In this document: positions 1 through 64,000 of the stretch, one piece after another
Layout: every line of letters starts with the position of its first letter
How positions within the stretch are numbered: the first letter of the stretch is position 1
From: an uncultured virus (IMG/VR IMGVR_UViG_3300037296_000406)
Lineage: Duplodnaviria; Heunggongvirae; Uroviricota; Caudoviricetes
DNA length: 64,000 nt
Reading direction: 5' to 3' (one strand)
Virus record (IMG/VR): IMGVR_UViG_3300037296_000406
Translations under genes and position numbers: made by a program
The notes under the pieces: generated by a model
What the model saw: only the letters and a program-made list of their open reading frames with translations
The model's database searches: none
What the model was told of the DNA's origin: nothing

Positions 1-465
1 TTAATCTTTATTAATCATAGGAAAAATCGTATAAAAAAATAATGGTAATGTATCTGATTTTTTTATTTTTTCTTTTATTTTTTGTCCAAATGATGTATTT
101 CTAGATGCGATAAAGAAGAATCCAACATAGAACATTAGCAAGTTAGATGTAAGAACCGTATATAAAACTAATGATCCAAAGAACATCGTATTTGAACGAT
201 AAACATTGAATGGTTTTTTAATTAAACCAATGATAGGAATTACTTGCCAAAGTAATATACAGAAGGTGTATACTAAAATTTTGTTAAGCAATGCATCATT
301 TATTGAAAAATCCATTGGGATCTGTTTAGAAAAAAAATATGTTGTCACTAGAATGTTAATGAAAGTTAGTGCTGGAAATACAAATAAGTTTAATAAATTA
401 TAATAATTATCTGGATGTTCTTTTCTAATCTTAATGTACCATTTTACTAGTGTTGTAGTTTTCAT
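1..465 (-). CDS. Hypothetical multi-pass membrane protein
   Basis: ORF 1..516 with about 3 hydrophobic segments. Likely start is MKTTT at 465, 6 nt downstream of a TATACT -10-like box (472-477, minus strand). Confidence 0.6.
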   Translation of the reverse strand: MKTTTLVKWYIKIRKEHPDNYYNLLNLFVFPALTFINILVTTYFFSKQIPMDFSINDALLNKILVYTFCILLWQVIPIIGLIKKPFNVYRSNTMFFGSLVLYTVLTSNLLMFYVGFFFIASRNTSFGQKIKEKIKKSDTLPLFFYTIFPMINKD

Positions 466-526
466 AGAAAAAGTATACCCATTAATTATTATTAAGTTTA
501 ATTTATAAAAGATCATTGTTTTTAAT

Positions 527-555
527 TTGCTTTATTCTGAGAATAAGTATATTAT
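527..555 (+). promoter_or_regulatory. Sigma70-like promoter for the histone gene
   Basis: TTGCTT (527-532), 17 nt, TATTAT (550-555); strong SD AAGGAGG before ATG 586. Confidence 0.5.
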
Positions 556-585
556 ATAAATACATATCATTTATAAGGAGGAATC

Positions 586-780
586 ATGAGTGATGAAAAA
601 AAAGTATCTTTAGTAGTAAATTCAAAAGTTAAAAAGCTGGTAGCAGATAAACATGGTCTTAGATGTTCTGCAGAAGTTATGGATACTCTTACTAAAAAAG
701 TAGAAGAAATTCTTGAGTCTGCCGCAACAAAAGCAAAAGATTCTAAAAGAAAGACTATTAAGTCAGTCGACTTAGATTAA
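586..780 (+). CDS. Bacterial histone-fold protein, Bd0055/HBb-like singlet
   Basis: 64 aa. LVVNSKVKKLV...SAEVMDTLTKKVEEILESAATKAKDSKRKTIKSVDL matches the Bdellovibrio histone pattern (LVVTSKVKKLI...SAE...RKT), including the histone-fold RKT motif. Strong SD. Confidence 0.9.
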   Translation: MSDEKKVSLVVNSKVKKLVADKHGLRCSAEVMDTLTKKVEEILESAATKAKDSKRKTIKSVDLD

Positions 781-1721
781 ATTACTTTAGAAGAAGAGTC
801 TTTTCGTAGGCTCTTCTTATTAAAAACTCCTGATAAAATATGAGTAATCATATCAACAGTAAATCCATTACCTAACATTTTATATCTTTGAGTATTTGAT
901 ATGCCTTCAACTTGAGAGTAGTTATCTGGTACAGTTTGACACCTTTCGCATTCTAATGGCGTGATATATCTAGGACCATTGATATCTGTTACTTGAAAAA
1001 ATCTTTGAGCTGAATACTTCTTGTGCATACTAGCTTCCAAACATTGCATTTTTATTTTTGGAGTATTCATTTCTTTTAATTTTTTATTTTTAGCTTTACC
1101 ATGTCTATCTAACCAAGATAACGCTGCAGGGCTGTAATAGAAATTATTCGCTACAGGTTTTTTTTCCATAATATCTTGAAAATAGATATTCTTATCTTTT
1201 GGAGGTTTTATATCAGGAATATTAGTCCAATATAACCTAGGTCTACTTTGTGCTGTTATAAGTTTTGAGTTTATAAGAATAGGCTCAACTCCCAATTCTT
1301 TAGATATAATATCTTGAAATTCTTGTTTCATATTAACATTTTCTAACAAAAAATATTTTGGTTTTAATTCTTTAACAATACGAACATATTCAAAAAAGAG
1401 TTTACTTCTAGGGTCTTCAAAATTTAATTGTTTACCACTAAAGCTAAAACCTTGACAAGGGCTTCCACCTATAACCAAATCAACACTAGTTACATCAAAT
1501 ATACCTTTTTCTGTTTCTAGTTTTTTTCTTTTGTACTTAACTTTAGTAACATCACCTATTTGATTTATCTCAGGATAATTTGATTGAGCGACTTTTATTG
1601 AATATTTATCTACTTCTGAGGCAAAGTAATTAATCTGACTATCTTTAAATCCCATTTTAGAAAATGCTATTCTCGTACAGGCCATACCATCAAATAAACT
1701 AACTATATTAATTTTTTTCAT
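777..1721 (-). CDS. dcm: DNA (cytosine-5) methyltransferase, no cognate endonuclease nearby
   Basis: Motifs SLFDGMA (I), GGSPCQGFS (IV, catalytic PC), LLENV (VI), QSRPRLYW (VIII), RYKMLGNG (X). Start moved from 1763 to MKKIN at 1721. Confidence 0.93.
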   Translation of the reverse strand: MKKINIVSLFDGMACTRIAFSKMGFKDSQINYFASEVDKYSIKVAQSNYPEINQIGDVTKVKYKRKKLETEKGIFDVTSVDLVIGGSPCQGFSFSGKQLNFEDPRSKLFFEYVRIVKELKPKYFLLENVNMKQEFQDIISKELGVEPILINSKLITAQSRPRLYWTNIPDIKPPKDKNIYFQDIMEKKPVANNFYYSPAALSWLDRHGKAKNKKLKEMNTPKIKMQCLEASMHKKYSAQRFFQVTDINGPRYITPLECERCQTVPDNYSQVEGISNTQRYKMLGNGFTVDMITHILSGVFNKKSLRKDSSSKVI

Positions 1722-1810
1722 AAACAAATAAATGGTTTTTTTATACAAAAACGTGAAGAACAATAATATTTAAATTAGACCAACTCTTAAAAATGTCTAT
1801 TCTATTTCTT

Positions 1811-2560
1811 TTAGAGTTGGTCCTTATTGTATTGACTCTTCGTTCTTCTGCAATATTTAGTTGAACAATGAGTAGCAATTCCGTAATCAGAACATAACCA
1901 TTTGTCAATATCTTTAATCTCAGAAATAGTTTCTTCATGAGTAATCTCTGTAATTGAAACTTCTTCTTTAACATCAAGATACTTTGAAATTTCTTTCTCT
2001 CGAGAATACTCAGTTTTCTTAACTGAGCGTGGTATTGTTTTAACAATCTTATTCCTACATCGATCATTCGCTGTTTTTTCGAATGCCTCTATACACTGGA
2101 TAACAATTTCTCTTTTAAAGCATCGAGGCTCTTTTTTTGAATAAGTTTTTGGCTTTGTCTTCTTTTTAACTAATTTTTTCTTCTTTTTCTTAACTTTGCA
2201 GATAGTACATTTTTCATCTATGCTTTTTTGAACAGAATCTAATTTCTTATCAACCTTTGACTCTACATCAATTAATTTTTTTAATAAAAAATCTTCACTC
2301 TTTTTCAATCTATCAGATACAGCTTTAGTTTCGCTAGGAGAACCAACAACAGTGGTTATTTTTTTCTGATCAATTTTTGCAGACAATACCTTGTTGTCTT
2401 TTTGTACTGAACTCAAGTCTTTTTTAACATCGTCTAATTCTTTTAACATCTTAGCATTTTTTTGACTTTCTCGAAGTTTGTAATCTTTAGCTTTTTTATA
2501 AAGAAATACTCCTCCAAATAGAACTGCTATAATTAAAATAAATTGTAAAATCTTTTTCAT
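1811..2560 (-). CDS. Hypothetical membrane-anchored, Lys-rich coiled-coil protein with Cys-containing C-terminus
   Basis: N-terminal TM helix, coiled coil, poly-Lys run, several Cys; SD AAGGA. Confidence 0.7.
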   Translation of the reverse strand: MKKILQFILIIAVLFGGVFLYKKAKDYKLRESQKNAKMLKELDDVKKDLSSVQKDNKVLSAKIDQKKITTVVGSPSETKAVSDRLKKSEDFLLKKLIDVESKVDKKLDSVQKSIDEKCTICKVKKKKKKLVKKKTKPKTYSKKEPRCFKREIVIQCIEAFEKTANDRCRNKIVKTIPRSVKKTEYSREKEISKYLDVKEEVSITEITHEETISEIKDIDKWLCSDYGIATHCSTKYCRRTKSQYNKDQL

Positions 2561-2695
2561 ATTAAATCCTTGTGTTTACCTTTTATAGTATAACTTATTT
2601 TTATTTAAAATCCAAATAATTTGAATTTTAATTTATGATCTTATAAGAATAATCTATTTTTTATATAATTGGATTGTTTTGGGTATATCAGATTG

Positions 2696-2842
2696 ATGAC
2701 AAGAGAACAATTAATATATAGAGCAATTGCCTACTTCAATTATGAATTCCCTAAAGAACTAACTTCAGGGATCCTTTTTTTTAGAGGAGAAAAGATTTAT
2801 ATTAAAGAGTTTGTAGACGCTGTTAAATTATTTAAAGGATAG
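2696..2842 (+). CDS. Possible 48-aa small protein (below the ORF-track cutoff)
   Basis: Read by hand: MTREQLIYRAIAYFNYEFPKELTSGILFFRGEKIYIKEFVDAVKLFKG*. Its end overlaps an AAGGA...TCCTT stem followed by a T-run. No clear SD. Confidence 0.4.
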   Translation: MTREQLIYRAIAYFNYEFPKELTSGILFFRGEKIYIKEFVDAVKLFKG

Positions 2843-3056
2843 GAAGATAGTCCTTTTTTTTAAATAAAAAAGAATTAAATAAATTTTTACTAGATATAAT
2901 CGCCAACATTGAAAATTTTTAGTTTTAGAAGTGAAATTTCACATATGTATTCAAGTACTTTATTTTTTTTATATTAATTATTACATAAAAACAATACATT
3001 CCAATTTATTTATATACTTTCAGTTTAGGTACTTACAGTTTAATTTGTGCTTGTAT

Positions 3057-3085
3057 TTGATTAATTATTTTTAAAATGGTATATT
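3057..3085 (+). promoter_or_regulatory. Sigma70-like extended -10 promoter
   Basis: TTGATT (3057-3062), 17 nt, TATATT (3080-3085) with TG at 3077-3078; implies a ~170 nt leader before ATG 3260. Confidence 0.6.
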
Positions 3086-3109
3086 ATCTCCATATATATT
3101 ATATAAGTT

Positions 3110-3240
3110 TTTGATTGCTTTCCGAGAGGACTCTTTTGAGTATGGTAAAAATCATTTATTTGAATCATTAATTAAACTATTTTAATAAGATTCAAAGCTA
3201 GTGTAACCCTCTTACCACATAATAAAATTGCTTTGAACTA
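3110..3240 (+). ncRNA. Putative structured 5' leader RNA
   Basis: Stems ACTC/GAGT (3130-3141), TTTGAATC/GATTCAAA (3159-3196), TTCAAAGC/GCTTTGAA (3191-3237), TGGTAA/TTACCA (3143-3148, 3212-3217). Confidence 0.4.
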
Positions 3241-3259
3241 ACTATTAGGATGGTTTACT

Positions 3260-4780
3260 ATGTCAACTAAAGAAATTAACAAAGAACTTATTATTACTGC
3301 TAAAAAACTTTTAAAAGAAAAAGGTTATGAAGTTAAGAATTCACATTTGTATGATGTTTTCGCACAATTATCAGGTCATAAAAATTGGCATATTGCCTCA
3401 AAAAAGAATCAAAATCTAACAGAAATATTAAATCAGGATCTTATAAATAAATCTAGGTTTAATTTAGATTTAAGTTTTCTCAAGGCAGGTGATGATATCC
3501 CTTTTACTTTTTTTGATAATAGATTACCTGCTTGGAATATGTCTATTGCAGGTCAAACGGGATCAGGGAAGTCTATATTGCTAAAGAAAATGATAAACAA
3601 TGAGGTAAATAAAGATCCAAATCTTGTTGTGAGAATTTACAATCAAAATGAAAAAGAATATTCAAACTTTGCAAAATCATTAGGTGGAAAATCTATTAAC
3701 TTTACACCCGATTGTAGATATTCAATTAATTTTTTTGAGATAAATCCAAACAAATCTTATCCAAATAAAGAGAAAAAAAATATAATAAAACAATTATTAA
3801 CCAAATATAGTGTAGATGAAAATAAAATAGATAATCTAATTTATAATTATTATATGTCTATTTATAATGAAAATTTAGAAAATAGAGATCAGGTTTTTAA
3901 AAAAATATTTAAATTTAATATAACTTCGGAAATTAAATCAATAATATCATTGAAAGAAGGAGATTGTGAACCTATGCCTTATGGATTATTACAATTAAAA
4001 ATGATTTTAGATTCTTTTGTTCCAGAAAATTATAAAATATTAAAGAATAAAAATGGATTGGACAAGATTATGGATGAGTTTTTAAAAGATGTTTATAATC
4101 AAGTTGGGAATACATATTCACGATACCCATCAATTTCAGATTTCTTTCTTTACTTAAGAGATGAAAAACTTGATCCTTATTTTCAAAAAGTTAAAGAATG
4201 CTTGAATAGAAACGATGGTTTTATTAAATTTGGCTATAAAACAGATAAAGTTTTTGATGAGAAAATTTTATCTATATCTTTTAAGGGCTTAGAGCAAAAT
4301 AATGAATTATATGGAATGTATAAACAAATTGTAGTTTTATTTCTAGACATGAAATTAAAAAGCTTGGAATGTGATGTTAGAAAGATTAATGCATTTGATG
4401 ATATATGGGAAGCTAGTCCTAAAAGTAATTGGAATCCTATTTTTCATAATATTTTAGGAACTTCTAGAAGAAATAATATAGGAAACATTTCATGTGTTCA
4501 GTCATTATCTGATTATTATATGATTGATGAAAATGAGGGGAGAGGTATTTTAAAAAACTTTCAAAAAATCGTTCAAGGAAAAACAAATTCTAAAATTACA
4601 GATATTTTTTTTAAAAAAGAATTTGGTTTTATTGATGAAGATTTAGAATTATTTGAAAAATATTGTGGAATTAGTCATAGCACAGAAGGTACTGGTTTTT
4701 TATTAATACATGAATATATATTATCTCCATTTCGGTTAAAAGTAACTCCAACTGAATATAATAAATTTACAGATTATTAA
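3260..4780 (+). CDS. VirB4/TraC-like P-loop ATPase domain fused to a small N-terminal helical (Glyoxalase_8-like) domain
   Basis: Walker A GQTGSGKS, INFFE, Walker B-like NAFDDIW, SRRNNIGNISCVQS. N-terminal AKKLL...SHLYDVFAQLSGHKNWHIA pattern. Confidence 0.7.
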   Translation: MSTKEINKELIITAKKLLKEKGYEVKNSHLYDVFAQLSGHKNWHIASKKNQNLTEILNQDLINKSRFNLDLSFLKAGDDIPFTFFDNRLPAWNMSIAGQTGSGKSILLKKMINNEVNKDPNLVVRIYNQNEKEYSNFAKSLGGKSINFTPDCRYSINFFEINPNKSYPNKEKKNIIKQLLTKYSVDENKIDNLIYNYYMSIYNENLENRDQVFKKIFKFNITSEIKSIISLKEGDCEPMPYGLLQLKMILDSFVPENYKILKNKNGLDKIMDEFLKDVYNQVGNTYSRYPSISDFFLYLRDEKLDPYFQKVKECLNRNDGFIKFGYKTDKVFDEKILSISFKGLEQNNELYGMYKQIVVLFLDMKLKSLECDVRKINAFDDIWEASPKSNWNPIFHNILGTSRRNNIGNISCVQSLSDYYMIDENEGRGILKNFQKIVQGKTNSKITDIFFKKEFGFIDEDLELFEKYCGISHSTEGTGFLLIHEYILSPFRLKVTPTEYNKFTDY

Positions 4781-4825
4781 TTGTGACAGATATTCGTCGT
4801 TTAATTAGCTCAGTATTCTTTCAAG

Positions 4826-4853
4826 GGCAGTACGTACTTCTTAGTACTGCTTT
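4826..4853 (+). terminator. Intrinsic terminator-like hairpin
   Basis: GCAGTAC (4827-4833) / GTACTGC (4844-4850), then TTT, between convergent genes. Confidence 0.5.
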
Positions 4854-4952
4854 ATTTAATAAGATTTTATTTTTATATTCAGATATATACTAAGTATATT
4901 GTTTCAAGAAGATTTGTATCTTGTTAATTTCTAATTGTATATTCATAATTAT

Positions 4953-5786
4953 CTAGATCCTGTCCATGTTAAATTTTTTTATTAAATTATTCAGTCCAAG
5001 ATTTAATACTTGATCTAAAGATTCTTTTTCTTTACCATACGCTTCAACATCAAGAACATAACTCCATTTTTTAATTTTTGTATTTTTTAAAAGATTCATC
5101 ATGAAAGAATTAATAGACTCTTTTTTTATTGTATCTTGTTTTTTTTTATTATCAATATCATGACTAACTAATATGTGGCTTAGTTCCTGTGTATCTTGAA
5201 AGCAATAAATATAAATCATTATTTCAATATCTTTTTTATTGGAACAACTATAAATATGCATTTCATTTTTAATAGCTATAGTCTCTCTAGGTTTTTGTTC
5301 TTTAACTTGTTTTTTAAGTTTTGTAATAAGAGTGGATAATACTCTATTTTTAATTTGACTATGTTTTTTTATGATAGTATTTTCATTTATTGATAATTTA
5401 TTTTCATTCAAGGCTAATTGAATAGTTTTAAATATACTAGCGTCTTGTACAATATATTCTTTTTTTCCTACTGTTAGGAGAGTTTTTTGTTTTTCTTTTT
5501 TATTCTCTATATAATAATCTATCTCAATCTTTAATAATTTTTTATTAAATTCTAGTGTTGCATATAGTTCTTTTTCATTGGGTAAATTAATTTTCTTTTT
5601 TGATTTATTTATAATCTTAATTTGATCAACTGTTAGTATCGTTTCTAAGCATCTTTTACAACAAGAGACTCCATCATTAGCATAATATTGAGAACCTTTA
5701 GGAAGGTCTCCACAATGCTCACAGAAGCCTAATTTGCTACTGTTAATAATTCCATCTGATTTACCTAATAGTTTAAATGTTCTCAA
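4953..5786 (-). CDS. Hypothetical protein with N-terminal CxxC...CxxC zinc finger
   Basis: CEHC and CKRC motifs. Probable TTG start at 5786 with SD AAAGGA; upstream TTGACT-N17-TAAAAT (5812-5840, minus strand). Confidence 0.65.
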   Translation of the reverse strand: MRTFKLLGKSDGIINSSKLGFCEHCGDLPKGSQYYANDGVSCCKRCLETILTVDQIKIINKSKKKINLPNEKELYATLEFNKKLLKIEIDYYIENKKEKQKTLLTVGKKEYIVQDASIFKTIQLALNENKLSINENTIIKKHSQIKNRVLSTLITKLKKQVKEQKPRETIAIKNEMHIYSCSNKKDIEIMIYIYCFQDTQELSHILVSHDIDNKKKQDTIKKESINSFMMNLLKNTKIKKWSYVLDVEAYGKEKESLDQVLNLGLNNLIKKFNMDRI

Positions 5787-5896
5787 ATTAATTCCTTTAT
5801 ATAAATATGTTATTTTATCACAAAGATAGAGGAAAGTCAATATCAAAATAGTGCTTAAATTTAGTAATTATAAATAAAATATAGTATATTTCTTTT

Positions 5897-6244
5897 ATGA
5901 TAAATTTGATAAGTAAGATATTAGAAGAAAAACACTTAAATTATATAAAAAAGAGGCTTTCTTCTCACAGTCCTTCTAAGGGCAGGGTGCTAAGTTCTGT
6001 TAAAGATAATCTTGTCAGCGATGAATGGTTTGAAGAGCTACTATCTAATGATTTAGACTATATATTAAATCTTCTTAAAGAACTTAGATCATATAAAGAT
6101 GAATTAATTAATCTTCGTATTAACGACCCTTATTTACAAAATGAAGATTTAGCAGAAGTACAGATAATTGAAGATTCATATAATCAGGATGAATTAATTC
6201 TAACATTAAAGATTGTTTTTTTAGAAGATTTAATCGCTCTTTAA
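5897..6244 (+). CDS. Hypothetical protein
   Basis: 115 aa ORF, acidic and helical; TATATT 6 nt before the ATG. Confidence 0.6.
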   Translation: MINLISKILEEKHLNYIKKRLSSHSPSKGRVLSSVKDNLVSDEWFEELLSNDLDYILNLLKELRSYKDELINLRINDPYLQNEDLAEVQIIEDSYNQDELILTLKIVFLEDLIAL

Positions 6245-6298
6245 AAAAAATCTATTTTAGATCAATAATAAGTATAACAACATTCTAGGAGAATATTT

Positions 6299-6514
6299 AT
6301 GAAAGATATTAGTATTATTAAAATTATTGGATTATTACTGGTTTTAGCACCTTTGTGTTTAATGGGATATATGACAGGAAAGTCGGTTGGTTTTTATAAT
6401 ATGATATTTCCAACACTTGGTATTTTTTCTGCTATTTTCGGGGTGTTGTTGGTTTCAACTGGAAATATTAAAGATTTAAAGGAAAATTTATCACTATTTT
6501 ATAAAAAAAATTAA
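6299..6514 (+). CDS. Small two-TM membrane protein
   Basis: Two hydrophobic helices; SD AGGAG. Confidence 0.7.
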   Translation: MKDISIIKIIGLLLVLAPLCLMGYMTGKSVGFYNMIFPTLGIFSAIFGVLLVSTGNIKDLKENLSLFYKKN

Positions 6515-6618
6515 TACTATATTCAATTTTAATTATATAATTAAAAGAAATACTCAAATCTTGTCTAAGCTGGTGTTGGGCGAGGTAATTTATCACGACT
6601 TACTTTAATTTAAATTTC

Positions 6619-6783
6619 TTATAGCTTATATTTGTTTAAATCTTTTATACTTTTTCTTTGTTTTTCTATTAACTCTCTTAGCTTGCCCTCCGACTCTTTA
6701 CTCATTCCATCATTTGAAGTTATTATTCCTCCTAATGTTTTTGCAGTTTTTGGGAATGGTAATTTATCAATCTCTTCATTCAT
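6619..6783 (-). CDS. 54-aa small protein (below the ORF-track cutoff)
   Basis: Read by hand: MNEEIDKLPFPKTAKTLGGIITSNDGMSKESEGKLRELIEKQRKSIKDLNKYKL*. SD AGGA 7 nt upstream; TGGTATATT extended -10 further upstream. Confidence 0.6.
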   Translation of the reverse strand: MNEEIDKLPFPKTAKTLGGIITSNDGMSKESEGKLRELIEKQRKSIKDLNKYKL

Positions 6784-6895
6784 GTTATTTTCCTATCTTT
6801 AAATATTATTAGATAATATACCATATTTAATTTTAAATTAAGATTTTTTTAAAGAGAAAAATTTAAAATATAATTAATATTGCCACTATTTATGG

Positions 6896-7195
6896 CTATT
6901 TTAAAGTGAAGCTAGTATCTAATTCTAGCTCAATGATGGACTTAAATTTATAATCGCTGTACTTTTCTGAATTAATAGATTGAATATGTAATATTAACGA
7001 ACTAATTTTTCTTTTCAACAGCTCTAACCTTTTAATTGAATCACTCAAATCTTCGATATCGCTCTGAGACCCATCTACTTTTAATCCGTAAGATTCAGAC
7101 ACCTCAACATCCATAATCCACTTACCTGAATTTTCATCTTTATATATTTCTATCAGGTTATTATCATAATTTTTTTTTAAATAATTATCATTCAT
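6896..7195 (-). CDS. Hypothetical protein
   Basis: 99 aa; SD AAGGA; CCATTTA at 7225-7231. Confidence 0.65.
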   Translation of the reverse strand: MNDNYLKKNYDNNLIEIYKDENSGKWIMDVEVSESYGLKVDGSQSDIEDLSDSIKRLELLKRKISSLILHIQSINSEKYSDYKFKSIIELELDTSFTLK

Positions 7196-7382
7196 CTACA
7201 AATCCTTATTTTATTTATTCTTAATAAATGGATAAACAATCTTTTTTGTTAATTTTTTAGAATTTCATTTTGTTTATCTTACATTATTTAAAGGTCAGTA
7301 GGTATAGATAATTGAACTATTTAGTAAATCATTGAAAAATATGTATTATACCATTTATATAGAATATAAGTGGAGATAAAGT

Positions 7383-8858
7383 ATGAATTTTAAAATAACA
7401 AATATTAATGAAAATGATTCTGAAACTAAGTATTTAGATAATATTCCTGATTTTGTTCAAGGGATTATAGAGTTATATAGTTCTATTGACTTAATGGATC
7501 AAATAAAAGACATTAAATTCTATAATAAAGAGATTCTAGACAAGAAAGATATAAATTCTTTTGATGCTTTTTATTTTATAACTAGAGAAAAACTATTAAA
7601 CATTAAATCAGACATATGTAGTTCTTTTGATATATCTTTTGATAAAATGTCTTCTGATGAAAAGTTGTTTTTTAAAGACTTATTCAGTTCATTTAATAAT
7701 TTTAGTACAATAAAAATATCTACCGAAAAGGACCCTTCCGAAATAAGTCTAGGTTATATAAATTATATTTTATATAGTATTATCAGTCAAACTAATAAGA
7801 TATCTGACATTGAGACAATCTACCACTTTATAGATAATCATTATGAATCTAGGTTTTCAGATTTAATTTTAAAATATTCATTAAAAAATAGTTATAGAGA
7901 TATTATCCTAGCTGATATTAATCCTGTCGTTTTTCATGAATATGAAACTCAAGAAAAAGATATTCCATCAATAGATTATATTCTAACACTAAATAGTACT
8001 GAAATTGAAAAATTCTATAAACTTATATGGAATAAGAAATCATTACCTAACAAAAATAATTTAAATTTACAACTCATAAAAAGTGAAAAAGCAACTTCTT
8101 TTATGATTACTGATTATCTAATACGAAATGAATTAAAGTTCGTTAAACAAGAAATATTAGGACACCCATCTTGTCCGAATAGTATTCTAAAATTATCTAT
8201 TGCTATTGAAGAATTTATTCCTTATGCATTAAGTAATAAACAAATTACTGAGGAGTTTCTTTTGGAAATTTACAATAGTGATACAATCTACAATGATTTA
8301 AAAAAAATATACCAGATATTAATGCTACATGATAAATGTTCTAAAAAACTTTCTTTGAGGATAGAAAAAGATTTAAAAATAATGAAAGAAGAAATTTATT
8401 ATGACATATCTTTATTAGAAGATTTTTCTCCAAATATGCAAATGATAATTTTAGAAATGCATCCTGAGTTAAATCCGATAAAACTTAAAGAGTTAAATAA
8501 AAAAAATATTAATTATGACAATTTTAATAAAGATATTATAAAAAGTAATATTGAAAACTATAGTCTAAAAGAACTTCTAGAGATATCTAGTTACGCTAAA
8601 GATTACTTTGATATAAATCAATTAATTGTAAAAAAAATAGGTCAAGCTAATATAGGAGAAATCACCGACGTAATTAACACTTTAGATGAGACTAGTTATG
8701 AAGAAGTAATCTTTAAAAAAATAGCTGAGGATTCTAAAACATGTTCTAAAGATGAAGGGACTTGTATATTAAATACAATTAAAAATAATGAATCAATTAG
8801 CTTAAAAACTAAGGATGAGATTATATTAAATCTGGAATTAAATCCGTTAATAAAATAA
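7383..8858 (+). CDS. Hypothetical helical-repeat protein
   Basis: 491 aa with LRV-like units (ILGHPSCPNSIL, ALSNKQITEEFL, LMLHDKCSKKL); SD GGAG; CCATTTA at 7351-7357. Confidence 0.7.
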   Translation: MNFKITNINENDSETKYLDNIPDFVQGIIELYSSIDLMDQIKDIKFYNKEILDKKDINSFDAFYFITREKLLNIKSDICSSFDISFDKMSSDEKLFFKDLFSSFNNFSTIKISTEKDPSEISLGYINYILYSIISQTNKISDIETIYHFIDNHYESRFSDLILKYSLKNSYRDIILADINPVVFHEYETQEKDIPSIDYILTLNSTEIEKFYKLIWNKKSLPNKNNLNLQLIKSEKATSFMITDYLIRNELKFVKQEILGHPSCPNSILKLSIAIEEFIPYALSNKQITEEFLLEIYNSDTIYNDLKKIYQILMLHDKCSKKLSLRIEKDLKIMKEEIYYDISLLEDFSPNMQMIILEMHPELNPIKLKELNKKNINYDNFNKDIIKSNIENYSLKELLEISSYAKDYFDINQLIVKKIGQANIGEITDVINTLDETSYEEVIFKKIAEDSKTCSKDEGTCILNTIKNNESISLKTKDEIILNLELNPLIK

Positions 8859-8864
8859 TTTTTA

Positions 8865-10016
8865 CTATTTCTTAAAGTTGCTATTACTAATAACTCTTCC
8901 TTTAAATAGATTATTCGGATAAATATTATCTCGAAGCCAATCTTTCTCTGTTTCAGATTCGCTCTCAGATACATAAGTGTACCATGCTCTACTGTCTTTA
9001 TTCCACATATAACCACGAGCTTTTAAAAAATCTTTTGTTTCATAAGGAGTATTGTCTGCAAAAATAATATATTCTTTTACTGTTTTCAAGTTACTGTCAA
9101 TATTTAAAACTTTCTTATTATCACTTTTAGTTTTAGAAAGAACAGTTAAATCTTTAAATCTATTTTTAGAATTCAAAACAACTTTTTCAACAGTCGTTGA
9201 TTTATATTTTGCTAATTTAGTAGTTAATTCATTTTCTATTTTTAGACATTCGGATTCATCTCTAAAGTACTTGTACCAAAATTTAGTATTAGCTTCCCAC
9301 ATAAAGTTGTGAAGATTGAAAATAGATTTTGAATCAAAAGGTGTATTTTTCGCTATTAGAAGGTATTCTTTATTATCAATATTATTATTTAAGTATTGAA
9401 AATACGTCATATCTTCGAGAGGTGTATTTTGTTGTAATAATTCAGCTAAAGCTTTAGTATCATTAATCGCTCTGTGTCCTACAAAATAAAATCCATGATA
9501 TTCACATAAAGATTCTTGATTTTTTTTAGGGAAATTCCAGTCATCCCAATCTAAATCTTTGATAGAGCAAGTCCAAGGAATATCTTTTAATGAATCTATT
9601 TTTTCTTCAACAAAAGGTCTGTCAAATTTACTATTATGTGCAACACAAAAATCTACACTTTCCATATCCTTATCAACTTCATCCCAATCTATTTTCTGAC
9701 CTTCTAGATCTTTATCAGTAATTCCTGTAATACGGATTATTTGTTCATCAAGTTTCTCTTGAGGATCTTCTAAACCGTTAAACTCTTTTAACACTTTTAC
9801 AATTTTACCTGTTTTCATAGAAACTTGTAATTTTAAATATCCGAGTTCTATTATTTTATGTTCTTTAGAGTTTAAACCTGTAGTCTCAACATCAATAACT
9901 AAAATGGTCTTTAGATCTATTATATCGTTGGGACTTAATGATAAACCTACAAAGGGCTTTATTAATATACATCCGTCTTCTTGTAATCCAATTCTTCTAT
10001 ATCTTAGCTTTTCCAT
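8865..10016 (-). CDS. DEDDh 3'-5' exonuclease (DnaQ-like) with two C-terminal repeat domains
   Basis: ExoI IDVETTG, ExoII AHNSKFD, ExoIII HRAINDT; two NTP(F/Y)..K......W.....WY units. Confidence 0.9.
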   Translation of the reverse strand: MEKLRYRRIGLQEDGCILIKPFVGLSLSPNDIIDLKTILVIDVETTGLNSKEHKIIELGYLKLQVSMKTGKIVKVLKEFNGLEDPQEKLDEQIIRITGITDKDLEGQKIDWDEVDKDMESVDFCVAHNSKFDRPFVEEKIDSLKDIPWTCSIKDLDWDDWNFPKKNQESLCEYHGFYFVGHRAINDTKALAELLQQNTPLEDMTYFQYLNNNIDNKEYLLIAKNTPFDSKSIFNLHNFMWEANTKFWYKYFRDESECLKIENELTTKLAKYKSTTVEKVVLNSKNRFKDLTVLSKTKSDNKKVLNIDSNLKTVKEYIIFADNTPYETKDFLKARGYMWNKDSRAWYTYVSESESETEKDWLRDNIYPNNLFKGRVISNSNFKK

Positions 10017-10036
10017 ATAATACCTATATACATTTT

Positions 10037-10675
10037 TTAAATTTTTTCTAAAAATAGTGAAAGGTTATTTGAATATTCCTTTTCATCCTCTAAAAACAAC
10101 TCTTTAGTTAGGGTGTCAAGATCCTGTAAAAATTTGTCGTTATCTTTTAATACAGTTTCTATTCTTGAAAATATTTCTTGATACTTTGATTCTTCTTCTA
10201 GATTATTCATTAAGTGGCTTAAAAATTTTTGTTTACCTATAGTTAATTGAATAGAATTTTCTAAATCTCCTTGATTATCTACTAAATAATTCATTATATA
10301 TTTAGATTTTTTTGAATCTAACAGACTGCATCCTTTACTATCCCAATCGGTCAGGTAGTAACTTTTGTATCTTTTTTTAGAATAATTTTCAACAATAAAC
10401 CAGATATTTACTAAGTCTTGCAATTGTGCATGCTTATGTCTACTGAATAACTGAATTTGGGCTTGCTCGTCTAAATAAAAAAAGACATAATTAAGAATTT
10501 TATTTAAATTATTTTGTATTTCTTGAGTTTTAATAAAGTGGTCAAATATAAAGAATGTAATAACTGTCATCATACTATAAGTCATAAATAATAAATTGTC
10601 TGTTATTAAATACAGTGTTGCAAAATAGGCTGAACCTATGAAAGAAAATACCTTATTAATTAGTAACTTAGTCAT
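10037..10675 (-). CDS. Hypothetical membrane protein
   Basis: Two N-terminal TM helices; CCATTTA 6 nt before the ATG; no SD. Confidence 0.7.
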   Translation of the reverse strand: MTKLLINKVFSFIGSAYFATLYLITDNLLFMTYSMMTVITFFIFDHFIKTQEIQNNLNKILNYVFFYLDEQAQIQLFSRHKHAQLQDLVNIWFIVENYSKKRYKSYYLTDWDSKGCSLLDSKKSKYIMNYLVDNQGDLENSIQLTIGKQKFLSHLMNNLEEESKYQEIFSRIETVLKDNDKFLQDLDTLTKELFLEDEKEYSNNLSLFLEKI

Positions 10676-10757
10676 ATTTATTAAATGGAAAAAAGCACTC
10701 CATGATTTATATTTTTGTTGAATTATTCCATTTAAAATTCTAAATAAGGGGTAAAAG

Positions 10758-13004
10758 TTGGGATATATATTAGTAATCGTTGAATCGCCATCAAAAGCAA
10801 AAACAATAGAGAAGTATTTAGGAAAAGATTATAAAGTAATTGCATCAAAAGGTCATATTTATGATCTACCTCCAAAAGAGCTTGGTATCGATTTACACAA
10901 TAACTTCAAAGAAACTTTGGTAGCGATAAAAGGAAAAGAAGACACTATCAAGTATATAAAGAAGATGGCTAAAGGAGCAGATAAGATTTTACTTGCGCCC
11001 GATCCAGATAGAGAAGGGGAAGCTATTGGTTTTCACCTAAAAAAGGCTGTTGGTTCATCTAAAGAGATTGCTAGAGTTACTTTTAATGCGATTACAAAAG
11101 AAGTTGTACAACATTCTGTAAAAAACCCCACTGAACTCAATAAAAATATGTATGCTTCTCAAAAGACTAGAAGAATTCTAGACAGATTAGTAGGATATAA
11201 AGTTTCTCCCATTCTCTGGGATAAAATTGCAACTGGACTAAGTGCAGGTAGAGTTCAGTCTGTCGCATTAAGAATTATTGTAGAAAGAGAAGATGAAATC
11301 AAAGCATTTAATCCAGAGAAATGGTTTTCTTTAACTGCTACATTAAATAAAGGACAAATTTTCGAAAGTAAATACTTTGGTAAAAACGCTAAAGATAAGA
11401 ATGTATTAAGTGATAAAGAAGAAGTTGAAGCTATTGTTAAAGACATAAAGGATAAACAATTTAAGTTAGTCAGTTCAACAACTAAAGATAAAATCCAAAG
11501 TCCAACTCCTCCATTTACGACTTCTAAATTACAACAAGAAGCTTCAGCTAAATTAGGTTTCTCAGCTAAATTAACTATGCAAATTGCACAAAAGCTTTAT
11601 GAAGGAAAGAGTCTTAAAAATCATGGAACTCATGGTTTGATTACTTATATGAGAACAGATTCTGTTCGAACAGATGATAAAACATTAGATGGACTTAGAG
11701 AATATATTTTAGAAAATTATGGAAAAGAATTATTGTCAGAAGATAAAATAATACATAAAAAGAAAGGTTCTGGTGATGCGAAGACTCAAGACGCCCATGA
11801 ATCAATTAGACCTGCATCATTAAAATTCAAGCCTGATGATATTAAAGATGATTTATCTGAAGAAGAGTACAAATTATATAACCTTATTTGGAATAAGTTC
11901 GTAACATCTCAAATGGCATCGGCTATTATTGAAAACACTACTTATATTTTTGACTGTGCTGGTCACCACTTTAAGACTAGTGGTAATGTTTTAAAATTCT
12001 CTGGATTTAAGACTGTTTACGATGAAGAAAAAAAAGAAAAAAAATCTAAGAAAGGTGAAGATGATAATGAGGAATCTAATGCGGAACTTCCTTTAATAAT
12101 TCAAGATGAATTAGTTAATCAAGAAAAAGATGCAATATCAAAAGAGAATCTAACTTCTCCTCCAGCAAGATATAGTGAAGCAACTTTAGTAAAAGAGTTA
12201 GAAGATAAAGGCGTTGGTAGACCAAGTACATATGCGGCTATTATTGAAAACATTAAAAATAAAAAATATGTAGAACATTTTCAGAAAAGATTTAGACCAA
12301 CAGAACTTGGTGAAGTTTTATGTAAAATGTTAATTAAATATTTTCCATTAACTTTCGATGTTAAGTTTACAGCTAAAATTGAAAAAGAACTTGACTCTAT
12401 AGAAGAAGGTACTGAGAAGTGGACTGAAGTTTTAAATAATTTCTGGAATGGTCTTCATGAAAAAATAAATGAAGCATATCAAAAAATGCCATCGTTAAAA
12501 CCTTTAGGAATTCCAACTGGTCAAGAATGCTCAAAGTGTGAATTGGGTAAGTTAACTTTTATTTGGAAAAAAAATATTTCATTTCTAGATTGCGATAGGT
12601 GTGAATATTCTTCAAAAGCTGAACTTGAAAAAATTGGTCATTTTAAAGAAAAGTCTCTTGGTGCCAATCAAAAACCTTGTATTAAATGTGGTGGAATTAT
12701 GGAAATAAAAAGTGGTAAATATGGAGAATTTTGGGCATGTACAAACTATCCAGATTGTAAAAAAACTATGCCAGTTACTACGGGGGTAAAATGTCCTCAA
12801 TGTAATAAGGGCGAATTCGTCAAGAAAGTTTCAAAAAAAGGAAATACATTTTGGGGATGTTCTAATTTCCCTAATTGTAAAAGCGTACTTTGGGGAGAAC
12901 CCGTAGTTCAAGCTTGTGTCCACTGCAGACATCCTTTATTATATAAAGATAATAGAAGCGGAAAACTACAATGCGCTAGTGCTCAATGTAAGAAATATAA
13001 TTAA
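10758..13004 (+). CDS. topA: DNA topoisomerase I (type IA) with C-terminal zinc ribbons
   Basis: VIVESPSKAKTI, DPDREGEAI, SAGRVQS, catalytic LITYMRTDS, GVGRPSTYA, C4 Zn ribbons; TTG start with SD. Confidence 0.97.
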   Translation: MGYILVIVESPSKAKTIEKYLGKDYKVIASKGHIYDLPPKELGIDLHNNFKETLVAIKGKEDTIKYIKKMAKGADKILLAPDPDREGEAIGFHLKKAVGSSKEIARVTFNAITKEVVQHSVKNPTELNKNMYASQKTRRILDRLVGYKVSPILWDKIATGLSAGRVQSVALRIIVEREDEIKAFNPEKWFSLTATLNKGQIFESKYFGKNAKDKNVLSDKEEVEAIVKDIKDKQFKLVSSTTKDKIQSPTPPFTTSKLQQEASAKLGFSAKLTMQIAQKLYEGKSLKNHGTHGLITYMRTDSVRTDDKTLDGLREYILENYGKELLSEDKIIHKKKGSGDAKTQDAHESIRPASLKFKPDDIKDDLSEEEYKLYNLIWNKFVTSQMASAIIENTTYIFDCAGHHFKTSGNVLKFSGFKTVYDEEKKEKKSKKGEDDNEESNAELPLIIQDELVNQEKDAISKENLTSPPARYSEATLVKELEDKGVGRPSTYAAIIENIKNKKYVEHFQKRFRPTELGEVLCKMLIKYFPLTFDVKFTAKIEKELDSIEEGTEKWTEVLNNFWNGLHEKINEAYQKMPSLKPLGIPTGQECSKCELGKLTFIWKKNISFLDCDRCEYSSKAELEKIGHFKEKSLGANQKPCIKCGGIMEIKSGKYGEFWACTNYPDCKKTMPVTTGVKCPQCNKGEFVKKVSKKGNTFWGCSNFPNCKSVLWGEPVVQACVHCRHPLLYKDNRSGKLQCASAQCKKYN

Positions 13005-13075
13005 ATGATCTTATAATTATTATTTTTTTTAATTTTGTATTTTTTATTAGTATATAACACTAATAAGGAGTTACA

Positions 13076-13555
13076 ATGAACATCAGTACAATTGCACAAG
13101 GTTACGTATTAGGGAAATTATATTTATTCTTATTTAAATGCTTAAGTATTTTATTCATCCCTGTTATTATACTATATTTTTGTTTTATTTTCTCGTTTAC
13201 ATATAAGCCTTCGCCAAAAGAGCTTGAAAATTATCCCCCTCTATTATCTTCGGAGTTTGTTCAAGAAAGTACTTCACACCTCAGATATAATGTTAGAGTA
13301 GTATTAGCTAGCTTTGCTCCAATGAATGTAAATCACTTTAACGATCTTTCTCCTGAACAGATTAAGAATTTTCCAAAAATGAAAGATGCTTTTTTAACAA
13401 AGACTGAGCCAAATATTTTCAGAGAATTTGCTATATTTCTACCTAGGTATCAAAAGGGTTTAACACGTCTTTATGGAAAAATAACTAAAAAAATAGTTGC
13501 TCATTTTAAAGATAAGCCTATTGCTAAATTAAATTGGGATATTACTAAAAAGTAA
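13076..13555 (+). CDS. Hypothetical membrane-anchored protein
   Basis: N-terminal TM segment; SD AAGGAG. Confidence 0.7.
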   Translation: MNISTIAQGYVLGKLYLFLFKCLSILFIPVIILYFCFIFSFTYKPSPKELENYPPLLSSEFVQESTSHLRYNVRVVLASFAPMNVNHFNDLSPEQIKNFPKMKDAFLTKTEPNIFREFAIFLPRYQKGLTRLYGKITKKIVAHFKDKPIAKLNWDITKK

Positions 13556-13589
13556 TAGAGATCATTTTAATTTACCCATTTAGAGATTT

Positions 13590-14384
13590 ATGAGTACGAA
13601 AATAATTTCATTAGTAAATCAAAAAGGTGGTGTAGGTAAAACTACAAGTTCTATTAATATCGCTAGTGCATTATCTAAGAGAGAAAAAAAAGTCTTGTTA
13701 ATTGATTTAGACCCTCAAGGAAATTGTTCTACTGGTTTAGGTGTTAAGAAAGAACTTTTTCACTCAGCAAATATATATCACTGCTTATTGGGATCCAAAA
13801 ATATTAAAGACTGTATTTATTCAACTTCTAATGATTTATTAGATCTTATGCCTTCCGATATAAATCTTTCTGCGACTGAATTAGATTTAGCTAATGAAAT
13901 GGCTAGAGAATCTCGACTAAAAAACTCTTTAGAAGAAATAAAAGGTGTATATGATATAATTATAATTGATTGTCCACCATCTTTAAGTTTACTTACAATC
14001 AATGCCCTAAATGCTAGTACTCACTATATAGTTCCTATGTTGCCTGAGATGTATTCACTAGAAGGATTCTCTCATATTCAACGAACCACTCAAAAAGTTC
14101 AACAATTTTTAGGAAATCCTATTATAAATTTAGGTGTTCTACTTACTATGGTTGATAAAAGAAATAATCTACATAAAGAAATGAGTACTTATTTAAGAAA
14201 CAATATTAAATCTTATATGTTTGAAAATGTAATACCTAGAAACATTAAATTATCAGAAGCTGTTAATTTTGGAAAAAGTATTTTTGATTATAATAAAAAA
14301 GCAATAGGAGCTTTAGCCTATGAATTAGTAGCTGAAGAGTTGCTTAATCAAGTTGGTGAAGATAAAGAGGATAATAATGAATAA
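13590..14384 (+). CDS. parA: ParA/Soj partition ATPase
   Basis: Deviant Walker A NQKGGVGKTT, IDLDPQGN, IIDCPPSL, IPRNIKLSEA. Confidence 0.96.
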   Translation: MSTKIISLVNQKGGVGKTTSSINIASALSKREKKVLLIDLDPQGNCSTGLGVKKELFHSANIYHCLLGSKNIKDCIYSTSNDLLDLMPSDINLSATELDLANEMARESRLKNSLEEIKGVYDIIIIDCPPSLSLLTINALNASTHYIVPMLPEMYSLEGFSHIQRTTQKVQQFLGNPIINLGVLLTMVDKRNNLHKEMSTYLRNNIKSYMFENVIPRNIKLSEAVNFGKSIFDYNKKAIGALAYELVAEELLNQVGEDKEDNNE

Positions 14385-15234
14385 AAAAAGTTTGATTGGT
14401 AATGGTGTAAATAGTTTCTTTAATCAAGAAAATGATGCTTCAACTCCTGAGGGAGACTCTCTAGTAGAATTAGATGTTGATTTAATTATAGAAAATGAAT
14501 TTCAGCCGAGAACAGCTTTTGATGATGATAAAATTCTTGAACTAAGTCATTCAATAAAAGAAAATGGAATACTCCAACCTCTTACTGTAATAATAAATAA
14601 AGAAGGGAAGTATGAATTAATTGCCGGAGAAAGAAGGCTTAGGGCTTCTCGTCTAGCTGGATTAGAAAAAGTTCCTGTTATAATTAAAAACAATGTTACT
14701 TCTGAAAATAGGAGTTTACTTGCTATATTAGAGAATCTTCAAAGAGAAGATCTTAACTGTGTTGAACTAGCCGTATCTTATAAAAAGACTATGAGTGATT
14801 TTAAATTAAGTCAAGAACAATTATCTCAGAAATTGGGAGTTGCTAGAGCGAGCATAGCGAATTCACTCAGAATACTTAACTTGCCAGAAAAGGTTCTTGG
14901 ATATCTAGAAAAAGGTAAAATAAGCTTAGGTCATGGTAAAATTCTTGCAGGATTAAAAAGCACTGAGCAATGTATTTCTCTTGCAGAAAAAGTTGTTTAT
15001 GGAGAACTATCCGTAAAAAAATTATCAGAATTACTCAAAAAAGATTCTTTAAAAAATCAACCCACTAATGAAAGTATTTCAAATATTAAGTATAAAGAAC
15101 AGCAAAAAGAATTAATTATGTCAACAGGATTAGCTTTTGAAATCAAAGATAAGAAAGATGCTGGTGGAAAAATAGTTTTACACTTTAGTAATGATGAAGA
15201 ACTTAAGAAAATATTAGAATCTTTTTCTAAATAA
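14377..15234 (+). CDS. parB: ParB/Spo0J partition protein
   Basis: FQPRT, GILQPL, IAGERRLRA (CTP-binding arginine patch), ENLQREDLN, HTH. Start moved to ATG 14377 with SD GAGG, overlapping the parA end. Confidence 0.96.
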   Translation: MNKKSLIGNGVNSFFNQENDASTPEGDSLVELDVDLIIENEFQPRTAFDDDKILELSHSIKENGILQPLTVIINKEGKYELIAGERRLRASRLAGLEKVPVIIKNNVTSENRSLLAILENLQREDLNCVELAVSYKKTMSDFKLSQEQLSQKLGVARASIANSLRILNLPEKVLGYLEKGKISLGHGKILAGLKSTEQCISLAEKVVYGELSVKKLSELLKKDSLKNQPTNESISNIKYKEQQKELIMSTGLAFEIKDKKDAGGKIVLHFSNDEELKKILESFSK

Positions 15235-15236
15235 TA

Positions 15237-15818
15237 TTATTTTTTATTTAAATAATTAACTAAATAAATTGCAGCAGATTGTGAAGTACCTCTGAGGCTC
15301 TGAATACAATCGTTATCATTGTCTTTATCTTCTTTTATAACTTTATTTCCAAAATTTGAATAATTTTCACTATTTCCTATACAATATAAATTTTCAATAT
15401 TATATACACATGGATATACCTTGTGTATATCTATATTTTTTTTATCGTTGCCAGAAGACACAATAATTTTAATACCTAAATTACTCGCTAGATCAATTAA
15501 ATATTTTTCTTTTTTTGATTCTTTTTCTCCACTACTTGTATAGACAATATAGTCAACTTTAGATGCTATAGCTTCTTTTAAAGATTTTATTCTTCCATCA
15601 AATGTATTTTTGTGATTTAAGCTAATAATCTTAATGTTTTTATTAAACTTAGTTAATATACAAGCTATGTCGGTTCCATGATAATCATCAATCTTAGATT
15701 CTAATCCTATAACTTGTTTTTGAATATCTTCGTTTAAAGGATAAACTCCAGTATCTATAAGAGCTACTGTTTGAGCTTGTGCTAAGGTGATCATTGTCAT
15801 CATTATAATTATTATCAT
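15237..15818 (-). CDS. Minimal subtilisin-like (S8) serine protease, probably secreted
   Basis: Triad motifs VALIDTG, HGT and GTSQSA, plus oxyanion SSGN. Signal-like N-terminus from an ATG near 15818 (start uncertain). Confidence 0.8.
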   Translation of the reverse strand: MIIIIMMTMITLAQAQTVALIDTGVYPLNEDIQKQVIGLESKIDDYHGTDIACILTKFNKNIKIISLNHKNTFDGRIKSLKEAIASKVDYIVYTSSGEKESKKEKYLIDLASNLGIKIIVSSGNDKKNIDIHKVYPCVYNIENLYCIGNSENYSNFGNKVIKEDKDNDNDCIQSLRGTSQSAAIYLVNYLNKK

Positions 15819-15960
15819 AAATTGTATATACCTCAAAAATATTAAATTAATTAAAATTATATAATGATCTTTCATATAATATTTTCTTTATACAAAAAAT
15901 AAAAATATTCTTTTTTTTACCCATTTAGATTTTAATAATTAAATTGATAAGGAGATTTAA

Positions 15961-16347
15961 ATGGCTAAGAAAAAAGTAAATGGTTACAAGTACAAGATGT
16001 TAAAACCTGCAGACTATGACATGTTGAAAGGAATGACTCAAGAAGAGTTAGAAAAATCTTTTGTTAAAGCAAGAAAAAATGAACAGGCTGCTAAGAAAAA
16101 TAAAAAAGAAGATGAAGATTTAGTTGCTCTTAATGATAAAATTAAAAAGTACCGTTCAGAGAACATGCCAAAAAAGGTAAGTGAACTTCAAGATGAAATT
16201 AAAGAAATAAAAAAAGAAGTGGACGTTGATATTTACGATGAGCTTGAAGATAAAAAAGCATTATCAAAAGGTCATTCAAATATTGTAAAAGAATTTACTG
16301 AAACACAATCCGCAATATTAGAAATATTGAGAATGAGAGAAATTTAA
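15961..16347 (+). CDS. Hypothetical charged coiled-coil protein
   Basis: 128 aa; SD AAGGAG; CCATTTA at 15921-15927. Confidence 0.75.
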   Translation: MAKKKVNGYKYKMLKPADYDMLKGMTQEELEKSFVKARKNEQAAKKNKKEDEDLVALNDKIKKYRSENMPKKVSELQDEIKEIKKEVDVDIYDELEDKKALSKGHSNIVKEFTETQSAILEILRMREI

Positions 16348-16354
16348 AATATTT

Positions 16355-16378
16355 AGCCCTCTTAGTTGAGGGTTTTTT
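16355..16378 (+). terminator. Intrinsic terminator
   Basis: AGCCCTC-TTAGTT-GAGGGTT followed by a T-run. Confidence 0.7.
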
Positions 16379-17282
16379 ATTTTTTTAAATTTATATCTTT
16401 TAATCTTTCGTTCAACAATTTTTCAGCATTAATCTCTTCGTACTTTTCACCATCGCCTCTACAGCTATCGATGCACTTTAATGTTGCTTTTGGATTTGGA
16501 TGACAAAAAAATGGCATAGAGAACCTTCTATTGTTTTTATCTGAAGGATTTACAACTCTATGTGTTGTTGCTTTGAATTCATCATTAGTAATTCTAGTTA
16601 ACATGTCTCCAGAGTCAATAATTAAATAATTATAATTAGCTTCTATTGGAATCCAAACACCATCTTTCCCTAGTATCTCAAGACCTGTCTCCGAGGCTCC
16701 GGGCATAATTGTTATTAAGTTTATGTCTTCGTGTGCAGAAGCCCTTACATGACCCTTTTTAGCGTCTTTACCATCTAGTGGAGGATAATGAATGATTCTT
16801 AATACCGAATTCATATTAGTCATAATTTCTTTTAAATATTCTGGTGAAGTATCTAATCCTTTACCTAATAAAGCTTCTAATAAAATTTCGCTCATATTAT
16901 ACATTTGTCGATAGAGTTCTTTCATTGTTTTATTAAATTTAATATCATCTGTCCAAATATTTTTTATAGAGGTATGACTTAAAGCATCTTCATTGACGAC
17001 CTGAAAAAACTCTTTTAGATCATACCTTTTACTATCTTTTGCTTTTTCTATTCCAAAAGGAATATATCCCGATTGGAGAATCTTTTTATTTTTAAACTTA
17101 TTTTTATATTCAGTAGTTTTTAAAAAAAATTTTTCTACTTCTTTATATGAGTCAGAAATTAACTTGTCAGAAATAGGATGGTTTTTCATTATAACAAAAC
17201 CTGTATCTCTAAGACCTGTTTTTAAATCGTTGATAAAATGTTTTTCTTTACAATCTAAATAATCTAATGTTAAAACTTTCAA
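16377..17282 (-). CDS. 2-oxoglutarate/Fe(II) dioxygenase, isopenicillin-N-synthase-like family
   Basis: TGFVIMKNHPI, LRIIHYPP, HED...H iron triad, RFS motif; TTG start with SD AGGAG. Confidence 0.92.
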   Translation of the reverse strand: MKVLTLDYLDCKEKHFINDLKTGLRDTGFVIMKNHPISDKLISDSYKEVEKFFLKTTEYKNKFKNKKILQSGYIPFGIEKAKDSKRYDLKEFFQVVNEDALSHTSIKNIWTDDIKFNKTMKELYRQMYNMSEILLEALLGKGLDTSPEYLKEIMTNMNSVLRIIHYPPLDGKDAKKGHVRASAHEDINLITIMPGASETGLEILGKDGVWIPIEANYNYLIIDSGDMLTRITNDEFKATTHRVVNPSDKNNRRFSMPFFCHPNPKATLKCIDSCRGDGEKYEEINAEKLLNERLKDINLKK

Positions 17283-17335
17283 AAAAATCTCCTTTTAATA
17301 TTAATTAAATGGATTGTATTTCTTTATTTTATCAG

Positions 17336-17689
17336 TTATTCATTTTTATTTAATATTTTTGGTAAAAGAGCAAAAATAAGTAAAAATAAATAAACTGGAA
17401 TAAATAGTCTTAAATAATTTGATATATCTTGTTTACTAAATGATTCAACAACTATCTTATAAATATCGGGAGTAACAAATTTCATAAAAAATAAAGGAAC
17501 GAATGTCATTGACCCAAATATGTAAACCGCGATTAAGTGTGTTTTTGTTTTTTCAACAATTTCTTTTTTAGATTTTTTGTACAATACAATAACTTGAAAT
17601 GGTGTAATTAAAATAATTAAAGAAAAAAACAGTAAACCAACATAAAAAATAGGCATTAAAAAAATACATGAAACAAAATTAAAATCCAT
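17336..17689 (-). CDS. Three-TM membrane protein
   Basis: Hydrophobic segments; SD AAGGAG. Confidence 0.7.
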   Translation of the reverse strand: MDFNFVSCIFLMPIFYVGLLFFSLIILITPFQVIVLYKKSKKEIVEKTKTHLIAVYIFGSMTFVPLFFMKFVTPDIYKIVVESFSKQDISNYLRLFIPVYLFLLIFALLPKILNKNE

Positions 17690-17736
17690 AAAATCTCCTT
17701 AATTAAAATGTACCCCTTAAAATATAAAAAATTAAT

Positions 17737-20454
17737 TTATACTTTTTTTACATCTCTTTTTCTGACTATAGAAATCTCTTTTCTGGTAATCTTATTGTGA
17801 CAAGAGCCACATATCATCATTAAGTTATCTTTATGGTTAATATGTTTTTTTATTCCATTAATAATAACTTCTTTAATTTGACCTTGTTTTTGATCAATTA
17901 TATGATGAGTCTCTTGAACAGGATTATTATCACATAAAGGACAGATAATACCCCTCACGTTAGAATTATATCGACTCTTCTTCAAAGGAGCATACTTCTT
18001 GTTATAATTTTTTGCAACACGTATCAAATCTTCAGGTAATCCACATGATAAAGCGACATCGATTCCATAAGAACCTTCACCAACACCATCAACTAATTTT
18101 CGAGTAAAAGATAACTTTCCAATGTTATCAATATAAGTATCCATATTTTTAATACATATATTATCGTACTGAATTAGTTTTGGTCCCATTTTATGATAAT
18201 GAGTCGCAAAAAAAGTCAAACCTTTATTATCTTCTTTCGATAAGTAATCTAAAGTAGAGAACGCTAACGCTTCGCCATCTTCAGCAGAAGTTCCCCTTCC
18301 TATCTCATCGAATAAAAATAAAGATCGTTGTTCTGTATATCTTAATGATTCATTTAACTCTTTCATCTCCATTGTAAATGTAGATAACCCTTCAGACAAA
18401 GAATCGTATGTTGTCATTCTTGTGAGAATATTTTGAAAAGTTGTTAATTCAGAACCTTTATCTGAGGAAATAAAGCAACCAATTTGAGCCATTATTATAT
18501 TCAGAGCTAAAGCTTTTAATACAGTTGATTTACCAGAAGAGTTTGCTCCGTAAATACACATAATATCTTTATCTTTATCAAAAAAAATATCATTTGGAGT
18601 ATATTCTTCTTCTAATCTAAAGTTATTTTCAACAACAGGGTGCCTTAAATTTTTTATGTTCAAAAATGAGTGTTCACTTTCTATTAATGTAGGCTTGTTG
18701 TAATCTCTTTCTTGAGATATTCTAGCAAAGTTATTTAAAACATCTACCTTAGAAATTTCTTCACTTATAGAATGTAAATCTTTTCCAAATAATTCTGATA
18801 CCTTGGACAAGAACAATCTCCACTCTTTAAAAGCTTTCATTTTATATCTTTGCATATCTAAAAAAGCTTTGTTGGATACGTTAATCCATTCATCATCAAT
18901 AACTTCAACTTCAGATGCTAGAATTTTAAAACTTACTATTTGATTCAGTTTTTTTGTTTTACAATTAAAACTTTTAGGACCCTTTAGTTTATAGCTTTCT
19001 TTAGTTTGTATTATCTCTTTAAATTTTTTCTTATTATCTATAAGAAATTCTTGTGCTTTAATATCATATTCTTTTTTTAAAGAATTCATATCTTCATGTG
19101 ATTTTTCCCACTTTTCTTTTCTTTCTAGTAGAGATTTTGCAAAATCTCCTTTAAAATAAAGATAACTATTTTCAGTCTCTAAAGAAAGTTCCTCGAAGTC
19201 TATATTTTCACTAAGATACTTTATTATTGTATCAACTGTTTTATGGGTTTCATTATTTTCTGTCTTTAATATTGAATGAATGCTTAATAGACTACTATAT
19301 AGATTAGATATATCCATAGGGTCTATAGTACCTAAAAAAATTCTTCTTGACATTCTTGCGATATCATAAACTTTTTTAAGCTCTTTATAATCTGTTTTAT
19401 TTTTAATATATTTTTCAACAACAGTATATCTAGCTTCAATCTCATCGATATTAATGAGAGGCTCTCTTAACCACTCTCTAAGTTTCCTTCTACCCATAGC
19501 AGTATAACACTTATCTAAGCAGTAAGCTAAAGAGTCTTCTTCAGAACCTGATTGATTTTCGAATACCTCTAAAGATTTTAAACCGTTCATAGGAATAAGA
19601 AGATGATTAGTTTTGTTATATATTTCTGGTTCTGATAGTTTTCTTAATAGAGAAGTACTGTATTCTGTAGAAGATAAGTGGTCTACGAGATTAGCTAAAG
19701 ATAATGTAGCAAAACGCCATTTATCCAATCCTAATGTAGATATATGATATTCAGGGTTCGATGTTGGTGTATCAAGATTGTACAAGTGAGAAAGAACTCT
19801 CCCTGAGTCAGCTAAGTTTTTAATATTCATCTTACTCTTATTGTGAACAAATTTAAATTTCTTTGTATTTATTTTTAAATCCCCAAAAACAAGAATCTCT
19901 GTTGGATTAAAATTATTTAAATAATCGTTCAAATCTTGTTCTAATATTTCCGTAACCTTAACTGCACCAGTACTCAAGTCAACGAGAGATATTCCTATAA
20001 TGTTATCTTGTTTAATTAAGCATGCATAGTAATTATTTTTCTCTTCAGATAAGTTTTCAACGATTGTTCCCGGAGTAAGAATCTTCTCAATAAATCTTGG
20101 CACTCCTTTATTCTGATCGGATTTTCTTCCATTTATTTTTTGTGAAACTACTATAACAGTATTTCCATTGTTTACTAATTTTTTAAAATAAAAATCTGAT
20201 ACAGAAACATTAAATCCGCACATCGCTGGACTTTTAGGGTCTGCTTTATTTCTTTTTGTTTTCTTAATATCTAATATTCTATGAGCTTTTTCAACATGAC
20301 CTAATTCGTTCTTAGACCATATTTCATAAAAATCTCCTACTTGGTAACATATTATTGCTTCTGGATTTTTATACTGTATAGAGAAGTAGTGTTGATACAT
20401 TGGAGACAATGCTTGAAACTCTTTAGGTAAAATTAAAGATTCTTTTTCACTCAC
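17737..20454 (-). CDS. mutS: MutS-family ATPase with C-terminal HNH endonuclease (MutS7-like)
   Basis: Mismatch motif QVGDFYE, TAMGRRKL, RHPVVE, Walker A GANSSGKST, STFTMEM, DEIGRGTS, FATHYH. C-terminus CPLC...ETHHI...NL..ICGSCHN. Confidence 0.93.
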   Translation of the reverse strand: MSEKESLILPKEFQALSPMYQHYFSIQYKNPEAIICYQVGDFYEIWSKNELGHVEKAHRILDIKKTKRNKADPKSPAMCGFNVSVSDFYFKKLVNNGNTVIVVSQKINGRKSDQNKGVPRFIEKILTPGTIVENLSEEKNNYYACLIKQDNIIGISLVDLSTGAVKVTEILEQDLNDYLNNFNPTEILVFGDLKINTKKFKFVHNKSKMNIKNLADSGRVLSHLYNLDTPTSNPEYHISTLGLDKWRFATLSLANLVDHLSSTEYSTSLLRKLSEPEIYNKTNHLLIPMNGLKSLEVFENQSGSEEDSLAYCLDKCYTAMGRRKLREWLREPLINIDEIEARYTVVEKYIKNKTDYKELKKVYDIARMSRRIFLGTIDPMDISNLYSSLLSIHSILKTENNETHKTVDTIIKYLSENIDFEELSLETENSYLYFKGDFAKSLLERKEKWEKSHEDMNSLKKEYDIKAQEFLIDNKKKFKEIIQTKESYKLKGPKSFNCKTKKLNQIVSFKILASEVEVIDDEWINVSNKAFLDMQRYKMKAFKEWRLFLSKVSELFGKDLHSISEEISKVDVLNNFARISQERDYNKPTLIESEHSFLNIKNLRHPVVENNFRLEEEYTPNDIFFDKDKDIMCIYGANSSGKSTVLKALALNIIMAQIGCFISSDKGSELTTFQNILTRMTTYDSLSEGLSTFTMEMKELNESLRYTEQRSLFLFDEIGRGTSAEDGEALAFSTLDYLSKEDNKGLTFFATHYHKMGPKLIQYDNICIKNMDTYIDNIGKLSFTRKLVDGVGEGSYGIDVALSCGLPEDLIRVAKNYNKKYAPLKKSRYNSNVRGIICPLCDNNPVQETHHIIDQKQGQIKEVIINGIKKHINHKDNLMMICGSCHNKITRKEISIVRKRDVKKV

Positions 20455-20465
20455 AATTCCCTTCT

Positions 20466-20678
20466 TTATATTTTAGTAGTATGTTTTTTTTCTTTATTTT
20501 CAACTGACCTCTTATAATCAGATTTTTTCTTTTTCATTCTCTTCTTTTCACTTTTTGATACATGATGTTGTCTATCTTTAATTTCTATAATTAAGTTAGA
20601 TTCACGAATCTTCTTTTTAAATTTTGATAACATTTTATTTTCGTTACCTTTATAATCATCTAATTCTAGTTTTATCAT
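20466..20678 (-). CDS. rpsU: Ribosomal protein bS21 homolog
   Basis: 70 aa, basic. KMLSKFKKKI...IIEIKDRQHHVSKSEKKRMKKK fits the bS21 pattern (AL++FK++...E++.R.++.KPSE++). Confidence 0.75.
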   Translation of the reverse strand: MIKLELDDYKGNENKMLSKFKKKIRESNLIIEIKDRQHHVSKSEKKRMKKKKSDYKRSVENKEKKHTTKI

Positions 20679-20680
20679 AA

Positions 20681-20917
20681 TTAATCCATTACATCGTCTA
20701 AAGTTTTCATCTTTCTCATTTCGGAAGGTCTCATACTATGGTATTGCATTTTATTTTCGTAAGTATCTATGGGCAAGCAAAGATGTGATGATTTCGTCTT
20801 CAAGTCTTCATTACCATTAGCCACACATGCGTATGCGTAATCAGTCGCTTTATAGTTTCTGCTTGCACAACCAAATATACTTGTAAGTATAACTAAATTT
20901 AAAATAATCATTTTCAT
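20681..20917 (-). CDS. Small lipoprotein
   Basis: Lipobox IFGC; SD GAGG. Confidence 0.7.
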   Translation of the reverse strand: MKMIILNLVILTSIFGCASRNYKATDYAYACVANGNEDLKTKSSHLCLPIDTYENKMQYHSMRPSEMRKMKTLDDVMD

Positions 20918-20934
20918 ATAAACCTCTTTTTTAT

Positions 20935-21603
20935 TTATCTTTCTGTTCTTAATTTAGGTCTCAAAAAATATTCTAAACCTTTTGAGTTATCTTCCATAAT
21001 AAGCGTACCGTTAGGAAATCTTATTATTTTTAAACTATGTGTAGTAAATGGAAAAGAACACGTTTCTTGAGGAGATAAATTTACATTTTCTACAGTAGGA
21101 TATAAATTTACATTTTCTACAGTTAAGTCAAATTGATACGTTCTTATTTCTTCAATAATATCATTAGGGTCTATTGAGTCAGTTCCATTATTAGGATTAT
21201 AAGGGTCTAAAATGCTATAATTAACATCCTCTACACTAATTACATTTGAATTATCAGATCCAACTGAAACAAAACTTAAGTCAAACTTCCCATCCCAAGT
21301 TCCTGAGCATTCCTCTATTGATTTTAGCCAAGTATAGTTTACTAATTTAAACACAAAAGTACCTTCAATTAAACTAGGAATAGAATCTTCATCTTCCAAA
21401 ATAACATTACTATCAAATTTTACATCCCTAGAACCGTCTATTTTAGTCCAAACCAATTCTCCAATAGGTCTTGCGCTTGTTGTTTCATAAACAACATCAA
21501 AAAAAGATTGTTGCTCAAACTCAGTTTTCTCTTCTTCAACTTCTTGACCGCAAGAGCCTAGTACTGTTAGTATTAGTATAATAAGTAAAAATTTAATCTT
21601 CAT
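20935..21603 (-). CDS. Acidic lipoprotein
   Basis: Lipobox LGSC; internal 9-aa duplication. Confidence 0.75.
   Translation of the reverse strand: MKIKFLLIILILTVLGSCGQEVEEEKTEFEQQSFFDVVYETTSARPIGELVWTKIDGSRDVKFDSNVILEDEDSIPSLIEGTFVFKLVNYTWLKSIEECSGTWDGKFDLSFVSVGSDNSNVISVEDVNYSILDPYNPNNGTDSIDPNDIIEEIRTYQFDLTVENVNLYPTVENVNLSPQETCSFPFTTHSLKIIRFPNGTLIMEDNSKGLEYFLRPKLRTER
21075..21123. repeat. 22-bp exact direct repeat, 27-bp period, in frame
   Basis: ATAAATTTACATTTTCTACAGT at 21075-21096 and 21102-21123, encoding TVENVNL twice. Confidence 0.9.
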
Positions 21604-21838
21604 CTTTTTTTTCTAATCCTTCATTAAATAATTTAACTGCAGAATCCCATTCTTCATCATTAACTCCTGCTTTCCTTCTTTCAAAAGTATTAACAATGTC
21701 AACATCTTGAATAATACATGAGAAAATCTTTTGAAATTCATCTTTTCGATGACCACCTGTTAATACCTTATCGTCTAAAATTTTTTCGATAAGAACTAGA
21801 AGTGGTTTCATTTTCTCTTGTTTACTCTCTAGATTCAC
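21593..21838 (-). CDS. Hypothetical protein
   Basis: 81 aa; GTG start; SD AGGGG; CCATTTA at 21857-21863. Confidence 0.7.
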   Translation of the reverse strand: MNLESKQEKMKPLLVLIEKILDDKVLTGGHRKDEFQKIFSCIIQDVDIVNTFERRKAGVNDEEWDSAVKLFNEGLEKKDED

Positions 21839-21923
21839 GATCTACCCCTTTATATATAAATGGAGATTAATAAAAATTATACAATAAAAGAATAAATTTT
21901 GTTATATTCCTTTATTGTATTAA

Positions 21924-24455
21924 TTATCTTGATGGAGTTAATACAACTCTTATATTTGCTGGTGCAAAAAATATTCTTGCTGCTTGCTGAAGATCTCCCG
22001 CATATAAAGATGCAATTCTTTGAGCAATAGATGCCGTACCTTGTAAAGCTGCACCTGTAAGACTATCTTCAAGTACTTCTGAATTTTGGAAAGGGGCAAT
22101 AAAGTTTTGAGATAATGCTCCAATCGCTCCTGAAGTAAATGAACTTATGAAAGCTCCTAAAAGTAATTTACCTCTAGTATCTCTAACTTCTCCTTTTAGT
22201 CCCGGAGACAAGTCCGCAGAACCAATATCAAAGCTTACATCAACAACTCTTCCACCGACAGATACAGTGTCTAATGTAATATTCATAGTATATGTATCAA
22301 CATCGAATCCTCCTGTTGTTCCAAAAGCTATACTATTTCTTGGAATAACAATTTTACCAGACAAGTCATATACATCTGTGGTAATTTTAACTCTAACTTT
22401 TTGTCCAGAACCTTTATCCGTTGTTAAAATTCTTGTTAATAATAATCCCGGAACAACTAGGTCAGGAGCTAATTCAAAAGGTCTCAAATCGTTATTTTCC
22501 GAAACAATAAGAGCTTTGACTCCACCTTGATTCGCACCACCTTGAGCTAATGCTGAATTTAACGAAGATGTTTGACCCGCAAGTGTATCACCTGCATTTA
22601 AAAATTCTTTTTCAATTCTTTTCTGTTCAGCTATATCATCAGCTTTCTTTCTTCTCATTAGTTTAATAATTTTTATTTGGTCTGGAGACAACTCTTTTCC
22701 ATCTATTCCAGTCATTCCTTTTTTTCTAGACCTAGCTATTTTAGTTTTGTTTTTTTGTTTTTGAATAAATATTAATGGTTTAATGTCTTTACATCTAGTC
22801 CAATTGGATTCAGACACAGTCATTCCTGAAGGATATATAGTCTGAAAATCTACACCTATTTGGTCTATAGTTGATTGCATTCCAGTTATTAATTTTGCTA
22901 ATCTATCTTTTTGTTTTTGCAAAGTCTCCTGTAATTCTGATAATCTCTTTTGTAATTCTGCAAATCTTTGTAAAGCCGCTTGTTGCGCAGGTGTTAGTGG
23001 AAGACCTTGTGATAACCTTTCTGCTGCCTCTCTAGCCGCGGCCTGTGCTCTAGCTAATTCTTCTCTCATTGCATCCATCTCTGCTTGCCTTTTAGCTATA
23101 TCATCAGCTAAGGCTCTACCAAGAGCTTCCTTATCTACACCAGATGATATATTTCCAAATTCTGCTCTTGTTCCTAATAACTTTTCTTCAGATTCTGATA
23201 AAGTTCTACCTAAGGCTTTTTTCAATAAAGCACCTGCGAGTTCATTGTTCCCTGCTCTCTTTGCTTCAGCTGCCTTTCTAAGAGTTTCGCCATCTATATT
23301 GACTAAGTCTGCTTCCTCTGGAGTAAGTTCTTCTCCATTTAGTTGCTTTAATAAAGCATCTGCAATATCTGTCTCACCTAAGAATCTAGCATCAAGAATT
23401 TTTCTTGCAGTATCTCTTTTTCTTGGGTCAGAAGACAATAAAGCTTCTGCAATTGCATAGTCGGGGTCATCAATACTGATTTCACCTTTTAAAAATCTTC
23501 TTAACAGTTCTTCTTCTTCAGGAGAAAGATTTTCAGCATTCATTAAATTTTTAATAAAATCAGGATTATTTAATGCTTCAGCTAGTAGCTTATTAATGAT
23601 TCCTTTCATTTTTGGGTCTGTTAGCATTTTAATTAATAATTCAGGTGAACAGTTTTCAAGTAAAGCCTTAAACACTTGCACATCCTCACTTGTCAATCCT
23701 AGATAGGTCTCTAAACCATTTGGAGTGATTATTGCTTGCCTAAGTTTTGATTGATTTTTAAGCAATTCTATTACTTTTTCATTCAATAATTTATTTCCAA
23801 TAACTTCAGCTATAAATCTATTTCCACCACTTGTAACTATTTGTTTTTCAAATGTATCTTTACATTCTGGCTCGGCACTAAATAATTCATTATATAACTT
23901 TTTTTCTTCTGCAGAAAGCAATCCATTATCTAATAATTTCTGAGCTAGATTTAGTTCTTCGGGAGATAAACCTAAAAGATTATTCTCTAAACAGTATTTA
24001 AGTCTTTTCTTTTCGTTAAGTCCAAGAGTCTCTCCCTTCTTTAACTTATTTAATAAAATTAAACACTCACCAGACTTAGGATTTATATCATCATCTTCTA
24101 GCTGATTGTTACCTCTCCCGTTATCTTCACCAAATCCTTGTATTTTTGACAGTGGATTCCCCGTAATATCAGTATTATATGGAATTTCTTGGGCTGTTAC
24201 AACTAACTTCTTTGAAATTTCAGTGTCATAGTTTTTAATCCCATCAATAGGATTAAATGTACTATTAAAAATTTGATATGCTGCGATTCCCGCAATAAAA
24301 ACAAAAAATGCTGTTACTAGAATCTTTTTAACAGCCTTAGGGCTACCAAATTTAATCTTACCAGTATCTGGGTCTTTCATTTTATTGAAAATTTTGTCTG
24401 CTATTTTAAGTAAAGCAGTTCGTATTCCCATTAACAATTGCATTAAAAATTTCAT
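21924..24455 (-). CDS. Extended VirB10/TrbI/DotG-like T4SS core protein
   Basis: N-terminal TM, long helical and coiled-coil stalk, C-terminal TrbI-type domain (VVPGLLLT...VKITTDVY...VIPRNSIAFG...GLKGEV followed by helical antenna). Confidence 0.85.
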   Translation of the reverse strand: MKFLMQLLMGIRTALLKIADKIFNKMKDPDTGKIKFGSPKAVKKILVTAFFVFIAGIAAYQIFNSTFNPIDGIKNYDTEISKKLVVTAQEIPYNTDITGNPLSKIQGFGEDNGRGNNQLEDDDINPKSGECLILLNKLKKGETLGLNEKKRLKYCLENNLLGLSPEELNLAQKLLDNGLLSAEEKKLYNELFSAEPECKDTFEKQIVTSGGNRFIAEVIGNKLLNEKVIELLKNQSKLRQAIITPNGLETYLGLTSEDVQVFKALLENCSPELLIKMLTDPKMKGIINKLLAEALNNPDFIKNLMNAENLSPEEEELLRRFLKGEISIDDPDYAIAEALLSSDPRKRDTARKILDARFLGETDIADALLKQLNGEELTPEEADLVNIDGETLRKAAEAKRAGNNELAGALLKKALGRTLSESEEKLLGTRAEFGNISSGVDKEALGRALADDIAKRQAEMDAMREELARAQAAAREAAERLSQGLPLTPAQQAALQRFAELQKRLSELQETLQKQKDRLAKLITGMQSTIDQIGVDFQTIYPSGMTVSESNWTRCKDIKPLIFIQKQKNKTKIARSRKKGMTGIDGKELSPDQIKIIKLMRRKKADDIAEQKRIEKEFLNAGDTLAGQTSSLNSALAQGGANQGGVKALIVSENNDLRPFELAPDLVVPGLLLTRILTTDKGSGQKVRVKITTDVYDLSGKIVIPRNSIAFGTTGGFDVDTYTMNITLDTVSVGGRVVDVSFDIGSADLSPGLKGEVRDTRGKLLLGAFISSFTSGAIGALSQNFIAPFQNSEVLEDSLTGAALQGTASIAQRIASLYAGDLQQAARIFFAPANIRVVLTPSR

Positions 24456-24477
24456 TATTAAACCTCTTTAATTTTAA

Positions 24478-25509
24478 TTATAAATTAAATCCTCTTTTCT
24501 TCAAGCTACTAAAGTAAGGTAGTAAATCAATCATCATGTATTGATAGTGTCCTGAGGATTTATCAAGTAACATAAAATACACGTACCTACTTTTTATAAC
24601 ATATTCTTTATCAATATTGACGCTTAGTTTAAACCTTAGCGTTGGTCCTTTATATATTTCTGAAAATTTTGTAGATTGTAGTTTTAAGAAATCATATTTT
24701 ATTGGAATTTGATTAACTTGTAAATTATCTAGCATTTTCATCGCTAATTGAGCATCTGGTGAATTAGATTGTTGATAATGAATTTCAACGCCAAACACAA
24801 CCCAATTTGAATTTGAAGATGCGACCATATCATGAACTCTGATTCCATGAATATTCTTTCTTGGAAGACCTTCAGATGTTTCTATAATAGTATCTTCTGG
24901 TGTCATTATTTTAGATTGAGGGTTTAGTAATCCATACTTTTCTTTTACATAATATACTTTAGGGTAAGGGTTAACACCCGTTTTTGGGCATGATAAAGCT
25001 ACAAGATTTATTAAAAATGTTTTATCGTTACTTTTTGTAACTAGCCTTAAAGCAGATTCCCAGTGATTATTTTCAGGTATTTTATCTTTAAGTCTTATTA
25101 AAACCCCTCTATTATTTTGAAATTGTGTTGCTTCAAAATAAGCATTATCATCAATTATAACTCTTTGTAATTCATCTCTGTAACTTTCATCTAGTGCGAT
25201 GGTTACAGCAGCACTATAACACATTCTTATATGAAGAACATCACCATGTGCCATTCTAACATCCTGAATCTTGGGACTGTCTCTTTCAACAAGAAAGCCT
25301 AAGTCCGATGCTTGGTTTGTTACTGGAGCAGGTTGATAAATCTTTCTTCTTTTTTTAGAAGTTTTTTTCTGAGTCAATTCTTCAACGGATATTTTATTGT
25401 TTTCTAGTGACTTAAGCATAGCTGCTTCTTCTTTAGTGATAGTATTTTTTGCAGCAAAAGCTGTTGAAGATATCATCATTGCTATCAAAATCTTAATTAT
25501 ATATTTCAT
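24478..25509 (-). CDS. Secreted protein, putative VirB9/TraK-like core component
   Basis: Signal peptide (AFA); HIRMCYSAAVTIAL...LVTKSNDKTFLINL beta-sandwich pattern; lies between VirB8-like and VirB10-like genes. Start at ATG 25509 with SD GGAG. Confidence 0.55.
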   Translation of the reverse strand: MKYIIKILIAMMISSTAFAAKNTITKEEAAMLKSLENNKISVEELTQKKTSKKRRKIYQPAPVTNQASDLGFLVERDSPKIQDVRMAHGDVLHIRMCYSAAVTIALDESYRDELQRVIIDDNAYFEATQFQNNRGVLIRLKDKIPENNHWESALRLVTKSNDKTFLINLVALSCPKTGVNPYPKVYYVKEKYGLLNPQSKIMTPEDTIIETSEGLPRKNIHGIRVHDMVASSNSNWVVFGVEIHYQQSNSPDAQLAMKMLDNLQVNQIPIKYDFLKLQSTKFSEIYKGPTLRFKLSVNIDKEYVIKSRYVYFMLLDKSSGHYQYMMIDLLPYFSSLKKRGFNL

Positions 25510-25519
25510 TACAACTCCA

Positions 25520-26230
25520 TTATAATTCAATTTGTTCTCCTGAAATTGGGTCTACGATATGTTTAAACATTATCCCTTCAACTATTAAACCTTCAGGATT
25601 ATGTTTCTTAGCTCCAATATATCTAACAGTCATTTCTATTGTTGGTTGAGTTTTTTGCATTCTACCAATCTTTCTTTTACTGAGATATCCCGTAAATATT
25701 ATTTTCCAAGATTCTTTGCCATCAATTTTTCTAATTTTTAAATTTTGGGAATCAGCTACATAGAATTTACTGTAATTGCCTATTTCGATACTGCTTCTTA
25801 TTTTATCTATTGCTGCCAATCTTGCTTCATATGTTTTCTGAAAAATACCTTCTGTATGATTTGCTATGTATTCAAAGAAAGGTTGGGCATCTTCTTTAGT
25901 TCTAGGAAATAACCTAGTCGTAAACGTTAAAGCAAAACTTTTAAGTAGATTATCTATATCAACTACATCTGCTTTATCTAGAGTTTTAAGGATTACAGGT
26001 CTGTCTAAATCGAACGACCTTGGACACATTACTTGAGGAATAGAGTCGTCTGTTGCCATATGATATATCGAATAAATATTGTGAAAAACCATTAAAGCAA
26101 CTAGTCCAATAAGAATTCCCATTGCATTTAACAGGCTAATTCTAGCTGAATCTTTTTTATCTAATTCAGCTAGATCTGATTTATCTATTAATGACTCATC
26201 ATTCAAATTGTTATCGTTTTCATCACTCAT
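25520..26230 (-). CDS. VirB8/TrbF/DotI-like bitopic T4SS protein
   Basis: Single TM, NTF2-like layout, C-terminal NPEGLIV (NPxG signature). Confidence 0.7.
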   Translation of the reverse strand: MSDENDNNLNDESLIDKSDLAELDKKDSARISLLNAMGILIGLVALMVFHNIYSIYHMATDDSIPQVMCPRSFDLDRPVILKTLDKADVVDIDNLLKSFALTFTTRLFPRTKEDAQPFFEYIANHTEGIFQKTYEARLAAIDKIRSSIEIGNYSKFYVADSQNLKIRKIDGKESWKIIFTGYLSKRKIGRMQKTQPTIEMTVRYIGAKKHNPEGLIVEGIMFKHIVDPISGEQIEL

Positions 26231-26259
26231 TATTTCCTCTTATTTTTTAATATTATTTT

Positions 26260-26595
26260 TTATTCTGCAGAAGTCTTTTTAGCTTTCTTCGAAGGAACCT
26301 CTGGAACAACATCTTCTTGAATCACAGGTTCAACAAGGTCTTTATCAACTAATGGTTCTTTTTTAGATAACCTGTTTGAATACTTTGGAAGACCAACAAC
26401 TAACGCAGTTAATACCCCAGCAACTAACATCAAACCTTTTCCTGAAACTAATCCTGCAACAACCATTGCAACAAGAACATACAAAATTACTGTTTCATAT
26501 CCTTTTATTTTAGGTAGCAATTTTAACTTTACTTGAGATTCAACCTTATCCGTTGAATCTTTAATCTTTTTAGACACTTCATTAATTTTTTTCAT
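26260..26595 (-). CDS. Two-TM membrane protein
   Basis: Hydrophobic hairpin; SD AGGAG; in the putative T4SS operon. Confidence 0.7.
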   Translation of the reverse strand: MKKINEVSKKIKDSTDKVESQVKLKLLPKIKGYETVILYVLVAMVVAGLVSGKGLMLVAGVLTALVVGLPKYSNRLSKKEPLVDKDLVEPVIQEDVVPEVPSKKAKKTSAE

Positions 26596-26608
26596 ATCAA
26601 TCTCCTAT

Positions 26609-27676
26609 TTATTGTCCTGATACAGAACTTTCTTCTATTTTTACTTTAGGGTCATCCGAAGTCACAATAATCATCGGAAATGTACTTTGGTCACATCTAA
26701 TTTTATGACCTAAAACAGGAATTTCTTTATCTCCTATTCTAACTGATTTAGCTAAAACCGAACCAACAATTTTTATAACTTTCCCAGATGCATCTCGTTC
26801 TTCTTCAATAACCTCAACAGGTGTTTTTTGAAGATTATAGTTTTTAATCTTTGGTTTAGTACCTAATGCTCTATATACTCTAAAATCTGGAAAACATAAA
26901 GCAGTTAAGAAAACTTTTTGTCCTACAAGGGAAACAGATAAAGGATCAATATCTTTTATAGTTTCTTTAACGTCCTTACTTGCTAAGATATTAGTAGATC
27001 CTACTATTTCATAAGTAATATCTTGAGTATCACACACAACTGACTGCTTATCTCCTCTAACTCCATAAAAGTAAGCTACATTTGAATTCTCTTCAGAAGT
27101 TTTAACATTTGTTACTGATATAGTTTGTCTAATAAATGGCTCTAATATTTTATTCGATTTTGGGTCCATACATGTTCCAGATACAATTAAATCTTTATTT
27201 ATGTATTGTGTAAAATTGCTTACAGATACTTCTTTTATAATCATTTTAGTTATTTCAGGAATAGAAATTGTGGCATTGAAATTAACTAACTCTTTAATTG
27301 CTCCAACTCTATCAATAGATATTCTTGATAAATCACACTTGACATATTCACGAGTTTTTCTTATAATACCTTCTAAACTTTCTTGAGATATACTAGACAC
27401 AACGATTTGGTCTTCAGCCAAGTTACTTCTAGGATTATCATAAAAATCTGCACAAACTCCTGTAACTCTTACAGTAGTTCCTTTCATTCCGAAATATCCT
27501 AATTCATAAAAACGTCCAAAAACAAAAGCAGTTAAGATTACCCATGGAATTGGGTTTCCGAAAACTACTCTTAAGATTTTCTTTAAAAATTGAGCAATCT
27601 TATAAGCCATTCTCTGTAAAAAATTTCTTTTTTTGCCATCTTTTGTAAATTCTTCATTTTCTTCTTGTTTTTCCAT
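26609..27676 (-). CDS. Membrane-anchored protein with three repeated Cys-pair beta domains
   Basis: TM followed by VRVTGVC...VKCD, LIVSGTC...VVCD and VFLTALC...IRCD. Start MEKQE at 27676 with SD AGGTG; CCATTTA at 27709-27715. Confidence 0.7.
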   Translation of the reverse strand: MEKQEENEEFTKDGKKRNFLQRMAYKIAQFLKKILRVVFGNPIPWVILTAFVFGRFYELGYFGMKGTTVRVTGVCADFYDNPRSNLAEDQIVVSSISQESLEGIIRKTREYVKCDLSRISIDRVGAIKELVNFNATISIPEITKMIIKEVSVSNFTQYINKDLIVSGTCMDPKSNKILEPFIRQTISVTNVKTSEENSNVAYFYGVRGDKQSVVCDTQDITYEIVGSTNILASKDVKETIKDIDPLSVSLVGQKVFLTALCFPDFRVYRALGTKPKIKNYNLQKTPVEVIEEERDASGKVIKIVGSVLAKSVRIGDKEIPVLGHKIRCDQSTFPMIIVTSDDPKVKIEESSVSGQ

Positions 27677-27749
27677 GCTATACACCTTTATAGTTAATTT
27701 CAACTAATTAAATGGAAAGTTTATTAATTATTAGCTACATTTTATTTTA

Positions 27750-28448
27750 TTATTTACGGTTTCTACTCTTAGCTACCTTCTTAGCTACCTTCTTAGCTAC
27801 TTTCTTAGTTGCTTTCTTAGCTACTTTCTTAGCTACCTTCTTAGCTACTTTCTTAGTTGCTTTCTTAGCTACTTTCTTAGCTACTTTCTTAGCTACCTTC
27901 TTAGCTACTTTCTTAGTTGCTTTCTTAGCTACTTTCTTAGCTACTTTCTTAGCTACCTTCTTAGCTACTTTCTTAGTTGCTTTCTTAGCTACTTTCTTAG
28001 TTGCTTTCTTAGCTACTTTCTTAGTTGCTTTCTTAGCTACTTTCTTAGTTGCTTTCTTAGCTACTTTCTTAGTTTCTGTCTCTGCTTCTTTTTTCGCTTG
28101 AACTTCATCTTCGTGGTCTTTTTTAGTTTTAAGCTTAAATTTACCTCTTTTATATTTTGGAATATGTTTAACTTCATAGTATTCAACGTCAACGTAACTA
28201 TGAGCTTCTAGAAGTTCAGTAGCTTTAATCATAGCTTCATCAACAGTTCCTGTAAATTCTTCTTCATATAGAGTCTTATGCATCCCGAGACCAGTCTCTT
28301 CGTCTCTCATTGGATAAAGTACTCTAAGTGACCATATATTATTCTTAGCATCGATCATTTTGACTTCTTTAAGTAACGATGGTGCTACCTTTTCGTCTTG
28401 AATGAACTGATCACTTGTTGCTGCTACTATTTTAATTCGTTGACTCAT
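27750..28448 (-). CDS. Histone H1-like protein: globular N-domain plus KKVA/KKAT tail
   Basis: 25 tandem KK(VA/AT) tetrapeptides; start MSQRIK at 28448 with SD AAGGAG. Confidence 0.85.
   Translation of the reverse strand: MSQRIKIVAATSDQFIQDEKVAPSLLKEVKMIDAKNNIWSLRVLYPMRDEETGLGMHKTLYEEEFTGTVDEAMIKATELLEAHSYVDVEYYEVKHIPKYKRGKFKLKTKKDHEDEVQAKKEAETETKKVAKKATKKVAKKATKKVAKKATKKVAKKATKKVAKKVAKKVAKKVAKKATKKVAKKVAKKVAKKVAKKATKKVAKKVAKKVAKKATKKVAKKVAKKVAKSRNRK
27771..28070. repeat. Coding 12-bp tandem repeat (25 units) with a 60-bp higher-order period
   Basis: Units TTAGCTAC(T/C)TTC and TTAGTTGCTTTC; 27841-27900 is identical to 27901-27960. Confidence 0.95.
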
Positions 28449-28498
28449 AAATAAAACTCCTTGTTTACTCTTATATTCGTTTTCTATGATTAAAAGCC

Positions 28499-28526
28499 AA
28501 AAAAAATACCACAAAAGTGGTATTTT
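28499..28526 (-). terminator. Intrinsic terminator
   Basis: Perfect 10-bp stem AAAATACCAC-AAAA-GTGGTATTTT with a U-run on the minus strand. Confidence 0.75.
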
Positions 28527-28546
28527 CTTTATAGTAATAGTATTTT

Positions 28547-28978
28547 TTAGGGCTTAAATATTGTTTGATAGAATTCTCTATAAGAACCTGTGTTGTTTTT
28601 ACATAAAACTCTAAGAGGTAATTTATCAGTAAAAACGATAAGTTTACTTGGTTGAATAGTAACTTCTCCTAAATCTGATTGACATTCTGTAATATTAGGA
28701 TCAATGGCAACATCACCATTTCTTGTAGTAGTAGGTCTGGTTATTTCTATTTTTCCATCTGAAATATTTGGTCCGTCGATTGTTACTTCCTGATAATCAA
28801 TTTTGTCAACATCTACAGAAGAACTAAAATAAACCAATGATTTATTGGGTTCAGATGATGTTGAAGCGGTTACGTATTCATTGAGTTTTAAACTCATTTG
28901 TCTGTGTTTAGCTTTATCAGCACCAAAAGATATGTTAGTAAATGTAATTGCTAATATTAAAAATAAAATTTTTTTCAT
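28547..28978 (-). CDS. Secreted hypothetical protein
   Basis: Signal peptide (SFG/A); SD AAGGAG; CCATTTA at 29000-29006. Confidence 0.75.
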   Translation of the reverse strand: MKKILFLILAITFTNISFGADKAKHRQMSLKLNEYVTASTSSEPNKSLVYFSSSVDVDKIDYQEVTIDGPNISDGKIEITRPTTTRNGDVAIDPNITECQSDLGEVTIQPSKLIVFTDKLPLRVLCKNNTGSYREFYQTIFKP

Positions 28979-29049
28979 TCTTAAATCTCCTTCATATATT
29001 AAATGGAAGTATTTACAACTATTCTTTCAATATTTAATGCATTTTTTTA

Positions 29050-30810
29050 TTAAAAATTATCGTTCTTAAGAAGATATCTTACAGAAGAATCTATTTTTTT
29101 ATATAATTTTATGCCTTTTGTTGAATACGGAGCATCACTTCCTCCCGGTTGACCCGGACCAACTTTTAAAGCATCCCACTTGTATTCATTGAAATAAACA
29201 ACAGGTTCAAGAGCAAACTCTGAATTTATGCCTTGAGTGTTTGAATCTTGTTTCTTTACACAATACTTGCTTTCTTCAAACTTTGGAAGGTCATTATTTC
29301 CACCTGTACCTGCTAGTCCAGCTTCTGCTGAAGATATTAGATTGTCAATGTCATAAACAAATAATATTGCATCTCCCTGAGTTGTTCCGCTCGTACCTGC
29401 TGTGGGAACAATTATGTCCTGATTAGCTTCAAATCTCTTAGTAATTGTTTCTACTGAACAATTATCTGGACTACATAATAATAATTCAGTTCCAAAATTT
29501 CTATCTTGATATGTCCCTGAAGAACTCCATGGAATTCTCCTGTCTGGGTCTTCAGCGATAGAAACATCTGAGCATGAATTACCTATCTCTCCATAAGTTA
29601 TCCAAAATTCTAATATGGGACTTAAAACCTCAAAGTCTCCAAAGATAGAACACTCTTCGAAAAAACCTGTTTCAGCAACTTCCCAAGTAGAACCCGGAAG
29701 AGGCTCTAGAGTGTCCTCATCTAACCCCGGTTGTTCAAAAATTAAATCAGATAAACCAACAAATCTCCAACCCGGACCAGTTGGACCAGAAGAATATTGT
29801 TGACAAATTTGTTCTAACTCTCCGTTTCTCTCAGCATCTCTTATTACTTTTTCCTGTAATTGAACTGTTGTATTAAAAGCAAAAGCTCCACCACTCATTC
29901 CATTATCTTCGTCAAATGGTGTCGGACTAGATTCTGCAGGGTAACTACATCTTGAATTGTCAGAGTAAACTTCCCAAGGATTAGAAGCTCCTGCTTCTGG
30001 ATAAGAAGAAATCCCTTCTACTGTTCTGTTTAAATCTCTAGTACCCCAACAACTACTTGCGATAGAGTATTCACAATTATTTCCACCCCATTTATTTGTG
30101 CATGGTTTTCCCGCTACTGAAGAACCAAGCGGAAGAGATTCCCACTGACACTCTGCTTTAACTTTTCTTTTAACACATTTATATTTCTGAGATGTTCCTG
30201 TACACTTTTGTTTAAACTTAACTCTCTCAACATTTACTAACGAAAATTCTGTTTCAATAAAATCTAGATCAGATGTCTCTTCTAGACAACTAAATGAAGT
30301 TCTTTGAATTTCTTCAACGTCTTCTTCAACACACCTATCTGCAGGCAAATTAATATCAGCAGTTCTTCTACTTAAGAATTGGTTCTTATAGAATTCGCCA
30401 TACTCTGAAGCTAACACCTTTTCTGCACATATTTCAGATGCAGATTTTCCACTAACACCTTCATATCCGTCAATTGTCAGATTGACGTCATCAAAAACGT
30501 CTCCTACTAAAACAAAGTCTGCAGAATTAAATCCTTGTCTTTTAGATTGTAAATTTACAAATAAGTCTTTACCTGATGTATCGTTATTATTAACAGAGAA
30601 AAATAAAGCTCGAGGTTCTTGGTTACTTGGTAAGTTTATTTGAATTTCATCTTCATTAAAATCTCCTGCATCTATAAATGTCATATTTGATTTTTCTAAA
30701 TATATTGAAGAGTTAAAATCTGGTCTACATTCTCCAAAACCACAAACAACATTTTTTGTTGCTGCAAAACTACTCATATTTAAAGCTAATATAATTAATA
30801 TAATTTTCAT
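29050..30810 (-). CDS. Secreted Cys-rich frame protein, paralog C (586 aa)
   Basis: Signal peptide; N- and C-terminal regions shared with the two upstream genes; ends KKIDSSVRYLLKNDNF. Confidence 0.85.
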   Translation of the reverse strand: MKIILIILALNMSSFAATKNVVCGFGECRPDFNSSIYLEKSNMTFIDAGDFNEDEIQINLPSNQEPRALFFSVNNNDTSGKDLFVNLQSKRQGFNSADFVLVGDVFDDVNLTIDGYEGVSGKSASEICAEKVLASEYGEFYKNQFLSRRTADINLPADRCVEEDVEEIQRTSFSCLEETSDLDFIETEFSLVNVERVKFKQKCTGTSQKYKCVKRKVKAECQWESLPLGSSVAGKPCTNKWGGNNCEYSIASSCWGTRDLNRTVEGISSYPEAGASNPWEVYSDNSRCSYPAESSPTPFDEDNGMSGGAFAFNTTVQLQEKVIRDAERNGELEQICQQYSSGPTGPGWRFVGLSDLIFEQPGLDEDTLEPLPGSTWEVAETGFFEECSIFGDFEVLSPILEFWITYGEIGNSCSDVSIAEDPDRRIPWSSSGTYQDRNFGTELLLCSPDNCSVETITKRFEANQDIIVPTAGTSGTTQGDAILFVYDIDNLISSAEAGLAGTGGNNDLPKFEESKYCVKKQDSNTQGINSEFALEPVVYFNEYKWDALKVGPGQPGGSDAPYSTKGIKLYKKIDSSVRYLLKNDNF

Positions 30811-33800
30811 TATAGTAGCTCCTCTTTTAAGAAATTTCTAACAGATGAATCAACTTTTTTAAATATGTTAATTTTCTTTCCATTATCTTCAATAGGTTGA
30901 GGTTGTGCTCCTGTAGTCTCTACCTTAATTGCTTGCCAGTTATATTTTCTGAATTGAACAACTGGATCTGATGCAAAAGGAGAATCGGAACCTTCTGTGT
31001 TGGCATCTTGAATCTTATAGCAATATCTAACTTCATTTATTGTTGGTAGATCATTAACACCTTTAGTTGCATTACTTCCTTTAGTTGCTGATGCTACGAT
31101 ATTTTCTGCATCATAAATAAACATTATACCTTCACCTTGTTGTGTTCCTCGTAAATCATCATCCAGACTTATATTCGGTGTCATAGTTGCATTAATATTT
31201 TCGACATTACTTTTTATTGAACAATCACCTATTGAGCATATTACGCTTTCAACACCAAACTCTGCTTTTCTCTCAAACCCAACGTTCTTCCAATCAATCA
31301 GTCTATTTTCTGGGTCGTATTTATAATCTATGTTGTCACATCTATCGTCATCAGGATCGAATGCTATATGGGTCGTTACATAGTCCTCTTCTATTTTTTC
31401 ATGATATATAGGACATTGCTGTCCAACTTTTACATATTGTAATCCCCATAAAGATTCATCAGGAGATGTAAAATCTTCAGGATTGTATGTTGGCGCTGTT
31501 CTAGATATTTCTGGTTCTCCGTAAATATCATAGAATCCCGGACCATCTTGACCGATTACATTTGCCAAACCTTCTTGAGCTGGTGGAAGTGTTGGTCCCG
31601 CATTTGATGGAACTACTTGAACTTTAATATTATCATAATAAGAAGGATATTCTCTTTGAAAAGATCTTAACTCTAATATAGATGAACTTGACTGAGCTTG
31701 AAATACAAAGTCAATAGGTTCTCTTTTTCTAGCTGTTATCTTAGTATCTCCCTGCTCAACATCATCTCTAACCCAAACCCATCCTCGATAAACAGATTCT
31801 CTTGTTGGATTTGATCTTAAAGAACCAACTGAAACATTTGAGTTGGATGCTTGGTGGTAACATCCTAATCCAATAAATGAATCAGGAGTTGTACAATTAT
31901 TATTATCATTCATGATCAGACCAAATCTACAAGAAACTTTCCAATTTCCAGATACTATATTATTAAATCCTTTAGAATTACAGAATGGTTGATTTTCAAA
32001 ATTAGAATAGTTTTGTTGTGTAAGATTCATTATATCATATCTACCAAAAGAGATATCACTTGATGTTCCAAAAACCTCTTTTGCATTTTCTTTATTCGTT
32101 ACGAGATTCATACAGTTTTCTGTATTTATCATACAAATTCTAGTTTCTTTAGCCTCTATGCTAGTGTAAGCTCTACTTTTCATATTCTTATTAGTTGTTA
32201 AATCTAAATCTTTTTCATTGTATATTGAATCATTTGTCCAGTATGGGGAGTTGTAACTCCAAACATCTGTATTAGTGGCTAATCTAGATACTAGTGTCCA
32301 TCCACCTCCATCACTTGTCATATCACAGTAAACCTGAAATGGGTCTATAGGTCCATTTTGCCCATCTGGGTCAATAAAATATTTTCCACTTTCAATAATA
32401 TTTCCATTTTTTTGTAAATCGCTACAAGACTTAAAGTACAAATAAGCTTCTGGACTTTCACCATTTTCATCTACAAGTATAGGCTTATTTTCTACAGGAT
32501 AAATACTTCTAATAGGTTCATCTTTTGGCTTAGGAGTACCTGAAGTCGTTACTTGAACTTCTGTTATCATTGTTGACTTTCTACCAAAGTTAGGGTCATC
32601 ACAAATCATTTTTAAATAACCTGTAAATGTTCCACCAGCTTGAGGATTTGCTTTCACAGTAACAAAACAATCTTCTCCTGCAGCTAATTCATCTGGACAA
32701 GAATTTACTTCCAATTGGAAGTGAGGCGATAGTACTTCAGAAGTTGAGCCTGTATCTGACCCAATAAAAGGTTCTTCACAGTTTACTGCAGGTCTATTTT
32801 CTTCTCTATTGACAATTCTAAAATCATTAAATGGTTGAAAAGATGTATTTATCTGTTTGTAAGTAATTTGTACTCCGTAAACAAATTTTCCACGACACCC
32901 ACCTCTTAAGTCACCCGTAGTTCTTTTTTCACTTGTATATTGTTGATCACTAGAAGTTCTTATATGGTTATCAAACAAAGCTTTAGGGTTATTTGAGCAA
33001 GTCCCTTTGTAACACCAACGAGAGCATCTCCCGCTTTTACTTCCATCACAAGTCAAGGTGTTAAATAGTGCGCTACTGAAATAATCCGCATCGTTACAAC
33101 CAAAATCAGTTGTAGAACCTTGAATATAACCATAATCAAATGTTACAGATCCTCCAACCCCAATTCTTCCAAAGTGTTTATATGTTGGTACGCTGTCTAA
33201 CCAAGCAGGATTTATAAATCCTGCCGGAGTAATATCTTGTTGATAAATCTTGTTTAATTTTGGAATATCAGAATAAACATTAACTTGTCCAGCACTTCCA
33301 ATATTATCTTCAACCGATTGAGAAAAAACTCCTGTCACTCTATATTTTTTTCCAATTTCTGTAGGAATGATTTGGTTGGCGCTAGGAACGTCAGTTAAAT
33401 TAGATAAGTCTGGCGTTAAAGTTGTTTTTTTAATGTCAATAAACCCATTACTTCCAGATGGAGATTCGATTAGGTAATTTAAATTATCACTAATTAGATA
33501 ATCATACCTTAAAAAAACTTTTGCTCCTGTTCCATGTTCTGTTGGTCGACCATCGATAGAACCAGTTCCTTCAATGATAGGCGAGTGAATAAAAAATGGT
33601 ACACCATTTGTGTAAGCGTTAGTTTCTCTATAATTTATTCTTACACCATAAACAAATTTTCCACCACAACCCTTTCTCAAGTCTCTAGTAATTCTATCAA
33701 ATCCAGTGTACACCTGATTTGATTGCTTTAAAAATCCATTGAATATACCAGCTGCATTCCTACTATTTTGACATTGCCCTTTATAGCAAAATCTTTTACA

Positions 33801-36800
33801 TCTTCCGCTTTTTTTTCCATCACAAGCTATTAAATTAAAATTTTCTCCACTAAAATAATCAGCATTTGCACAACCAAAGTCTCTAGTAGAACCTTGGACA
33901 GAAGAATTGAAAAATGGTTGCTTTAAAGACATATCGTAATTATTATTTTCTTCAAGTGCGAAATCATAAAATGAATTAGAGCTTTTAAAAGTTGAACCTT
34001 TAGCTATTATAGTTCCATTAAGAATTAGTTTATTCTGAATTTCCATCTGATATATACAATTCTCTTTAGGTTTAAAAGTTAAACTTCCACCAGCTTCTAT
34101 AGTTACGTTCTGGAAAAAATATCTTTGTGAACAGTTTGAGAAGGTTATATGTTCACCGTCTCCTATTACAAGATTTGGTGCTAACGGATTAGCATTTACC
34201 TTTATCTTTTCGAAACTCCATTGACTTTTACCTTCAAGATCCCAAGAACTCGAATCTTGTGTAAAGTTACTGTTTGTTATTAGATTTGTTTCTTCTTCAA
34301 TTTCTTCGTTTAAATCATATGTCAAATTGTTACACATATATTTTAAAAGACCTTTCTCTTTCTTATCTAGATACTCAGATTCTAGCATTTGAAATTTTTT
34401 AGATTCTGATTCTGATTCGTAAGTACTATACTCTCCAACTTGACTATCTTCGATACTACCATCAGCATTAATCCAATATCTTTTTCCATTAATAAAATTT
34501 ATTATTTCTCTCTCAGTTCCATATAAACTTGGAATATTACTATTGAGTTTCGAAGATACTAGTCTTCCAGCAAATCCAAATTCACCATCATTTCCTGACT
34601 GTCCATTAGAAACACTTCCTGAAGATATTCCACCTAAACCACCTTTACCTGAACTTCCGCCGTTTAAAACTATTTCTAATTCTTCAGATAATTCTCCACC
34701 ATATTCTAAAAATAAGTTACCGCCAGAACCACCTGCTCCACCGCCTCCTCCAGAACCACCTTGACCTGAAGGTTGTCCACTAAAACCATTTTCACCATCA
34801 TTTCCTGATAGGTTAATTGAACCTTCACCTTCTATATTACCTAAGACAACAAATAACATTGATTGTCCGTGTTTAGCTCTTTGTCCACCTTTACCTGAGG
34901 CTCCCGAGCCAATACCACAACTTCCTGCGTTATTATTTGTCGGAATTGATTCTCCAGCAACTAGAAGTGTAGCTTCATTTCCATTTTGACCAGATAAATT
35001 CAGACAAGGGACATCTCCTTGAGAACCCCCTCCACCGTTTCCATCAGATGATATTCCACCGATATATCCTGTATCTTGATTTCCACCAGAACCACCAGAT
35101 GGTTGACCGACTGTAAAAGAGTAAACCTTATTCATAAGAGAGTTATTTTCCGAATAATTATCTCCAACAAAATCTCCATTTCCAGAACCATTTATCAACC
35201 CATTGTTTATAAAATTATTTTTAATAATTATTTTAGTTAAAGCTATAGATCCGTCTTCTAAATTTAATACTCCACCTTCTTCTATATTTAAAGAATCATA
35301 AATATATGTATTTCCTGAAATTAAGTTAACACTTTCACCTGAAGCTATTATTACATCACCTAAACTTCCACTAGCATTTTCAATTCCTTGAATTATTGCG
35401 CTTGAATCCATAACTTCATATGAAGCTGTTACTGGATTATAAACATAAACTTTATCTTCTACAGCATCAATAATTCTTGCAGTTTGTAAGCCACCTTTAA
35501 ATGATATTTCAGAAAAAGTAGCACCATCTTGAGACAATGCTGTGTAGCCATAAGATTTTTTACCTTTAAATTTATAAAGTTCTGGGTAATCATTTAAATT
35601 TATTTGAAATAAACTACTGTTTGGATAGCTTACTGAATTAAATTCTGAAGTCCAAGCCTGCACTAAATCACCCTCTCTTTTAACTTTTACTTTTGAAGTG
35701 CTACCTGACCATCCTCCTGAATTTGAACCAATTAATTTACTTTGTAAAACTTTACGTTCTCCAGCATTAACATTAGAAGCTCCTTCAGTAGATGAACTCC
35801 CATCTACATAGACTAAATTCCAGTTATTAGAAGCTCCAAAATTTCCACCTTTATCTCGAGAAACTATTAAATAATGATTTTTATTATTTATTCTTGTAAA
35901 TGCTATTATTATTCCAATAGAGTCATCATCAGAATTTGGTGATGATAATGTTGCCTCATGCTCGTATTCATCAAAATTTTGAGCACTAACAAATCCTATA
36001 AAATTAGAACTGTTGACTGTATCTCTCACGAAAGTACTATTATAAATCCAAGCTCCTGCCTGAGAGTATCCATAAGGTGATGTTCCTGCTGGATGAAAGT
36101 AAGAACCACCATCAAACCTTGTCCATGTTGAAAAAATTTGGTCAGTAGAAGGAGGAATGTATTGTGACAATGCCGATTCTAGTTCTGCTCTATCTGTTCC
36201 ATAAATCAAAGCATTTTCTACAGGACTTTGAGTAGATGAATATTTAAGTCTCCAGTTACATGTAATTTCAATCATAGGTGATAAACAAATATCTTGAAAA
36301 GCTACTCCTAAACATTTATTTTTACCTCTTAATCTTCTTGCTGTGACAGAAGGGTCATTTGTGTTTAGTACATTGTAATCCTGATCTCCTCCACACTGAA
36401 AAACATTAAAAGCATTCTTCTGAATATTTTGAACATCTGAAAATACACATCTATCTTCTGGTAAATTTCCACCTTGAGATTGAGATAATAACCTTGCTGT
36501 TTCAAATTCTAATTTAGCTAATTCGCCATAAATCCCTCTTTTAGTATAATCCGCACAAACTTGAGACGATGACCTACCTACTGTAGGAGAGTATCCGTCT
36601 AAATTCATTGTTACGTCTTTAAATAAATCTCCGATTAATATAGAGTCAGCAGAATTATTTTGATTTGTTGTGGCTTGTAATTTAATATCTATGCTAGCTG
36701 GAAAATAAAGGTCAGAGCTATCCATATATATTCTTAATGACCTAGGAATTTCTCCATTAGTTGTTCTTACTATGACATAATTATCTTGGTTGTTGTTACC

Positions 36801-36956
36801 TAAATCAAAAGAAGAATGAAATATTTTATCAAAGCTATTTTCAGGGACAAAATCAGATGAACAGGTGTCTCTCCCACAAGAAATTGAGCTAACTGGCTGA
36901 GCATAAACGCTAACCGTAAAAGAGATAAATAAAATCAAATACTTACATATATTCAT
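30810..36956 (-). CDS. Giant secreted adhesin-like frame protein, paralog B (2048 aa)
   Basis: Signal peptide; lectin/TSP-C-like segment (DDDSIGIIIAF), Gly-rich region, CBM-like and Ig-like domains, two Cys-rich repeats, fibrinogen-like domain (KSCSDL...SGKYFIDPDG...VYCDMTSDGGGWTLV); ends KKVDSSVRNFLKEELL. Confidence 0.9.
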   Translation of the reverse strand: MNICKYLILFISFTVSVYAQPVSSISCGRDTCSSDFVPENSFDKIFHSSFDLGNNNQDNYVIVRTTNGEIPRSLRIYMDSSDLYFPASIDIKLQATTNQNNSADSILIGDLFKDVTMNLDGYSPTVGRSSSQVCADYTKRGIYGELAKLEFETARLLSQSQGGNLPEDRCVFSDVQNIQKNAFNVFQCGGDQDYNVLNTNDPSVTARRLRGKNKCLGVAFQDICLSPMIEITCNWRLKYSSTQSPVENALIYGTDRAELESALSQYIPPSTDQIFSTWTRFDGGSYFHPAGTSPYGYSQAGAWIYNSTFVRDTVNSSNFIGFVSAQNFDEYEHEATLSSPNSDDDSIGIIIAFTRINNKNHYLIVSRDKGGNFGASNNWNLVYVDGSSSTEGASNVNAGERKVLQSKLIGSNSGGWSGSTSKVKVKREGDLVQAWTSEFNSVSYPNSSLFQINLNDYPELYKFKGKKSYGYTALSQDGATFSEISFKGGLQTARIIDAVEDKVYVYNPVTASYEVMDSSAIIQGIENASGSLGDVIIASGESVNLISGNTYIYDSLNIEEGGVLNLEDGSIALTKIIIKNNFINNGLINGSGNGDFVGDNYSENNSLMNKVYSFTVGQPSGGSGGNQDTGYIGGISSDGNGGGGSQGDVPCLNLSGQNGNEATLLVAGESIPTNNNAGSCGIGSGASGKGGQRAKHGQSMLFVVLGNIEGEGSINLSGNDGENGFSGQPSGQGGSGGGGGAGGSGGNLFLEYGGELSEELEIVLNGGSSGKGGLGGISSGSVSNGQSGNDGEFGFAGRLVSSKLNSNIPSLYGTEREIINFINGKRYWINADGSIEDSQVGEYSTYESESESKKFQMLESEYLDKKEKGLLKYMCNNLTYDLNEEIEEETNLITNSNFTQDSSSWDLEGKSQWSFEKIKVNANPLAPNLVIGDGEHITFSNCSQRYFFQNVTIEAGGSLTFKPKENCIYQMEIQNKLILNGTIIAKGSTFKSSNSFYDFALEENNNYDMSLKQPFFNSSVQGSTRDFGCANADYFSGENFNLIACDGKKSGRCKRFCYKGQCQNSRNAAGIFNGFLKQSNQVYTGFDRITRDLRKGCGGKFVYGVRINYRETNAYTNGVPFFIHSPIIEGTGSIDGRPTEHGTGAKVFLRYDYLISDNLNYLIESPSGSNGFIDIKKTTLTPDLSNLTDVPSANQIIPTEIGKKYRVTGVFSQSVEDNIGSAGQVNVYSDIPKLNKIYQQDITPAGFINPAWLDSVPTYKHFGRIGVGGSVTFDYGYIQGSTTDFGCNDADYFSSALFNTLTCDGSKSGRCSRWCYKGTCSNNPKALFDNHIRTSSDQQYTSEKRTTGDLRGGCRGKFVYGVQITYKQINTSFQPFNDFRIVNREENRPAVNCEEPFIGSDTGSTSEVLSPHFQLEVNSCPDELAAGEDCFVTVKANPQAGGTFTGYLKMICDDPNFGRKSTMITEVQVTTSGTPKPKDEPIRSIYPVENKPILVDENGESPEAYLYFKSCSDLQKNGNIIESGKYFIDPDGQNGPIDPFQVYCDMTSDGGGWTLVSRLATNTDVWSYNSPYWTNDSIYNEKDLDLTTNKNMKSRAYTSIEAKETRICMINTENCMNLVTNKENAKEVFGTSSDISFGRYDIMNLTQQNYSNFENQPFCNSKGFNNIVSGNWKVSCRFGLIMNDNNNCTTPDSFIGLGCYHQASNSNVSVGSLRSNPTRESVYRGWVWVRDDVEQGDTKITARKREPIDFVFQAQSSSSILELRSFQREYPSYYDNIKVQVVPSNAGPTLPPAQEGLANVIGQDGPGFYDIYGEPEISRTAPTYNPEDFTSPDESLWGLQYVKVGQQCPIYHEKIEEDYVTTHIAFDPDDDRCDNIDYKYDPENRLIDWKNVGFERKAEFGVESVICSIGDCSIKSNVENINATMTPNISLDDDLRGTQQGEGIMFIYDAENIVASATKGSNATKGVNDLPTINEVRYCYKIQDANTEGSDSPFASDPVVQFRKYNWQAIKVETTGAQPQPIEDNGKKINIFKKVDSSVRNFLKEELL

Positions 36957-37003
36957 ATACTATTACCTTATTATATAAATGTATAATAACGCTCCTTTTA
37001 CAA

Positions 37004-39730
37004 TTAAAAAATTTCATTTTTCATAAGATATCTAACAGAAGAGTCTATTTTCTTATAGTATTTAATATCTTTCCCATTATTCCTTGGAGTTTGACCAAAG
37101 TTTCCTTCATCAATTATATTAATTGGCTTCCAGTTGTATTTAATAAAATTAACTTTAGGATTGGATGCCCAAGGACTATCTATTCCTAGAGTATTTGCAT
37201 CACTTATTTTAGCACAAGACCTTTGTTCTTCTTTTAGTGGTAAATTATTGATACCTATATCACCACCTCTTCCGTTCATTGCTGTTCCAGATAAGTTGGT
37301 AAAGTCATAAATAAAGACAACACCTTCTCCTTGTTGTGTCCCATTTGTACCTGAGCCTAAGTTAAAATCTACTAAATTCTTTTCTTTTTCTTCGGTTGTA
37401 AAATCTACTAAACAATTTCCCGCAGAACATTGAACTAATTCTGTTCCAAATTCTGGCTTTCTCTCAAAGTTAACAAACTCCCATCGAATTAGTTTACTGC
37501 TAGGATCTTCTGGGATATAAACATCATCACATAAATTATCATTATCATCATAACCAATATTACTAGCCAAATGTTCAGCTTTTTCAATAGAGAAATATTC
37601 GGGACATGATTTTCCTAAACCAATATATCTAATTCTCCAATCAGATTCTTCAGGAACTGTATAATATCTCTCATCAATCCCCGGAGATGTTAAATTAGCA
37701 TTGACAGATGCTAAATCATAATATCCATGCCCTTGAGAACCACTAACACAGCCTTCTGTAGCCGATGAAGGACATTTTAAATCCGAAGGAGGCTTAATTG
37801 ATGGACCTGATGTAGGACTTAGTTGAGTTACAATTATTTTATCAAAAATAGCTCCGTGTTCTGGAATCAATGTTTTTAATTCGATAACACTGTTTTGACT
37901 ATTTGCTCTAAAAACAAAATCAATTGACTTACTCTCAAATCTGTTTGATGGGTTGATATCAATTTTTTTAACAAGAATAGGCTCTTTAATTTCAGGAACA
38001 ACTAGACCTGATTCGTAGACCATATCCGCAGGTTCATATCCATAAAACCATTTTCCTGAAACGAAGTCTGGTGATATTGATTCAACTTGTGTTGAGCTAA
38101 AACAGTTTTTTCCATTCTCATAGTCTTCTTGACATTTTTGCCATGAAAAAGTTAAAGTATCGAATCTCCAGTAAAAACCATCTATAAATTTTGTTTCTGG
38201 AGCTGGAGCAGATGCAATTGATGGTTGAATAAAATCTTGATATGCCATCAAAGATATTTTTTCATTTAATGTTGAAGTAAAGTTACCAAAATCATCTTCA
38301 CAATCTCTTTTTAAAAAGCTTTCTTTTAGCCCGTATGATTGAGGAAAGGCTCTCACTGTTACTTCACAAGTGCCACCAGACTCTAAATTATTAACGCCAC
38401 ATGTTTGATTAATGATTGAAAATGATGAAGTGTCTCCTGATATGTATACTACTGAACAATTAATTGCATCTCTAGAATCTTTATTCTTTATAGTAAAAGT
38501 TTTACTTTCAGAAGACAAAGGAATTTTTAAAAATCCAAAGTCGTATGGAGCACTATCTATAGTTAAAAAAACAGGTTTAATACTACCATTTTCAAATATA
38601 TTTTCAGAATATAGAGCTGTTGTTTTACTAATATCTGAAAAGACTGAAACTTTTCCACTATCGACATTTAAATTGTTTTCATCTTTTCGCCATACAGCTT
38701 GTACTCTATAATCATTCCCCGGAGTTGTGCTAATAACTTGTTGAGCTGAAGCTATTTGTGAAAAATCTTCAAGGTCAGGTAATAATTTAATAGATTCAGT
38801 ATCATCCCAAACGGCTGAGTTACTAGACCAACCTGCTATATTAAAATAAAATTCTCCATTCTGTATTATATCAAAGGGTTCTTGAACTCCATCTATATAA
38901 CTTAAATTATTACAAATAAATTTTCTATAAGCAGGGTCGTTTTGGTTTTCATTATATTCTTGCTCTGGTAAAGTTAATATTCTTACTTCTTTTTTTAGGT
39001 CAGAGGTATCGAAAGAACCTTCTATTTGAGTTGGGAAAGTGTATTTTACTCTGTATGTACACTCTACTTTAACTGTCTTACTTAGACAAACATTAATATA
39101 ACCAAGACCTAAACATCTATTTTTACCTTTAATTCTAGATACAATTACCGATGGATTATTTGTGTCTTCAATTTCTGTATATCCGTCATCACACTGAAAC
39201 TTATCAAATAAGTTATCTACATCGAAGGATACGCAATCTTCTTTAGGCAGGTTAGGCTCTAAAAACCTAGCTTCGTCAAATGATGTTTTAAGTTCTGATC
39301 CGAAAGCTCCTAAATCTTCTTTTTCGTACTCTTCATAACAAAGTTTACTACTATTTTTTCCATCAACACCAGAGTAGCCATTAAGGTTAATTTCTATATT
39401 ATTTAAAAAATCACCTAAAATTAAAAAATCACCCGCATTATTATCATCATTATTTGGAGTTAAATTCACAGTCAAATTTTTGCCCACAATACTATTATTC
39501 TCAACAGAAAGTCTTAGGCTTCTAGGTCCACCATTTTCATTAACTTTTACAATAATATCATCAGGGTTATTTTGACCGACATCAATACTAGTGTAATATA
39601 GTTTATCTACTTGCCTCTCGGGTAAAAAATCGGGATTACAAGAGCTTTCATTACAATCAATAATTTTTGTTCCTGCGATAGAAACAGGTATTGTAATTAA
39701 GAATAAGATCAAATAGACAATATTACGCAT
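37004..39730 (-). CDS. Secreted frame protein, paralog A (908 aa)
   Basis: Signal peptide; CBM-like and Ig-like (YDFG...TFTIKN...LESGGTCEVTVRAFP) inserts; ends KKIDSSVRYLMKNEIF. Confidence 0.88.
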   Translation of the reverse strand: MRNIVYLILFLITIPVSIAGTKIIDCNESSCNPDFLPERQVDKLYYTSIDVGQNNPDDIIVKVNENGGPRSLRLSVENNSIVGKNLTVNLTPNNDDNNAGDFLILGDFLNNIEINLNGYSGVDGKNSSKLCYEEYEKEDLGAFGSELKTSFDEARFLEPNLPKEDCVSFDVDNLFDKFQCDDGYTEIEDTNNPSVIVSRIKGKNRCLGLGYINVCLSKTVKVECTYRVKYTFPTQIEGSFDTSDLKKEVRILTLPEQEYNENQNDPAYRKFICNNLSYIDGVQEPFDIIQNGEFYFNIAGWSSNSAVWDDTESIKLLPDLEDFSQIASAQQVISTTPGNDYRVQAVWRKDENNLNVDSGKVSVFSDISKTTALYSENIFENGSIKPVFLTIDSAPYDFGFLKIPLSSESKTFTIKNKDSRDAINCSVVYISGDTSSFSIINQTCGVNNLESGGTCEVTVRAFPQSYGLKESFLKRDCEDDFGNFTSTLNEKISLMAYQDFIQPSIASAPAPETKFIDGFYWRFDTLTFSWQKCQEDYENGKNCFSSTQVESISPDFVSGKWFYGYEPADMVYESGLVVPEIKEPILVKKIDINPSNRFESKSIDFVFRANSQNSVIELKTLIPEHGAIFDKIIVTQLSPTSGPSIKPPSDLKCPSSATEGCVSGSQGHGYYDLASVNANLTSPGIDERYYTVPEESDWRIRYIGLGKSCPEYFSIEKAEHLASNIGYDDNDNLCDDVYIPEDPSSKLIRWEFVNFERKPEFGTELVQCSAGNCLVDFTTEEKEKNLVDFNLGSGTNGTQQGEGVVFIYDFTNLSGTAMNGRGGDIGINNLPLKEEQRSCAKISDANTLGIDSPWASNPKVNFIKYNWKPINIIDEGNFGQTPRNNGKDIKYYKKIDSSVRYLMKNEIF

Positions 39731-39769
39731 ATATATTATAAATGGATTTAATAACGTTTAATTTGATGA

Positions 39770-41983
39770 TTAATAAGAGGGTCCTTTGGATTTTTCTATA
39801 TAGCCATCTTCTTCAATAACAGAAGATTCTGTATTATTCCATATTGGGTATTCTTGTTGATTTCTTATTTTTTCTGTATTATCTTGCTTTATTTCAAGAT
39901 AACGTTCTTCAAGAGATTTTACTTTATAATTTTTAAGTTCAATTACTTCGACTTCTCCTGATCCTCTAAGAATACTTTTATCATCTGTATTGTATTTTTC
40001 TATTTTATCTTTATTCTTTTTTCTTAAAACTTTATTTAGTTCTTCTTGTATTTTAATCTTTTGTCTAAACTCTTCTTTTTCTTTATCTAATTTTAATTTC
40101 ATTTCTTTTTTCTTAATTTCTTCAATTTTAATTTTATAATCATTGTAAAAATTACTATAATCAGATGTTTCTGTATCCTTATCTAACGACTGCTCCATTA
40201 AAGAATTGATTTTATCTTTAGTCTCTTTTACAACTGAAGATGTATCTCGTAATTTTATCTTAAATTTAGGAACTATACTTTTAGGTAATTCTTTTTTTAC
40301 TAATTCTACATCTTTTTTTACAATTATAATTTTATTTTTTTTACTATTTTTAATTTCCATTAAAGTTCGACCATCTGCCATTACTTTCGCTTGTTCAGCT
40401 CTTAGCTTATTAGCTCTTAACCTGCTTAACTTATTTTTAATAGCTTTCTCTTCTTTCTTTAAATTTTTATTTTTTGCTTTAATTATTATTTTTTTAAAAA
40501 CAGCTTTCTCTTTTCTCAATATATTCATTGCTTTTTTTTCATTTAAAGATTTTGTTGAATATACAGTTATCTTATTTTTATCGAGATCTTTTCCATATTT
40601 TTTCTTAATTTTCTTTGCTACTTTGTCTATAGAACTTCTTCTCATTCTTAAAAGTCTTTTAGCCCAATGAAATTCTTTAACAGCTTTCTCTTTTGTTATT
40701 TCTTTTTTTTCATATAAATCTATAAAATAATCAACACTGCGTAATGTTTCTTTAATTCGCATTTCTCTTGATTTTAAATACTTTATATCTTTAATATCTA
40801 GTTCAGTTCTATTTACAAACTTTTCATTTATTAATGCCTTACTAACAGTAACTTCATTTGGTAAATCTTTTTTAACTTCTTTCTTTCGAACTTCTTCAAT
40901 AGTATAAAATGGCAAAACTGAATGTCCTTCTAAAGAATTTAGGTCTTTACCTTCTTTTTTATTTTCTTTATTAATAAAAGAAGATAATTCTTTTTTCAAT
41001 TTTTCTTTGTCTACCTCATCAATTGAGTTGTTTTTTCTAATAATAACATCCGATTCAATTAAAGATTCTACACGTTCAACATCACTTTCGACATCCATAT
41101 AATCAAAAGAGCTTTCTCTAATTTCTTTTTTAGATGTTGTTTCATATGTTTGAACCTTTGAATATTTTTTATTTTTATCATCTTTAGAGAAAATATTAAA
41201 ATCACTAATTAGCGAAACAAAAACCCTTACGTTATTTTCCTCTCTTTGATTTCCGATTCCACTTCCCATCCCTAATCTAGTTTTTAATGAATAAAGATCT
41301 AAAGTAAAATGATTTAATAGTTCTGTAGATTTTCTATTTATCATAGAATCATGTAATAATTCCGCGCCCCAAGTTAAATCATCGTTTATATAATAGGATA
41401 AACCTAAACCAAATTGGTCTCTTTCTGATTGGTTAATATCACGATAAATACTATTATCTAAAAAAATCTTTCCAACTGTATAATTTAAATTAAGTTTTTT
41501 ATTTAAAGATTTACCACCTACAATTCTACCACCGAACCCTCCTGAACGGGACCCAGAAGTAAATTCTCCGTTGCCCATTGATAATATATACACAGGAATA
41601 ATTGAAAAATAGTCAAAAATATTAATTTTAGCTTCTAAGTAAATATCACTAAATCCAGTATACTGATCAATATTAGACTTTGAATCTGTAATAGTAGAAA
41701 TGTATGGCGCAGATATTCCTAATTCTAAAAAACTATTTAAACCATACACTGCAGAAAAATCTAAGTCATTAATGCCACCTACTTTAGAATCTTCTTCTAC
41801 ATATGGATTAGAACCCAAAGAATAAGAAAAAGAAGTCTGTAGATACCCTTGCCTTAATATTTTATAGTCTGATATAGATTCATATGTAGACTTGTCAGAA
41901 TTTCTGAATTTAGATTGTATATCTAAAGCATAAACATTTTGTATTGTAAAAAGAGCTATTGCTAAGTATTTTAATTGATTCAT
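39770..41983 (-). CDS. Putative outer-membrane beta-barrel protein with long Lys-rich C-terminal region
   Basis: Signal peptide; ~250 aa of amphipathic strands (LELGISAPY, SDIYLEAKI, QFGLGLSYY) followed by charged helical sequence. Confidence 0.7.
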   Translation of the reverse strand: MNQLKYLAIALFTIQNVYALDIQSKFRNSDKSTYESISDYKILRQGYLQTSFSYSLGSNPYVEEDSKVGGINDLDFSAVYGLNSFLELGISAPYISTITDSKSNIDQYTGFSDIYLEAKINIFDYFSIIPVYILSMGNGEFTSGSRSGGFGGRIVGGKSLNKKLNLNYTVGKIFLDNSIYRDINQSERDQFGLGLSYYINDDLTWGAELLHDSMINRKSTELLNHFTLDLYSLKTRLGMGSGIGNQREENNVRVFVSLISDFNIFSKDDKNKKYSKVQTYETTSKKEIRESSFDYMDVESDVERVESLIESDVIIRKNNSIDEVDKEKLKKELSSFINKENKKEGKDLNSLEGHSVLPFYTIEEVRKKEVKKDLPNEVTVSKALINEKFVNRTELDIKDIKYLKSREMRIKETLRSVDYFIDLYEKKEITKEKAVKEFHWAKRLLRMRRSSIDKVAKKIKKKYGKDLDKNKITVYSTKSLNEKKAMNILRKEKAVFKKIIIKAKNKNLKKEEKAIKNKLSRLRANKLRAEQAKVMADGRTLMEIKNSKKNKIIIVKKDVELVKKELPKSIVPKFKIKLRDTSSVVKETKDKINSLMEQSLDKDTETSDYSNFYNDYKIKIEEIKKKEMKLKLDKEKEEFRQKIKIQEELNKVLRKKNKDKIEKYNTDDKSILRGSGEVEVIELKNYKVKSLEERYLEIKQDNTEKIRNQQEYPIWNNTESSVIEEDGYIEKSKGPSY

Positions 41984-42008
41984 ATTATTGCTATACCCTT
42001 TTTTTTAA

Positions 42009-43049
42009 TTATAATAAAGCTTTTTTCAAGTCTTCTTCATTATAATTTTTTCTATTGATCATATTGTTTATTTCAGCAATTAATTTTATTTTTAATTTTA
42101 AGTCTTTTACTGATCCTAATTTATTCAATGTCGCTAATACTAAAAGTATATTTCTACTCCCTTTAATAAAAGACTTTATAGCTAAATATTCTTCTTTTCT
42201 ATTTGATAAATTAGTACCATTTAAAATCTCTGATTCGGTTAACCCATGATCTTGTATCTTTAAGTTATATTTAATATTAATTTTTTCTTGTTTAGCTATT
42301 AAAAAATTATATATTCTTTTTGATTCGTTTGATTCATTATTTTTTATTCTACTTAAAAATGTGTTAACTTGAACATACCCATTTTCCCATAATAGCTGGT
42401 ATCTTTCATTATTATCTTGCTTCATTTCCATCAACAATCTTCTGTTAAATTTTTGACGGTCAGTCATATCTCCTCGTATTTTAACGGAAAGATAATTTGT
42501 AGATAGTCCTCTTTCTGATATTTCTTTTTCAATATCTTGGCGCTCTTTTAGCATATTTTTATAATTAGAACTAAATTTATTAAACTGTCTTGCAATATCA
42601 GGAGACGATGGTTTATCAACAATTGAATAATATTCTAAATTTTCAACAAGTTCCATCTTTAATGAAGTAGAAAAAGAACTACTTATATTCTCATTACTAG
42701 AATAATCTTGATTAAAACTTGTTAAATCTAGATAAAAAATTTTGTAGTCATCTTTGGATAAAATTGTTCCTAGAAAAAAAGAATCATTAATATCTTTTAG
42801 TATTACTGTTGTATGTTCTTTGATTTCTTTTATGGCTTTTCTTTTATTAGCTAAACTTTTTAAATCTTCTCGAGAAAGACGTTCAGCAAAATTTTGCTTT
42901 AATGCGCAATATGGACCAATGCCTGCGACGATTGATTCAGGATTTGTCAATCTTGTCGAACAGATAGGACACTCAATATATTCTTTTTTTAATTTCTCTT
43001 TCTTTTTTTCTATTTTTTCTTTTTTCTCTGAAAGTCTTCTAAATATCAT
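42009..43049 (-). CDS. DUF6011-like zinc-binding domain protein
   Basis: CPICSTRLTNPESIVAGIGPYC matches the CxxCxxxLTxPxSxxxGIGPxC pattern. Confidence 0.75.
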   Translation of the reverse strand: MIFRRLSEKKEKIEKKKEKLKKEYIECPICSTRLTNPESIVAGIGPYCALKQNFAERLSREDLKSLANKRKAIKEIKEHTTVILKDINDSFFLGTILSKDDYKIFYLDLTSFNQDYSSNENISSSFSTSLKMELVENLEYYSIVDKPSSPDIARQFNKFSSNYKNMLKERQDIEKEISERGLSTNYLSVKIRGDMTDRQKFNRRLLMEMKQDNNERYQLLWENGYVQVNTFLSRIKNNESNESKRIYNFLIAKQEKINIKYNLKIQDHGLTESEILNGTNLSNRKEEYLAIKSFIKGSRNILLVLATLNKLGSVKDLKLKIKLIAEINNMINRKNYNEEDLKKALL

Positions 43050-43058
43050 ATATCCTCT

Positions 43059-46000
43059 TTATTGTTTTAAGTATAAGTGTTTTTCATCTTCTTTACAAAC
43101 CCCTAGTGGTGCTCCTAATATTTGAGCATTGTAAGTTGAACTCTCTAATAATTCAATAGAATTAATATAAACATTTTCTGAATTATTATTGTTATTTATT
43201 CTAAGATATAATTCTGTTGCTTTAGCTCTAAAAACAAAAACGACATCGGTATTATTAAAATCTGTTCTATACTTATATTTTAAATTTATATTATCATAAA
43301 TAAGAGGCTCCTGTTGTGGAGAATCTTCTTTTATTATATTAACAATCTCATATATTTCACTTTCATTACTAGAGTTAATTAATTGTAAATTCATGTCGAT
43401 GTCTGTTTTTGCTACAGATAACGATTTCAAGTTAGTTACAATTTTGTATTTGTTTCCAATAGTCAATCCAGTTATTTTTGAACTTAATCCTTCTGGTAAT
43501 CCTGATGTACTTGAAAGTAACACTCTATTATTATCTCCATCGTAAGCAACTGGAGATATAAAGTATGGATTATCTGTGTTCCAAAAACTATTAACGACTG
43601 AAGCTCCCGTAAAATAACTGTTTTGTCCTAAAATATTATTTGGGATATCACTAAAAGATTCCACCGCCATAGGAACAAGTATTGGATTAACTGGCATTTG
43701 TGAAAAATAAGTTGGTAAAATATCAGAAGATTCATTCTTACAGTATAGAACACCTTCCATGTCATTTGAGAATATTTTTGTGTAATCTAATTCTGATTCT
43801 TTAGTATTTATAATAGAAGCGTTTATATTATATACACCAATTGGATTCATTCCAGAAAATCTTTCTTCTCTATCTTTTATATATACATCTAAAGGATTTA
43901 TATTAAATCCACTACCTATTAAGAACAATCCCTGCATTCCTGATTTTATAGTATTTATGTCCGTAAAATTAGTTTGAATGATTGAATTATGAACCATCGC
44001 TTTTGCTCCAGAAACAACACTTCCTGTATCTGTCTCTAATCCCATGAGAGTAACAATATTTTTCTCAAATACAGTATCTTCAGCACTTGTTTGAATACAA
44101 ATAAAGTTGTCTAAATAATAGTTAGAAGAATTGAGTACAATCTCTTCCAATCCATGGTCGTTGTAGTTACAATCTAATAAAGTTGAACCTATCTTCATAT
44201 CCTTTGTTAATACATTTATCATTGAGTTCTGTACTTCTTTTTCTGGTTTAATTCCTTCAATCATTATACTTCTTAATGTAGAATTATTTACCCTAAATAA
44301 ACCTTCGTTATTTTGATATTCTATAATAGTAGTCATGTCATTATTGTTTGACGAAATCGATGACTTATCTAGTTCTAAAGATGTTCCTGAACTAGATATT
44401 ACGATATCTACATTATTAGTTTCTATTATAATATTGTCTAATAACAACTCACTATTTTCAATTGCATTAATTAATATTATATTATCTGAATCACATCTTA
44501 CACTATTTTCAAAATTTTTGGCAATTATTTTGCTTCCGTTAGAGCTTGATAATTTTATTTGCCCTGAAATATTTAAGCAGTCATCTAGAACAATATCTTT
44601 TGTTATTAGGATCTCTTGTGATATACATTTTTTACCAAAAATAAATTCATTAGGGTTTGATTCATCAACCTCTAGTTTAGATTCATCATCAACCCAAGAA
44701 CAAAAAGGAACTATATTTCCTACAGGTTCACAAAGTTCTTTACTCTCTTTAGTTTTACATGAAGAAGATTTTGACAACTGGTCTAATAAAGACTCCTTAT
44801 CGAAGGAACCTTTTGGAAATGGATCTATACTATTCGGAATCCCATCTTTATCAGTATCTAGGAAGCTATTCGAGTCTAGAGGGTCTGTACCTTCAGTTCT
44901 TTCATAAATATCTAAAACTAAGTCTCCATCTGTATCAGCTAATTCTGGATTTGAACCAAAAACATATTCTTCATAATCTGTTAATCCGTCATTATCTCTA
45001 TCATAATTTTTATAGTAACAGTCAGAAAATCCACAATAATCAATCTCTCCAAAACCTACTGGTGCGTCTGCAGGTATAAATGTTGCATCATTAAAAAGAT
45101 TTGTTCTCGAAACGAATGGCAAGTCGTCGTCATCACAACTTTTCTTTTCATATCTATAAACAATATTACCAACTCTCTTAGAAACAAAATCTTCTAAATC
45201 GATAAGTTGGTTAAGGTTGCTTCCTGCAAAAGATGGAGAGTTAAATCTTGTTTTATACAATCCACCAAAGCAATTATCTTGTCTATCTCCATCAATATCA
45301 TTATCGTTAAAGTCTCCAATCCTATCACTATCAATATCAGAATCTTCATTTTCATTAAAAGGGAAATAATCTAAACCTTCTTCTTTTTGATAAAAACAAT
45401 TTATTACATCTACAGAACCATCTACGACTATAATTGGAACAAAAGTGGGGTCTGGTTCACAAGACATTGTATTTTCGTTATAAATTTCTCCAGCTTGACA
45501 AGGAGCTACCGGTCTTATATCTTCTAAAGTTAATGGATTATGAGAAGGTCCTACAATTAATCCGTCACTAACTCTAATACAAGTCAATACACCTTGGTCT
45601 ACAAAATCGTTATCAGAATCAGAATCTACGATATATCCACTTCTACCTAAACTTCCATACTCGTATTTAAAAATATTATCTTGATTATCATAATAGTAAG
45701 CCATGTTTGCAAAACTATCTCCATCGATGTCAAAGTATCTCCACTTTTCGTCTCTTACGTTATCTGATGGAAAATCATCCCAATTATCTGGTACTCCATC
45801 ATTATCGATGTCAAAGTCAGTTAAATTATCTGGTAAAGTATCTCCATCAATATCTTGCCATTCTTCACTATCCCATGGATACAAATCATTTCTTCCTGTA
45901 GATCCATTAGTTGAATAATCTTCATATTTACATTTTTGAACACTATAAGAGTTACAACTACTTTCTGCTTGTAAAATAATATTAGCACATGTTGTAGAAT

Positions 46001-47891
46001 TTGATGCCACACAAACATCATTTATAATAAAAGTGTTTGGATCAATACAGCCTGCACTAGGCGGAACATTATCTTCAATGCAACTTCTGTATAACTTATC
46101 GTTAGTATCTCTTTCTGAAAAACATAATTGCTCCTCTTCAAATGTTGTAGCAACATCAAGACAACTTGGGTTAGACGAATTTGAGTTATTTATTTTAATG
46201 CTAGTTAAAATCTCTTCGTTTATTTCACAAAAAGAATCTTGAATATCATCTTCATCCAAGTCTAAAAAATTTCTTCTCCATATTCCATTTGATGGTGAAC
46301 ATGAAAAACTTCCATTAAATCGACCATCTCCATCTAAGTCATTACTTGTTATGTCTGGTACGTTATCGCCATTGATGTCAGAGAACCCTCTATTGTTTTT
46401 AGGTAAAGAATCCCAAAAATCAGGCGTTCCATCATTATCGTCGTCTTCATCGGCATTGTCTCCAATTAAATCGTTATCATAATCTGACCACTCTAGAGGG
46501 TCATATTTAAATCTATCTAAGACATCTAATACACCGTCTCCGTCGTCATCTAAATCAGTTTTATGCCCAATATTGTCTCCGTCTATATCAAAATATTCAA
46601 AAGCTTCTGTATTTAAATCATCAAAGATATTAGGAACACCATCGTTGTCCATATCCGCATCTAATCTAAAAAAAACTTCATTAGATTTAATACCTAAAAA
46701 TAGTTTTTCTTCAGGAGATATTGGAAACAAAGAATCTGGAATTCTATCTTTATCATAATCAGAAAAAGTTGTTCCATCCAAGCTATCTTGATCAAATACA
46801 TCAGGAACCATATCTCCATCATCATCTTCATCAGCATTATCTCCGATACCATCTCCATCTGTATCATCCCATTCAAATCTATCTTCTGGGAATTTATCTC
46901 TGTTACAGTCTAATGAAGAACTCAAATCAAGAGGAATGCAATTTACAAAACCATCGTTATCAATATCGCTATCAGTATTATCTCCGATACCATCTCCATC
47001 TGTATCTTTACTTTCTAGAGGATTTAAAGGAAAAGGATCCGAATTGTCGCCAACACCATCGCCATCTGAGTCTAACCATTCATTTGGATTAAAAGGAAAA
47101 GCGTCTTCTATATTACTATATCCATCGCCATCTGAGTCAAATATAGCTAATTTGTTTGAAGGGAACTCTTCCCAAGAATCAGGAAAAGAATCATTATCGT
47201 CATCAGGATCTATATTATTTCCCAGAATATCTAAATCATCATCAGCCCATTCTGTTTTATCATAAGGAAAAACATCTTGTAGGTTAGGAACTAAATCTCC
47301 GTCTATATCGAAATCTGATTCATTAGGAATTAAATCTCCGTCTATATCGAACAAACCATTTTTATTCCAAAATAAATCATCAAAAACATTAGGAGCACCA
47401 TCATTATCTATATCTTCATCATGAACGGTATCTCCGAGAGTGTCTCTATCGACATCAAAAAATTCTTCAGTATCATTTTTAAAACCAATACTCTCGAACT
47501 GATCTGGAACACCATCGTTATCATCGTCATCGTCATAATTATCTCCGATAGTATCACCATCAAAGTCAGCTTGTTCTCTAGGGTCTTCTGGTGCCCAGTC
47601 GGTATTGTCGCCAACACCATCGCCATCTGAATCTAACCATTCATATTTATCTTTAGGAAAAGCGTCAATTTCATTTAAGAATCCATCGTTATCTATGTCA
47701 GGGTCTTGGCAATCTAATACGCCGTCGCCATCTGTATCTAAAGCTAAACAAGATTCTGGGTTTTCTGGATTAAAGGGATTCCCAACCTCAGTATTACGAG
47801 AGTTTTCAGGAGCATCTTGCGTATCTTCTTTCTGTGCACAAGATACCAAAAACATAGAGATAATTAAAAAGATAGTTAAATTCTTTAACAT
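43059..47891 (-). CDS. Large lipoprotein with many thrombospondin type-3-like Ca-binding repeats, a beta-helix-like region and a C-terminal CBM-like domain
   Basis: Lipobox LVSC; dozens of DxDxDG...D.FP.D..EW.D units; DGLTDYEE/ADTDGD units; GLTIGNKYKI...FVFRAK...YINSIEL. Confidence 0.9.
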   Translation of the reverse strand: MLKNLTIFLIISMFLVSCAQKEDTQDAPENSRNTEVGNPFNPENPESCLALDTDGDGVLDCQDPDIDNDGFLNEIDAFPKDKYEWLDSDGDGVGDNTDWAPEDPREQADFDGDTIGDNYDDDDDNDGVPDQFESIGFKNDTEEFFDVDRDTLGDTVHDEDIDNDGAPNVFDDLFWNKNGLFDIDGDLIPNESDFDIDGDLVPNLQDVFPYDKTEWADDDLDILGNNIDPDDDNDSFPDSWEEFPSNKLAIFDSDGDGYSNIEDAFPFNPNEWLDSDGDGVGDNSDPFPLNPLESKDTDGDGIGDNTDSDIDNDGFVNCIPLDLSSSLDCNRDKFPEDRFEWDDTDGDGIGDNADEDDDGDMVPDVFDQDSLDGTTFSDYDKDRIPDSLFPISPEEKLFLGIKSNEVFFRLDADMDNDGVPNIFDDLNTEAFEYFDIDGDNIGHKTDLDDDGDGVLDVLDRFKYDPLEWSDYDNDLIGDNADEDDDNDGTPDFWDSLPKNNRGFSDINGDNVPDITSNDLDGDGRFNGSFSCSPSNGIWRRNFLDLDEDDIQDSFCEINEEILTSIKINNSNSSNPSCLDVATTFEEEQLCFSERDTNDKLYRSCIEDNVPPSAGCIDPNTFIINDVCVASNSTTCANIILQAESSCNSYSVQKCKYEDYSTNGSTGRNDLYPWDSEEWQDIDGDTLPDNLTDFDIDNDGVPDNWDDFPSDNVRDEKWRYFDIDGDSFANMAYYYDNQDNIFKYEYGSLGRSGYIVDSDSDNDFVDQGVLTCIRVSDGLIVGPSHNPLTLEDIRPVAPCQAGEIYNENTMSCEPDPTFVPIIVVDGSVDVINCFYQKEEGLDYFPFNENEDSDIDSDRIGDFNDNDIDGDRQDNCFGGLYKTRFNSPSFAGSNLNQLIDLEDFVSKRVGNIVYRYEKKSCDDDDLPFVSRTNLFNDATFIPADAPVGFGEIDYCGFSDCYYKNYDRDNDGLTDYEEYVFGSNPELADTDGDLVLDIYERTEGTDPLDSNSFLDTDKDGIPNSIDPFPKGSFDKESLLDQLSKSSSCKTKESKELCEPVGNIVPFCSWVDDESKLEVDESNPNEFIFGKKCISQEILITKDIVLDDCLNISGQIKLSSSNGSKIIAKNFENSVRCDSDNIILINAIENSELLLDNIIIETNNVDIVISSSGTSLELDKSSISSNNNDMTTIIEYQNNEGLFRVNNSTLRSIMIEGIKPEKEVQNSMINVLTKDMKIGSTLLDCNYNDHGLEEIVLNSSNYYLDNFICIQTSAEDTVFEKNIVTLMGLETDTGSVVSGAKAMVHNSIIQTNFTDINTIKSGMQGLFLIGSGFNINPLDVYIKDREERFSGMNPIGVYNINASIINTKESELDYTKIFSNDMEGVLYCKNESSDILPTYFSQMPVNPILVPMAVESFSDIPNNILGQNSYFTGASVVNSFWNTDNPYFISPVAYDGDNNRVLLSSTSGLPEGLSSKITGLTIGNKYKIVTNLKSLSVAKTDIDMNLQLINSSNESEIYEIVNIIKEDSPQQEPLIYDNINLKYKYRTDFNNTDVVFVFRAKATELYLRINNNNNSENVYINSIELLESSTYNAQILGAPLGVCKEDEKHLYLKQ

Positions 47892-47915
47892 TGATATACT
47901 TTCCCTTATTATGAT

Positions 47916-47924
47916 TAAATGGGG
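47916..47924 (-). promoter_or_regulatory. Representative copy of the recurrent CCATTTA promoter-like motif (here CCCCATTTA)
   Basis: One of 19 exact intergenic or 5'-proximal copies, all in sense orientation to the downstream gene (listed in findings). Confidence 0.75.
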
Positions 47925-47938
47925 ATATTTTGCTTAAA

Positions 47939-49612
47939 TCACGCAGGAAATTCGATATCTTTTAAAAAGATCTTAAGTTTACTTCCATTTGAATAAGTAT
48001 CTCCAATAATAGAGAACTCATGTTCTTCAGAAATTATTTTATTATATTTAGAAAAAAGCTCTTTAGATGCAAAAAAACATATAATAGAAATATTGTCGTC
48101 AATTTCTATTTTAAAGTGCTCTTCTTTTAGTATTTTATAATCTTTTATTTTTTTTAAATTATTAATTTTTATAATTGGTCTATCGTTACCTTTTCCAAAA
48201 GGTTCCATTGAGTAAAGTAGTTTAATAAATGCATCATCAATATCTTTGTGTTCAATATCGACTTCTGACTCACTTATACTGCCGACTTTCTTTCCAATCA
48301 TAAAATCTTTAATTAAAGATTTTACTAAATCAACTTTACTTTCTTCTACAGAGAATCCTAATGCAAAATCATGACCACCACCTTCAATATTTTTTCCTAA
48401 AATATCAATTAAAGGTGTTAATTCTATTCCAGATAAGGATCTCATCGAAGCTTTTCTTTTTCCATCATCGCCTAAACCACCAAGAACTAATACAGGTTTC
48501 TCTAATTCATAACAAAACCTTGTAGCTAAAAGTCCTATGATTCCTAAATTATAATCTTTGTCATCAAGAATTAACAATTCCTCATTAAAAGAATCTTTAA
48601 GCATTAATTTAGCTTCATCATAATATTTTTTAGTCATATCTTTTCTATTTTTATTATTTGACATTAGTTCTTTAACTTTTTCAAAAGAATTTAAAGTATC
48701 ATCAGTTAATAAAGATATTACCCAATCTGGATTTCCAATTCTTCCGGCTGAATTTAGTATTGGAGATAACTGCTGTCCAACATCCATTGCGTTAGGATAT
48801 TCAAAAAAATTAACATTATCTAATAATAAATTTAAGCCAACAATATTTGTTTCAAACAAATACTCCAAGCCATGTTCGACAATCATTCTATTATCGCCTT
48901 TTAATGGCATCATATCTGATATTATAGTTATCATAGCTAAAACTAAGTAATCCACCATCTTCTGTCTTTTCCCTTCAGAAAATATTGTACTATTAATAGC
49001 TCTTAAAAAATAGAAAGCAACTCCGCCTCCAGATAAACCTTGCAGATTATTTGGATCTTTAGTTATAAATTTAGGATTAATAATAGCTACAGCATTAGGT
49101 ATTTTATCTAATTGCACAGTATGATGATCAGTTATTATAACATCAATATTCGCTTTTTTTAAATCATCTACTGCTTTCTTTGCTGTAATTCCAGTATCCA
49201 CTGAAATAATTAGGTCTGGGGCATATTCTTCAATCATTTTCTTTACAGTATTATCATTGAATCCGTATCCATCACTTTTTCTGTCAGGAATGAAAAAATC
49301 AACATTAGCGTTTGCTCTTAAAAGATATAAGTAAATCATTGATGTAGCAACCATTCCGTCAACATCGTAATCCCCAAAAACAACAATTTTCTCATCCGAT
49401 ATTAATGCTTTCTTAATTCTCTTTAATGCTTTCTTCATTGTTGGAAATTTTAGAGGATTATCTAATTTGTATTCTTTCTTAAAATATTTTAAAATATTAT
49501 CTTCGGTATCTATTCCACGATTATATAATAAAGTACTTATACTTTTTGGTATTTTATAGAACTTGCTTAAAGCTGTAATACTAGCTAAATCTTTATTATC
49601 ATATTTTTTCAT
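47939..49612 (-). CDS. recJ: RecJ-like ssDNA exonuclease (DHH family)
   Basis: FGDYDVDG, PDRKSDGYG, VDTG, TDHH, INP, NSAGR, GGGH. Confidence 0.93.
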   Translation of the reverse strand: MKKYDNKDLASITALSKFYKIPKSISTLLYNRGIDTEDNILKYFKKEYKLDNPLKFPTMKKALKRIKKALISDEKIVVFGDYDVDGMVATSMIYLYLLRANANVDFFIPDRKSDGYGFNDNTVKKMIEEYAPDLIISVDTGITAKKAVDDLKKANIDVIITDHHTVQLDKIPNAVAIINPKFITKDPNNLQGLSGGGVAFYFLRAINSTIFSEGKRQKMVDYLVLAMITIISDMMPLKGDNRMIVEHGLEYLFETNIVGLNLLLDNVNFFEYPNAMDVGQQLSPILNSAGRIGNPDWVISLLTDDTLNSFEKVKELMSNNKNRKDMTKKYYDEAKLMLKDSFNEELLILDDKDYNLGIIGLLATRFCYELEKPVLVLGGLGDDGKRKASMRSLSGIELTPLIDILGKNIEGGGHDFALGFSVEESKVDLVKSLIKDFMIGKKVGSISESEVDIEHKDIDDAFIKLLYSMEPFGKGNDRPIIKINNLKKIKDYKILKEEHFKIEIDDNISIICFFASKELFSKYNKIISEEHEFSIIGDTYSNGSKLKIFLKDIEFPA

Positions 49613-49618
49613 AGTTAA

Positions 49619-50365
49619 TTATTTTGGAAATTCGTTATACATATATGTTGGTTGAAGTTCAAAGGCTTTTCTAAAGAAAACTACACTTCGTTCTTTATCA
49701 TCTTCAATCCAATCTTTAATTCTAATATTTAATCCAGCCCATATTCTATCCATATATGCTACTTCTTTTGCAGATGAACCTGTTATAGTTATCAAAAAAC
49801 CTATCGGTGTTGCAAAAACTATTGACTTGTCCAAATCTTCTTTTCTAATAATTCCATTTGATACTATCAGTTTGGTTAAAATATCAGTCTTAACTCTAAG
49901 TGGATGAAAATGTATAACTAAAACTGCGAAAATTATTTGAATAATAATATTTATTATAAGAATAATTCCAATAGCAGTTAAACGTATTTTTGTTTCAATT
50001 TTATTTAATTTAGCTTCTTTATTATCTTTTTCTGAACTTGCTACTGTATAATAATAACTGTCCATTCTATCAAAAAAATTGTCAACATCACTTGCAACTT
50101 TAACTCTATTGTGAAAGTTTATATCTTTACTATATGTTTTGTTTATTTTATAAGCACCAATAATTATTGGAACAAATAATAGAAGAGCTATTATGTAGTC
50201 TCTTTTTATTTGATTTGAAAACCATTTTTCTTCAGTTATTTTATAACATCTTTTCAATAATTTATTAAAAGACAAGACTCTAAAACTTGGAATTAAGTAT
50301 AATAATATTATCCAAAATAATTTAAACATCTTCGAAAATATTGATACTTTTTTTTCTTCTTCCAT
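49619..50365 (-). CDS. Membrane protein, distant paralog of 50408..51136
   Basis: TM helices; HPLR...ATPIG...RIWAGLN...FELQP; CCATTTA at 50391-50397. Confidence 0.7.
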   Translation of the reverse strand: MEEEKKVSIFSKMFKLFWIILLYLIPSFRVLSFNKLLKRCYKITEEKWFSNQIKRDYIIALLLFVPIIIGAYKINKTYSKDINFHNRVKVASDVDNFFDRMDSYYYTVASSEKDNKEAKLNKIETKIRLTAIGIILIINIIIQIIFAVLVIHFHPLRVKTDILTKLIVSNGIIRKEDLDKSIVFATPIGFLITITGSSAKEVAYMDRIWAGLNIRIKDWIEDDKERSVVFFRKAFELQPTYMYNEFPK

Positions 50366-50407
50366 GATTTCCTTATTATTTTCATTTATATAAATGGATT
50401 TTTTTAA

Positions 50408-51136
50408 TTAAATATCTGATGATTTAAATATAATCTTAGGGGGTAGCTCATATTTACCCGGAATGATAAATTTCCGTTTATCTTCAGGAATTAATACGGG
50501 CTCTGAAGGAGCATAGTTAATTGTATTCCAAAACTTAGTTTCTCTAACGAATTTATAAACATCACATTGATAGGTCTCAAAGTAAAGAGCATGAGGCGTC
50601 CAGACAACTTTCCATGGGTTACCATCCTCGTCAACTTTATTTGCATTTAAAAGAACATCTTGAATCTCTTTTTGTTTTTTAAATGCTGGATGTTTTGACA
50701 TAAGATTTGCACCTAAAATAGAAAACATATACGCATATAAAATAACTTCAAAGTCAGTTAATTTAATAGGTTGATAACGAATTGAGTTATATGATCTCTT
50801 TAAAAAAGAGAATGTTTTTTTGATAGGAGTATCTCCTTTTAATGGAAGAACTACTCTTTGAACGTATAATTGATATCTGTCCTTATTATTGTAAATATTT
50901 AAGCCCGAATATATTACACCTAAAAATAAAGGTAAAAAGATTAGAACATTAAGGAGAAGGTGATTCCTTTTTCTTAATTTAAGAGTTGAACGTTCATTAG
51001 TTCTACTGTAAATCAAATATACTATATAATTATAGTAGTCAAATCTTTTTCTGACTACAAACGGATAGTTTAGTAATTTTCTTACGTAGAACCAAACTTT
51101 CCTTAAAATTATTTTAAACCAATTACCTGAATTCAT
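50408..51136 (-). CDS. Membrane protein, distant paralog of 49619..50365
   Basis: TM helices; HPAF...WTPHA...KFWNTIN...YELPP; CCATTTA at 51166-51172. Confidence 0.7.
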   Translation of the reverse strand: MNSGNWFKIILRKVWFYVRKLLNYPFVVRKRFDYYNYIVYLIYSRTNERSTLKLRKRNHLLLNVLIFLPLFLGVIYSGLNIYNNKDRYQLYVQRVVLPLKGDTPIKKTFSFLKRSYNSIRYQPIKLTDFEVILYAYMFSILGANLMSKHPAFKKQKEIQDVLLNANKVDEDGNPWKVVWTPHALYFETYQCDVYKFVRETKFWNTINYAPSEPVLIPEDKRKFIIPGKYELPPKIIFKSSDI

Positions 51137-51206
51137 TATGTCCTTAATATTATTATACGATAAATTAAATGGATTTTTTAGATAAAAGACCTATATCAAT
51201 TATAAA

Positions 51207-52631
51207 TTATTCATCATCTTCAAGATCATCGGTATTATCTAATTGAATTCTAAGTTCCTTATAAAAATCTTTATTGTTTCCAATAAATTCTAAAGCGTTA
51301 TTAAACTGATTAAAAAATTGAGTTTTTGACGAAAGACTCCACTGATTGTCTGTTGGTAATTCCGCGCACATAACATGATTAGGGCTTGCTGTACAATCTT
51401 TAATGGGTAAGCCAACCATTAAACCAAGTTGTCTTGCTATTAGAGCAGTTAATCCATCTCTAGTTATACCTCCATTTCCTCCATCACATAAAGCATTATT
51501 TGCATCAAAACAAGAGGATCTTAAGATTAAAGAAAAATTTCTTTTGTAGGCTTGATTTATAAACATTACTGAATTTGGATCTGCAGGCGATAAATCATTA
51601 TCTGTAATAAATCCGTTTATATCAACATCGGGCCAAATCATTACATAACTTTTTGACCTCTCAGCTAACTCTGTTCTTTCAAAGTAAAATGGAATTGATG
51701 ATTCTGGAGTAGTTTGTTCTTCTTTTGAGAAATAATTACATCCTAAAATTGTTGAACAAGATATTTCATTTAATGATTCAATTACATCTTGCATAAAAAA
51801 AGTATTGTTTTTTTGTCCATTGGGACTTGCTAACGCTAGTGTTTTATCCATCCAAGGTTTTTCTAAACATGATGAGGCATAAGCTCCATCATTATAAAAA
51901 TTTGAATTATTTTCTATTGTAATTAAATGAGAAGTTAATGCTTGATAATAAGATGATCTATTCTGTGAATTCCATTGTTCATCTTTAGATTCTGGACATA
52001 GAACATCGTTTGGACTTGATATACAGTCCACTGGAGGCATCTGAAGAACTAAACCTAACTGCCTAGCAACTAATGCATTTAAGCCATCTATACCTAATTG
52101 TCCGCAAGAGAATCCACCTTCTCCATCAAAACACGATGCTCTAAATATCATATAAAATTTTCTTTTAAATTTAGAATTTACTATCGAGATTGCATTTCTA
52201 TCAGGAATATTATTTAAACCTCCAAAGTTGGTATTAACAAAGTCTTCAAATTTTGAATCTTCCCAAATTAATATAAAACTGTCATAATCTTGTTGATTTA
52301 AATTTGAAGGTCTTATTGGTTGTAATAACTCTGAGTTTTTAGTTTTAAATCTAAAATAATTTTCACCTAATCTAGATTCTAATTCTATTTTTCTAATTAT
52401 ATCTTGTATTGTTTTTTTATCAAATGTGTTATTTCTATTTGGGTTAGTTGGATCTGAAGTTGCAAAATATAAATCTCTATCTATCCACCTTAAGCAGTTT
52501 ATTTCCCAATCAGTAATTAAAGATATATCCGAAGAAGTATCATCATTCGTGTCGTCATCTGTTTTAGTTCCGCATGAAACAATCGAGAAACTTAATACAA
52601 ATATGAAAAATATATTTATTTTTTTTATCAT
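51207..52631 (-). CDS. Lipoprotein with two tandem zincin-like domains lacking HExxH
   Basis: Lipobox IVSC; internal duplication (NNTF, RASCFD/RSSCFD, ALVARQLGL/ALIARQLGL). Confidence 0.8.
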   Translation of the reverse strand: MIKKINIFFIFVLSFSIVSCGTKTDDDTNDDTSSDISLITDWEINCLRWIDRDLYFATSDPTNPNRNNTFDKKTIQDIIRKIELESRLGENYFRFKTKNSELLQPIRPSNLNQQDYDSFILIWEDSKFEDFVNTNFGGLNNIPDRNAISIVNSKFKRKFYMIFRASCFDGEGGFSCGQLGIDGLNALVARQLGLVLQMPPVDCISSPNDVLCPESKDEQWNSQNRSSYYQALTSHLITIENNSNFYNDGAYASSCLEKPWMDKTLALASPNGQKNNTFFMQDVIESLNEISCSTILGCNYFSKEEQTTPESSIPFYFERTELAERSKSYVMIWPDVDINGFITDNDLSPADPNSVMFINQAYKRNFSLILRSSCFDANNALCDGGNGGITRDGLTALIARQLGLMVGLPIKDCTASPNHVMCAELPTDNQWSLSSKTQFFNQFNNALEFIGNNKDFYKELRIQLDNTDDLEDDE

Positions 52632-52638
52632 AATAATA

Positions 52639-54354
52639 TTAATAAATGTGTTCTAAATTCTCTGTTAATCCATTAAATTTAAAATAAGGAGTTCTTCTAA
52701 CTGGCTTATTTCCAAAACTTTGAATTAGAGTACTCAGTCCCGCAGTTCCTCCATATTGATTTAAATATTGATTAATAGTGAATGTTTTTTGTGCATTAAA
52801 ATAAACCCATCCAGTTAATCCTTGACTTTGTTCATTTGCATCTAGACAAGCTTCAGCTTTCTTTGAAACTAATTCATAATTTCCACTTCCACCCGAGCTT
52901 CTTGAATAAACTCTCATACAACCTTCCATTTTGAAAGTTACAGTTCTTATTCCATTAAAATGTCCTGTTATATTTCTTAAAGAATCTTCTGGAATGTAGT
53001 TGAAATAGCTAAAGAAAGTATCTGTAGTATCAAATTGAGTAGTTAATTTATCTTGCTTTGATAAAAATAATTTTTGATTGGTTTGAGGGTGACATATAGA
53101 AAGAAAACCTTCACTATTATTGGCTGTTTCTTTTTCAGCTTCAGCTGCTAATGGTGCAAAAGGAATCCCTGTTATCTCTTGACAAGTTGGTTTATATGGC
53201 GTAATTAAAGAAATTCCTTGCGGGTTATTATATAAAGCATTTTGAGTTAAATCCATAATAAATTCTAAATCCCAAGGAGTACCTGCAGGAAGGTTATTAA
53301 TCTCAAAAGTTCTTCCGTCGGTTAAATTCTGAAGAGAGTTGTTCATTCTTATTTTTAGATTAAAGTCGGTGTCGGTGTCTAATGATACGGTTTTTACATA
53401 ATAATTTTGACCTCTAACTATAGAAACTTCACCTTTTTCTTTAAATCTATCTAAGTCAATTGGATTTTCAAAAAACAATTCTTGTTCTATAACAATTTTA
53501 GGTCTATTTTTAAAAAGTATTCTCAGATCAGATTGAGTTGCTTCTGGCTGGTCATCTTCTCTTAATGTGAAAAATGAAAAGTTTTGATTTGGTACATTAT
53601 CATCTCCATCAAAATAAAAATTAAATCTATCTTGTAGAGAGAAATCTGTTATATCATCAGAATAATCGATAAAAAAGTCTGTAACTGGAGTTTGCAAATA
53701 ACTTTCAAATTCAATAACAACTGGAGTTTGACCTTGTATATCAGCACTTTCTGCTGATATAGATATTTCATGAAGATATCTCTTACCGACTTCGTCATTG
53801 ACTGAATAAAATTGTCCCTGAAACATTGCATTTATAAGAGGTAGGAAAGCTCTATTTTCAAACACTTCCATTGTTCCAGTAAAAGATGCTACATCTTGTC
53901 CATTTAATTCTTTTTTCTTATATCTATAGATATAATTTGTATTAGCATTAGCTTCTACTTCAATAAACGGTATAGTACTAAAATTTTCTTCAAGGAATGA
54001 TGTCGGATTATCTTTTTGATTCATTGATTCTTTTATAATATTAATAGCTGCATTTTTTGTTAAGTTAAGAAATGATGAGTACGCAGGAATTACTTGTCCA
54101 AATATTCCACCTCTTAAATTATCAGCAGTTATATCTTTCCATTCTTTTTCAATAGGACTATAAAAAGTAGTGTCTACAAAATTTAATGCAAGATTTACTT
54201 GTTGTCCATCAATGTCTCCAATGTTTTTTGTACATTTTGCATCATCAACATTAGTTGCGCTTGAACATGGAGACTCATCATCGCTACTTTGAGAACAAGC
54301 TCCGAGAGCAATTAGCATACATAGCGTAATAAGTGTCTTAATCAGTTTATTCAT
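52639..54354 (-). CDS. Hypothetical lipoprotein
   Basis: Lipobox LGAC; SD AGGAG; CCATTTA at 54376-54382. Confidence 0.8.
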   Translation of the reverse strand: MNKLIKTLITLCMLIALGACSQSSDDESPCSSATNVDDAKCTKNIGDIDGQQVNLALNFVDTTFYSPIEKEWKDITADNLRGGIFGQVIPAYSSFLNLTKNAAINIIKESMNQKDNPTSFLEENFSTIPFIEVEANANTNYIYRYKKKELNGQDVASFTGTMEVFENRAFLPLINAMFQGQFYSVNDEVGKRYLHEISISAESADIQGQTPVVIEFESYLQTPVTDFFIDYSDDITDFSLQDRFNFYFDGDDNVPNQNFSFFTLREDDQPEATQSDLRILFKNRPKIVIEQELFFENPIDLDRFKEKGEVSIVRGQNYYVKTVSLDTDTDFNLKIRMNNSLQNLTDGRTFEINNLPAGTPWDLEFIMDLTQNALYNNPQGISLITPYKPTCQEITGIPFAPLAAEAEKETANNSEGFLSICHPQTNQKLFLSKQDKLTTQFDTTDTFFSYFNYIPEDSLRNITGHFNGIRTVTFKMEGCMRVYSRSSGGSGNYELVSKKAEACLDANEQSQGLTGWVYFNAQKTFTINQYLNQYGGTAGLSTLIQSFGNKPVRRTPYFKFNGLTENLEHIY

Positions 54355-54438
54355 TATAGAACTCTCCTACTTAACTAAATGGAGATTATTTGAATAAAAA
54401 AAATACATAAAAGCTATTTTCTAGATTAAATAAATAAA

Positions 54439-54981
54439 TTATTTAATACGTAAAGGAATATCAAAAAACAAATAAGGCAAGTAAAATTCTCTAGAACCTT
54501 TATTTAGCGGTTTAACATCTATTTTAAGTCTGTCTAAGACCTCTTTATTTACGTATAGATTCATTTTATAATCACCAAAATTTATTTCTAACTCTACTAT
54601 ATCATGAAAAACTAATTGAGCTTTTTCTATAGATATTTCATCTGAAAATTCTACAATAAGTCTTCGTACCATTTGATTTTTTCTTCTATTAAAGAAAAAG
54701 TTTATTTCTTCTAATTTTTCTGCCGAAGCGATAATAGGGTTAATTGAAAATAATTCTCTTTCAATCATAACTCTTCGTTCTATTCTTGCCAACCAAAATA
54801 AATAATTAAAAACAACAGAATTTAAATCATGCGCCTTTTTTTCAAATTTCAATCGATTTTGCCTAAAATAAAAGTAAGTTCTATAAGCATAATTTATTGG
54901 GGACAATTTACCCTTTAAAAGGTCAGTATCTAAGCCTTCTCTAAATCCAATCAAGTCTGAAAGTACCTGTTTATCTATCAT
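54439..54981 (-). CDS. Hypothetical protein
   Basis: Start moved to MIDKQ at 54981: SD GGAG at 54987-54990, and CCCATTTA at 55015-55022 falls inside the longer ORF. Confidence 0.7.
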   Translation of the reverse strand: MIDKQVLSDLIGFREGLDTDLLKGKLSPINYAYRTYFYFRQNRLKFEKKAHDLNSVVFNYLFWLARIERRVMIERELFSINPIIASAEKLEEINFFFNRRKNQMVRRLIVEFSDEISIEKAQLVFHDIVELEINFGDYKMNLYVNKEVLDRLKIDVKPLNKGSREFYLPYLFFDIPLRIK

Positions 54982-55097
54982 TAAAACTCCATCTTTTATT
55001 TGTTTATCTATCGCTAAATGGGAAAATTTCATCATTTTTTTTTTATTTTTCTATTTATAGGAATAAGTAACATAATTAATTAAAAAAAAGAGGATTT

Positions 55098-57107
55098 ATG
55101 GTTAAAGAAATTAAGAGAAAAACTAAAGTTAGCGAAGCTAAAATTGAAGAGAAAGACCAAAGATGGCACACTAGAAACAGAATCACTTTAGTTTTTGGAT
55201 CTAATGATTTAGAAAATTTAAGTACTTATTTATATGATAAAGATCTTAATATAGAGTTTAAGGAGTTAGATTTTCATCAGGCAAAATCAAAAGCTATTGA
55301 AGAATTGCTCGATAATTGCATTGATGAATTTTATAGAGGTCATGTTACTGAGGTTCATGTAGAACTAAAAAAAGATAAAAAAACTGTCGTTGTTCAAGAC
55401 AATGGAATTGGATTTCCTGTAAACAAGATAGTTGACGTTTACTCTAAGTTTAGAACAGGTTCTAAATTTAAAGATGAGGGTTTAGATAAAAAAGGCTTTC
55501 TTAATCGTACTTTAGGTCAAAATGGTCTAGGCGCCGCGGCGACATGCTTAACTTCTGATTACTTTAAAGCAACAGTTAGGCATCACAACTCAAAAAAAGA
55601 ACAGACAGTTGAGTTTATAGATGGTGCTCTTAAGACAAAAAATTCTAAAGTTAAAAAATACAGAGGAGCTTCTGGAGTTAAAATTGAACTACAACTATCT
55701 ACTGAAGTATATAAAGACAATATTATAGATGAGCAATTATTAAGAAAAAGAATAATTGATTTAACTTATAACAACCCCGGATTAGTCTTTTATTTCAATG
55801 AAGAAAAATTTGTATCTAAAAAAGGATTAAGTGATTTAGCAATGATGGTAGATAAACAGACAGGTCAAACTCTGGGAGAAGATACTTTTATTCAAGAAGT
55901 TAAATTACAGAATAAAAAAGGTACAGCGAAAGGTAAGTATGATGTCTCAATATCAGTTGCTTACGAAACAAAATCTTATGAAAAAGAAAAGTTTATATCT
56001 TTCGTAAACTCTACACCTACATACGATGGTGGCTTTCATCATGACAGAGTAAAGCGAATATTTATAAATGAAGTTAAAGAAAAATTAAAAAGAGAAGCGA
56101 GTAAGAATAAAGTTGAATTAATGGATAGCGACATTGTTTCTGGTTTAGTTTTTATTATTGGGATAATTATGCCAAACCCTAGGTTTGAGTCTCAGACAAA
56201 AAGAAAACTTGTAAGAGATTGGCCTCTTGAAAAAAGTATTGAAGAATTAATTAAAGATAATATAGTTAAATTTTTCAAAAGAAACAAAGAATACTTAGAA
56301 GCTGTTATTGAAAGAGCTAAATCTAGAAATAAATTCGAAGTTTTAAAAGATGCATCAAAAATTGCAAAAAAAGTAAATAGTGCAAAAATCGCAAAACTCC
56401 TTGATGCTAATGAGAGAAAGGATAGAAGTAAATGTTCTTTATTTATCTGCGAAGGCGATTCTGCTATTGGTGGGTTAAGATCTTCTAGAGATAAACTCTA
56501 TCATGGAGGAATAGCGCTTAAAGGTAAGCCTATGAACGTTCTTCAGGCATCACTCAATGATATCCTTAATAATAAAGAATTCACTGATATAATGGGCTCT
56601 ATCGGTCTTACATTGGGTCAAAAAGCTGAGGGTAAGTCTTTAAGATTCGCTAATATTGTTTTTCTAGCAGATTCTGATGTTGATGGTGGACATATTAATA
56701 CACTTTTAACTAATTTCTTTTATAGATTTTGGCCTGAATTGTTTCACGAAGGTAGAATTCAGGTAACTAAAGCTCCTTTATTTGAGGTAGTTACTTCTAC
56801 TGGAAAAAGATTATTTGCGGAAAGCGATTCTGAGCTTGCTAATATTAAAAAAGACAAAAGGGTTACGATAAAAAACATTATGAGAAATAAAGGACTTGGT
56901 GAAATGAGCGATGAAGCTTGGACTTACATTTTGTCAAAAGATAAATACACTGTAATTTATTCTAATGATAAAGAAGAATCTACAGAGATGCTTGACATTT
57001 GTTTCGGAAAAGATGCACAGGCGAGAAAAGACTTATTACTTGCAAGTAATAAAGCAAATCCTAGTAAGTCAAAAAAAATAACTAAAAAGAAAGTAACTAA
57101 AAAATAA
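55098..57107 (+). CDS. Type IIA topoisomerase B subunit (GHKL ATPase plus TOPRIM)
   Basis: EELLDNCIDE, DNGIG, GQNGLG, FESQTK, EGDSA, LKGK, DSDVDG, RNKGLGEM. Confidence 0.95.
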   Translation: MVKEIKRKTKVSEAKIEEKDQRWHTRNRITLVFGSNDLENLSTYLYDKDLNIEFKELDFHQAKSKAIEELLDNCIDEFYRGHVTEVHVELKKDKKTVVVQDNGIGFPVNKIVDVYSKFRTGSKFKDEGLDKKGFLNRTLGQNGLGAAATCLTSDYFKATVRHHNSKKEQTVEFIDGALKTKNSKVKKYRGASGVKIELQLSTEVYKDNIIDEQLLRKRIIDLTYNNPGLVFYFNEEKFVSKKGLSDLAMMVDKQTGQTLGEDTFIQEVKLQNKKGTAKGKYDVSISVAYETKSYEKEKFISFVNSTPTYDGGFHHDRVKRIFINEVKEKLKREASKNKVELMDSDIVSGLVFIIGIIMPNPRFESQTKRKLVRDWPLEKSIEELIKDNIVKFFKRNKEYLEAVIERAKSRNKFEVLKDASKIAKKVNSAKIAKLLDANERKDRSKCSLFICEGDSAIGGLRSSRDKLYHGGIALKGKPMNVLQASLNDILNNKEFTDIMGSIGLTLGQKAEGKSLRFANIVFLADSDVDGGHINTLLTNFFYRFWPELFHEGRIQVTKAPLFEVVTSTGKRLFAESDSELANIKKDKRVTIKNIMRNKGLGEMSDEAWTYILSKDKYTVIYSNDKEESTEMLDICFGKDAQARKDLLLASNKANPSKSKKITKKKVTKK

Positions 57108-57128
57108 GTAACCAATACGGAGATAATT

Positions 57129-58529
57129 ATGAGTAAAGAAGACAACAAATCAATTAATAGTTTAGCTAAAATCAGTTTAAAGGATTTAGTTCAACAAGAA
57201 TACAGAATATATCAACTATATACGTTGATGGATAGAGCACTGCCTTATTTAAGAGATGGATTAAAGCCTTCTCAAAGAAGAATACTTTATACATTATTTA
57301 AAAATCAGAATAAAGGGTTACTTAAAGTTTCTTCTGCAACAGGATTAGTTCTATCTTTACATCCGCATGGACCAGCTTCTGTTGAATCTGCCATTGTTAA
57401 TTTAGCTCAAGACTATACATTTTCTAATAACTATCCTCTTGTTGAAAAGAAAGGATATTTTGGAGAAAGAATGGAGAACCAGCCTGCAGCTTCAAGATAC
57501 ATTGAATGTAAACTTAGTAGTATTTCTAAATTTTTATTATTTGATGATATGAATCAGGTTAATATGATTCCTAATTATGATGAACGAATGCTAGAACCTC
57601 AATCACTTTTACCTAAACTTCCATTAATGTTACTTAACGGTGCAGAAGGTATAGCGACAGGATACAGTTGTATGATACCATCATTCCACCATAAAGATAT
57701 TATTGATAGTATGATTGAGTTTGTTAAAACTGGTAAAGCTAAAAAAATTAAAGCTTGGGTTGATAACTATAAAGAAAATATTAAATATGATAAAGATAGA
57801 AACAGATACATATTTAACATGAAAATAGAAAGACTTAAGAAAAAAACTGGTGGTTTTGGATATTATATAACAGAGCTACCAAGAGGATATAATGCAACTA
57901 AAATAAATAATCACTTAAATAAATTAGTGGATGATGATTTTATAAAAGATTATATTGATAGTACTGTTAAGAACAATGTTATGATTGAATTAGTTTTTAA
58001 GAAAGGAAGCCGAATTAGTCTAGAAAATGTTATATCTCGAGTTAGTGCAACATCTACTCTAGTCCCTAACTACACATTAATCTCAGATGAGGGTGTTGAA
58101 GTTTTTGTTACTCCTGAATCTATTATAGAGATTTTCACAACTCAAAGATTAGGCGTTGTGAAAAGAAGATATGAACTGCTTTTAGAAGATGCTAAAAATA
58201 GAATTCAAAAGAATAATGAAATCATTAGATTTATTAAAGAAAAACATTATGATATAGCACAAAAGAAGCAAGATAAAGCTGACTATCTTAAGTATCTTAA
58301 AAGTAAAAAATTCGTTCATTATGATTATCTTGCAGAAATGAGTATATACAGAATGACTAAAGACGAAGTTTTAAAAAGAGCTTTAATGATTAAGGAAGAT
58401 TCTCCTAAAATAAAAGAATTTGAAGGTATTATTAAAAGCAAGAAAAAAATTCAAGATAAACTTTTTGAAGAACTTATAGAAGTTAAAGAAGTTTTAAGTA
58501 ATTTTTTAAGAGATAAAAATAGAAAATAA
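57129..58529 (+). CDS. Type IIA topoisomerase A subunit lacking the C-terminal pinwheel
   Basis: RALPYLRDGLKPSQRR, HPHG, catalytic AASRY, LLNGAEGIATG; only 466 aa. Confidence 0.95.
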   Translation: MSKEDNKSINSLAKISLKDLVQQEYRIYQLYTLMDRALPYLRDGLKPSQRRILYTLFKNQNKGLLKVSSATGLVLSLHPHGPASVESAIVNLAQDYTFSNNYPLVEKKGYFGERMENQPAASRYIECKLSSISKFLLFDDMNQVNMIPNYDERMLEPQSLLPKLPLMLLNGAEGIATGYSCMIPSFHHKDIIDSMIEFVKTGKAKKIKAWVDNYKENIKYDKDRNRYIFNMKIERLKKKTGGFGYYITELPRGYNATKINNHLNKLVDDDFIKDYIDSTVKNNVMIELVFKKGSRISLENVISRVSATSTLVPNYTLISDEGVEVFVTPESIIEIFTTQRLGVVKRRYELLLEDAKNRIQKNNEIIRFIKEKHYDIAQKKQDKADYLKYLKSKKFVHYDYLAEMSIYRMTKDEVLKRALMIKEDSPKIKEFEGIIKSKKKIQDKLFEELIEVKEVLSNFLRDKNRK

Positions 58530-58532
58530 TAT

Positions 58533-58562
58533 AAAGGTATTAATAATAAAGTTACTACCTTT
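58533..58562. terminator. Possible bidirectional terminator
   Basis: AAAGGTA...TACCTTT inverted repeat between convergent genes. Confidence 0.45.
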
Positions 58563-60811
58563 TAAAAATTGAAATTTAAAAATTGTAATTGATAAAAAAC
58601 TCCAGATTGACCGTCAACAATATATATAATATCTCCTGTTTCAGAGTAGTGAATACCGGTTAGTCCTTTCAAGTCGGGTAAATTACCAATGCTCGCACTG
58701 ATATATTCTCCTTCAGGATTATTAACTTTAAAGGTATAAGGAATACCAACGTTGTTATTTTCGAATAAATTTGACCAAACATAAACAAAATTATTATCAT
58801 TATCTACGGCATATATACTATCGCCTTTAACTGAAAAGTCATTTACATTATCTAAACCAAAGACTACATTTTTGTAATCTCCAGCTCCGCCAGCCGATCC
58901 ACTTAATATAATTAGTTTATCAAAGTCTTCTTGACCGATAACACTTTCGGCAGAACAAGAACCTGTACCAAATGTTAGTGAATTACAGACTGGACTAGAA
59001 CCTTTTAATGGAATATCATCAAACATTAATATTCGAGATCTTAAAGCTACTTGAGTTCCTAAGTCTGATATCGTAAAGAAATCTTCATTTGATAAAACTA
59101 AGAACTTAACATCTCCATTAGCCTTTGTCATCTTACTTAATTTTGTAGGATTTTTAAAATATCTTTTTAATAAAGTCGCATCAGAGATTATATTAGAGAA
59201 AGTTCCTGTTAAAATACTATTGTCATTATCATAAAAATCTTGTAAAGATAAAGTTTGTGAATAGTTTTGTTGACCTAAAACTCCTGACCATCTACAAAGA
59301 GATGTCAACCATGAAGAGTCGTTACAGTCATAAAAATCGTTTAAATCTGTCCCATCTCCGTTAAAAGCTCCATAGAAATTTCCTACTTTAACGACTCTAT
59401 TGTTCAATGTGTCAGCTATATATAAATCTGATTCGTCAACTAATAAACCTGTCGGATTATTTAATGAAGCTTCGCCAGAAGATAGCGTATAGCTAGTAAA
59501 ATCATCTGAAGTTTTTTTACCAAAAACTTTTTGAAAAGAACATTTTACAGGTTTTAAAAAATTAGGAATTATAGCTGGATCACATCCAATTATACTCAAA
59601 TCTATATCTTCTGTTGTATTTCCCGGAGAAAACAAAACATCTTCATAAAGAACCACTCTATCATTTCCAGTATCGCTTACTATCAATTGACCTCTATTGT
59701 ATAAAACTTCTGTAGGTTGAGTTAGACATTGATTACCTTTTACAATGCAAGAATTGTTTTGCCATTTACAAAAACTAGGATAACCGCCAAAACCTAAATC
59801 ATGGTCAGCATTGCAATCTTCTTCTGATAAGAAAACCGCACATTCATTATTATGCCCTTCACATGACAACGTGTCAAATTGTGAAGGTTGTCCTAAAACA
59901 TTATGAGCAGATAAAGGAGCACCTTGATTACTCAGATAACAATTATATATGTATATATCTCGATTTCCTTCATCTTGCGCCTCATCACTTGATAGTAACT
60001 GTTGTAAACAACTTCTTAAATTTGCATTTTCCCAAATTACAATCCTGTTATTATCTGTATCTGAAACAAATGCCATTGAACCACTTGAGTCTGCTGTAAT
60101 TCTTCCTTTAGGTATTGTACTTGTAGGAATTCCCGGGTCAAATGTTCTTAAGTTAGCTATATCACCAACAGTACCTGAAGATGAAGCATAATTAAATCTT
60201 TTTTTCTCCCAAAAGTCTTGTGGGGATGGAACTCCTGAACTAATTCCTCCGCTTGTTGATATTATCGTTATTTGTGATGAAGAAGACCAGTTTCCAAGAA
60301 CTTGCTCTCCTGTTAATTGAGTCGGATTTAAGAATCCTTCTAGAACAACGAAACCGTAGTAAAAATATGTATTTCCTTCTCTAATATCAGTATCCTCAAA
60401 AGAAGTATCTTTTAGCCTTGCGATTTCAAAATTGATAACTCCTAAATTGTTTTGAGGGCTATTCAATCCTACTCTAGTTTCTTCAGAATCAAAAACACTA
60501 TCTTGTTCTAGTCTAAAAATAACAACAACGTATTCTTCTGTTGAATATAAGTTAGGAACATTCCAAGTTAAAGTGATTTTACCATTATCTTCAAAACTTT
60601 CAGTAGGACAATCAGATTCTGGGTCTAAATTAGGACATCCTTTAAAATTAATCAAGGGTCTTACTACATTTATTCCGTCTATGTTGGAACCCGGAGAGCC
60701 CGGATCAAAAACAAATCCGTCATTCTCATCAGATTCTTCTTCAGCTTTAGAGCATCCTGTTAACCCGAAAACTGTGAAAGAAAGTAGAATTAATATTAAT
60801 ATTTTTTTCAT
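58562..60811 (-). CDS. Lipoprotein with FnIII-like domain and NHL beta-propeller repeats
   Basis: Lipobox LTGC; VSDTDNNRIV, VSDTGNDRVV, IADTLNNRVV and VLGQ motifs; CCATTTA 8 nt before the ATG. Confidence 0.88.
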   Translation of the reverse strand: MKKILILILLSFTVFGLTGCSKAEEESDENDGFVFDPGSPGSNIDGINVVRPLINFKGCPNLDPESDCPTESFEDNGKITLTWNVPNLYSTEEYVVVIFRLEQDSVFDSEETRVGLNSPQNNLGVINFEIARLKDTSFEDTDIREGNTYFYYGFVVLEGFLNPTQLTGEQVLGNWSSSSQITIISTSGGISSGVPSPQDFWEKKRFNYASSSGTVGDIANLRTFDPGIPTSTIPKGRITADSSGSMAFVSDTDNNRIVIWENANLRSCLQQLLSSDEAQDEGNRDIYIYNCYLSNQGAPLSAHNVLGQPSQFDTLSCEGHNNECAVFLSEEDCNADHDLGFGGYPSFCKWQNNSCIVKGNQCLTQPTEVLYNRGQLIVSDTGNDRVVLYEDVLFSPGNTTEDIDLSIIGCDPAIIPNFLKPVKCSFQKVFGKKTSDDFTSYTLSSGEASLNNPTGLLVDESDLYIADTLNNRVVKVGNFYGAFNGDGTDLNDFYDCNDSSWLTSLCRWSGVLGQQNYSQTLSLQDFYDNDNSILTGTFSNIISDATLLKRYFKNPTKLSKMTKANGDVKFLVLSNEDFFTISDLGTQVALRSRILMFDDIPLKGSSPVCNSLTFGTGSCSAESVIGQEDFDKLIILSGSAGGAGDYKNVVFGLDNVNDFSVKGDSIYAVDNDNNFVYVWSNLFENNNVGIPYTFKVNNPEGEYISASIGNLPDLKGLTGIHYSETGDIIYIVDGQSGVFYQLQFLNFNF

Positions 60812-60843
60812 CTATATATTAAATGGATTTATTTAAACAAGAA

Positions 60844-60875
60844 AAGGTGTCTTTTATATAAAAAAAAGACACCTT
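60844..60875. terminator. Intrinsic terminator
   Basis: Perfect 12-bp stem AAGGTGTCTTTT / AAAAGACACCTT. Confidence 0.75.
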
Positions 60876-60903
60876 GTTTTTTATTTTTATAGTTAATTAA
60901 ATG

Positions 60904-61437
60904 TTATTTGAGTATTTCCGCCCCATCTTTTCCAATTCCAATTTCTTTACCTACAACTTCTTTTAAAACATTTTCTACTGTTTCTTTAATGAACATTTCT
61001 TTTTTTGAATTAAACATTTTGTCTTGTTCATCAGATAAACCTGTTATGATTTTTTCTTCTAGTAAAGGAATAAAAGGACCTTCAATTAGAGCTTTAGTTA
61101 TTTCTTGCTTAATTAGATTTTCTTGGTCAACAAGCTTGTCGGCAAGAACTTTATTAATCACATCTTTATACTGATCTAGTTCTTTTTTAGCCTCAATATA
61201 AACATCTTTTTTTATTTCTTCAATTAGAGCTTCTTTACCTTTATCCATAACCTCTTTCTTAAGTTCTTCTCTCATTTCAGCTTGAAGTTCTTTTTTTAGA
61301 TTGTTTTTTAGTACGTCTTGCTGAATTTTCAATTCAATCATTTCTTTTTTCATTTCTTCACTATGCTTTTTCAAATCACTCGATGTTGCACAAGATGTGA
61401 TTAGAGTTAAAGCAAGTAAACTTAGTAATGTTTTCAT
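60904..61437 (-). CDS. Coiled-coil lipoprotein
   Basis: Lipobox ITSC; SD AGGAG. Confidence 0.78.
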   Translation of the reverse strand: MKTLLSLLALTLITSCATSSDLKKHSEEMKKEMIELKIQQDVLKNNLKKELQAEMREELKKEVMDKGKEALIEEIKKDVYIEAKKELDQYKDVINKVLADKLVDQENLIKQEITKALIEGPFIPLLEEKIITGLSDEQDKMFNSKKEMFIKETVENVLKEVVGKEIGIGKDGAEILK

Positions 61438-61449
61438 TAATTTCTCCTA

Positions 61450-61959
61450 TTATTTATTATTAATTTTTATATTATAAGCTTTTTCACAGTAAGAGTCTGG
61501 AATTATAGTTCCCATCATATCTGCATTACTGTTATTTGCTGGGTTTGTATCTGCGCTACAGACTGGATTTCCGCAACTCATATCAAGAGTATCTGCTCTA
61601 AATTTACATTTCCTTGAAGAATTAAACTCAAAGAAAAAAGAGTATCTATAACCACTGTCATCAATATACCGAACATTCAACATCTCAGGTTTAAAAAATC
61701 TGTAACTTCTTTCATACTCTTTTAACATTTTACTTTCAATTTGAGATAGTGTTGCTAAATCCACTTTACCTACATCATCCATAGACAATTCTGAAATTTT
61801 CATAATTTGACCTTGAATTATTTGTTTCATCAATGGCATAATTTCAAATTTTATTTTATTTTTATCATACAGTTTTAAAAAATCATCTTTAGATATTTTT
61901 TCTGCTGATAAAACATTAAACGAACTTATGATAATAATAAGTGCAATAATTTTTTTCAT
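61450..61959 (-). CDS. Secreted hypothetical protein
   Basis: Signal peptide; four Cys near the C-terminus; start overlaps the upstream stop. Confidence 0.75.
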   Translation of the reverse strand: MKKIIALIIIISSFNVLSAEKISKDDFLKLYDKNKIKFEIMPLMKQIIQGQIMKISELSMDDVGKVDLATLSQIESKMLKEYERSYRFFKPEMLNVRYIDDSGYRYSFFFEFNSSRKCKFRADTLDMSCGNPVCSADTNPANNSNADMMGTIIPDSYCEKAYNIKINNK

Positions 61960-62408
61960 TATAAACCTACCCTGTCATTAAAATCTTTTAGTTGTAATCT
62001 CTCTTTTATTCTTGGACCAATACCCTGACCATTAGGAAGAAGTCTTGGAGGAATTACTTGCCTTACTTTTCTAAAGTATAAAGATTCTTTTTTTTCATTT
62101 TTTTGTTGCTCTAATAAATTGTACTTTTTAATTTGGTCTTTTAAAAAAAGTTCTTGATTTTCAAATTCTGCACCATACTTACTTTCATAATGACCTTTTA
62201 TTAAGAAACCTACTGTTCCTGCAACCGCACAATAAATAGCCGCATTCTTCATTTCTTCGCCTTCAGTTCCAGTACTATAACCTACAGCGGCACCTATAGC
62301 ACATCCTGCAGTTGGTTCAAAGTACTCCCATTCAAATATCCCTGCGTTAGCTTTTTGCATATTTGAAATTCCTAGTAGTAAAATTAAGCTTATAATTATT
62401 TTTTTCAT
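61959..62408 (-). CDS. Secreted glycine-zipper protein, paralog 2
   Basis: KANAG...FEPTAGCAIGAAVG...YCAVAGTVG. Confidence 0.78.
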   Translation of the reverse strand: MKKIIISLILLLGISNMQKANAGIFEWEYFEPTAGCAIGAAVGYSTGTEGEEMKNAAIYCAVAGTVGFLIKGHYESKYGAEFENQELFLKDQIKKYNLLEQQKNEKKESLYFRKVRQVIPPRLLPNGQGIGPRIKERLQLKDFNDRVGL

Positions 62409-62862
62409 ATATCCTCTTTTTAATTATGGTGCTTTAAGCAATATTTTCTTTGTTGGAGAAAATACACTTCCGTCTGGTTGTTCTTGAGCTTCTTCTATCT
62501 GTTCAGCTTCTATTGCATAATAATCGTCAATGATTCCTAAATTAGCTTTTTCAGCTTGACGGACAACCCTTACTCTTACTTCATCTTTTAATCTTTGTAT
62601 CCTATCTTCATGAACAATATCTACCTTCTTTCTCCAATATTGATTCATAGTGTAACCTAATATGGCTCCACCTAAACAATAGAGACCTGCTTGTGTTGCA
62701 TCTCCATCACCACTGATGCCTACGGCTCCACCGACTGCACAAAGAACTGTTGGTTCAAACCAATTAGAACTATAAAAACCTGCATTAGCTTTTGGGCTAA
62801 CAAATAATAGTGTGAATGTTAATGTTAAAAATAATTTTTTCATATATCCTCTTTTTAATTAT
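62400..62862. repeat. 28-bp exact direct repeat covering stop codon, SD and start of two paralogs
   Basis: TTTTTTCATATATCCTCTTTTTAATTAT at 62400-62427 and 62835-62862. Confidence 0.9.
62424..62843 (-). CDS. Secreted glycine-zipper protein, paralog 1
   Basis: KANAG...FEPTVLCAVGGAVG...YCLGGAILG. Confidence 0.78.
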   Translation of the reverse strand: MKKLFLTLTFTLLFVSPKANAGFYSSNWFEPTVLCAVGGAVGISGDGDATQAGLYCLGGAILGYTMNQYWRKKVDIVHEDRIQRLKDEVRVRVVRQAEKANLGIIDDYYAIEAEQIEEAQEQPDGSVFSPTKKILLKAP

Positions 62863-63629
62863 TGATCGTTTGGTAAAATACTAAGTTCACGACTCTTTTT
62901 GTCTAATAGTAATTTTTCACCCGGATTTAAAACTCTTTCTGATGACCATATCATATAGAAACCGGGTTTATTTTCCCATTCACCTTTTTCATCAACTCTA
63001 GGAAATGAATTCTCAACAATATACTTTATTTCTCTATATCCTAAAAAGTCAGGTGGTAAATTTTGTTTTTCTTGGTCTGCAGCGTCATAGATAGCATCAA
63101 ACTGACCTCTAACGATGACTGTAGTATTCATTGACATTGGAACTGGAAATGTGAGTATCTCATCAATTAAAAACACAATTGATTTCCTGTCTTGACTTAA
63201 AAGATTGTACATATCGCTTGATTGAGCATATTTTTTTTCGTTTAAACCTCTTTCAGGTCCTTTTGACATAAAAATAGCCTTCCACTTTGCATCTGATAGT
63301 CTTGCCTTATCATATCTTTTTGAACCATCTTTTTCTGTTACTAACTTATGAAAATCAAAAATTTGCTCATTTCTTGTTAAGTGCACATATTCTTCAATAA
63401 ACATTTGCATTTTAGCATCATGATTAATTGGATGAGCTGCCGATTGAATATATACTGCTGGGTAATGAGTTTCAATTTGTGGAATACATGAAACGGCATC
63501 TCTATCTTTAGCCCATTTTTCATTTATTACATTTTTAAAAATAGAGCTTCCGAAAGCAATGATAGTAAATATGATTAATAAATAAACTCTTCTTGAGAAT
63601 AGTTCAATTTCTTTAGTTTCTTTTTCCAC
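62859..63629 (-). CDS. Second VirB8-like bitopic protein
   Basis: TM then CIP; KMQMFIEEYV; C-terminal NKPGFYM; same layout as 25520..26230. GTG start with SD GGAGG; CCATTTA at 63647-63653. Confidence 0.55.
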   Translation of the reverse strand: MEKETKEIELFSRRVYLLIIFTIIAFGSSIFKNVINEKWAKDRDAVSCIPQIETHYPAVYIQSAAHPINHDAKMQMFIEEYVHLTRNEQIFDFHKLVTEKDGSKRYDKARLSDAKWKAIFMSKGPERGLNEKKYAQSSDMYNLLSQDRKSIVFLIDEILTFPVPMSMNTTVIVRGQFDAIYDAADQEKQNLPPDFLGYREIKYIVENSFPRVDEKGEWENKPGFYMIWSSERVLNPGEKLLLDKKSRELSILPNDQ

Positions 63630-63680
63630 TACTTCCTCCAGTCACATAAATGGTAAATATATAAAATATCCATTCGTTTT

Positions 63681-63965
63681 TTAAGATCTTTCTACATAGT
63701 TTTGGATATTTTCTATATTATAATCTATCTTTTTTATTAACTCTTCTTTTTTGTCTTCATCAGTATTCTTGATCATTTGCTTCATTGTATATGTATGAGA
63801 AATTTTTTCTTGAATTTTATAAATTCTTTCTAGCATTAATTTTTCACTTGTAGTGAGTTCATCTAGAAAACCTTTTTTTCTTGCTCTTTTTTTATCATAA
63901 GTTTCTTCGCCTGAAACTTCTTTTTGGACTATTTCTGCGTAACCCATTAGATTTAAATTCTTCAA
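63681..63965 (-). CDS. Hypothetical protein
   Basis: 94 aa charged ORF; start uncertain. Confidence 0.55.
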   Translation of the reverse strand: MKNLNLMGYAEIVQKEVSGEETYDKKRARKKGFLDELTTSEKLMLERIYKIQEKISHTYTMKQMIKNTDEDKKEELIKKIDYNIENIQNYVERS

Positions 63966-64000
63966 TTTATAAATAAGTCTCTTTTTTTCAAATCTTCCAG

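Follow-up and report, generated by a model that had tools for sequence, protein, structure and literature searches.

A candidate giant plasmid-like element of a Halobacteriovorax relative that pairs a conjugation-type secretion machine with DNA-care genes

Why would genes for topoisomerases, partition, mismatch repair and a histone lie among those of a conjugation-type secretion machine, and what kind of replicon carries them? The window, by which we mean the whole 64,000-nt stretch analyzed here, covers 64 of the 519 kb of a single metagenome contig (518,954 bp) and has a GC content of about 29%. We lean toward reading it as a piece of a plasmid-like mobile element of very large size, either free or integrated. 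The host would be uncultured and very AT-rich, belonging to the Bacteriovoracia (Bdellovibrionota) or to a sister group of them. Most likely, the element pairs the secretion machine with DNA-care genes of its own, and its host is most likely an uncultured relative, probably from a salt lake, of the predatory bacterium Halobacteriovorax.

A sequence-only reading had named topA, a type IIA topoisomerase, parAB, recJ, mutS, a dnaQ-like gene, rpsU, a histone gene and T4SS-like genes, and searches with Pfam, PHROGs and NCBIfam recovered them all. The features are as follows.

586–780, +: histone-fold protein of 64 aa, Bd0055 (HBb) type; best PDB matches 8cmp and 8fvx (E 3e-7)
777–1763, −: C5 cytosine DNA methyltransferase; PF00145, 144 bits; TIGR00675, 145 bits (above the cutoff of 101)
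3260–4780, +: VirB4/TraG-family-like P-loop ATPase, short form of 506 aa; weak VirB4-type NCBIfam matches far below cutoffs, FtsK/DUF87 just below cutoff
8865–10016, −: DEDD 3'-5' exonuclease (DnaQ-like); NF006615, 256 bits (above the cutoff of 207); PF00929, 61 bits
10758–13004, +: type IA topoisomerase TopA, short form of 748 aa; TIGR01051, 675 bits (cutoff 456)
13590–14384 and 14353–15234, +: parA (264 aa, Soj size) and parB (293 aa, Spo0J type); AAA_31, 202 bits; ParB_N, HTH_ParB and ParB_C; TIGR00180, 163 bits
17737–20454, −: MutS with a C-terminal HNH module; Pfam MutS domains I, II (weak), III and V; MutS7-like architecture
20466–20678, −: divergent, borderline ribosomal protein S21 (rpsU); PF01165, 28.6 bits (cutoff 27); TIGR00030, 27.3 bits (below the cutoff of 28.95)
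20681–21603, −: two genes for small lipoproteins, flanked by S21 and the VirB10-like gene; lipobox or signal-like N termini
21924–24455, −: VirB10/TrbI-like protein of 843 aa; PF03743, 39.3 bits (cutoff 35)
24478–25530, −: VirB9-like secreted protein; Atlas points, as leads, to clusters of CagX, TraN, TrbG/VirB9 and TraK (feature score 0.90, structural TM below 0.5)
25520–27703, −: VirB8-position membrane protein plus membrane proteins of 111 and 364 aa; order kept in plasmid pBdHM1 for two
27750–28514, −: protein with a Lys/Ala-rich tail, for which 25.5 copies of a 12-nt tandem repeat (27767–28072) code
29050–39730, −: three tandem secreted paralogues of 586, 2048 and 908 aa, with N- and C-terminal domains common to all (all-against-all blastp, E 3e-28 to 3e-60)
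39770–41983, −: putative outer membrane barrel protein with a long Lys/Glu-rich tail; residues 21–290, Atlas structural TM 0.72–0.79 to PF13557/OmpA-family barrels
43059–47891, −: 1610-aa lipoprotein with thrombospondin-type-3-like Asp-rich repeats; lipobox; NF047638, 102 bits (below the cutoff of 350)
47939–49612, −: RecJ single-strand exonuclease; DHH, DHHA1 and RecJ_OB; TIGR00644, 380 bits (just below the cutoff of 397)
49619–54354, −: four genes in common with pBdHM1, two for membrane proteins and two for lipoproteins; tblastn E 6e-13, 9e-23, 8e-34 and 1.5e-59
55098–57107 and 57129–58529, +: two-subunit type IIA topoisomerase (669 and 466 aa); phrog_543, 449 bits (first gene); phrog_551, 360 bits; PF00521, 293 bits (second gene)
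58562–60811, −: 749-aa NHL-repeat lipoprotein; full-length pBdHM1 match (E 2e-67), its sole PLSDB match
60904–63629, −: small envelope proteins and a 256-aa membrane protein, with pBdHM1 matches

The TrbI/VirB10 domain scores above its cutoff, while the VirB4-like, VirB9-like and VirB8-position calls are made on weaker evidence; for the genes at 25520–27703 a single-sequence structure model (pLDDT 41) was too poor for use. The structural match of the 39770–41983 protein supports its beta-barrel identity as a lead. A crude regular expression found a lipobox in 7 ORFs, including 30810–36956, which we read instead as having an ordinary signal peptide, and signal- or TM-like N termini in about 10 more. 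The 2048-aa paralogue carries a fibrinogen-like GGGWT domain.

Between 16377 and 55035 (38.7 kb), the genes form one co-directional array of 26 with no internal gap above 85 nt. It interleaves T4SS-type envelope genes (the VirB10-like, VirB9-like and VirB8-position genes, lipoproteins, the outer membrane barrel and the three giant secreted paralogues) with MutS-HNH, S21 and RecJ, and because the gaps are so short we take these three DNA-care genes to be part of the same unit as the backbone genes. TopA, ParAB, the DEDD exonuclease, the Dcm methylase, the histone and the two-subunit topoisomerase II flank the array.

The plasmid-like character of the backbone emerges from comparison with pBdHM1 of Bdellovibrio sp. 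HM001 (AP029175.1), a complete circular record of 160,999 bp. Homologues of 18 of the 54 window ORFs are found there at E < 1e-3, 15 of them at E ≤ 1e-10, all E-values being calculated against a database of only 161 kb. Four genes are collinear: the VirB10-like protein is 33% identical to a TrbI-bearing pBdHM1 protein, the VirB9-like protein matches the adjoining gene (36.5% identity, E 7e-61), and the VirB8-position gene (25520–26230, E 9e-28) and 26609–27703 (E 1e-15) follow in identical order. The ATPase at 3260–4780 is 24.5% identical over 400 aa (E 6e-22) to a 966-aa protein with a TraG P-loop domain, and 62859–63629 matches (E 2e-39) the gene directly upstream of the VirB4/TraG-like gene of pBdHM1. 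The terminal domains of the three secreted paralogues match genes at 108 to 112 kb, the paralogues 61959–62408 and 62424–62843 both match one gene, and 20935–21603 has a weak match (E 4e-5). For three backbone proteins pBdHM1 is the only match among the 72,556 plasmids of PLSDB, a collection with few Bdellovibrionota plasmids, so that this restriction may reflect the phylum and not plasmid specificity. The VirB10-like protein matches only 108 representative clusters among 1.84 billion.

pBdHM1 itself encodes TrbI, a TraG/VirB4 P-loop protein, ArdA, SLT, ParA and FtsK-like ATPases, and it has replisome genes of its own. Pfam assigned a capsid, portal or terminase family to none of its 109 ORFs, and 31 of these compared with PHROGs gave only one faint terminase-ATPase-like match, beneath a stronger FtsK match. 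The conjugative-plasmid-like backbone proposed earlier is borne out. The accompanying remark that no described element with this gene combination was known needs a qualification: a related element, pBdHM1, stands in the public record, though neither it nor Bdellovibrionota megaplasmids in general turned up in the papers that a literature search retrieved. GC3 is 0.171 in 11 DNA-care-type genes (S21 and ParA included) and equally in 17 genes shared with pBdHM1, and the identical value in both classes suggests that they have long resided together. In relatives, equal contig sizes rather than sequence suggest linkage of MutS with TopA on 25,376 bp, of MutS with topoisomerase II on 45,333 bp and of TopA with the VirB10-like gene on 93,970 bp.

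No Pfam family at E ≤ 1e-3 was assigned to 32 of the 49 ORFs of at least 80 aa. Among the 17 ORFs with a family, a 2OG-Fe(II) oxygenase is the only metabolic type and the borderline S21, first detected by NCBIfam and a separate Pfam scan, the only translation gene. The window has 0 tRNAs and 0 Rfam matches, PHROGs gave no capsid, portal, terminase or tail-tube family in 52 ORFs, and gidAB, dnaA, dnaN and dnaG were absent from the Pfam and NCBIfam scans. What the sequence-only reading had observed is confirmed. Because the window was chosen for looking odd, the absence of metabolic genes argues less strongly for a plasmid-like element. Neither a replication initiator, relaxase, coupling protein or integrase nor a contig end was found within the 64 kb, which counts against such an element.

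The DNA-care genes point to the host. The closest named relatives of TopA and of topoisomerase II are Bacteriovoracia/Bdellovibrionota proteins. In a tree, TopA falls in a clade of 12 proteins (735 to 765 aa), and the sister group of this clade comprises all 108 of the Bdellovibrionota-type TopA proteins sampled. The large topoisomerase II subunit is 63 to 66% identical to its counterparts in Halobacteriovorax marinus (on a 3.39-Mb contig) and Peredibacter starrii (on a 4.15-Mb contig). It belongs to one of about six clades at the base of the Bacteriovoracia, and the root-to-tip distance of its clade, about 0.38, is close to the 0.26 to 0.31 of cultured genera. The histone resembles most closely Bd0055 (8FVX), a type present in 67% of Bdellovibrionota genomes, although every match to a Pfam histone family was below cutoff. 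Together with the barrel lead, these results agree with the Bdellovibrionota-type diderm host suggested earlier. They do not agree with the idea that chromatin and topology control of its own is a hallmark of the element: because the relatives of TopA and topoisomerase II are ordinary Bacteriovoracia genes, on Mb-scale contigs, and histones of this type are common across the phylum, none of the three marks autonomy. Of the proposed conjugative megaplasmid, then, the host, the plasmid-like backbone and the very large contig stand, and the argument for autonomy from histone and topoisomerases gains no support.

Could the window be an ordinary chromosome segment of a new, uncultured, deep-branching, AT-rich Bacteriovoracia-like lineage? 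We regard this as the less likely reading, but a plausible one. The T4SS-like machine and the lipoproteins would then be native, and TopA, MutS-HNH, ParAB, topoisomerase II, the histone and S21 would be the cell's sole copies. The trees speak for it: TopA sits where a deep sister lineage would be expected, and the large topoisomerase II subunit, on an ordinary branch in the Bacteriovoracia radiation, resembles a vertically inherited chromosomal gene; both count against a plasmid-like element. The frequency of Bd0055-type histones in the phylum, the chromosomal Soj/Spo0J type of ParA and ParB and the uniform GC3 fit as well. In the Rickettsiales, chromosomal T4SS genes are scattered among housekeeping genes, a precedent for a native machine. 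Abundant orphans would be normal for the group, because 34.5% of the H. marinus SJ genes above 500 nt had no database match, according to its genome paper. In favor of the plasmid-like element, a passage search of that paper's main text found no mention of type IV secretion or conjugation.

However, a chromosome segment would have to accommodate one borderline translation gene, one metabolic gene and no tRNA, as well as 18 of 54 ORFs with counterparts on a plasmid from a different class of Bdellovibrionota. MutS is the self-contained HNH form, lacks MutS_IV and has no named Bdellovibrionota relative among 105 significant matches; throughout a 10-member clade its HNH Cys/His positions are fully or almost fully conserved (≥90%), and the only other HNH-bearing match (P0063) is 24% identical. 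TopA is about 80 aa shorter than named TopA proteins and 52 to 54% identical to them, compared with 68 to 79% among themselves. Neither the MutS-HNH clade (n = 10) nor the short-TopA clade (n = 12) has a member of NCBI source in our tables. Despite the chromosomal-type parAB, the window has no canonical parS.

A huge phage or phage-plasmid of 0.5 to 0.6 Mb infecting Bacteriovoracia, with host-like DNA-metabolism genes and S21 and with its virion genes outside the window, is highly improbable. PHROG families do exist for S21, T4-type topoisomerase II, DEDD exonuclease, RecJ and methylase, and residues 272–507 of the 2048-aa protein match tail-fiber and virion-protein families. The size range of huge phages includes both 519 kb and the 607 kb of a contig carrying the VirB10-like homologue of one relative (P0355). 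Bd0055-like histones are reported from IMG/VR viral genomes. However, no capsid, portal, terminase or tail-tube family was seen in the 52 ORFs, no relative came from IMG/VR scans with TopA, with topoisomerase II, with two MutS queries, or with a protein and a 22-sequence alignment of the VirB10-like family, the VirB9-like protein had no match in 50,697 phage records, and the window is rich in lipoproteins besides its barrel and T4SS-type genes. We give as little credence to the contig being most of the genome, 0.5 to 0.6 Mb in size, of a tiny bacterium related to the Bacteriovoracia and reduced to a symbiotic or epibiotic life. The contig sizes, a GC3 of just 17% and the fast evolution of TopA, S21 and MutS would suit it, but translation and core genes should predominate in such a genome, and this 12% sample holds no tRNA, one borderline ribosomal protein and mostly ORFs without a family, the 2048- and 1610-aa proteins included.

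How might the favored plasmid-like element work? We hypothesize that it is a low-copy replicon partitioned by its own Soj/Spo0J-type ParAB on a noncanonical centromere. Its TopA and topoisomerase II would take care of supercoiling and decatenation, the histone would compact it and the methylase would mark it. MutS-HNH might proofread it by self-contained nicking repair, together with RecJ and the DEDD exonuclease, and the T4SS-like machine and surface proteins might mediate cell contact and transfer.

Several known systems invite comparison. Like phage T4-type enzymes, the topoisomerase II combines a GyrB-like large subunit with a short GyrA-like one (466 aa) without a C-terminal domain, its best profiles are PHROG phage topoisomerases, and GyrB models score it at only 280 bits, far below their cutoffs. 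However, it is about 30% identical to phage proteins and 63 to 84% to Bacteriovoracia proteins from Mb-scale contigs; we therefore rejected it as a phage marker and consider it a gene of the Bacteriovoracia lineage. MutS recalls MutS7 of Mimiviridae, octocoral mitochondria and epsilonproteobacteria, for which PMC3166940 proposes a self-contained repair function; the likeness is one of architecture, and the presence of a weak domain II match (34 bits) is a difference. The histone, like Bd0055/HBb of Bdellovibrio bacteriovorus, is a 64-aa singlet fold with Bd0055 entries as best PDB matches, but the match is only 33.7 bits, the protein is a predicted histone, and its gene may sit on a mobile element rather than a chromosome.

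Borgs, bacterial megaplasmids and chromids are very large replicons with host-related housekeeping-type genes and a GC content often below that of the host. Borgs are linear archaeal elements without a T4SS, and in chromids the replication and partition systems are usually recognizable as those of plasmids; the window showed no replication system. pBdHM1 differs in size and composition (161 kb and 48.7% GC, versus at least 519 kb and about 29%), protein identities are just 24 to 38%, and gene order is scrambled beyond the four-gene block. Its DNA genes encode a split Pol III alpha, a DnaB-like helicase, primase, RecA, SSB, RuvC, RNR, dUTPase and a long 438-aa ParA, unlike the TopA, topoisomerase II, MutS-HNH, RecJ, histone, S21 and shorter ParA of the window. 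Nevertheless, both share the VirB10/VirB9/VirB8-position block with its neighboring membrane protein, the VirB4/TraG-like ATPase together with the gene upstream of it, three lipoproteins (one of them the NHL protein), two membrane proteins and small envelope proteins, and their large secreted proteins agree in the terminal domains. In both, envelope genes are interleaved with DNA-metabolism genes among a majority of unannotated ones.

With moderate confidence, we consider the window to be part of a plasmid-like element, free or integrated; this view draws on 64 of the 519 kb of the contig and on protein relatives. It is favored by a backbone (T4SS-like, lipoprotein, membrane and giant secreted-protein genes) in common with pBdHM1 (AP029175.1), a plasmid of Bdellovibrio sp. 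HM001, and by the tight interleaving of this backbone with genes for DNA care. It is also favored by the lack of tRNA genes, a borderline S21 as the only translation gene and a single metabolic-type family, by features of individual proteins (MutS is self-contained, TopA is short and fast-evolving, S21 is divergent), and by the missing canonical parS near a chromosomal-type parAB.

Every gene named in the sequence-only reading was found in the window by profile searches with Pfam, PHROGs and NCBIfam. The searches confirmed topA, parA, parB, recJ, a DEDD exonuclease, a C5 methylase and a two-subunit type IIA topoisomerase (topo II), as well as a MutS with a C-terminal HNH module (MutS-HNH), the borderline S21 and a 64-aa histone-fold protein. 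We refer to these as the DNA-care genes, S21 being counted along. The genes discussed here are located as follows.

10758-13004, topA
13590-15234, parA and parB, of the chromosomal Soj/Spo0J type
55035 down to 16377, minus strand, array of 26 consecutive genes with gaps of at most 85 nt
17737-20454, minus strand, MutS-HNH
20466-20678, minus strand, divergent S21
21924-24455, minus strand, VirB10-like protein
27750-28514, minus strand, protein with a Lys/Ala-rich C-terminal tail
29050-39730, minus strand, three tandem secreted paralogues
43059-47891, minus strand, 1610-aa lipoprotein
47939-49612, minus strand, recJ
55098-58529, topo II

The window has a GC content of ~29%, with only 17% at third positions, and 95% of it is covered by 54 ORFs. 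These end with TAA (50), TAG (3) or TGA (1), and the reading frames in the window show no sign of stop-codon recoding. No Pfam family was found for 32 of the 49 ORFs of at least 80 aa, and the 17 ORFs with a family include a single metabolic-type one. The tRNA scan and Rfam at gathering thresholds each gave 0 matches in the window; of rRNA, tRNA, ribosomal-protein and core-marker genes, it holds only the borderline S21. Exact matching places the window proteins, whose clusters have 1-2 members, on a single JGI/IMG contig (518,954 bp). The probable source run (share of sampled words, 1.00) is labelled salt lake metagenome; six other runs from six studies carry 20-30% of the sampled words and eight carry 5-20%, shares that we do not count as evidence for habitat or spread.

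Within the T4SS-containing array, the S21 gene has a lipoprotein gene 2 nt before it and MutS-HNH 11 nt after it, RecJ is 6 nt from a membrane-protein gene shared with pBdHM1, and the VirB10-like gene lies ~1.5 kb upstream of MutS. GC3 is 0.171 in DNA-care genes and backbone genes alike. This equal composition and the tight interleaving indicate that both sets form one long-standing unit. For the same reasons, equal GC3 and interleaved genes with such short gaps, a recent ICE inserted in a chromosome of different composition is unlikely. Relatives of the window genes recurred on contigs of the same size (25,376, 45,333 and 93,970 bp) across separate searches, which suggests that the linkage is kept in the relatives.

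Among 72,556 plasmids (PLSDB), the VirB10-like family had a single match, the complete, circular pBdHM1 (160,999 bp), which was also the sole PLSDB match of two further backbone proteins. Compared with the whole of pBdHM1, 18 of the 54 window ORFs matched at E < 1e-3 and 15 at E <= 1e-10, and these matches coincide exactly with the "orphans" of the window. The VirB10-like, VirB9-like, VirB8-position and neighboring membrane-protein genes are collinear in both. Also common to both are the VirB4-like ATPase, the gene that directly precedes the VirB4/TraG-like gene in pBdHM1, a 749-aa NHL lipoprotein and a 571-aa lipoprotein over their full lengths, a duplicated-domain lipoprotein, two membrane proteins, two small envelope proteins, the N- and C-terminal domains of the three giant paralogues and, weakly, ParA. 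No match on pBdHM1 was found for the window TopA, topo II, MutS, RecJ, ParB, histone, S21, exonuclease and methylase.

pBdHM1 carries TrbI, a TraG P-loop ATPase, ArdA, an SLT transglycosylase, a long ParA, a tyrosine integrase and two FtsK-like ATPases, together with genes for replication (split Pol III alpha, DnaB-like helicase, primase, RecA, SSB and RuvC) and nucleotide metabolism (RNR alpha and beta, dUTPase and dNMP kinase). In PLSDB, it is classed as non-mobilizable. Its 109 ORFs of at least 166 aa include 0 capsid, portal or terminase Pfam families, and PHROGs searches with 31 large unannotated ORFs gave one faint terminase-ATPase match beneath a stronger FtsK match. Our literature search found no paper on pBdHM1, and nothing relevant on megaplasmids of Halobacteriovorax or Bdellovibrionota or on extrachromosomal elements of Bacteriovoracia.

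The T4SS-like genes are recognized with different clarity. The VirB10/TrbI core protein scored 39.3 bits with PF03743 (cutoff, 35), and its pBdHM1 homologue scored 45 bits; a full HMMER search of 1.84 billion proteins matched only 108 representative clusters. One relative with 44% identity lies on a 606,797-bp contig and a second on a 93,970-bp contig, the same size as a contig with a TopA relative. The VirB4-like ATPase (506 aa) is a homologue of the ATPase region in the TraG-P-loop protein (966 aa) of pBdHM1 and reached 28 to 37 bits with VirB4-type NCBIfam models, far under their cutoffs of 325 to 590. The VirB9-like protein is known from Atlas leads only (feature score, 0.90; TM, <0.5) and had no match in 50,697 phage records, and the VirB8 candidate is named by gene position (poor single-sequence model, pLDDT 41). 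No relaxase or coupling protein was found among the window ORFs with Pfam, PHROGs and NCBIfam. Inside this cluster, the tail of the protein encoded at 27750-28514 arises from 25.5 copies of a 12-nt repeat (27767-28072) and could be a DNA-binding or spacer region; an ORF on the opposite strand (27712-28101) is an artifact of the repeat.

The three secreted paralogues have conserved N-terminal (~225-aa) and C-terminal (~245- to 310-aa) domains and a variable middle, an arrangement that resembles a cassette system for varying surface proteins. The paralogue of 2048 aa contains a fibrinogen-like GGGWT domain and a region matching phage tail-fibre PHROGs. Separately, the 1610-aa lipoprotein has many Asp-rich thrombospondin-type-3-like repeats, and its best NCBIfam match is the cell-cell cohesion protein MtsC (102 bits, well under the cutoff).

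The TopA and topo II relatives and trees bear out the proposed Bdellovibrionota-type host; both trees were built with FastTree only. TopA has 11 close relatives (53-73% identity, 735-765 aa), followed by relatives with ~50-53% identity, mostly of 775-874 aa and many on Mb-scale contigs. All organism-labelled proteins among the latter are Halobacteriovorax, Bacteriovoracaceae, Bacteriovorax, Bdellovibrio or Oligoflexia. When a 123-row tree is rooted with three gammaproteobacterial sequences, the 12 rows of short proteins group together (support 100) and form the sister of the remaining 108 rows, which are of Bdellovibrionota type. The window TopA is 52-54% identical to the named genera, versus 68-79% among those genera, and a TopA search of genome contigs returned only gammaproteobacterial matches (33-38%).

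The nearest relatives of the large topo II subunit are 82-84% identical, and a continuum leads down to 63-66%, where the proteins of Halobacteriovorax marinus (on a contig of 3.39 Mb), Peredibacter starrii (4.15 Mb) and Halobacteriovorax sp. JY17 are found. In a tree of 74 rows rooted on two phages, the 9-row clade of the window (support 98, ordinary root-to-tip length) is one of about six basal lineages inside a Bacteriovoracia clade that has 100% support and contains Halobacteriovorax and Peredibacter. Identity to the named genera is 64-65%, versus 70-71% between genera. The enzyme is T4-like, with two subunits and a short A subunit without the C-terminal domain. Its homologues on Mb-scale contigs are labelled 'toprim domain-containing protein' or, in one H. 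marinus record, 'hypothetical protein'. A topo II of this T4-like, two-subunit kind seems to belong to the regular genes on Mb-scale contigs of Bacteriovoracia. The histone matched PDB entries 8cmp and 8fvx best (E = 3e-7, residues 9-62), has a singlet histone fold and scored below the cutoffs of all Pfam histone models. According to the data-availability statement of its paper, 8FVX is Bd0055, and the published share of Bdellovibrionota genomes with a Bd0055-type homologue is 67%. With these lineage results, two arguments of the sequence-only reading, the "phage-type" topo II and the histone, drop out.

The window MutS comprises domains I, III and V and the HNH module. All 10 clade members, the window protein and nine relatives with 40-73% identity, lack MutS_IV (PF05190), and the Cys/His columns of their HNH module are fully conserved or almost so (at least 90%). 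The next full-length matches are ordinary MutS proteins with at most 29% identity. Plasmid and phage matches have at most ~33% identity and end near query residue 815-820, so that none covers the HNH module. A search of metagenome contigs with the MutS alignment, on generic motifs, gave at least 80 loci, with no close relatives among the matches listed; 10 inspected loci encode ordinary MutS without the HNH module. Compared by domains alone, the window protein has the MutS7 architecture described in PMC3166940, except that it matches MutS_II weakly (34 bits, positions 1-60 of 133). Judging from these sequences, a putative MutS7-like clade exists in this lineage.

Origin and centromere signals were also sought in the window. 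The parS consensus has 2 matches with 3 mismatches each (1.86 expected), neither near parAB, and no canonical parS with 2 or fewer mismatches occurs in the whole 64 kb. Repeated GC-containing palindromes and iteron-like repeats are likewise absent from the 64 kb, no Rep family or replication initiator was found in it with Pfam, DnaA boxes are at chance level, and promoter- and terminator-like sites are no commoner than in shuffled sequence.

The stronger claim of the sequence-only reading, a free giant replicon, seems possible to us but tentative. A native chromosome segment is a less likely explanation than the plasmid-like element, with several points in its favor: the topo II and TopA trees look vertical, the window was chosen for looking odd, and many orphans are normal in the group (34.5% is the published figure for H. 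marinus SJ). Moreover, other Bdellovibrionota plasmids may be nearly absent from PLSDB, in which case matches to pBdHM1 only may reflect the phylum. However, a chromosome fits poorly with 0 tRNAs, 0 Rfam matches and only a borderline S21 within the window, and with the absence of a canonical parS near parAB. Type IV secretion and conjugation go unmentioned in the main text of the genome paper on H. marinus SJ, which we count for the element. A huge phage is very improbable, as no capsid, portal, terminase or other virion family was found among 52 window ORFs (PHROGs) and IMG/VR scans found no relative of TopA, topo II, MutS or the VirB10-like family, and a tiny cell genome is similarly far-fetched.

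For a plasmid-like element, we hypothesize that ParAB would partition it on a non-canonical centromere, TopA and topo II would keep the topology of this very large, AT-rich DNA under control, the histone would compact it and Dcm would mark it. MutS-HNH, RecJ and the DEDD exonuclease could provide repair independent of MutL or MutH, and S21 may bias translation. The T4SS-like machine, outer-membrane barrel, lipoproteins and three giant paralogues would serve cell contact and the transfer of the element or of effectors. It is conceivable, if doubtful, that capsid-less autonomous elements of at least half a megabase live in predatory Bdellovibrionota. Such a family, of which the 519- and 607-kb contigs may be two members, would rely for its maintenance on ParAB, two topoisomerases, a histone, self-contained MutS7-type mismatch repair and a transfer machine of T4SS type. 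If a separate replicon, the element would rank with the largest mobile elements linked to predatory bacteria, and it would represent a plasmid lineage equipped with its own topoisomerases, a histone and MutS-HNH for repair. Topo II as a regular Bacteriovoracia gene on Mb-scale contigs and the putative MutS7-like clade hold under either reading.

Elsewhere, self-contained MutS7-type repair is typically found in giant viruses and octocoral mitochondria. If the element is a separate replicon, the pattern that a giant genome needs its own mismatch repair would reach beyond giant viruses and organelles to bacterial plasmids. Comparable autonomous giant elements, the Borgs, live in archaea. The closest known thing to the window element is the deposited plasmid pBdHM1, which resides in a cultured Bdellovibrio and hence provides an experimental model of the secretion and lipoprotein backbone common to both.

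Follow-up and report, generated by a model that had tools for sequence, protein, structure and literature searches.

In a 64,000-nucleotide stretch of DNA, hereafter called the window, we analyzed a small gene whose product, judged by sequence comparison and a structural model, is well supported as an HBb-type 'bacterial dimer' histone with a truncated α3 helix. A probability of roughly 0.8 was assigned to the reading that this small HBb/Bd0055-type histone packages its own replicon, an estimate that covers identity and mode of action and leaves the carrier aside. The window belongs to a contig of 518,954 bp, and the stretch occurs in 12 DNA sequencing runs, every one of which is labelled as a salt lake metagenome. 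The features discussed below are collected in Table 1.

Table 1. Coordinates of the features of the window, with the evidence or remarks attached to each
Feature	Position	Strand	Remarks
Spacer, 69 bp	517..585	.	common to the histone gene and a divergent 171-aa ORF (1-516, -)
Shine-Dalgarno sequence TAAGGAGG	574..581	+	ends 4 nt 5' of the histone ATG
Histone gene, HBb/Bd0055-type	586..780	+	64 aa; α1 12-23, α2 29-52, short α3 60-63
C-5 cytosine DNA methyltransferase	777..1721	-	314 aa from the ATG at 1721; convergent to the histone gene
Hairpin	786..824	.	-16.2 kcal/mol, z -3.0; as good in 1/200 shuffles
VirB4/TraC/TraG-P-loop-like conjugative ATPase, ATPase half only	3260..4780	+	506 aa
DEDD 3'-5' exonuclease	8865..10016	-	NF006615, 255.6 bits vs cut-off 207
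Topoisomerase I (TopA)	10758..13004	+	best 54% to chromosomal TopA of Bdellovibrionota
ParA	13590..14384	+	pair with ParB
ParB	14353..15234	+	43-47% identical to ParB of five Bacteriovoracia genomes
Divergent MutS, MutS7-like	17737..20454	-	without domain IV; C-terminal HNH-like Cys/His motifs
TrbI/VirB10-like protein	21924..24455	-	843 residues; PF03743, 39.3 bits vs cut-off 35, C-terminal domain
VirB9/CagX/TraN-like ORF	24478..25530	-	lead only, score 0.90; adjoins the TrbI/VirB10-like gene
Two-subunit 'T4-type' topoisomerase II	55098..58529	+	669 + 466 aa; orthologous to the Bacteriovoracia chromosomal pair

Sequence, fold, and relatives of the histone

The first-pass annotation had described a 64-aa ORF encoding a Bd0055-like bacterial histone. 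The ORF was found to be real, with the ATG at 586 being the earliest start past an in-frame upstream stop codon, and the sequence, fold, and motifs of its product give good support to the assignment. In a phmmer comparison with PDB chains, the best matches were HBb (8cmp_A, E 3e-7; 8fvx_A, E 3.6e-7; 40% identity), followed by HLp of Leptospira perolatii (9qt0, 4.3e-4) and HTkC of Thermococcus (9f2c, 0.016), and archaeal HMf-type chains gave E values above 0.2. A profile of 61 relatives was then run against 697 six-frame pieces of the window. It matched the histone ORF at E 1.1e-27 and gave no other significant match among these pieces, the runner-up being at E 0.097. The AlphaFold2 model, which was based on the 61-sequence alignment, reached a pLDDT of 80.8, and its α2 helix comprised 24 residues. 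The annotation had also proposed a comparison of such a model with Bd0055; the five best Foldseek matches in the PDB were all HBb entries (TM 0.79–0.86, rmsd 1.1–1.3 Å, 40–41% identity), after which HLp (TM 0.76–0.87) and HTkC followed. Scores against Pfam stayed below the gathering cut-offs, namely 21.0 versus 21.8 for DUF1931 (PF09123), 20.9 versus 26.4 for Histone (PF00125), and 18.4 versus 21.4 for CBFD_NFYB_HMF (PF00808), and NCBIfam and PHROGs gave no match to the histone ORF. The Pfam histone models under-call this family, as two scanned chromosomal histones of Bacteriovoracia were likewise below the cut-offs. Since the Pfam scores were sub-threshold, family membership rests on the PDB, profile, and fold comparisons.

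Next, we analyzed the residues on which the category assignment depends. The 'bacterial dimer' category is described by Schwab et al. 2024 (PMC11390915) in terms of kinship to HBb, an RKTxxxD motif, and lysines in α1, together with the absence of the Arg and Asn that build the face-to-face (FtF) tetramer. As for kinship, HBb was nearer by sequence than HLp, HTkC, or archaeal HMf-type histones in the PDB search. The motif was found as R55-K56-T57...D62, in which R55, T57, and D62 were at least 90% conserved in the 61 relatives, and the α1 lysines were found in S13-K14-V15-K16-K17, in which S13 and K16 showed the same degree of conservation (at least 90%). The model contained a 4-residue α3, which agrees with the 3–4 residues expected of the category, and a shortened α2. 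The FtF Arg/Asn contact was absent: the protein has K49 and S53 where the FtF-like sequences L038–L042 from related genomes read RxxxNGRKT, the mapping of K49 and S53 onto the published FtF numbering being our own alignment. Hu et al. (PMC11317129) have named the residues of the RD clamp and of the dimer core in HBb. The clamp residues R51 and D58 of HBb corresponded in the HMMER alignment to R55 and D62 of the window protein, and the dimer-core positions L35, V39, I42, V15, and L63 were aligned to L31, I35, L38, V11, and I59 of HBb, respectively.

When 1.84 billion representatives were searched exhaustively with HMMER, 89 proteins matched at E ≤ 1e-3; these were mostly singlets of 55–86 residues or doublets of 114–162 residues with two matched stretches, and the pattern LVVxSKVK...RKTxxxxD was common to the relatives. 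The closest proteins to the window histone were singlets, 69% and 62% identical to it, the former being encoded on a 15,698-bp contig. The nominal top match, P0003 (2733 aa, 13 matched stretches), was rejected as a histone multiplet, as it is a subtilase/HYR/Ig/T9SS surface protein and the match is a repeat artefact. A pattern scan of 185,579 species genomes gave 12 loci (10 from Nitrospirota, one from a Bdellovibrionales MAG, and one from Promethearchaeota) with a best identity of 49%, and a metagenome scan gave 11 loci with a best identity of 47%. In the plasmid collection, the sole match was an archaeal histone on a Halalkalicoccus plasmid. For the histone scan of IMG/VR, five close sequences were used as the query. 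Each of the five nearest genomes carries two to three histone genes, and a bare singlet was present in none of them. Their histones fell into two groups. One has an N-terminal extension, which in two cases shows a Cys/His zinc-finger pattern like that of the published ZZ histones, and the other has an FtF-like fold, which in three of the five is preceded by a Lys/Ala-rich tail. The window histone was 39–48% identical to the histone folds of these genomes.

The annotation had further proposed a phylogeny against chromosomal copies. For 145 histone-fold domains, a quick maximum-likelihood tree was built from 62 alignment columns; it left 84 of its 142 inner branches unresolved and is read as weak. 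It separated the window histone from the branch with the Bacteriovoracia, doublet, and Nitrospirota sequences. The window sequence formed a group with P0002 and P0005 (SH-aLRT 89). This group was the weak sister (81) of nine sequences, including a histone from a 190-kb IMG/VR contig (L001), whose rIIA, rIIB, and helicase genes identify it as that of a phage. The L001 histone is located approximately 4 kb from rIIA and rIIB and is 42% identical to the window histone. The FtF-like group was split off at SH-aLRT 99, with the window histone outside it. The separation of the window's group from the Bacteriovoracia branch hints at a possible kinship with element-borne histones.

Expression signals and the convergent methylase

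The strong Shine-Dalgarno sequence claimed for the gene was borne out. With TAAGGAGG, the histone gene alone of the 47 genes examined reached an 8-nt match to the Shine-Dalgarno core; three others had 7 nt, and 14 had none. The histone gene is monocistronic and bears the strongest ribosome-binding site in the window, which fits the expectation for an abundant protein. Judging from its family, and taking the Shine-Dalgarno match as a proxy for expression, the histone should be abundant. The 12 sequencing runs with this stretch are all of DNA, and none of RNA is among those listed.

The claim of a sigma70-like promoter did not withstand comparison with shuffled sequences, as 10 promoter-like sites were found in 300-2000 versus 10.3 ± 3.4 in shuffles, and none of these 10 falls in the spacer at 517-585. 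By eye, TTGCTT-17-TATTAT can be seen in the spacer at 527-555, with only three of six bases matching in the −35 hexamer; this match carries no information because the DNA is 27% GC. The promoter of the histone gene must nevertheless be located within the spacer, which also includes TCATTTAT, a copy of the CCATTTAW motif with one mismatch. Downstream, the hairpin begins 6 nt past the histone stop codon, within the last codons of the methylase gene, and lacks a U tract, and the terminator scan gave no site. The hairpin may possibly serve as a transcript end or a stabiliser for both convergent genes.

The C5 methyltransferase and its overlap with the histone gene, both of which had been noted in the first-pass annotation, proved to be as described. 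The product matched PF00145 at E 6.4e-42 and TIGR00675 with 145 bits versus a cut-off of 100.65. Positions 777-780 read TTAA, in which the histone TAA occupies 778-780 on the plus strand and the methylase TAA occupies 779-777 on the minus strand, so that two bases are common to both stop codons. No restriction enzyme was recognised beside the methylase gene. In the five nearest genomes, the methylase and the exonuclease had matches at the domain level only.

Gene content of the window and its carrier

The VirB4-like ORF, which lies 2.5 kb from the histone gene, was matched by NCBIfam at E 1.7e-9, far below the cut-off; its Atlas feature score was 0.96, and its TM to TraC models was 0.67–0.71. 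Searches of the five nearest genomes found neither the TrbI-like protein nor a 571-aa ORFan of the window. TopA scored 674.8 bits with TIGR01051, compared with a chromosomal equivalog cut-off of 456.4, and was 50–54% identical to named proteins of Halobacteriovorax, Bacteriovoracaceae, Bacteriovorax, and Bdellovibrionales. A match to it was present in 392 of 401 genomes of the phylum, the best at 54%. The ParB genes of Bacteriovoracia are located approximately 15 kb from gyrA in the five genomes concerned (G343, G244, G096, G250, and G139). Canonical parS was not found in the window at up to three mismatches, nor within two mismatches in the 3.7-kb loci around ParB of three reference genomes. 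Since parS was not found at the reference ParB loci either, the parS test discriminates nothing.

The MutS-like protein has invariant C-terminal Cys/His motifs of the HNH type and is at most 29% identical to canonical MutS. Its relatives of 40–73% identity occurred only on short contigs, one of which, 25,376 bp long, bears a MutS of 69% together with a TopA of 73%. At E ≤ 1e-90, this type of MutS was found in none of the 401 phylum genomes, and in IMG/VR there were 35 loci, including giant-virus bins, with identities of 32% or less. Compared with the Bacteriovoracia genes, MutS was 24–27% and RecJ 28–31% identical, and neither is an orthologue. The topoisomerase II was 62–66% identical to an adjacent gene pair that occurs once per genome in all five nearest genomes, beside an ordinary GyrA; in G343, this pair adjoins HU, MerR, and type II secretion genes. 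Over all 238 genomes of the class, the best identity was 66%, with 63–66% in the 39 listed at E ≤ 1e-280. The enzyme matched phrog_543 (E 4.5e-134) and phrog_551 (E 5.3e-107), with approximately 30% identity to the phage enzymes. The notion that a 'T4-type' topoisomerase II means a phage was thus ruled out by its identity to the chromosomal pair. A 2048-aa ORF contained tail-fibre-like segments (E 2.4e-27). Giant adhesin-like ORFs are present, and a fibrinogen-like GGGWT domain was also found.

The window was also compared with chromosomal DNA of the nearest genomes. Pfam families at E ≤ 1e-5 were recognised in 13 of 46 window ORFs of at least 100 residues versus 41 of 56 in a control, a 60-kb region of genome G343 with NQR, HisRS, T2SS, and transporters. 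Only three of 94 window ORFs matched 2 x 60 kb of the two nearest genomes, namely both subunits of topoisomerase II and, weakly, an exonuclease. The GC content of the window is 24–34%. GC3 was uniform over all 47 genes (0.13–0.26), and therefore nothing looks recently acquired. No tRNA and no Rfam family was found in the window, although at chromosomal densities neither result is informative for 64 kb. Given the Bacteriovoracia orthologues of TopA, topoisomerase II, and ParB, this DNA either comes from a relative of Bacteriovoracia or has been resident in one for a long time; on these sequence comparisons, the lineage in question lies outside the sampled members of the class.

The first-pass annotation had placed the histone on a probable mobile element. 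The T4SS-like genes, the orphan methylase, the ParAB-TopA genes, and a gene content unlike that of the control chromosome region speak for this, whereas TopA, ParB, and the two subunits of topoisomerase II have chromosomal orthologues in Bacteriovoracia. Accordingly weighed, the odds are about even that the carrier is a conjugation-type accessory replicon or an integrated element. In a more specific form, which is tentative and which we would sooner expect to fail than to hold, it would be a giant accessory replicon, able to maintain itself and to conjugate, in halophilic predators similar to Bacteriovoracia, and would be equipped with its own histone and DNA-maintenance set; that set, put forward just as tentatively, would comprise TopA, topoisomerase II, the MutS7-type protein with HNH, RecJ, the DEDD exonuclease, ParAB, and the C5 methylase.

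At somewhat less than even odds, the window may instead be chromosomal and come from a divergent, AT-rich organism akin to Bacteriovoracia, with the histone as its resident Bd0055 orthologue and the T4SS-like genes as the organism's own or as an old, ameliorated island; this competes with the accessory-carrier reading and not with the proposed action of the protein. The identities of TopA (54%), topoisomerase II, and ParB to chromosomal genes of Bacteriovoracia favour it, both topoisomerase II subunits and ParB matching single chromosomal genes in five of five genomes, and the near-equal identities to the 39 listed class genomes agree more with a sister lineage than with recent capture. It is further favoured by the uniform GC3, by the 519-kb contig, a size that is more often chromosomal, by the giant adhesin-like ORFs, which suit a predator, and by the finding that no relaxase, coupling protein, replication initiator (Rep), or integrase was seen in the 64-kb window. 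Bd0055 homologues are reported for 67% of Bdellovibrionota genomes (PMC10627809). However, a chromosome accords poorly with 64 kb that lack genes for translation, energy, transport, and envelope functions and have so few Pfam matches relative to the control, with MutS and RecJ that are not orthologous to the Bacteriovoracia genes, and with the presence of VirB4-, VirB9-, and VirB10-like genes. In addition, the nearest genomes bear ZZ-fused or Lys/Ala-tailed histones and no bare singlet, and the pattern scan of species genomes found no close histone relative. A huge phage, whose histone would package or protect its genome in the role proposed for viral histones of the Bd0055 type, is quite improbable. 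The weak sister group with the L001 phage histone, the AT-rich and ORFan-rich DNA, the tail-fibre-like segments of the 2048-aa ORF, and the published occurrence of Bd0055-like histones in Caudoviricetes (bioRxiv 2024.12.06.627149) would agree with it, but the tree has few columns and mostly unresolved branches, 40 window proteins compared with the PHROGs at E ≤ 1e-5 gave no virion or packaging family (capsid, portal, terminase, tail tube, baseplate), and the topoisomerase II is native to Bacteriovoracia chromosomes. Moreover, the histone had no tblastn match in 50,697 phage records, none of the IMG/VR relatives of MutS was closer than 32%, and T4SS parts are not phage genes.

Mode of action and comparison with known histones

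On the preferred reading of the protein, two copies would pair head-to-tail via α2, using L35, V39, and I42 together with V15 and L63, as dimerisation in the family suggests. The dimer would bind DNA without sequence preference through K14, K16, and K17 of α1 and through R55-K56-T57 of the L2 loop, clamped to D62. The DNA would thereby be bent or coated in an HBb-like manner, bending being what the family leads one to expect, and the role of the protein would be to package, in a general way, the AT-rich replicon on which its gene lies. The binding mode of HBb itself is disputed, having been described as DNA bending (PMC11317129) and as end-on coating (PMC10627809).

Two other modes of action were weighed against packaging by a dimer. 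It is unlikely that the histone acts as an element-borne 'stealth' or interference factor, which would form heterodimers with host histones or silence the element in new hosts. The conjugation-like gene context would suit such a special role, and hosts of this lineage would have partners for it, given the two to three histone genes in each of the five genomes. Plasmid-borne nucleoid proteins are also an established theme, with the H-NS-like Sfh of R27, Pmr of pCAR1, and plasmid HU as examples. Similarly, FtF histones on haloarchaeal plasmids have been described (PMC11390915). Against this role stand the identity of only 39–48% to the histone folds of the nearest genomes and the status of the carrier as an element, which is only plausible. 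Less probable still is an HLp/FtF-type face-to-face tetramer that would wrap DNA, like the Leptospira histone, in place of a bending dimer. HLp is the next-best solved relative (E 4.3e-4), and DUF1931 is nominally the best of the Pfam matches; nevertheless, HBb scores approximately 1000-fold better than HLp, K49 and S53 stand where FtF-like sequences have the Arg and Asn given in PMC11390915, and the window histone was placed apart from the FtF-like group of the tree.

Compared with the known systems, the dimeric packaging histone proposed here is most similar to HBb/Bd0055 of Bdellovibrio bacteriovorus HD100 (8cmp, 8fvx, 9ezz, 9f0e), which is likewise a singlet, with chains of 64–66 residues versus 64 in the window. 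Both have the same three helices, a 4-residue α3, RKTxxxD with an RD clamp, α1 lysines, and a hydrophobic dimer core, and both come from the phylum Bdellovibrionota. In contrast, the window lineage is nearer to Bacteriovoracia than to Bdellovibrio, and the window gene is set among T4SS-like, partition, and methylase genes. The tail of L2 reads RKTIKSVD in the window histone and RKTVMARD in HBb, and S53 replaces HBb D49, which is described as making an extra salt bridge in HBb (PMC11317129).

Doublet histones are the type of the nearest named relatives, and Bacteriovorax is reported to have one (Marinov et al. 2025, PMC11789641). The doublets of Bacteriovorax/Halobacteriovoraceae (P0004 being that of Halobacteriovoraceae) are of the same fold family, and each half is approximately 42% identical to the window histone. 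However, they have two folds per chain (127–150 aa) compared with the bare singlet of the window, which was not grouped with the doublet halves in the weakly supported quick tree. A further parallel is found in tailed phages, for which 84 bacterial-like histones in Caudoviricetes, including Bd0055-like ones, have been reported (bioRxiv 2024.12.06.627149, also PMC13681535). These Bd0055-like viral histones (BBVH) resemble the window protein as HBb-like singlets outside a recognised core chromosome. They differ in setting, as the 64 kb of the window showed no gene for virion or packaging proteins, and in a C-terminal helix that, according to the preprint (bioRxiv 2024.12.06.627149), replaces the flexible end of HBb, whereas the window protein ends one residue past α3, at D64. 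The FtF histones of haloarchaeal plasmids (PMC11390915) belong to another histone category and another domain of life. If the carrier is a conjugative replicon, the strategy would be the same as that of the plasmid nucleoid-associated proteins Sfh, Pmr, and HU, in that the element would bring its own version of a chromatin protein from the host lineage, although the protein family differs from H-NS and HU.

The protein is therefore an addition to the HBb-type histones, which are established in Bdellovibrionota, and phage-borne as well as haloarchaeal-plasmid histones have already been published. Among the papers listed by a literature search, none reports in its title or abstract a histone-fold protein on a bacterial megaplasmid or conjugative element. 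If the gene is chromosomal, it would be a bare-singlet variant in a lineage whose sampled relatives have doublets, zinc-finger fusions, and Lys/Ala-tailed forms; it would then help to trace the origin of histone architectures and would be unsurprising. Novelty would lie in the carrier, should it turn out to be a giant conjugative replicon that brings its own genes for DNA maintenance. Such a replicon would parallel, in bacteria, the 'own DNA toolkit' of giant viruses and Borg-like elements, and no bacterial histone would have been shown on a conjugative replicon before. The rule that plasmids bring their own nucleoid protein, so far based on H-NS and HU, would then include histones. The characterisation of bacterial histones dates back only to 2023, and their spread among bacteria is patchy; a histone on a conjugative giant replicon, if true, would be a direct vehicle for it.

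Histones in Bacteriovoracia genomes, phage and metagenome contigs

Two histone types per genome were observed in all five Bacteriovoracia-class genomes compared with the window (G244, G096, G343, G139, and G250; loci L033-L042). The first type carries an N-terminal extension ahead of the HBb-like fold, and the extensions of two of these histones (L036 and L037) showed a Cys/His zinc-finger pattern, like that of ZZ histones. The second type has an FtF-like fold with RxxxNGRKT, which is preceded in G096, G244, and G343 (L040-L042) by a Lys/Ala-rich tail similar to the tails of linker histones. The tailed type was also found in a Bdellovibrionales MAG (L026 in G001).

An HBb-like histone gene was also present on a phage contig of IMG/VR (L001), with rIIA- and rIIB-like genes located ~4 kb downstream of it. 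A nearly identical histone was encoded on an 11-kb metagenome contig (L017), and the same phrog_26613 gene precedes both. Separately, P0003, a protein encoded on a JGI contig of 222,917 bp, scored best in the exhaustive search (E 1.6e-16 over 13 stretches). This protein has 2733 aa and is of the subtilase/HYR/Ig-repeat type, with a T9SS sorting domain; it is a repeat-driven false positive and was rejected as a histone multiplet.

Positions of the features discussed
Feature	Sequence	Position	Strand	Remarks
VirB4/TraC-like ATPase half	window	3260-4780	+	
MutS	window	17737-20454	-	905 aa; domain IV absent; C-terminal HNH-type motifs
One-strand block with VirB10/TrbI-like and VirB9/TraN-like genes	window	20935-30810	-	
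Run of giant ORFs	window	30810-47891	-	2048, 908, 737, 346, and 1610 aa
'T4-type' topoisomerase II	window	55098-58529	+	two subunits, 669 + 466 aa
CCATTTAW, example copies (all on the - strand)	window	1728-1735, 10681-10688, 27708-27715, 39738-39745, 60819-60826		
CCATTTAW, one mismatch (TCATTTAT)	window	566-573		before the histone gene
HBb-like histone gene	L001	10001-10162		190-kb IMG/VR phage contig, 59% GC
rIIA- and rIIB-like genes	L001	13866-17137		
'T4-type' topoisomerase II gene pair	L043	15805-19486		

A recurrent motif upstream of window genes

The motif CCATTTAW occurs 24 times in the window against 11.06 +/- 3.29 copies expected, and none of 100 shuffles reached this number. Approximately 13 of the copies share the orientation of a gene whose start codon lies 4-28 nt downstream. 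At five of these, the gene is SD-less and the motif ends 4-7 nt from the ATG, a spacing as would be expected for the -10 element of leaderless transcripts.

T4SS-like, adhesin-like and MutS genes

The T4SS-like gene set is split into two parts that are 17 kb apart, with TopA, ParAB, and MutS between them. At the head of the second part stand a VirB10/TrbI-like gene (843 aa) and a VirB9/TraN-like gene (350 aa), followed by seven more ORFans. The giant ORFs encode adhesin-like proteins reminiscent of the chimeric prey-recognition fibres of Bdellovibrio. Segments of tail-fibre type (phrog_33406, E 2.4e-27) were found in this run, together with MtsC-like repeats and two recognisable domains, one fibrinogen-like (GGGWT) and one of the choice-of-anchor D family.

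The C-terminal CxxC...H...CxxCH motifs of MutS are invariant, and the protein resembles the MutS7 subfamily, which is known from giant viruses, from the mitochondria of octocorals, and from epsilonproteobacteria. Relatives with 40-73% identity were confined to short contigs, and none of 401 Bdellovibrionota genomes encoded this type at E <= 1e-90. Canonical MutS showed at most 29% identity and giant-virus bins of IMG/VR 25-32%.

Two-subunit topoisomerase II

Phage families were the top-scoring matches for the 'T4-type' topoisomerase II of the window, which is devoid of the GyrA C-terminal domain. In Bacteriovoracia, this enzyme is encoded by a native, single-copy chromosomal pair of adjacent genes alongside a normal GyrA, and it was thus rejected as a phage marker. 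The pair is presumably the topoisomerase IV substitute of Bacteriovoracia. In Bdellovibrionota, a two-subunit 'T4-type' topoisomerase II is unsuitable for marking DNA as phage.

Follow-up and report, generated by a model that had tools for sequence, protein, structure and literature searches.

The heptamer CCATTTA lies shortly ahead of the majority of gene blocks in this giant, plasmid-like element and its relatives, and the likeliest reading is a promoter signal of an unusual kind. Comparison with relatives widens the word to C[CT]ATTTA. We consider it probable that this is a -10-type core box that works without a -35 element and defines the main promoter class of the element and its relatives.

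Copies of CCATTTA in the window

All window counts refer to the 64 kb of the window, which is part of a contig 518,954 bases long. Exact CCATTTA occurs 33 times, compared with 15.36 ± 3.86 expected from 100 dinucleotide shuffles. None of the 100 shuffles reached 33 copies, and the highest had 24. A sequence-only reading of the window had listed 19 copies upstream of genes, at 6 to 35 nt from a start codon, and had set positional and strand enrichment over background as the test. All 19 are present (4 on the plus and 15 on the minus strand), and we found 14 more. The 19 are sense-oriented and end 6 to 33 nt before a start codon. This upstream-sense space makes up 4.9% of the strand-specific sequence, so the enrichment anticipated by that reading is borne out (binomial p, 5e-17). 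The remaining 14 copies are in coding sequence at chance density, 4 coding-sense and 10 coding-antisense. In a 7-mer count from -60 to +45 of 56 ORFs, CCATTTA ranked first upstream, with 19 observed and 1.42 expected. Control words had 0 to 4 upstream copies (ATTTACC, 2 of 19; CATTCTA, 1 of 8; TCATTTA, 1 of 26).

Five copies have the short spacing of what we call the leaderless type. These are 1729..1735 (-), 7 nt before ATG 1721 of a C5 cytosine methyltransferase gene without a ribosome-binding site; 10682..10688 (-), 6 nt before ATG 10675 of a 212-aa ORF that is followed by a DEDD exonuclease gene; 13576..13582 (+), 7 nt before ATG 13590 of parA-parB; 39739..39745 (-), 8 nt before ATG 39730 of a 908-aa secreted protein gene; and 60820..60826 (-), 8 nt before ATG 60811 of a 749-aa NHL lipoprotein gene. 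A bidirectional terminator hairpin (60844-60875) is immediately upstream of the last of these.

The other copies are farther from their start codons. The box at 7225..7231 (-; 29 nt before ATG 7195, 99-aa ORF) is one arm of a divergent pair with 7351..7357 (+; 25 nt before ATG 7383, 491-aa ORF). Similarly, 10682..10688 is paired with 10728..10734 (+; 23 nt before TTG 10758, topoisomerase I), which confirms the two divergent pairs with one copy per direction that had been described. Three boxes head longer blocks: 21857..21863 (-; 18 nt before GTG 21838) precedes an 81-aa ORF, a lipoprotein, a 78-aa ORF, bS21, and MutS; 27709..27715 (-; 32 nt before ATG 27676) precedes a T4SS-like block that extends to a TrbI/VirB10-like gene (21924-24455); and 63647..63653 (-; 17 nt before GTG 63629) precedes a five-gene block from 63629 to 60904. 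Boxes also lie at 15921..15927 (+; 33 nt before ATG 15961, 128-aa ORF), 17306..17312 (-; 23 nt before TTG 17282, 2OG-Fe(II) oxygenase), 29000..29006 (-; 21 nt before ATG 28978, 143-aa secreted protein), 47916..47922 (-; 24 nt before ATG 47891, a 1610-aa lipoprotein with thrombospondin repeats, followed by two more genes), 50391..50397 (-; 25 nt before ATG 50365, a 248-aa membrane protein and then RecJ), 51166..51172 (-; 29 nt before ATG 51136, 242-aa ORF), 54376..54382 (-; 21 nt before ATG 54354, lipoproteins of 571 aa and 474 aa), and 55015..55021 (-; 33 nt before ATG 54981, 180-aa ORF). A suggested near-match at 36976 proved to be ACATTTA, with one mismatch (36976..36982, -), 19 nt before ATG 36956 of a 2048-aa surface protein gene. 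The variant CTATTTA is at 55051..55057 (+), 40 nt before ATG 55098 of a two-gene, T4-like topoisomerase II.

Conservation in relatives and restriction to unit heads

The box is conserved in relatives spanning 28% to 49% GC. In three metagenome loci (L001, L002, and L003; TrbI 35 to 56% identical), the TrbI gene is directly followed by a terminator hairpin, CCATTTA, 6 nt, and an ATG, with only ~20 nt between terminator and box. These loci keep the position of the box at 21857..21863, and CCATTTA is the sole invariant block in a four-way alignment of the post-TrbI spacer. The only cultured relative is the Bdellovibrio plasmid pBdHM1 (49% GC; TrbI 32% identical). Its top upstream 7-mers are CTATTTA (32, compared with 1.8 expected) and CCATTTA (14, compared with 1.1). 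CYATTTA occurs 84 times in the plasmid, compared with 45 for a backwards control, and 52 of the 84 copies are upstream-sense. CTATTTA is the majority form at these sites (36/52). For five orthologous gene pairs, the box is directly upstream in both the window element and pBdHM1.

Other features of these elements were recorded as well. T4-like DNA-metabolism genes include topoisomerase II in the window (phrog_543/551) and dNMP kinase in pBdHM1. A bS21 gene was detected in the window, and pBdHM1, which carries the motif, has no bS21 match. The plasmid encodes a ProQ C-terminal-like protein and several helix-turn-helix proteins.

The box marks the heads of transcription units. Exact CCATTTA precedes 17 of 30 unit heads in the window, and 3 more have a one-mismatch form, which leaves 10 without the box. 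Only 2 of 22 operon-internal genes have CCATTTA. This bears on the idea that the word works at the RNA level, where it would sit in the 5' leader and affect translation, processing, or stability, either through a link to bS21 or with a reader such as the ProQ-like protein. Such a signal would also be compatible with the strand specificity and the close association with start codons, and the two proteins are encoded by the window and pBdHM1, respectively. However, the 20 operon-internal genes without the word are also translated, the word comes after terminators (60844-60875 and L001 to L003), and pBdHM1 has the motif without a bS21 match. We regard an RNA signal as very improbable.

Another idea is that the box is not a core promoter but a binding site for a global element-encoded regulator, either activator or repressor, beside ordinary AT-rich promoters. 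Operators repeated across an element are known from large plasmids, as with KorA/KorB of IncP plasmids, and the presence of several helix-turn-helix proteins in pBdHM1 would fit this idea. However, the word is asymmetric and strictly co-oriented with its gene. Furthermore, in GC-rich pBdHM1 the stretch from the upstream flank, itself GC-rich, to the ribosome-binding site 6 to 18 nt downstream offers neither space nor a signal for a second promoter, and in L001 to L003 the short terminator-to-box interval is all that is available. This makes a regulator site improbable.

Spacing, upstream flanks, and the search for a reader

Box-to-start spacing in the window is bimodal, with values of 6, 7, 7, 8, and 8, then 17 to 59, and none from 9 to 16. 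The 6- to 8-nt class has no Shine-Dalgarno sequence, and the class of at least 17 nt has a ribosome-binding site. The start of ParA is fixed by profile alignment, in which profile position 1 is residue 3, and that of the methyltransferase by a Dcm profile match that begins at its N terminus. In pBdHM1, the spacing is 15 to 27 nt at 36/52 sites. The sixth nucleotide after the pBdHM1 box is a pyrimidine in 40/52 and the seventh is a purine in 40/52. The two form a pyrimidine-purine step at 31/52 sites, compared with 7 to 13 at most neighboring offsets and one outlier of 20. This step is weak in the window (12/19 and 11/19).

The bimodal spacing and the pBdHM1 step point to a transcript start ~7 nt downstream and, therefore, suggest a -10-only core promoter. 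The box would cover about -13 to -7, and transcription would start at approximately the seventh nucleotide after its last A. If so, the messages of the methyltransferase, parA, and three other genes would begin at the AUG itself, and the others would have a short leader of ~10 to 26 nt with a Shine-Dalgarno sequence. The sequence-only reading had proposed a single, -10-dominated promoter class. Unit-head restriction, strand and position, bimodal spacing, the pyrimidine-purine step, and conservation all give that proposal indirect, sequence-based support, and we consider it likely that the box is a promoter.

We also looked upstream for a -35 element. With spacers of 11 to 18 nt, the mean best match to TTGAAA at window boxes was 3.74, and that of shuffled flanks was 3.74 ± 0.17. 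TTGAAA does lie 13 nt ahead of the 7351 box and 18 nt ahead of the 29000 box, as had been claimed, but matches of at least 5/6 at 2/19 sites are no more frequent than in shuffled flanks (2.8 ± 1.5). None of the 52 pBdHM1 sites matched TTGAAA at 5/6 or better. Likewise, sigma-70-like promoters had been called for the histone and for the genes at 3260, 5786, and 6783, and a two-stage, early/late program had been proposed from them, but such matches occur at the shuffled rate in this AT-rich DNA (376 found and ~360 expected over four scans), so those calls are no evidence of promoters.

No upstream column was informative in pBdHM1 except for G at -2/-1, one or two bases before the box (43/52 and 29/52). 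The base directly before the box is G at 29/52 pBdHM1 sites but at 0/19 window sites, where it is T in 12/19. These flanks are relevant to a reading in which the host housekeeping sigma, RpoD, would recognize the box as an atypical -10 element, in effect an extended -10 type of the lineage. Some -10 elements have a TGn extension (TGnTATAAT), and such extended -10 sigma-70 promoters work without a -35 element. The boxes resemble them in having no -35 and in the pBdHM1 G, which recalls TGn. Also, on the numbering used here, CTATTTA gives T-12, A-11, and T-10. However, the TG of this class is missing from the window, where G never directly precedes the box. The window form carries C at -12 instead of T. 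Every form has A in place of the expected T-7, and A at the -7 equivalent is unusual in sigma-70-family -10 elements. In total, the box differs from the TATAAT hexamer in three to four letters, one of them the final letter. Furthermore, the box is missing from 10 of the 30 unit heads of this window. Reading by RpoD is improbable.

An element-encoded sigma or RNA polymerase had been suggested as the reader, but none was detected in the window or in pBdHM1. Signatures of sigma region 2, the gp55 family, and T7-like or multisubunit polymerases were absent from the 64-kb window and complete pBdHM1, neither of which had a match to RNA polymerase Pfam or PHROG families. A six-frame search for the D[FY]DGD motif had its sole match inside a calcium-binding repeat protein. 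T4 gp55 as a query matches phrog_234, 34068, and 12791. No gp55-family PHROG was found in 49 window proteins or in 150 of ~203 pBdHM1 ORFs, and a six-frame pBdHM1 search with phrog_234 and phrog_12791 (E up to 10) gave no gp55-family match. Pfam scans of the window and pBdHM1 revealed no sliding-clamp families. Even so, T4 gp55 itself escapes detection by Pfam and 455 kb of the contig is outside the window, so there may still be a divergent element-encoded factor. A very divergent polymerase may also have escaped these searches. Because no polymerase gene is detectable in complete pBdHM1, we infer that the host multisubunit RNA polymerase is directed to the box by a non-housekeeping specificity factor. 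If the box is a promoter, the chance that this factor is an element-family protein too divergent to recognize, as T4 gp55 would be, is a little short of even. A conserved host alternative sigma is a serious but weaker candidate, and other readers take up the rest.

Comparison with known promoter systems

The resemblance to sigma-32 promoters noted in the sequence-only reading is partial. CCATTT is the last six of the eight letters of CCCCATWT, which an excerpt of PMC6687850 gives as the E. coli sigma-32 -10 box. However, a table in PMC545781 has the delta-proteobacterial sigma-32 consensus as CTTGAAA-N11/16-CCCCAT, and our boxes lack the required -35 CTTGAAA 11 to 16 nt upstream, so they are not canonical sigma-32 promoters. 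The two leading C's are also absent (the preceding base is mostly T in the window and G/T in pBdHM1), and the majority form in pBdHM1 is CTATTTA. Sigma-32 promoters serve chaperone and protease genes, whereas those served here are T4SS-like, lipoprotein, topA, parAB, methyltransferase, and mutS genes.

These points bear on a scenario in which the elements encode no factor but borrow a host regulon signal, so that the same promoter element is read by a host alternative sigma of the Bdellovibrionota, RpoH-like or Bd3314-like. The six shared letters and the lack of a detectable sigma or polymerase in complete pBdHM1 are consistent with this. Furthermore, an excerpt of PMC3464611 describes Bd3314 as an essential sigma-70-like factor of Bdellovibrio with some RpoH-annotated BLAST hits. 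However, an RpoH-like sigma does not fit the missing -35 or the transfer, surface, and DNA metabolism genes served. Also, an excerpt of PMC3627812 gives a single mapped promoter class for Bdellovibrio, TTAAG-N16-CCGATA, which differs from the box. Overall, a borrowed host signal is possible but doubtful.

If the boxes were promoters for a phage-encoded RNA polymerase, T7-like or phiKZ/AR9-like, the element should have the polymerase gene, in contrast to what was found in the window and pBdHM1. The preferred -10-only promoter most resembles T4-type late promoters. T4-type late transcription uses the sigma gp55, gp33, and the gp45 clamp, which is loaded at replication forks, and the T4 late promoter box is TATAAATA. 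T4 encodes a gp55-family sigma, unlike the window proteins and pBdHM1 ORFs that we searched. T4 is also a phage, whereas the elements here have the appearance of conjugative plasmids and not of phages, with no capsid, portal, or tail family match in the 49 window proteins or 150 of ~203 pBdHM1 ORFs. Moreover, C[CT]ATTTA does not match TATAAATA, because TTT replaces AAT. With TATAAATA as the T4 box, the late form of Aeromonas phage Aeh1 would be RCTAAATA, compared with GCTATTTA/GCCATTTA in pBdHM1. This Aeh1 form is a variant in which a/gC at -13/-12 replaces TA, according to an excerpt of PMC2988020. Even so, the boxes here share with T4-type late promoters a lone -10-region box and no -35 element, and the likeness extends to the topoisomerase II and dNMP kinase genes of the elements.

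CCATTTA at gene heads in the window

The sequence-only reading had proposed CCATTTA as a promoter-like word upstream of genes throughout the window, and every position at which it had placed the word holds an exact copy. The window has 33 copies, compared with 15.36 ± 3.86 in shuffled sequence, and none of 100 shuffles reached 33. We called 56 non-overlapping ORFs and classed every copy against them. Nineteen copies adjoin a start codon in the sense orientation; of the rest, 4 are coding-sense and 10 coding-antisense. The preference for position and strand that had been claimed for the word was borne out, with upstream-sense space making up 4.9% of the strand-specific sequence (p = 5e-17). The other 14 copies occur at about chance density. 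Each control word (the reversed word, a scramble of it, and every single change at positions 1 and 2) had 0 to 4 upstream copies. An unbiased 7-mer count of upstream regions ranked CCATTTA first (19 copies versus 1.42 expected).

After refining the gene starts, we defined the head of a transcription unit as a gene preceded by a gap of 40 nt or more or by a divergent neighbor, and all other genes were considered internal. An exact CCATTTA was found within 70 nt upstream of 17 of 30 heads. Three further heads have a one-mismatch form (ACATTTA at 36976, CTATTTA at 55051, and TCATTTA upstream of the histone gene). In the part of the window beyond 16.3 kb, the exact word is present at 12 of 15 heads and a variant at two more. 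Only two of 22 internal genes have the exact word, parA and a 908-aa gene with an upstream gap of 39 nt, and both are of a short-spacing type.

Five start codons lie close behind the word, at 6, 7, 7, 8, and 8 nt from its end; the others are 17 to 59 nt away, with none at 9 to 16 nt. There is no Shine-Dalgarno sequence in the five short-spacing cases, and one is present in the others. Two of the short-spacing starts are fixed by homology, with the ParA profile matching from residue 3 and the Dcm profile from the N terminus. RNA starting about 7 nt past the word would produce such a distribution. The AUG would then be either 5'-terminal or far enough downstream to lie behind a leader with a ribosome-binding site. 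The frequent 6- to 8-nt spacing predicts leaderless translation of maintenance genes (parA and the methyltransferase).

The element and its relatives

The window is 24 to 33% G+C, and tRNA and Rfam scans of it gave no match. It encodes a TrbI/VirB10-like protein (21924-24455), a VirB4-like ATPase (3260-4780), ParA/ParB, topoisomerase I, MutS, RecJ, a DEDD exonuclease, and a C5 methyltransferase. Judged by their predicted products, the genes resemble those of a large conjugative plasmid or an integrated element with its own DNA-metabolism genes. Many of the translations begin with lipoprotein-type signal peptides. A two-gene topoisomerase II (55098-58529, plus strand) is T4-like (phrog_543, 4.5e-134; phrog_551, 5.3e-107), and its two subunits fit phage T4-type families much better than models of cellular GyrB/GyrA or ParE/ParC.

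Several other genes are worth recording. A minus-strand block (17737-21838) combines ribosomal protein bS21 (20466-20678, minus strand; 28.6 bits versus a cutoff of 27) with MutS, two small lipoprotein-like ORFs, and an 81-aa ORF, which is unusual for a mobile element. The product of 27750-28448 (minus strand) ends in about 130 aa of lysine-rich repeat (KKVAKKATKK...), resembling DNA-binding tails of the H1/AlgP type; its gene has no CCATTTA box and is downstream of a terminator hairpin (28498-28531). Two minus-strand genes encode giant surface proteins, one of 2,048 aa (30810-36956) that has a fibrinogen-like GGGWT domain and also resembles phage tail-fiber families in one region, and one of 1,610 aa (43059-47891) with thrombospondin type 3/MtsC-like repeats.

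We found 10 relatives of the TrbI-like protein in the protein collection (31 to 67% identity) and 50 relatives of its neighbor, a 350-aa protein in the VirB9 position (24478-25530; 39 to 82% identity), the latter all from metagenome assemblies. The contigs that carry several of the 350-aa protein's relatives are 120 to 859 kb long, and the window TrbI-like protein is itself recorded on a contig of 518,954 bases, of which the analysis covered the 64 kb of the window. Neither protein had a relative in GTDB species-representative genomes or IMG/VR, and the VirB9-position protein had none in phage records. Its relatives possibly mark a family of giant elements, extrachromosomal or integrated, that has not been described before. 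When the plasmid collection was searched with both proteins, the only match was pBdHM1, and Megablast of 10000-30000 of the window against plasmids and phages gave no match.

Plasmid pBdHM1 of Bdellovibrio sp. HM001 (AP029175.1; 160,999 bp, circular, 49% G+C) is the only named relative. BLASTP matched 18 of the 56 window ORFs to it, among them four T4SS-like genes in a syntenic run. A 64-aa histone-fold-like protein of the window (586-780, plus strand) scored under the curated cutoffs for Pfam Histone and DUF1931. Its top solved-structure matches are 8cmp and 8fvx (E = 3e-7), which we take to be the Bdellovibrio histone Bd0055/HBb. These structure matches and the pBdHM1 link are hints of a Bdellovibrionota-like host. 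The window DNA occurs in sequencing runs labeled salt lake metagenome.

The box in pBdHM1 and in metagenome loci

Three short metagenome loci encode the end of a TrbI protein. Each has the same arrangement past the stop codon: a terminator hairpin, then CCATTTA about 20 nt further on, then the ATG of the next gene after a gap of exactly 6 nt. When the spacers after TrbI in these loci and the window were aligned four ways, CCATTTA was the sole invariant block.

An unbiased count of the 60 nt upstream of 203 pBdHM1 ORFs gave CTATTTA (32 versus 1.8) and CCATTTA (14 versus 1.1) as the top 7-mers. The combined form C[CT]ATTTA occurs 84 times, compared with 45 for the backwards control, and 52 of the 84 are upstream and in the sense orientation (p = 2e-38). 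Most of these (36 of 52) are 15 to 27 nt before the start codon. Five orthologous gene pairs have the box directly upstream in both the window and pBdHM1, and the rest of their spacers are unalignable.

Because pBdHM1 is GC-balanced, the flanks of its boxes are informative. A G lies two bases before the box at 43 of 52 sites, with a pyrimidine-rich stretch further upstream, and the -35 region of the 52 sites has no conservation at all. Downstream, the sixth base is a pyrimidine at 40 of 52 sites and the seventh a purine at 40 of 52. The two together form a YR step at 31 of 52 sites, compared with 20 at one neighboring offset and 7 to 13 at most others. Bacterial transcription start sites usually show such a pattern, with a pyrimidine at -1 and a purine at +1. 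In the leaderless cases with 6-nt spacing, the purine of the step coincides with the A of the ATG. The step is weak in the AT-rich window (12 of 19 and 11 of 19).

The 52 pBdHM1 sites fall into two sub-forms, GGCCATTTA (16 sites, with G preceding the box in 16 of 16) and G[T/G]CTATTTAT (36 sites), and the preceding base differs between them (Fisher p = 8e-6). The CC form precedes RNR, ArdA, and small ORFs, and the CT form mostly T4SS-like and envelope genes; the window has the CC form almost exclusively. A second word, TTCATCC, is also enriched upstream of pBdHM1 genes (21 versus 1.9). Together with GGATGAA, 3 to 10 nt away, it makes up a short inverted repeat near ribosome-binding sites, for example upstream of 10537-12897, 17493-18965, and 24967-25776 (pBdHM1 sequence L004). 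The window has seven TTCATCC copies, which is not an enrichment, and none is at a gene head. Upstream of 23066, 26374, 38465, and 39434 of L004 are AT-rich spacers with repeated GATACCGT/ACGGTATC words, preceding SbcC-like, DHH, and other genes. These spacers look like a third, operator-controlled promoter set.

Taken with the comparative evidence, the sequence data support CCATTTA well as a probable promoter. The word might otherwise be the operator of a global regulator or a leader signal acting at the RNA level. Both of these readings are disfavored by the strict orientation of the box, its absence from 20 of 22 internal genes, its position directly after terminators, and the lack of room for another promoter in pBdHM1. 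Therefore, we consider an operator improbable and an RNA-level signal more improbable still.

The reader of the box and known promoter systems

The proposal that the element itself encodes a sigma factor or RNA polymerase found no counterpart in the window proteins or complete pBdHM1. No sigma or RNA polymerase family was detected in 47 to 49 window proteins plus small ORFs (Pfam, NCBIfam, and PHROGs) or in pBdHM1 (202 ORFs by Pfam and 150 by PHROGs, the latter being those of about 203 without a clear Pfam name). The only protein with the catalytic D[FY]DGD signature is a calcium-binding repeat protein. A six-frame Sigma70_r2 search of pBdHM1 was empty at E values up to 0.1; the same search matches 10 of 14 control genomes. 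As a positive control, the T4 late sigma factor gp55 was recovered by phrog_234 (2.9e-69), and by Pfam Sigma70_r2 only at E = 0.087. Six-frame phrog_234 and phrog_12791 searches of pBdHM1 were empty at E values up to 10. A candidate factor from the window, a 180-aa ORF (54439-54981), had no usable ESM Atlas match. The sole partial signal in pBdHM1 was a region 4-like helix-turn-helix in a 92-aa LuxR-type protein. A split sigma made up of this protein and its 193-aa neighbor was rejected, with no window counterpart (phmmer E > 0.4) and no region 2 signal.

Since these profile and signature searches yielded no sigma or polymerase candidate, the transcribing enzyme is most likely the host polymerase. 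For its specificity factor there are two options, an alternative sigma of the host or a protein of the element that escapes all profiles. We tentatively suggest the latter, at less than even probability: a giant conjugative plasmid-like family, with members on metagenome contigs of 120 to 860 kb and one of 161 kb in a cultured Bdellovibrio, may use its own factor, unrelated to known sigmas, to redirect host RNA polymerase to -10-only C[CT]ATTTA promoters, with many of the messages leaderless. Such a factor would represent a new type of promoter-specificity determinant, and the system as a whole would be a plasmid analog of late transcription in phage T4. That a host alternative sigma reads the box is also conceivable, likewise at less than even probability, and the box would then define a so far unknown specificity of a Bdellovibrionota alternative sigma.

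A literature term search, with subscription journals and supplements outside its scope, found no printed description of a CCATTTA/CTATTTA box, and "HM001" with "Bdellovibrio" returned nothing in the literature searched. Promoters with only a -10 element are of a known kind. The added interest here is conservation of the box across an undescribed family of giant elements, one not represented in IMG/VR or in the phage collections and species-representative genomes that were searched, together with a cultured member for testing. Because the box is shared with a plasmid of a cultured, genetically tractable predator, its reader should be findable by ordinary experiments. The box also provides a simple rule for locating promoters and operon boundaries in giant elements with almost no annotated genes, and it could be a portable promoter for Bdellovibrio genetics.

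The box had been likened to the sigma-32 -10 element, which a passage of PMC6687850 gives as CCCCATWT in E. coli; a table in PMC545781 lists CTTGAAA-N11/16-CCCCAT as the delta-proteobacterial consensus. The likeness extends to six of the eight letters (CCATTT). It does not extend to a -35 box, with the best TTGAAA matches no better than in shuffled flanks in both elements. Furthermore, sigma-32 targets are heat-shock genes, whereas the genes served by the box are not. Recognition by the housekeeping sigma through an odd -10 has little probability in our view. Sigma-70-like patterns, the kind from which the sequence-only reading had suggested a two-stage program like phage early/late transcription, match the window at shuffle level. 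The box is also unrelated to the mapped Bdellovibrio attack-phase promoter, which appears as TTAAG-N16-CCGATA in a passage of PMC3627812. The closest mechanism is that of T4 late promoters, which have a single -10 box and no -35, and for which a passage of PMC2988020 describes a phage Aeh1 variant with a/gC at -13/-12. From each promoter family compared, the box departs in at least one tested defining feature. By analogy, the box would be said to work like a T4-type -10-only promoter rather than to be one.

Follow-up and report, generated by a model that had tools for sequence, protein, structure and literature searches.

The closest described relatives of the protein studied here belong to MutS7, a family defined in the accessible part of its description as MutS proteins without domains II and IV (PMC3166940). 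MutS7 is known from octocoral mitochondria, nucleocytoviruses and Epsilonproteobacteria, its origin being left open in the accessible portions of the sources (PMC3166940, PMC8438181, 10.1101/2024.07.17.603841), and no biochemical work on any MutS7 was found in the literature searched. Another protein in which a MutS is joined to a nuclease is plant MSH1, which the available text of 10.1101/2024.07.17.603841 treats as a MutS lineage of its own, with no direct relationship to MutS7. In the portion of 10.64898/2026.06.11.731605 that could be accessed, this MutS fused to a GIY-YIG domain is presented as a minimal mismatch-directed nuclease that cuts at mismatches, in such a way that staggered double-strand breaks are produced there and that both the recognition motif and the ATPase are required for cutting.

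Here we describe a MutS-HNH protein encoded in a stretch of 64,000 nucleotides (the window) from a contig low in GC, at least 519 kb long and obtained from salt-lake metagenomes. The protein and its relatives, hereafter the clade, depart from the definition of MutS7 in that domain II is present. The explanation that we favour, with a probability of roughly 0.6, is that of an intact MutS-HNH of a deep-branching lineage related to MutS7, which would act as a MutL-free recognise-and-cut fidelity system of a large replicon.

Domain organization of the MutS-HNH protein

According to the ORF list and its translation, mutS-HNH (17737..20454, minus strand) is a single ORF coding for 905 aa, with GTG as start and TAA as stop. 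A Shine-Dalgarno-like sequence (AGAAGGGA) precedes the GTG with a gap of 4 nt, and the N-terminal extension of the protein is kept in two relatives (P0002, P0003). Scans for promoters and terminators performed no better than the shuffle level. The gene was also recovered from four other runs on short, low-depth contigs, mostly with zero differences, the few pieces with 2-6 differences being short stretches of longer or unrelated contigs.

The original prediction was of a complete MutS with the FYE motif and an ABC ATPase, and this was borne out, as domains I, II, III and V were all detected with their motifs intact. Domain I (residues 18-133; 20056..20403, minus strand; Pfam MutS_I, PF01624, E 2.8e-19) includes the Phe-X-Glu mismatch motif F42-Y43-E44 (FYE; nt 20323-20331, minus strand), and alignments A1 and A3 show no variation at G40, F42 and E44. 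Domain II, the connector (residues 141-198; 19861..20034, minus strand), is matched by PF05188 with 34.3 bits for a gathering cut-off of 25, and the precomputed PF05188 annotations assign it to 10/10 clade members (P0001-P0010) and to 0/12 classical MutS7-like proteins (P0046, P0094-P0104). In domain III (residues 292-577; 18724..19581, minus strand; PF05192, E 1.6e-30), 286 protein residues are matched over 194 profile positions, and in the AF2 model a clamp-like insert made of beta strands (481-518) is located between helices 436-471 and 521-583. The Pfam scan of the full protein gave no match to PF05190, the profile of domain IV, yet the model has this clamp-like beta insert. Domain V, the ABC ATPase (residues 633-819; 17998..18558, minus strand; PF00488, E 7.8e-46), holds the Walker A motif (G636-T644; nt 18523-18549, minus strand), the signature S691-T692-F693, the Walker B pair D716-E717 and H752, all of them invariant in alignment A3.

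Foldseek aligned the AF2 model of the whole protein (pLDDT 81.5, pTM 0.73) with E. coli MutS (3k0s_A); the alignment extends over 832 columns and has an E-value of 6e-52 and TM scores of 0.72 (query) and 0.81 (target). The C-terminal region of MutS1 (PF27441) was not matched in the Pfam scan of the full protein, its place being occupied by the HNH domain, and the NCBIfam equivalogs of MutS stay under their cut-offs (NF003810/PRK05399, 469.3 vs 480; TIGR01070, 417.2 vs 641.7).

Just before the HNH domain lies a linker motif, K825-K-S-R-Y-N830 (17965..17982, minus strand), that is common to classical MutS7. No substitution of its residues S827, Y829 and N830 occurs in alignments A1, A3 and A5, the general form K-x-S-[RK]-[YF]-N is also present in the classical proteins P0094-P0104 and in CPR MutS7, and linker residues 822-835 have AF2 pLDDT values below 50-58. 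A zinc-binding HNH domain had been predicted at about 17760-17950, and a Cys4 HNH (beta-beta-alpha-metal) nuclease domain matched by PF01844 was located within that span (residues 838-891; 17782..17943, minus strand). The PF01844 score is 16.4 bits on the full protein, under the Pfam cut-off of 21.4, and 22.5 bits on the last 110 aa alone, over it; 13/13 tails scanned are matched. The predicted sites are a Cys4 zinc site (C838/C841/C882/C885), E848-T-H850-H851, N877 and H886, and 18 clade members all have the four cysteines as well as H851, N877 and H886. The AF2 model places strands at 848-851 and 878-881 and a helix at 883-890. A tail profile compared with the PDB retrieved HNH nucleases of known structure, namely Cap5 (8fm1, E 2.6e-4), 9dif, IscB (9nvu), group II intron maturases (6me0, 5g2x) and ZRANB3 (5mkw).

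An HMM was trained on 148 tails of classical MutS7, with the clade left out, and it scores the window tail at 69.5 bits vs 22.5 for the generic Pfam HNH. This HMM matches 21/21 clade tails (45-87 bits) and 1/44 tails labelled as MutS1, and that single protein (P0026) sits in the MutS7 clade. The pattern shared by the clade and MutS7 consists of the K-x-S-R-Y-N linker followed by CxxC..HH..N..CxxCH. At the level of sequence, the C-terminal HNH domain is genuine and the tail is specifically of the MutS7 type, which rules out an unrelated, independent HNH fusion, and the gene is a real and intact fusion of a putative mismatch sensor and a putative nuclease. All the structural domains of MutS1 type are kept (I, II, III with the clamp-like insert, and V), and the MutS7 linker and tail replace the C-terminus of MutS1.

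Phylogenetic position and distribution of the clade

At 50% identity the clade falls into about 13 clusters, and every one of them is metagenomic. In a profile search of 1.84 billion representatives, the alignments of the best 150 matches all run through the HNH end of the profile, with 898-1215 bits for clade members and 508-580 bits for classical MutS7-like proteins. When genome contigs were scanned with the clade alignment, using generic patterns, the best 80 loci were all MutS1 with at most 30% full-length identity, and matches in the metagenome contig scan were likewise dominated by MutS1. A pattern-limited scan of IMG/VR yielded zero clade members and only 7 loci of giant-virus MutS7. 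Among Bdellovibrionota, 385/401 genomes have a MutS match, with a top score of 461 bits; the 150 matches that are listed (there are 245 more) all stop at or before profile position ~820 of 889 and are thus MutS1 only. In 301 Patescibacteria genomes, searched at E <= 1e-140, 5 matches were obtained (2 full-length classical MutS-HNH and 3 MutS1-like), with no clade member among these 5; two Peribacteria genomes gave no MutS match, and the only one in Oligoflexus was of MutS1 type. Judged by its sequences, the clade is an undescribed lineage that is related to MutS7 and half like ordinary bacterial MutS.

Two trees were built with the tail left out, neither of them including octocoral mtMutS or MutS8. 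With FastTree (226 rows x 815 columns), the clade and MutS7 were grouped with a support of 1.0, and MutS1 and MSH with 0.994, a picture that did not change when 2 CPR MutS7 were added. In the second tree (IQ-TREE, LG+C20 PMSF, 77 rows x 808 columns), the SH-aLRT support was 100 for the clade, 100 for classical MutS7 (38 rows: 4 Campylobacterota, 6 GVMAG and 28 others), 97 for both together and 99 for MutS1 with MSH. In both trees MutS1 and MSH are monophyletic without the window protein, which is placed outside MutS1, and the fully supported classical MutS7 clade leaves it out as well.

Alternative placements were compared by AU tests on 38 rows x 788 columns (LG+F+G4, MutS2 as outgroup, fast constrained searches). 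The p-values, to be read with care as the model is simpler than that of the PMSF tree, reject a grouping of the clade with Bdellovibrionota MutS1 (1e-5), with Campylobacterota MutS7 (0.003) and with the GVMAG (giant-virus) MutS7 (7e-5). Three placements are statistically equal, namely the clade with MutS7 (0.46), with MutS1 (0.40) and next to the MutS2 outgroup (0.60), the last one having the best likelihood. The clade is placed as sister to classical MutS7 and outside it, in a sister relation that is not robust. The original prediction of a MutS7-like protein holds in part: the tail is of MutS7 type, but the protein keeps domain II and lies outside the clade in which the MutS7 of Campylobacterota and of giant viruses are placed.

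Several of the core motifs are MutS1-like and not MutS7-like (DEIGRGTS..DG, FATHYH, GSYGI.VA, GDFYE), and this bears on an alternative origin, a chimera in which a diverged MutS1 core would have received a linker and HNH tail of MutS7 type through recombination or domain transfer, the protein being MutS1-derived. We consider such an origin unlikely. The MutS1-type motifs affect domains I and V, domain II is detectable, the PRK05399 score is just under its cut-off, the identity to MutS1 (27-30%) is slightly above that to MutS7 (24-27%) and the AU test does not reject a union of the clade with MutS1 (0.40), but both tail-free trees favour its union with MutS7, and the Walker A region (YGANSSGKSTLLKS) is MutS7-like. 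In addition, a tree of the tails alone recovers 21/21 clade tails as monophyletic (support 0.998), nested in no classical subgroup and separated from the whole set of 148 classical tails by the longest internal branch (1.10 vs a median of 0.12), so core and tail agree and a transfer of the tail, if any, would need to have the same age as the family.

The clade has the appearance of an early or conservative version of the MutS-HNH fusion. As the lineage shares the fusion and keeps domains and motifs of MutS1 type, it offers a natural outgroup for polarising the evolution of MutS7, which could help to recognise the ancestral features of MutS7 and to decide if there was a single fusion event. A more far-reaching proposal, to which we give little credence, is that the clade represents a near-ancestral MutS-HNH, a link between MutS1 and MutS7 resident on giant AT-rich replicons (at least 519 kb; jumbo phages or megaplasmids of Bdellovibrionota-like hosts), and that MutS7 arose there and later reached Campylobacterota, CPR, giant viruses and octocoral mitochondria. 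If it were true, large bacterial mobile or viral genomes would require a MutL-free fidelity system of their own, and this would be the source of MutS7. The idea that such an element served as a vehicle for the patchy spread of the family was not supported, as no classical MutS7 group is closer to the clade than any other.

Neighbouring genes and proposed role

Directly upstream of mutS, on the same strand and with a gap of 11 nt, is a gene for an S21-like small basic protein (20466..20678, minus strand), which passes PF01165 (28.6 bits, cut-off 27) and stays under the cut-off of TIGR00030 (27.3, cut-off 28.95). Two exonucleases had been announced in the window and both were found by Pfam and NCBIfam searches. 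The DEDDh (DnaQ-like) 3'-5' exonuclease (8865..10016, minus strand; PF00929, E 3.1e-16; NF006615, 255.6 bits, cut-off 207) is encoded 8 kb from mutS, and the RecJ 5'-3' ssDNA exonuclease (47939..49612, minus strand), with DHH, DHHA1 and RecJ_OB domains and a match to phrog_2484 (E 2.8e-84), is encoded at 27 kb, its score against TIGR00644 being under the cut-off (380.3, cut-off 396.9). As anticipated, mutL is absent from the window: neither DNA_mis_repair nor MutL_C was matched among the 46 ORFs scanned (43 of at least 100 aa and 3 shorter ones of 70-81 aa beside mutS). The window represents 64 kb of a replicon whose contig reaches at least 519 kb, and a mutL, a second mutS or repair genes of host type could be encoded on the rest of it.

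As a marker of affiliation we used the bacterial-type topoisomerase I, TopA (10758..13004, plus strand; TIGR01051, 674.8, cut-off 456.4), whose closest named relatives, at about 52%, are from Halobacteriovorax, Bacteriovoracaceae and Bdellovibrionales. The longest contig is of 25,376 bp for both a TopA relative with 73% (P0323) and the MutS relative P0003, and a pattern-limited scan of IMG/VR gave no close relative of TopA, the best one being at 41%.

The setting on a mobile element that had been proposed for the gene was not substantiated, as phage structural genes and complete conjugation genes were not found in the window. Among 47 ORFs scanned there was no PHROG match to capsid, portal or terminase. 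A reading of the region at 21.9-30.8 kb as conjugation or T4SS genes was considered, but the traces of conjugation amount to a TrbI-like C-terminal domain in this region (39.3 bits) and a weak HerA/VirB4-like ATPase at 3260-4780, and VirB8, VirB9 and VirB11 had no match in the window even at E 0.5, so this reading was rejected. Rfam families and tRNAs were absent from the window. The carrier may be a megaplasmid, the genome of a jumbo phage or an unusual chromosome.

For the MutS-HNH protein we propose that a dimer would scan duplex DNA, that F42 and E44 of domain I would recognise a mismatch or a small loop, and that ATP binding in domain V would lead to the clamp state, in such a way that the HNH domain, on its flexible linker of ~15 residues, could nick or cut the DNA nearby. 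This cutting would replace MutL/MutH, and excision and resynthesis would fall to exonucleases and polymerases whose genes lie elsewhere, RecJ and the DEDDh exonuclease, both encoded on this contig, being possible candidate partners for excision. The role would be the fidelity of a large AT-rich replicon (at least 519 kb) from a salt lake, with a TopA of Bdellovibrionota type. Plant MSH1 can be cited as an analogy for a MutS fused to a nuclease that cuts at mismatches.

The staggered double-strand breaks that plant MSH1 makes at mismatches, in the accessible text of 10.64898/2026.06.11.731605, also suggest another use, that of a nuclease triggered by mismatches or heteroduplexes and not devoted to the repair of replication errors. 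It could produce breaks that abort recombination with diverged DNA, act against competing elements, or induce gene conversion among replicon copies by means of breaks, as proposed for plant MSH1. The lack of mutL in the window and the richness of the replicon in genes for DNA metabolism and phage-like genes (in the window, a T4-type topoisomerase II and a C5 methylase besides the exonucleases) would be in agreement with this use, but the neighbours match no known defence genes in Pfam and NCBIfam and the sequence does not tell nicking from double-strand cutting, and we find it quite doubtful. Finally, the idea that the protein is an ordinary MutS1 whose C-terminus is rich in Cys and His by chance and was taken for an HNH, as the full-protein score under the Pfam cut-off might suggest, is hardly credible and was refuted by the PF01844 matches of the tails, the HNH nucleases retrieved from the PDB, the catalytic and zinc residues invariant in 18 sequences and the score of the MutS7-tail HMM, with the MutS1 models under their cut-offs.

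The compact protein of 905 aa with its conservative core would be well suited to a first biochemical test of mismatch-directed cutting by an HNH domain. If the carrier were a phage or plasmid exceeding 0.5 Mb, very large bacterial replicons would bear their own MutL-free repair, as eukaryotic giant viruses do.

Comparison with known MutS systems

As classical comparators we took the MutS7 of Campylobacterota (Malaciobacter canalis, Halarcobacter ebronensis, Sulfurimonas sp. CS5 and an Arcobacteraceae MAG) and of CPR/Patescibacteria. The window protein resembles them in the succession of domains I, III and V, the K-x-S-[RK]-[YF]-N linker and the C-terminal Cys4 HNH, as well as in the Walker A context and in its putative self-contained recognise-and-cut logic. 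Whereas these proteins have 987-1011 aa and no Pfam domain II, the window protein has 905 aa and domain II, and the identity between them is about 25%. Their Walker B and His-loop are diverged (GDElc.GTE, FATHLH), whereas the window clade is MutS1-like at these sites.

The MutS7 of giant viruses (Nucleocytoviricota), represented in the tree by six IMG/VR GVMAG contigs (L081-L084, L086, L087) of the seven found, have the same architecture and tail as the window protein, and are aligned with it by tblastn from about residue 19 to about residue 901 of the query with 25-27% identity. They differ in their length of about 990-1018 aa, in their extra C-terminal extensions and in forming a separate clade.

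With bacterial MutS1 (E. coli, Taq, Bdellovibrionota), the window protein shares the overall five-domain fold, the Phe-X-Glu motif, DEIGRGTS..DG, FATHYH and domain II. However, MutS1 matches carry PF05190 (domain IV), whereas the window protein has no match to this profile and ends in an HNH domain, and, unlike MutS1, it would work without MutL if the proposed mechanism holds. Plant-type MSH1 is similar to it in joining a MutS mismatch sensor and a C-terminal nuclease in one protein, although the nuclease of MSH1 has a GIY-YIG fold and not that of an HNH.

The mutS-HNH gene and its product

The mutS-HNH gene (17737-20454, minus strand) is a single ORF of 905 aa, whose GTG start codon lies four bases downstream of AGAAGGGA and 11 nt after the stop codon of a gene on the same strand (20466-20678) for a 70-aa S21-like ribosomal protein homologue, above the Pfam cut-off and slightly below the TIGR one. 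In the full-length protein, Pfam detected MutS domains I (residues 18-133), II (141-198; 34.3 bits vs. a cut-off of 25), III (292-577) and V (633-819), with no match for domain IV, and a weak HNH (838-891; 16.4 bits vs. a cut-off of 21.4). The Phe-X-Glu motif (F42-Y43-E44) and Walker A (G636-T644) are conserved, and their residues F42, E44, G636 and K642-T644 are invariant in 18 relatives. Equally invariant in these are the STF signature, D716-E717 of Walker B, H752 and, in the HNH tail, the zinc-site cysteines C838/C841/C882/C885, H851, N877 and H886.

The HMM check proposed for the HNH gave a positive answer, as the last 110 residues scanned separately reached 22.5 bits, over the Pfam cut-off, and PF01844 was matched by all 13 tails scanned. 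A profile of these tails retrieved HNH nucleases of solved structure, namely Cap5 (8fm1, E 2.6e-4), 9dif, IscB (9nvu), two maturases of group II introns (6me0, 5g2x) and ZRANB3. In a superposition of 832 columns with E. coli MutS, an AlphaFold2 model from an 18-row alignment (pLDDT 81.5, pTM 0.73) reached TM 0.72 by query and 0.81 by target; the model has a low-confidence linker (822-835), a beta-beta-alpha tail and a predicted clamp-like beta insert at the position of domain IV. The domain, residue, tail and model evidence therefore confirms the original prediction of a MutS with a mismatch motif, an ABC ATPase and a C-terminal HNH, including its coordinates: the gene encodes a real MutS-HNH. 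The claimed absence of mutL was also borne out among the 46 ORFs scanned in the window.

Position of the lineage

The window protein scored under the cut-offs of the NCBIfam MutS1 equivalogs (469.3 vs. 480, and 417.2 vs. 641.7). A collection of 5.8 billion proteins yielded nine relatives of ~900 aa and 40-73% identity, all metagenomic, after which the best matches were MutS1 proteins at ≤29%. When 1.84 billion representatives were searched with a profile, the 150 best matches all aligned through the HNH end, and among them around 13 clusters (P0010, P0174-P0184, P0209; 898-1215 bits) form the clade of the window protein, with proteins of 861-1339 aa following at 508-580 bits. No clade MutS was found in 401 Bdellovibrionota genomes, among the matches listed, in 301 Patescibacteria genomes (E ≤ 1e-140) or in a pattern-based scan of IMG/VR.

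As classical MutS7 references we used Malaciobacter canalis, Halarcobacter ebronensis, Sulfurimonas sp. CS5 and an Arcobacteraceae MAG, MutS7 being present in four of the five Campylobacterota genomes searched, together with seven IMG/VR giant-virus contigs (five named GVMAG), six of which entered the trees. Classical MutS-HNH was also found in two of the 301 Patescibacteria (CPR) genomes (E ≤ 1e-140), as full-length loci L402 and L405 (997 and 1000 aa; genomes G632 and G690), which join the Campylobacterota proteins within classical MutS7 (FastTree support 1.0). The bacterial range of classical MutS7 is therefore wider than the published one, stated as octocoral mitochondria, nucleocytoviruses and Epsilonproteobacteria in the available parts of PMC3166940, PMC8438181 and 10.1101/2024.07.17.603841.

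Core trees were built with the tail columns removed. With FastTree (226 rows × 815 columns), the clade (22 rows) and classical MutS7 (149 rows) were adjacent with support 1.0, MutS1 and MSH being separate (0.994). IQ-TREE (77 rows × 808 columns; LG+C20+F+G4 PMSF, quick search) gave supports of 99 for MutS1 plus MSH, 100 for the clade, 100 for classical MutS7 and 97 for the clade plus MutS7. An AU test (38 rows × 788 columns, LG+F+G4, fast searches, MutS2 outgroup) found indistinguishable the placements of the clade with MutS7 (0.46), with MutS1 (0.40) and beside the outgroup (0.60, best likelihood), in such a way that a sister relationship to classical MutS7 is not secure. Groupings with Bdellovibrionota MutS1 (1e-5), Campylobacterota MutS7 (0.003) and giant-virus MutS7 (7e-5) were rejected.

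On its sequences, the clade is firmly placed as a third lineage, inside neither MutS1 nor classical MutS7, and it is the tail that decides its affinity to MutS7. An HMM of 148 classical tails, clade members excluded, recognised all 21 clade tails (45-87 bits). The window protein reached 69.5 bits with it, three times its generic Pfam HNH score; only one of 44 tails labelled MutS1 was matched, a mislabelled MutS7. Clade and classical tails also share a K-x-S-R-Y-N linker before the HNH, outside the generic domain. The proposed likeness to MutS7 holds for the tail. In a tail-only tree the 21 clade tails were all monophyletic (support 0.998), and the longest internal branch of that tree (1.10; median 0.12) lies between them and the whole set of classical tails. 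A recent transfer of the tail to a clade core is argued against, since core and tail share the same deepest split, which fits one ancient fusion followed by co-divergence of both parts.

The carrier replicon

The contig measures 518,954 bp, of which the 64 kb of the window were examined. Its GC content there is 24-34%, without tRNAs or Rfam matches, and Pfam left 26 of the 46 ORFs without a match. The recognisable genes are nearly all for DNA handling, including a DEDDh exonuclease, ParA, ParB, RecJ and a C5 cytosine DNA methyltransferase (777-1763, minus; Pfam E 8.2e-42), for which the scanned neighbours offered no recognisable restriction partner. TopA is of bacterial type, over the equivalog cut-off; its nearest named proteins (~52%) are from Halobacteriovorax, Bacteriovoracaceae and Bdellovibrionales, unnamed short-form relatives reach 56-73% identity, and IMG/VR TopAs at most 41% in a pattern-based scan. 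The same contig carries a T4-type topoisomerase II, with a 669-aa GyrB-like subunit (55098-57107, plus; PHROG E 4.5e-134) and a 466-aa GyrA-like subunit without C-terminal domain (57129-58529, plus; PHROG E 5.3e-107), far under the cut-offs of the gyrB and parE models and with its best phage relatives in jumbo phages (~30%).

Other genes encode a 2OG-Fe(II) oxygenase, the S21-like protein, an 843-aa protein with a TrbI/VirB10-like C-terminal domain (21924-24455, minus) and a weakly matched HerA/FtsK/VirB4-like ATPase of 506 aa (3260-4780, plus), no further T4SS parts being detected near the last two even at E 0.5. Four very large products are probably surface or fibre proteins: 2048 aa (30810-36956, minus), with a fibrinogen-like GGGWT domain and a stretch resembling phage tail-fibre PHROGs; 1610 aa (43059-47891, minus), with thrombospondin-type-3 (MtsC-like) repeats; 908 aa (37004-39730, minus), with a choice-of-anchor D/Ig-like part; and 749 aa (58562-60811, minus), with an NHL repeat. 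Gene ends converge and GC skew changes sign at ~15234-15237, genes at 10758-15234 being on the plus strand and those at 15237-54354 nearly all on the minus strand, with negative skew.

Window DNA, whole or partial, was found in sixteen runs labelled salt lake metagenome, with at least half of the sampled words in one run and less than a fifth in eight; four runs compared gave only short low-depth contigs, most identical to the window. P0323 (TopA relative, 73%) and P0003 (MutS-HNH relative, 69%) come from the same source, and for both the longest contig is given as 25,376 bp, a shared value that hints at conservation of the TopA to mutS neighbourhood in a relative.

The gene content looks closer to that of a giant extrachromosomal or viral replicon than to that of a chromosome, but the 64-kb window holds neither phage structural genes nor complete conjugation genes. 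We roughly judge a mobile or viral replicon to be favoured over the chromosome of an unsampled reduced bacterium by about two to one.

Proposed activity and comparison with known systems

We infer every step of the mechanism from knowledge of the family. F42 and E44 would recognise the mismatch, ATP would switch domain V to a clamp state, and the tethered HNH would incise DNA, replacing MutL/MutH. RecJ and the DEDDh exonuclease, 27 and 8 kb from mutS and neither linked to it, are plausible excision partners. The nearest experimental analogy is plant MSH1, with GIY-YIG as its nuclease, which cuts at mismatches and needs the recognition motif, ATPase and nuclease site, according to the available part of preprint 10.64898/2026.06.11.731605. 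The same part raises a rival to nicking, in which the breaks made by MutS-nuclease fusions would be double-stranded and serve repair by recombination.

Literature on MutS7/HNH, giant-virus MutS-HNH and jumbo-phage MutS yielded no such lineage; one paper on gut jumbo phages, in its available part, reports MutS without HNH. MutS7 was reportedly defined by Ogata et al. in 2011. The clade is a variant form of MutS-HNH and may bear on the origin of MutS7. In the available part of PMC3166940, MutS7 is defined by domains I, III and V plus HNH, without II or IV, and the window protein departs from it on one point; domain II was detected in 10 of 10 clade members vs. none of 12 classical MutS7 proteins. 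In its motifs and domains the clade is intermediate between the two families, with the MutS1 versions of DEIGRGTS..DG, FATHYH, GSYGI.VA and GDFYE, whereas its Walker A context is like that of classical MutS7.
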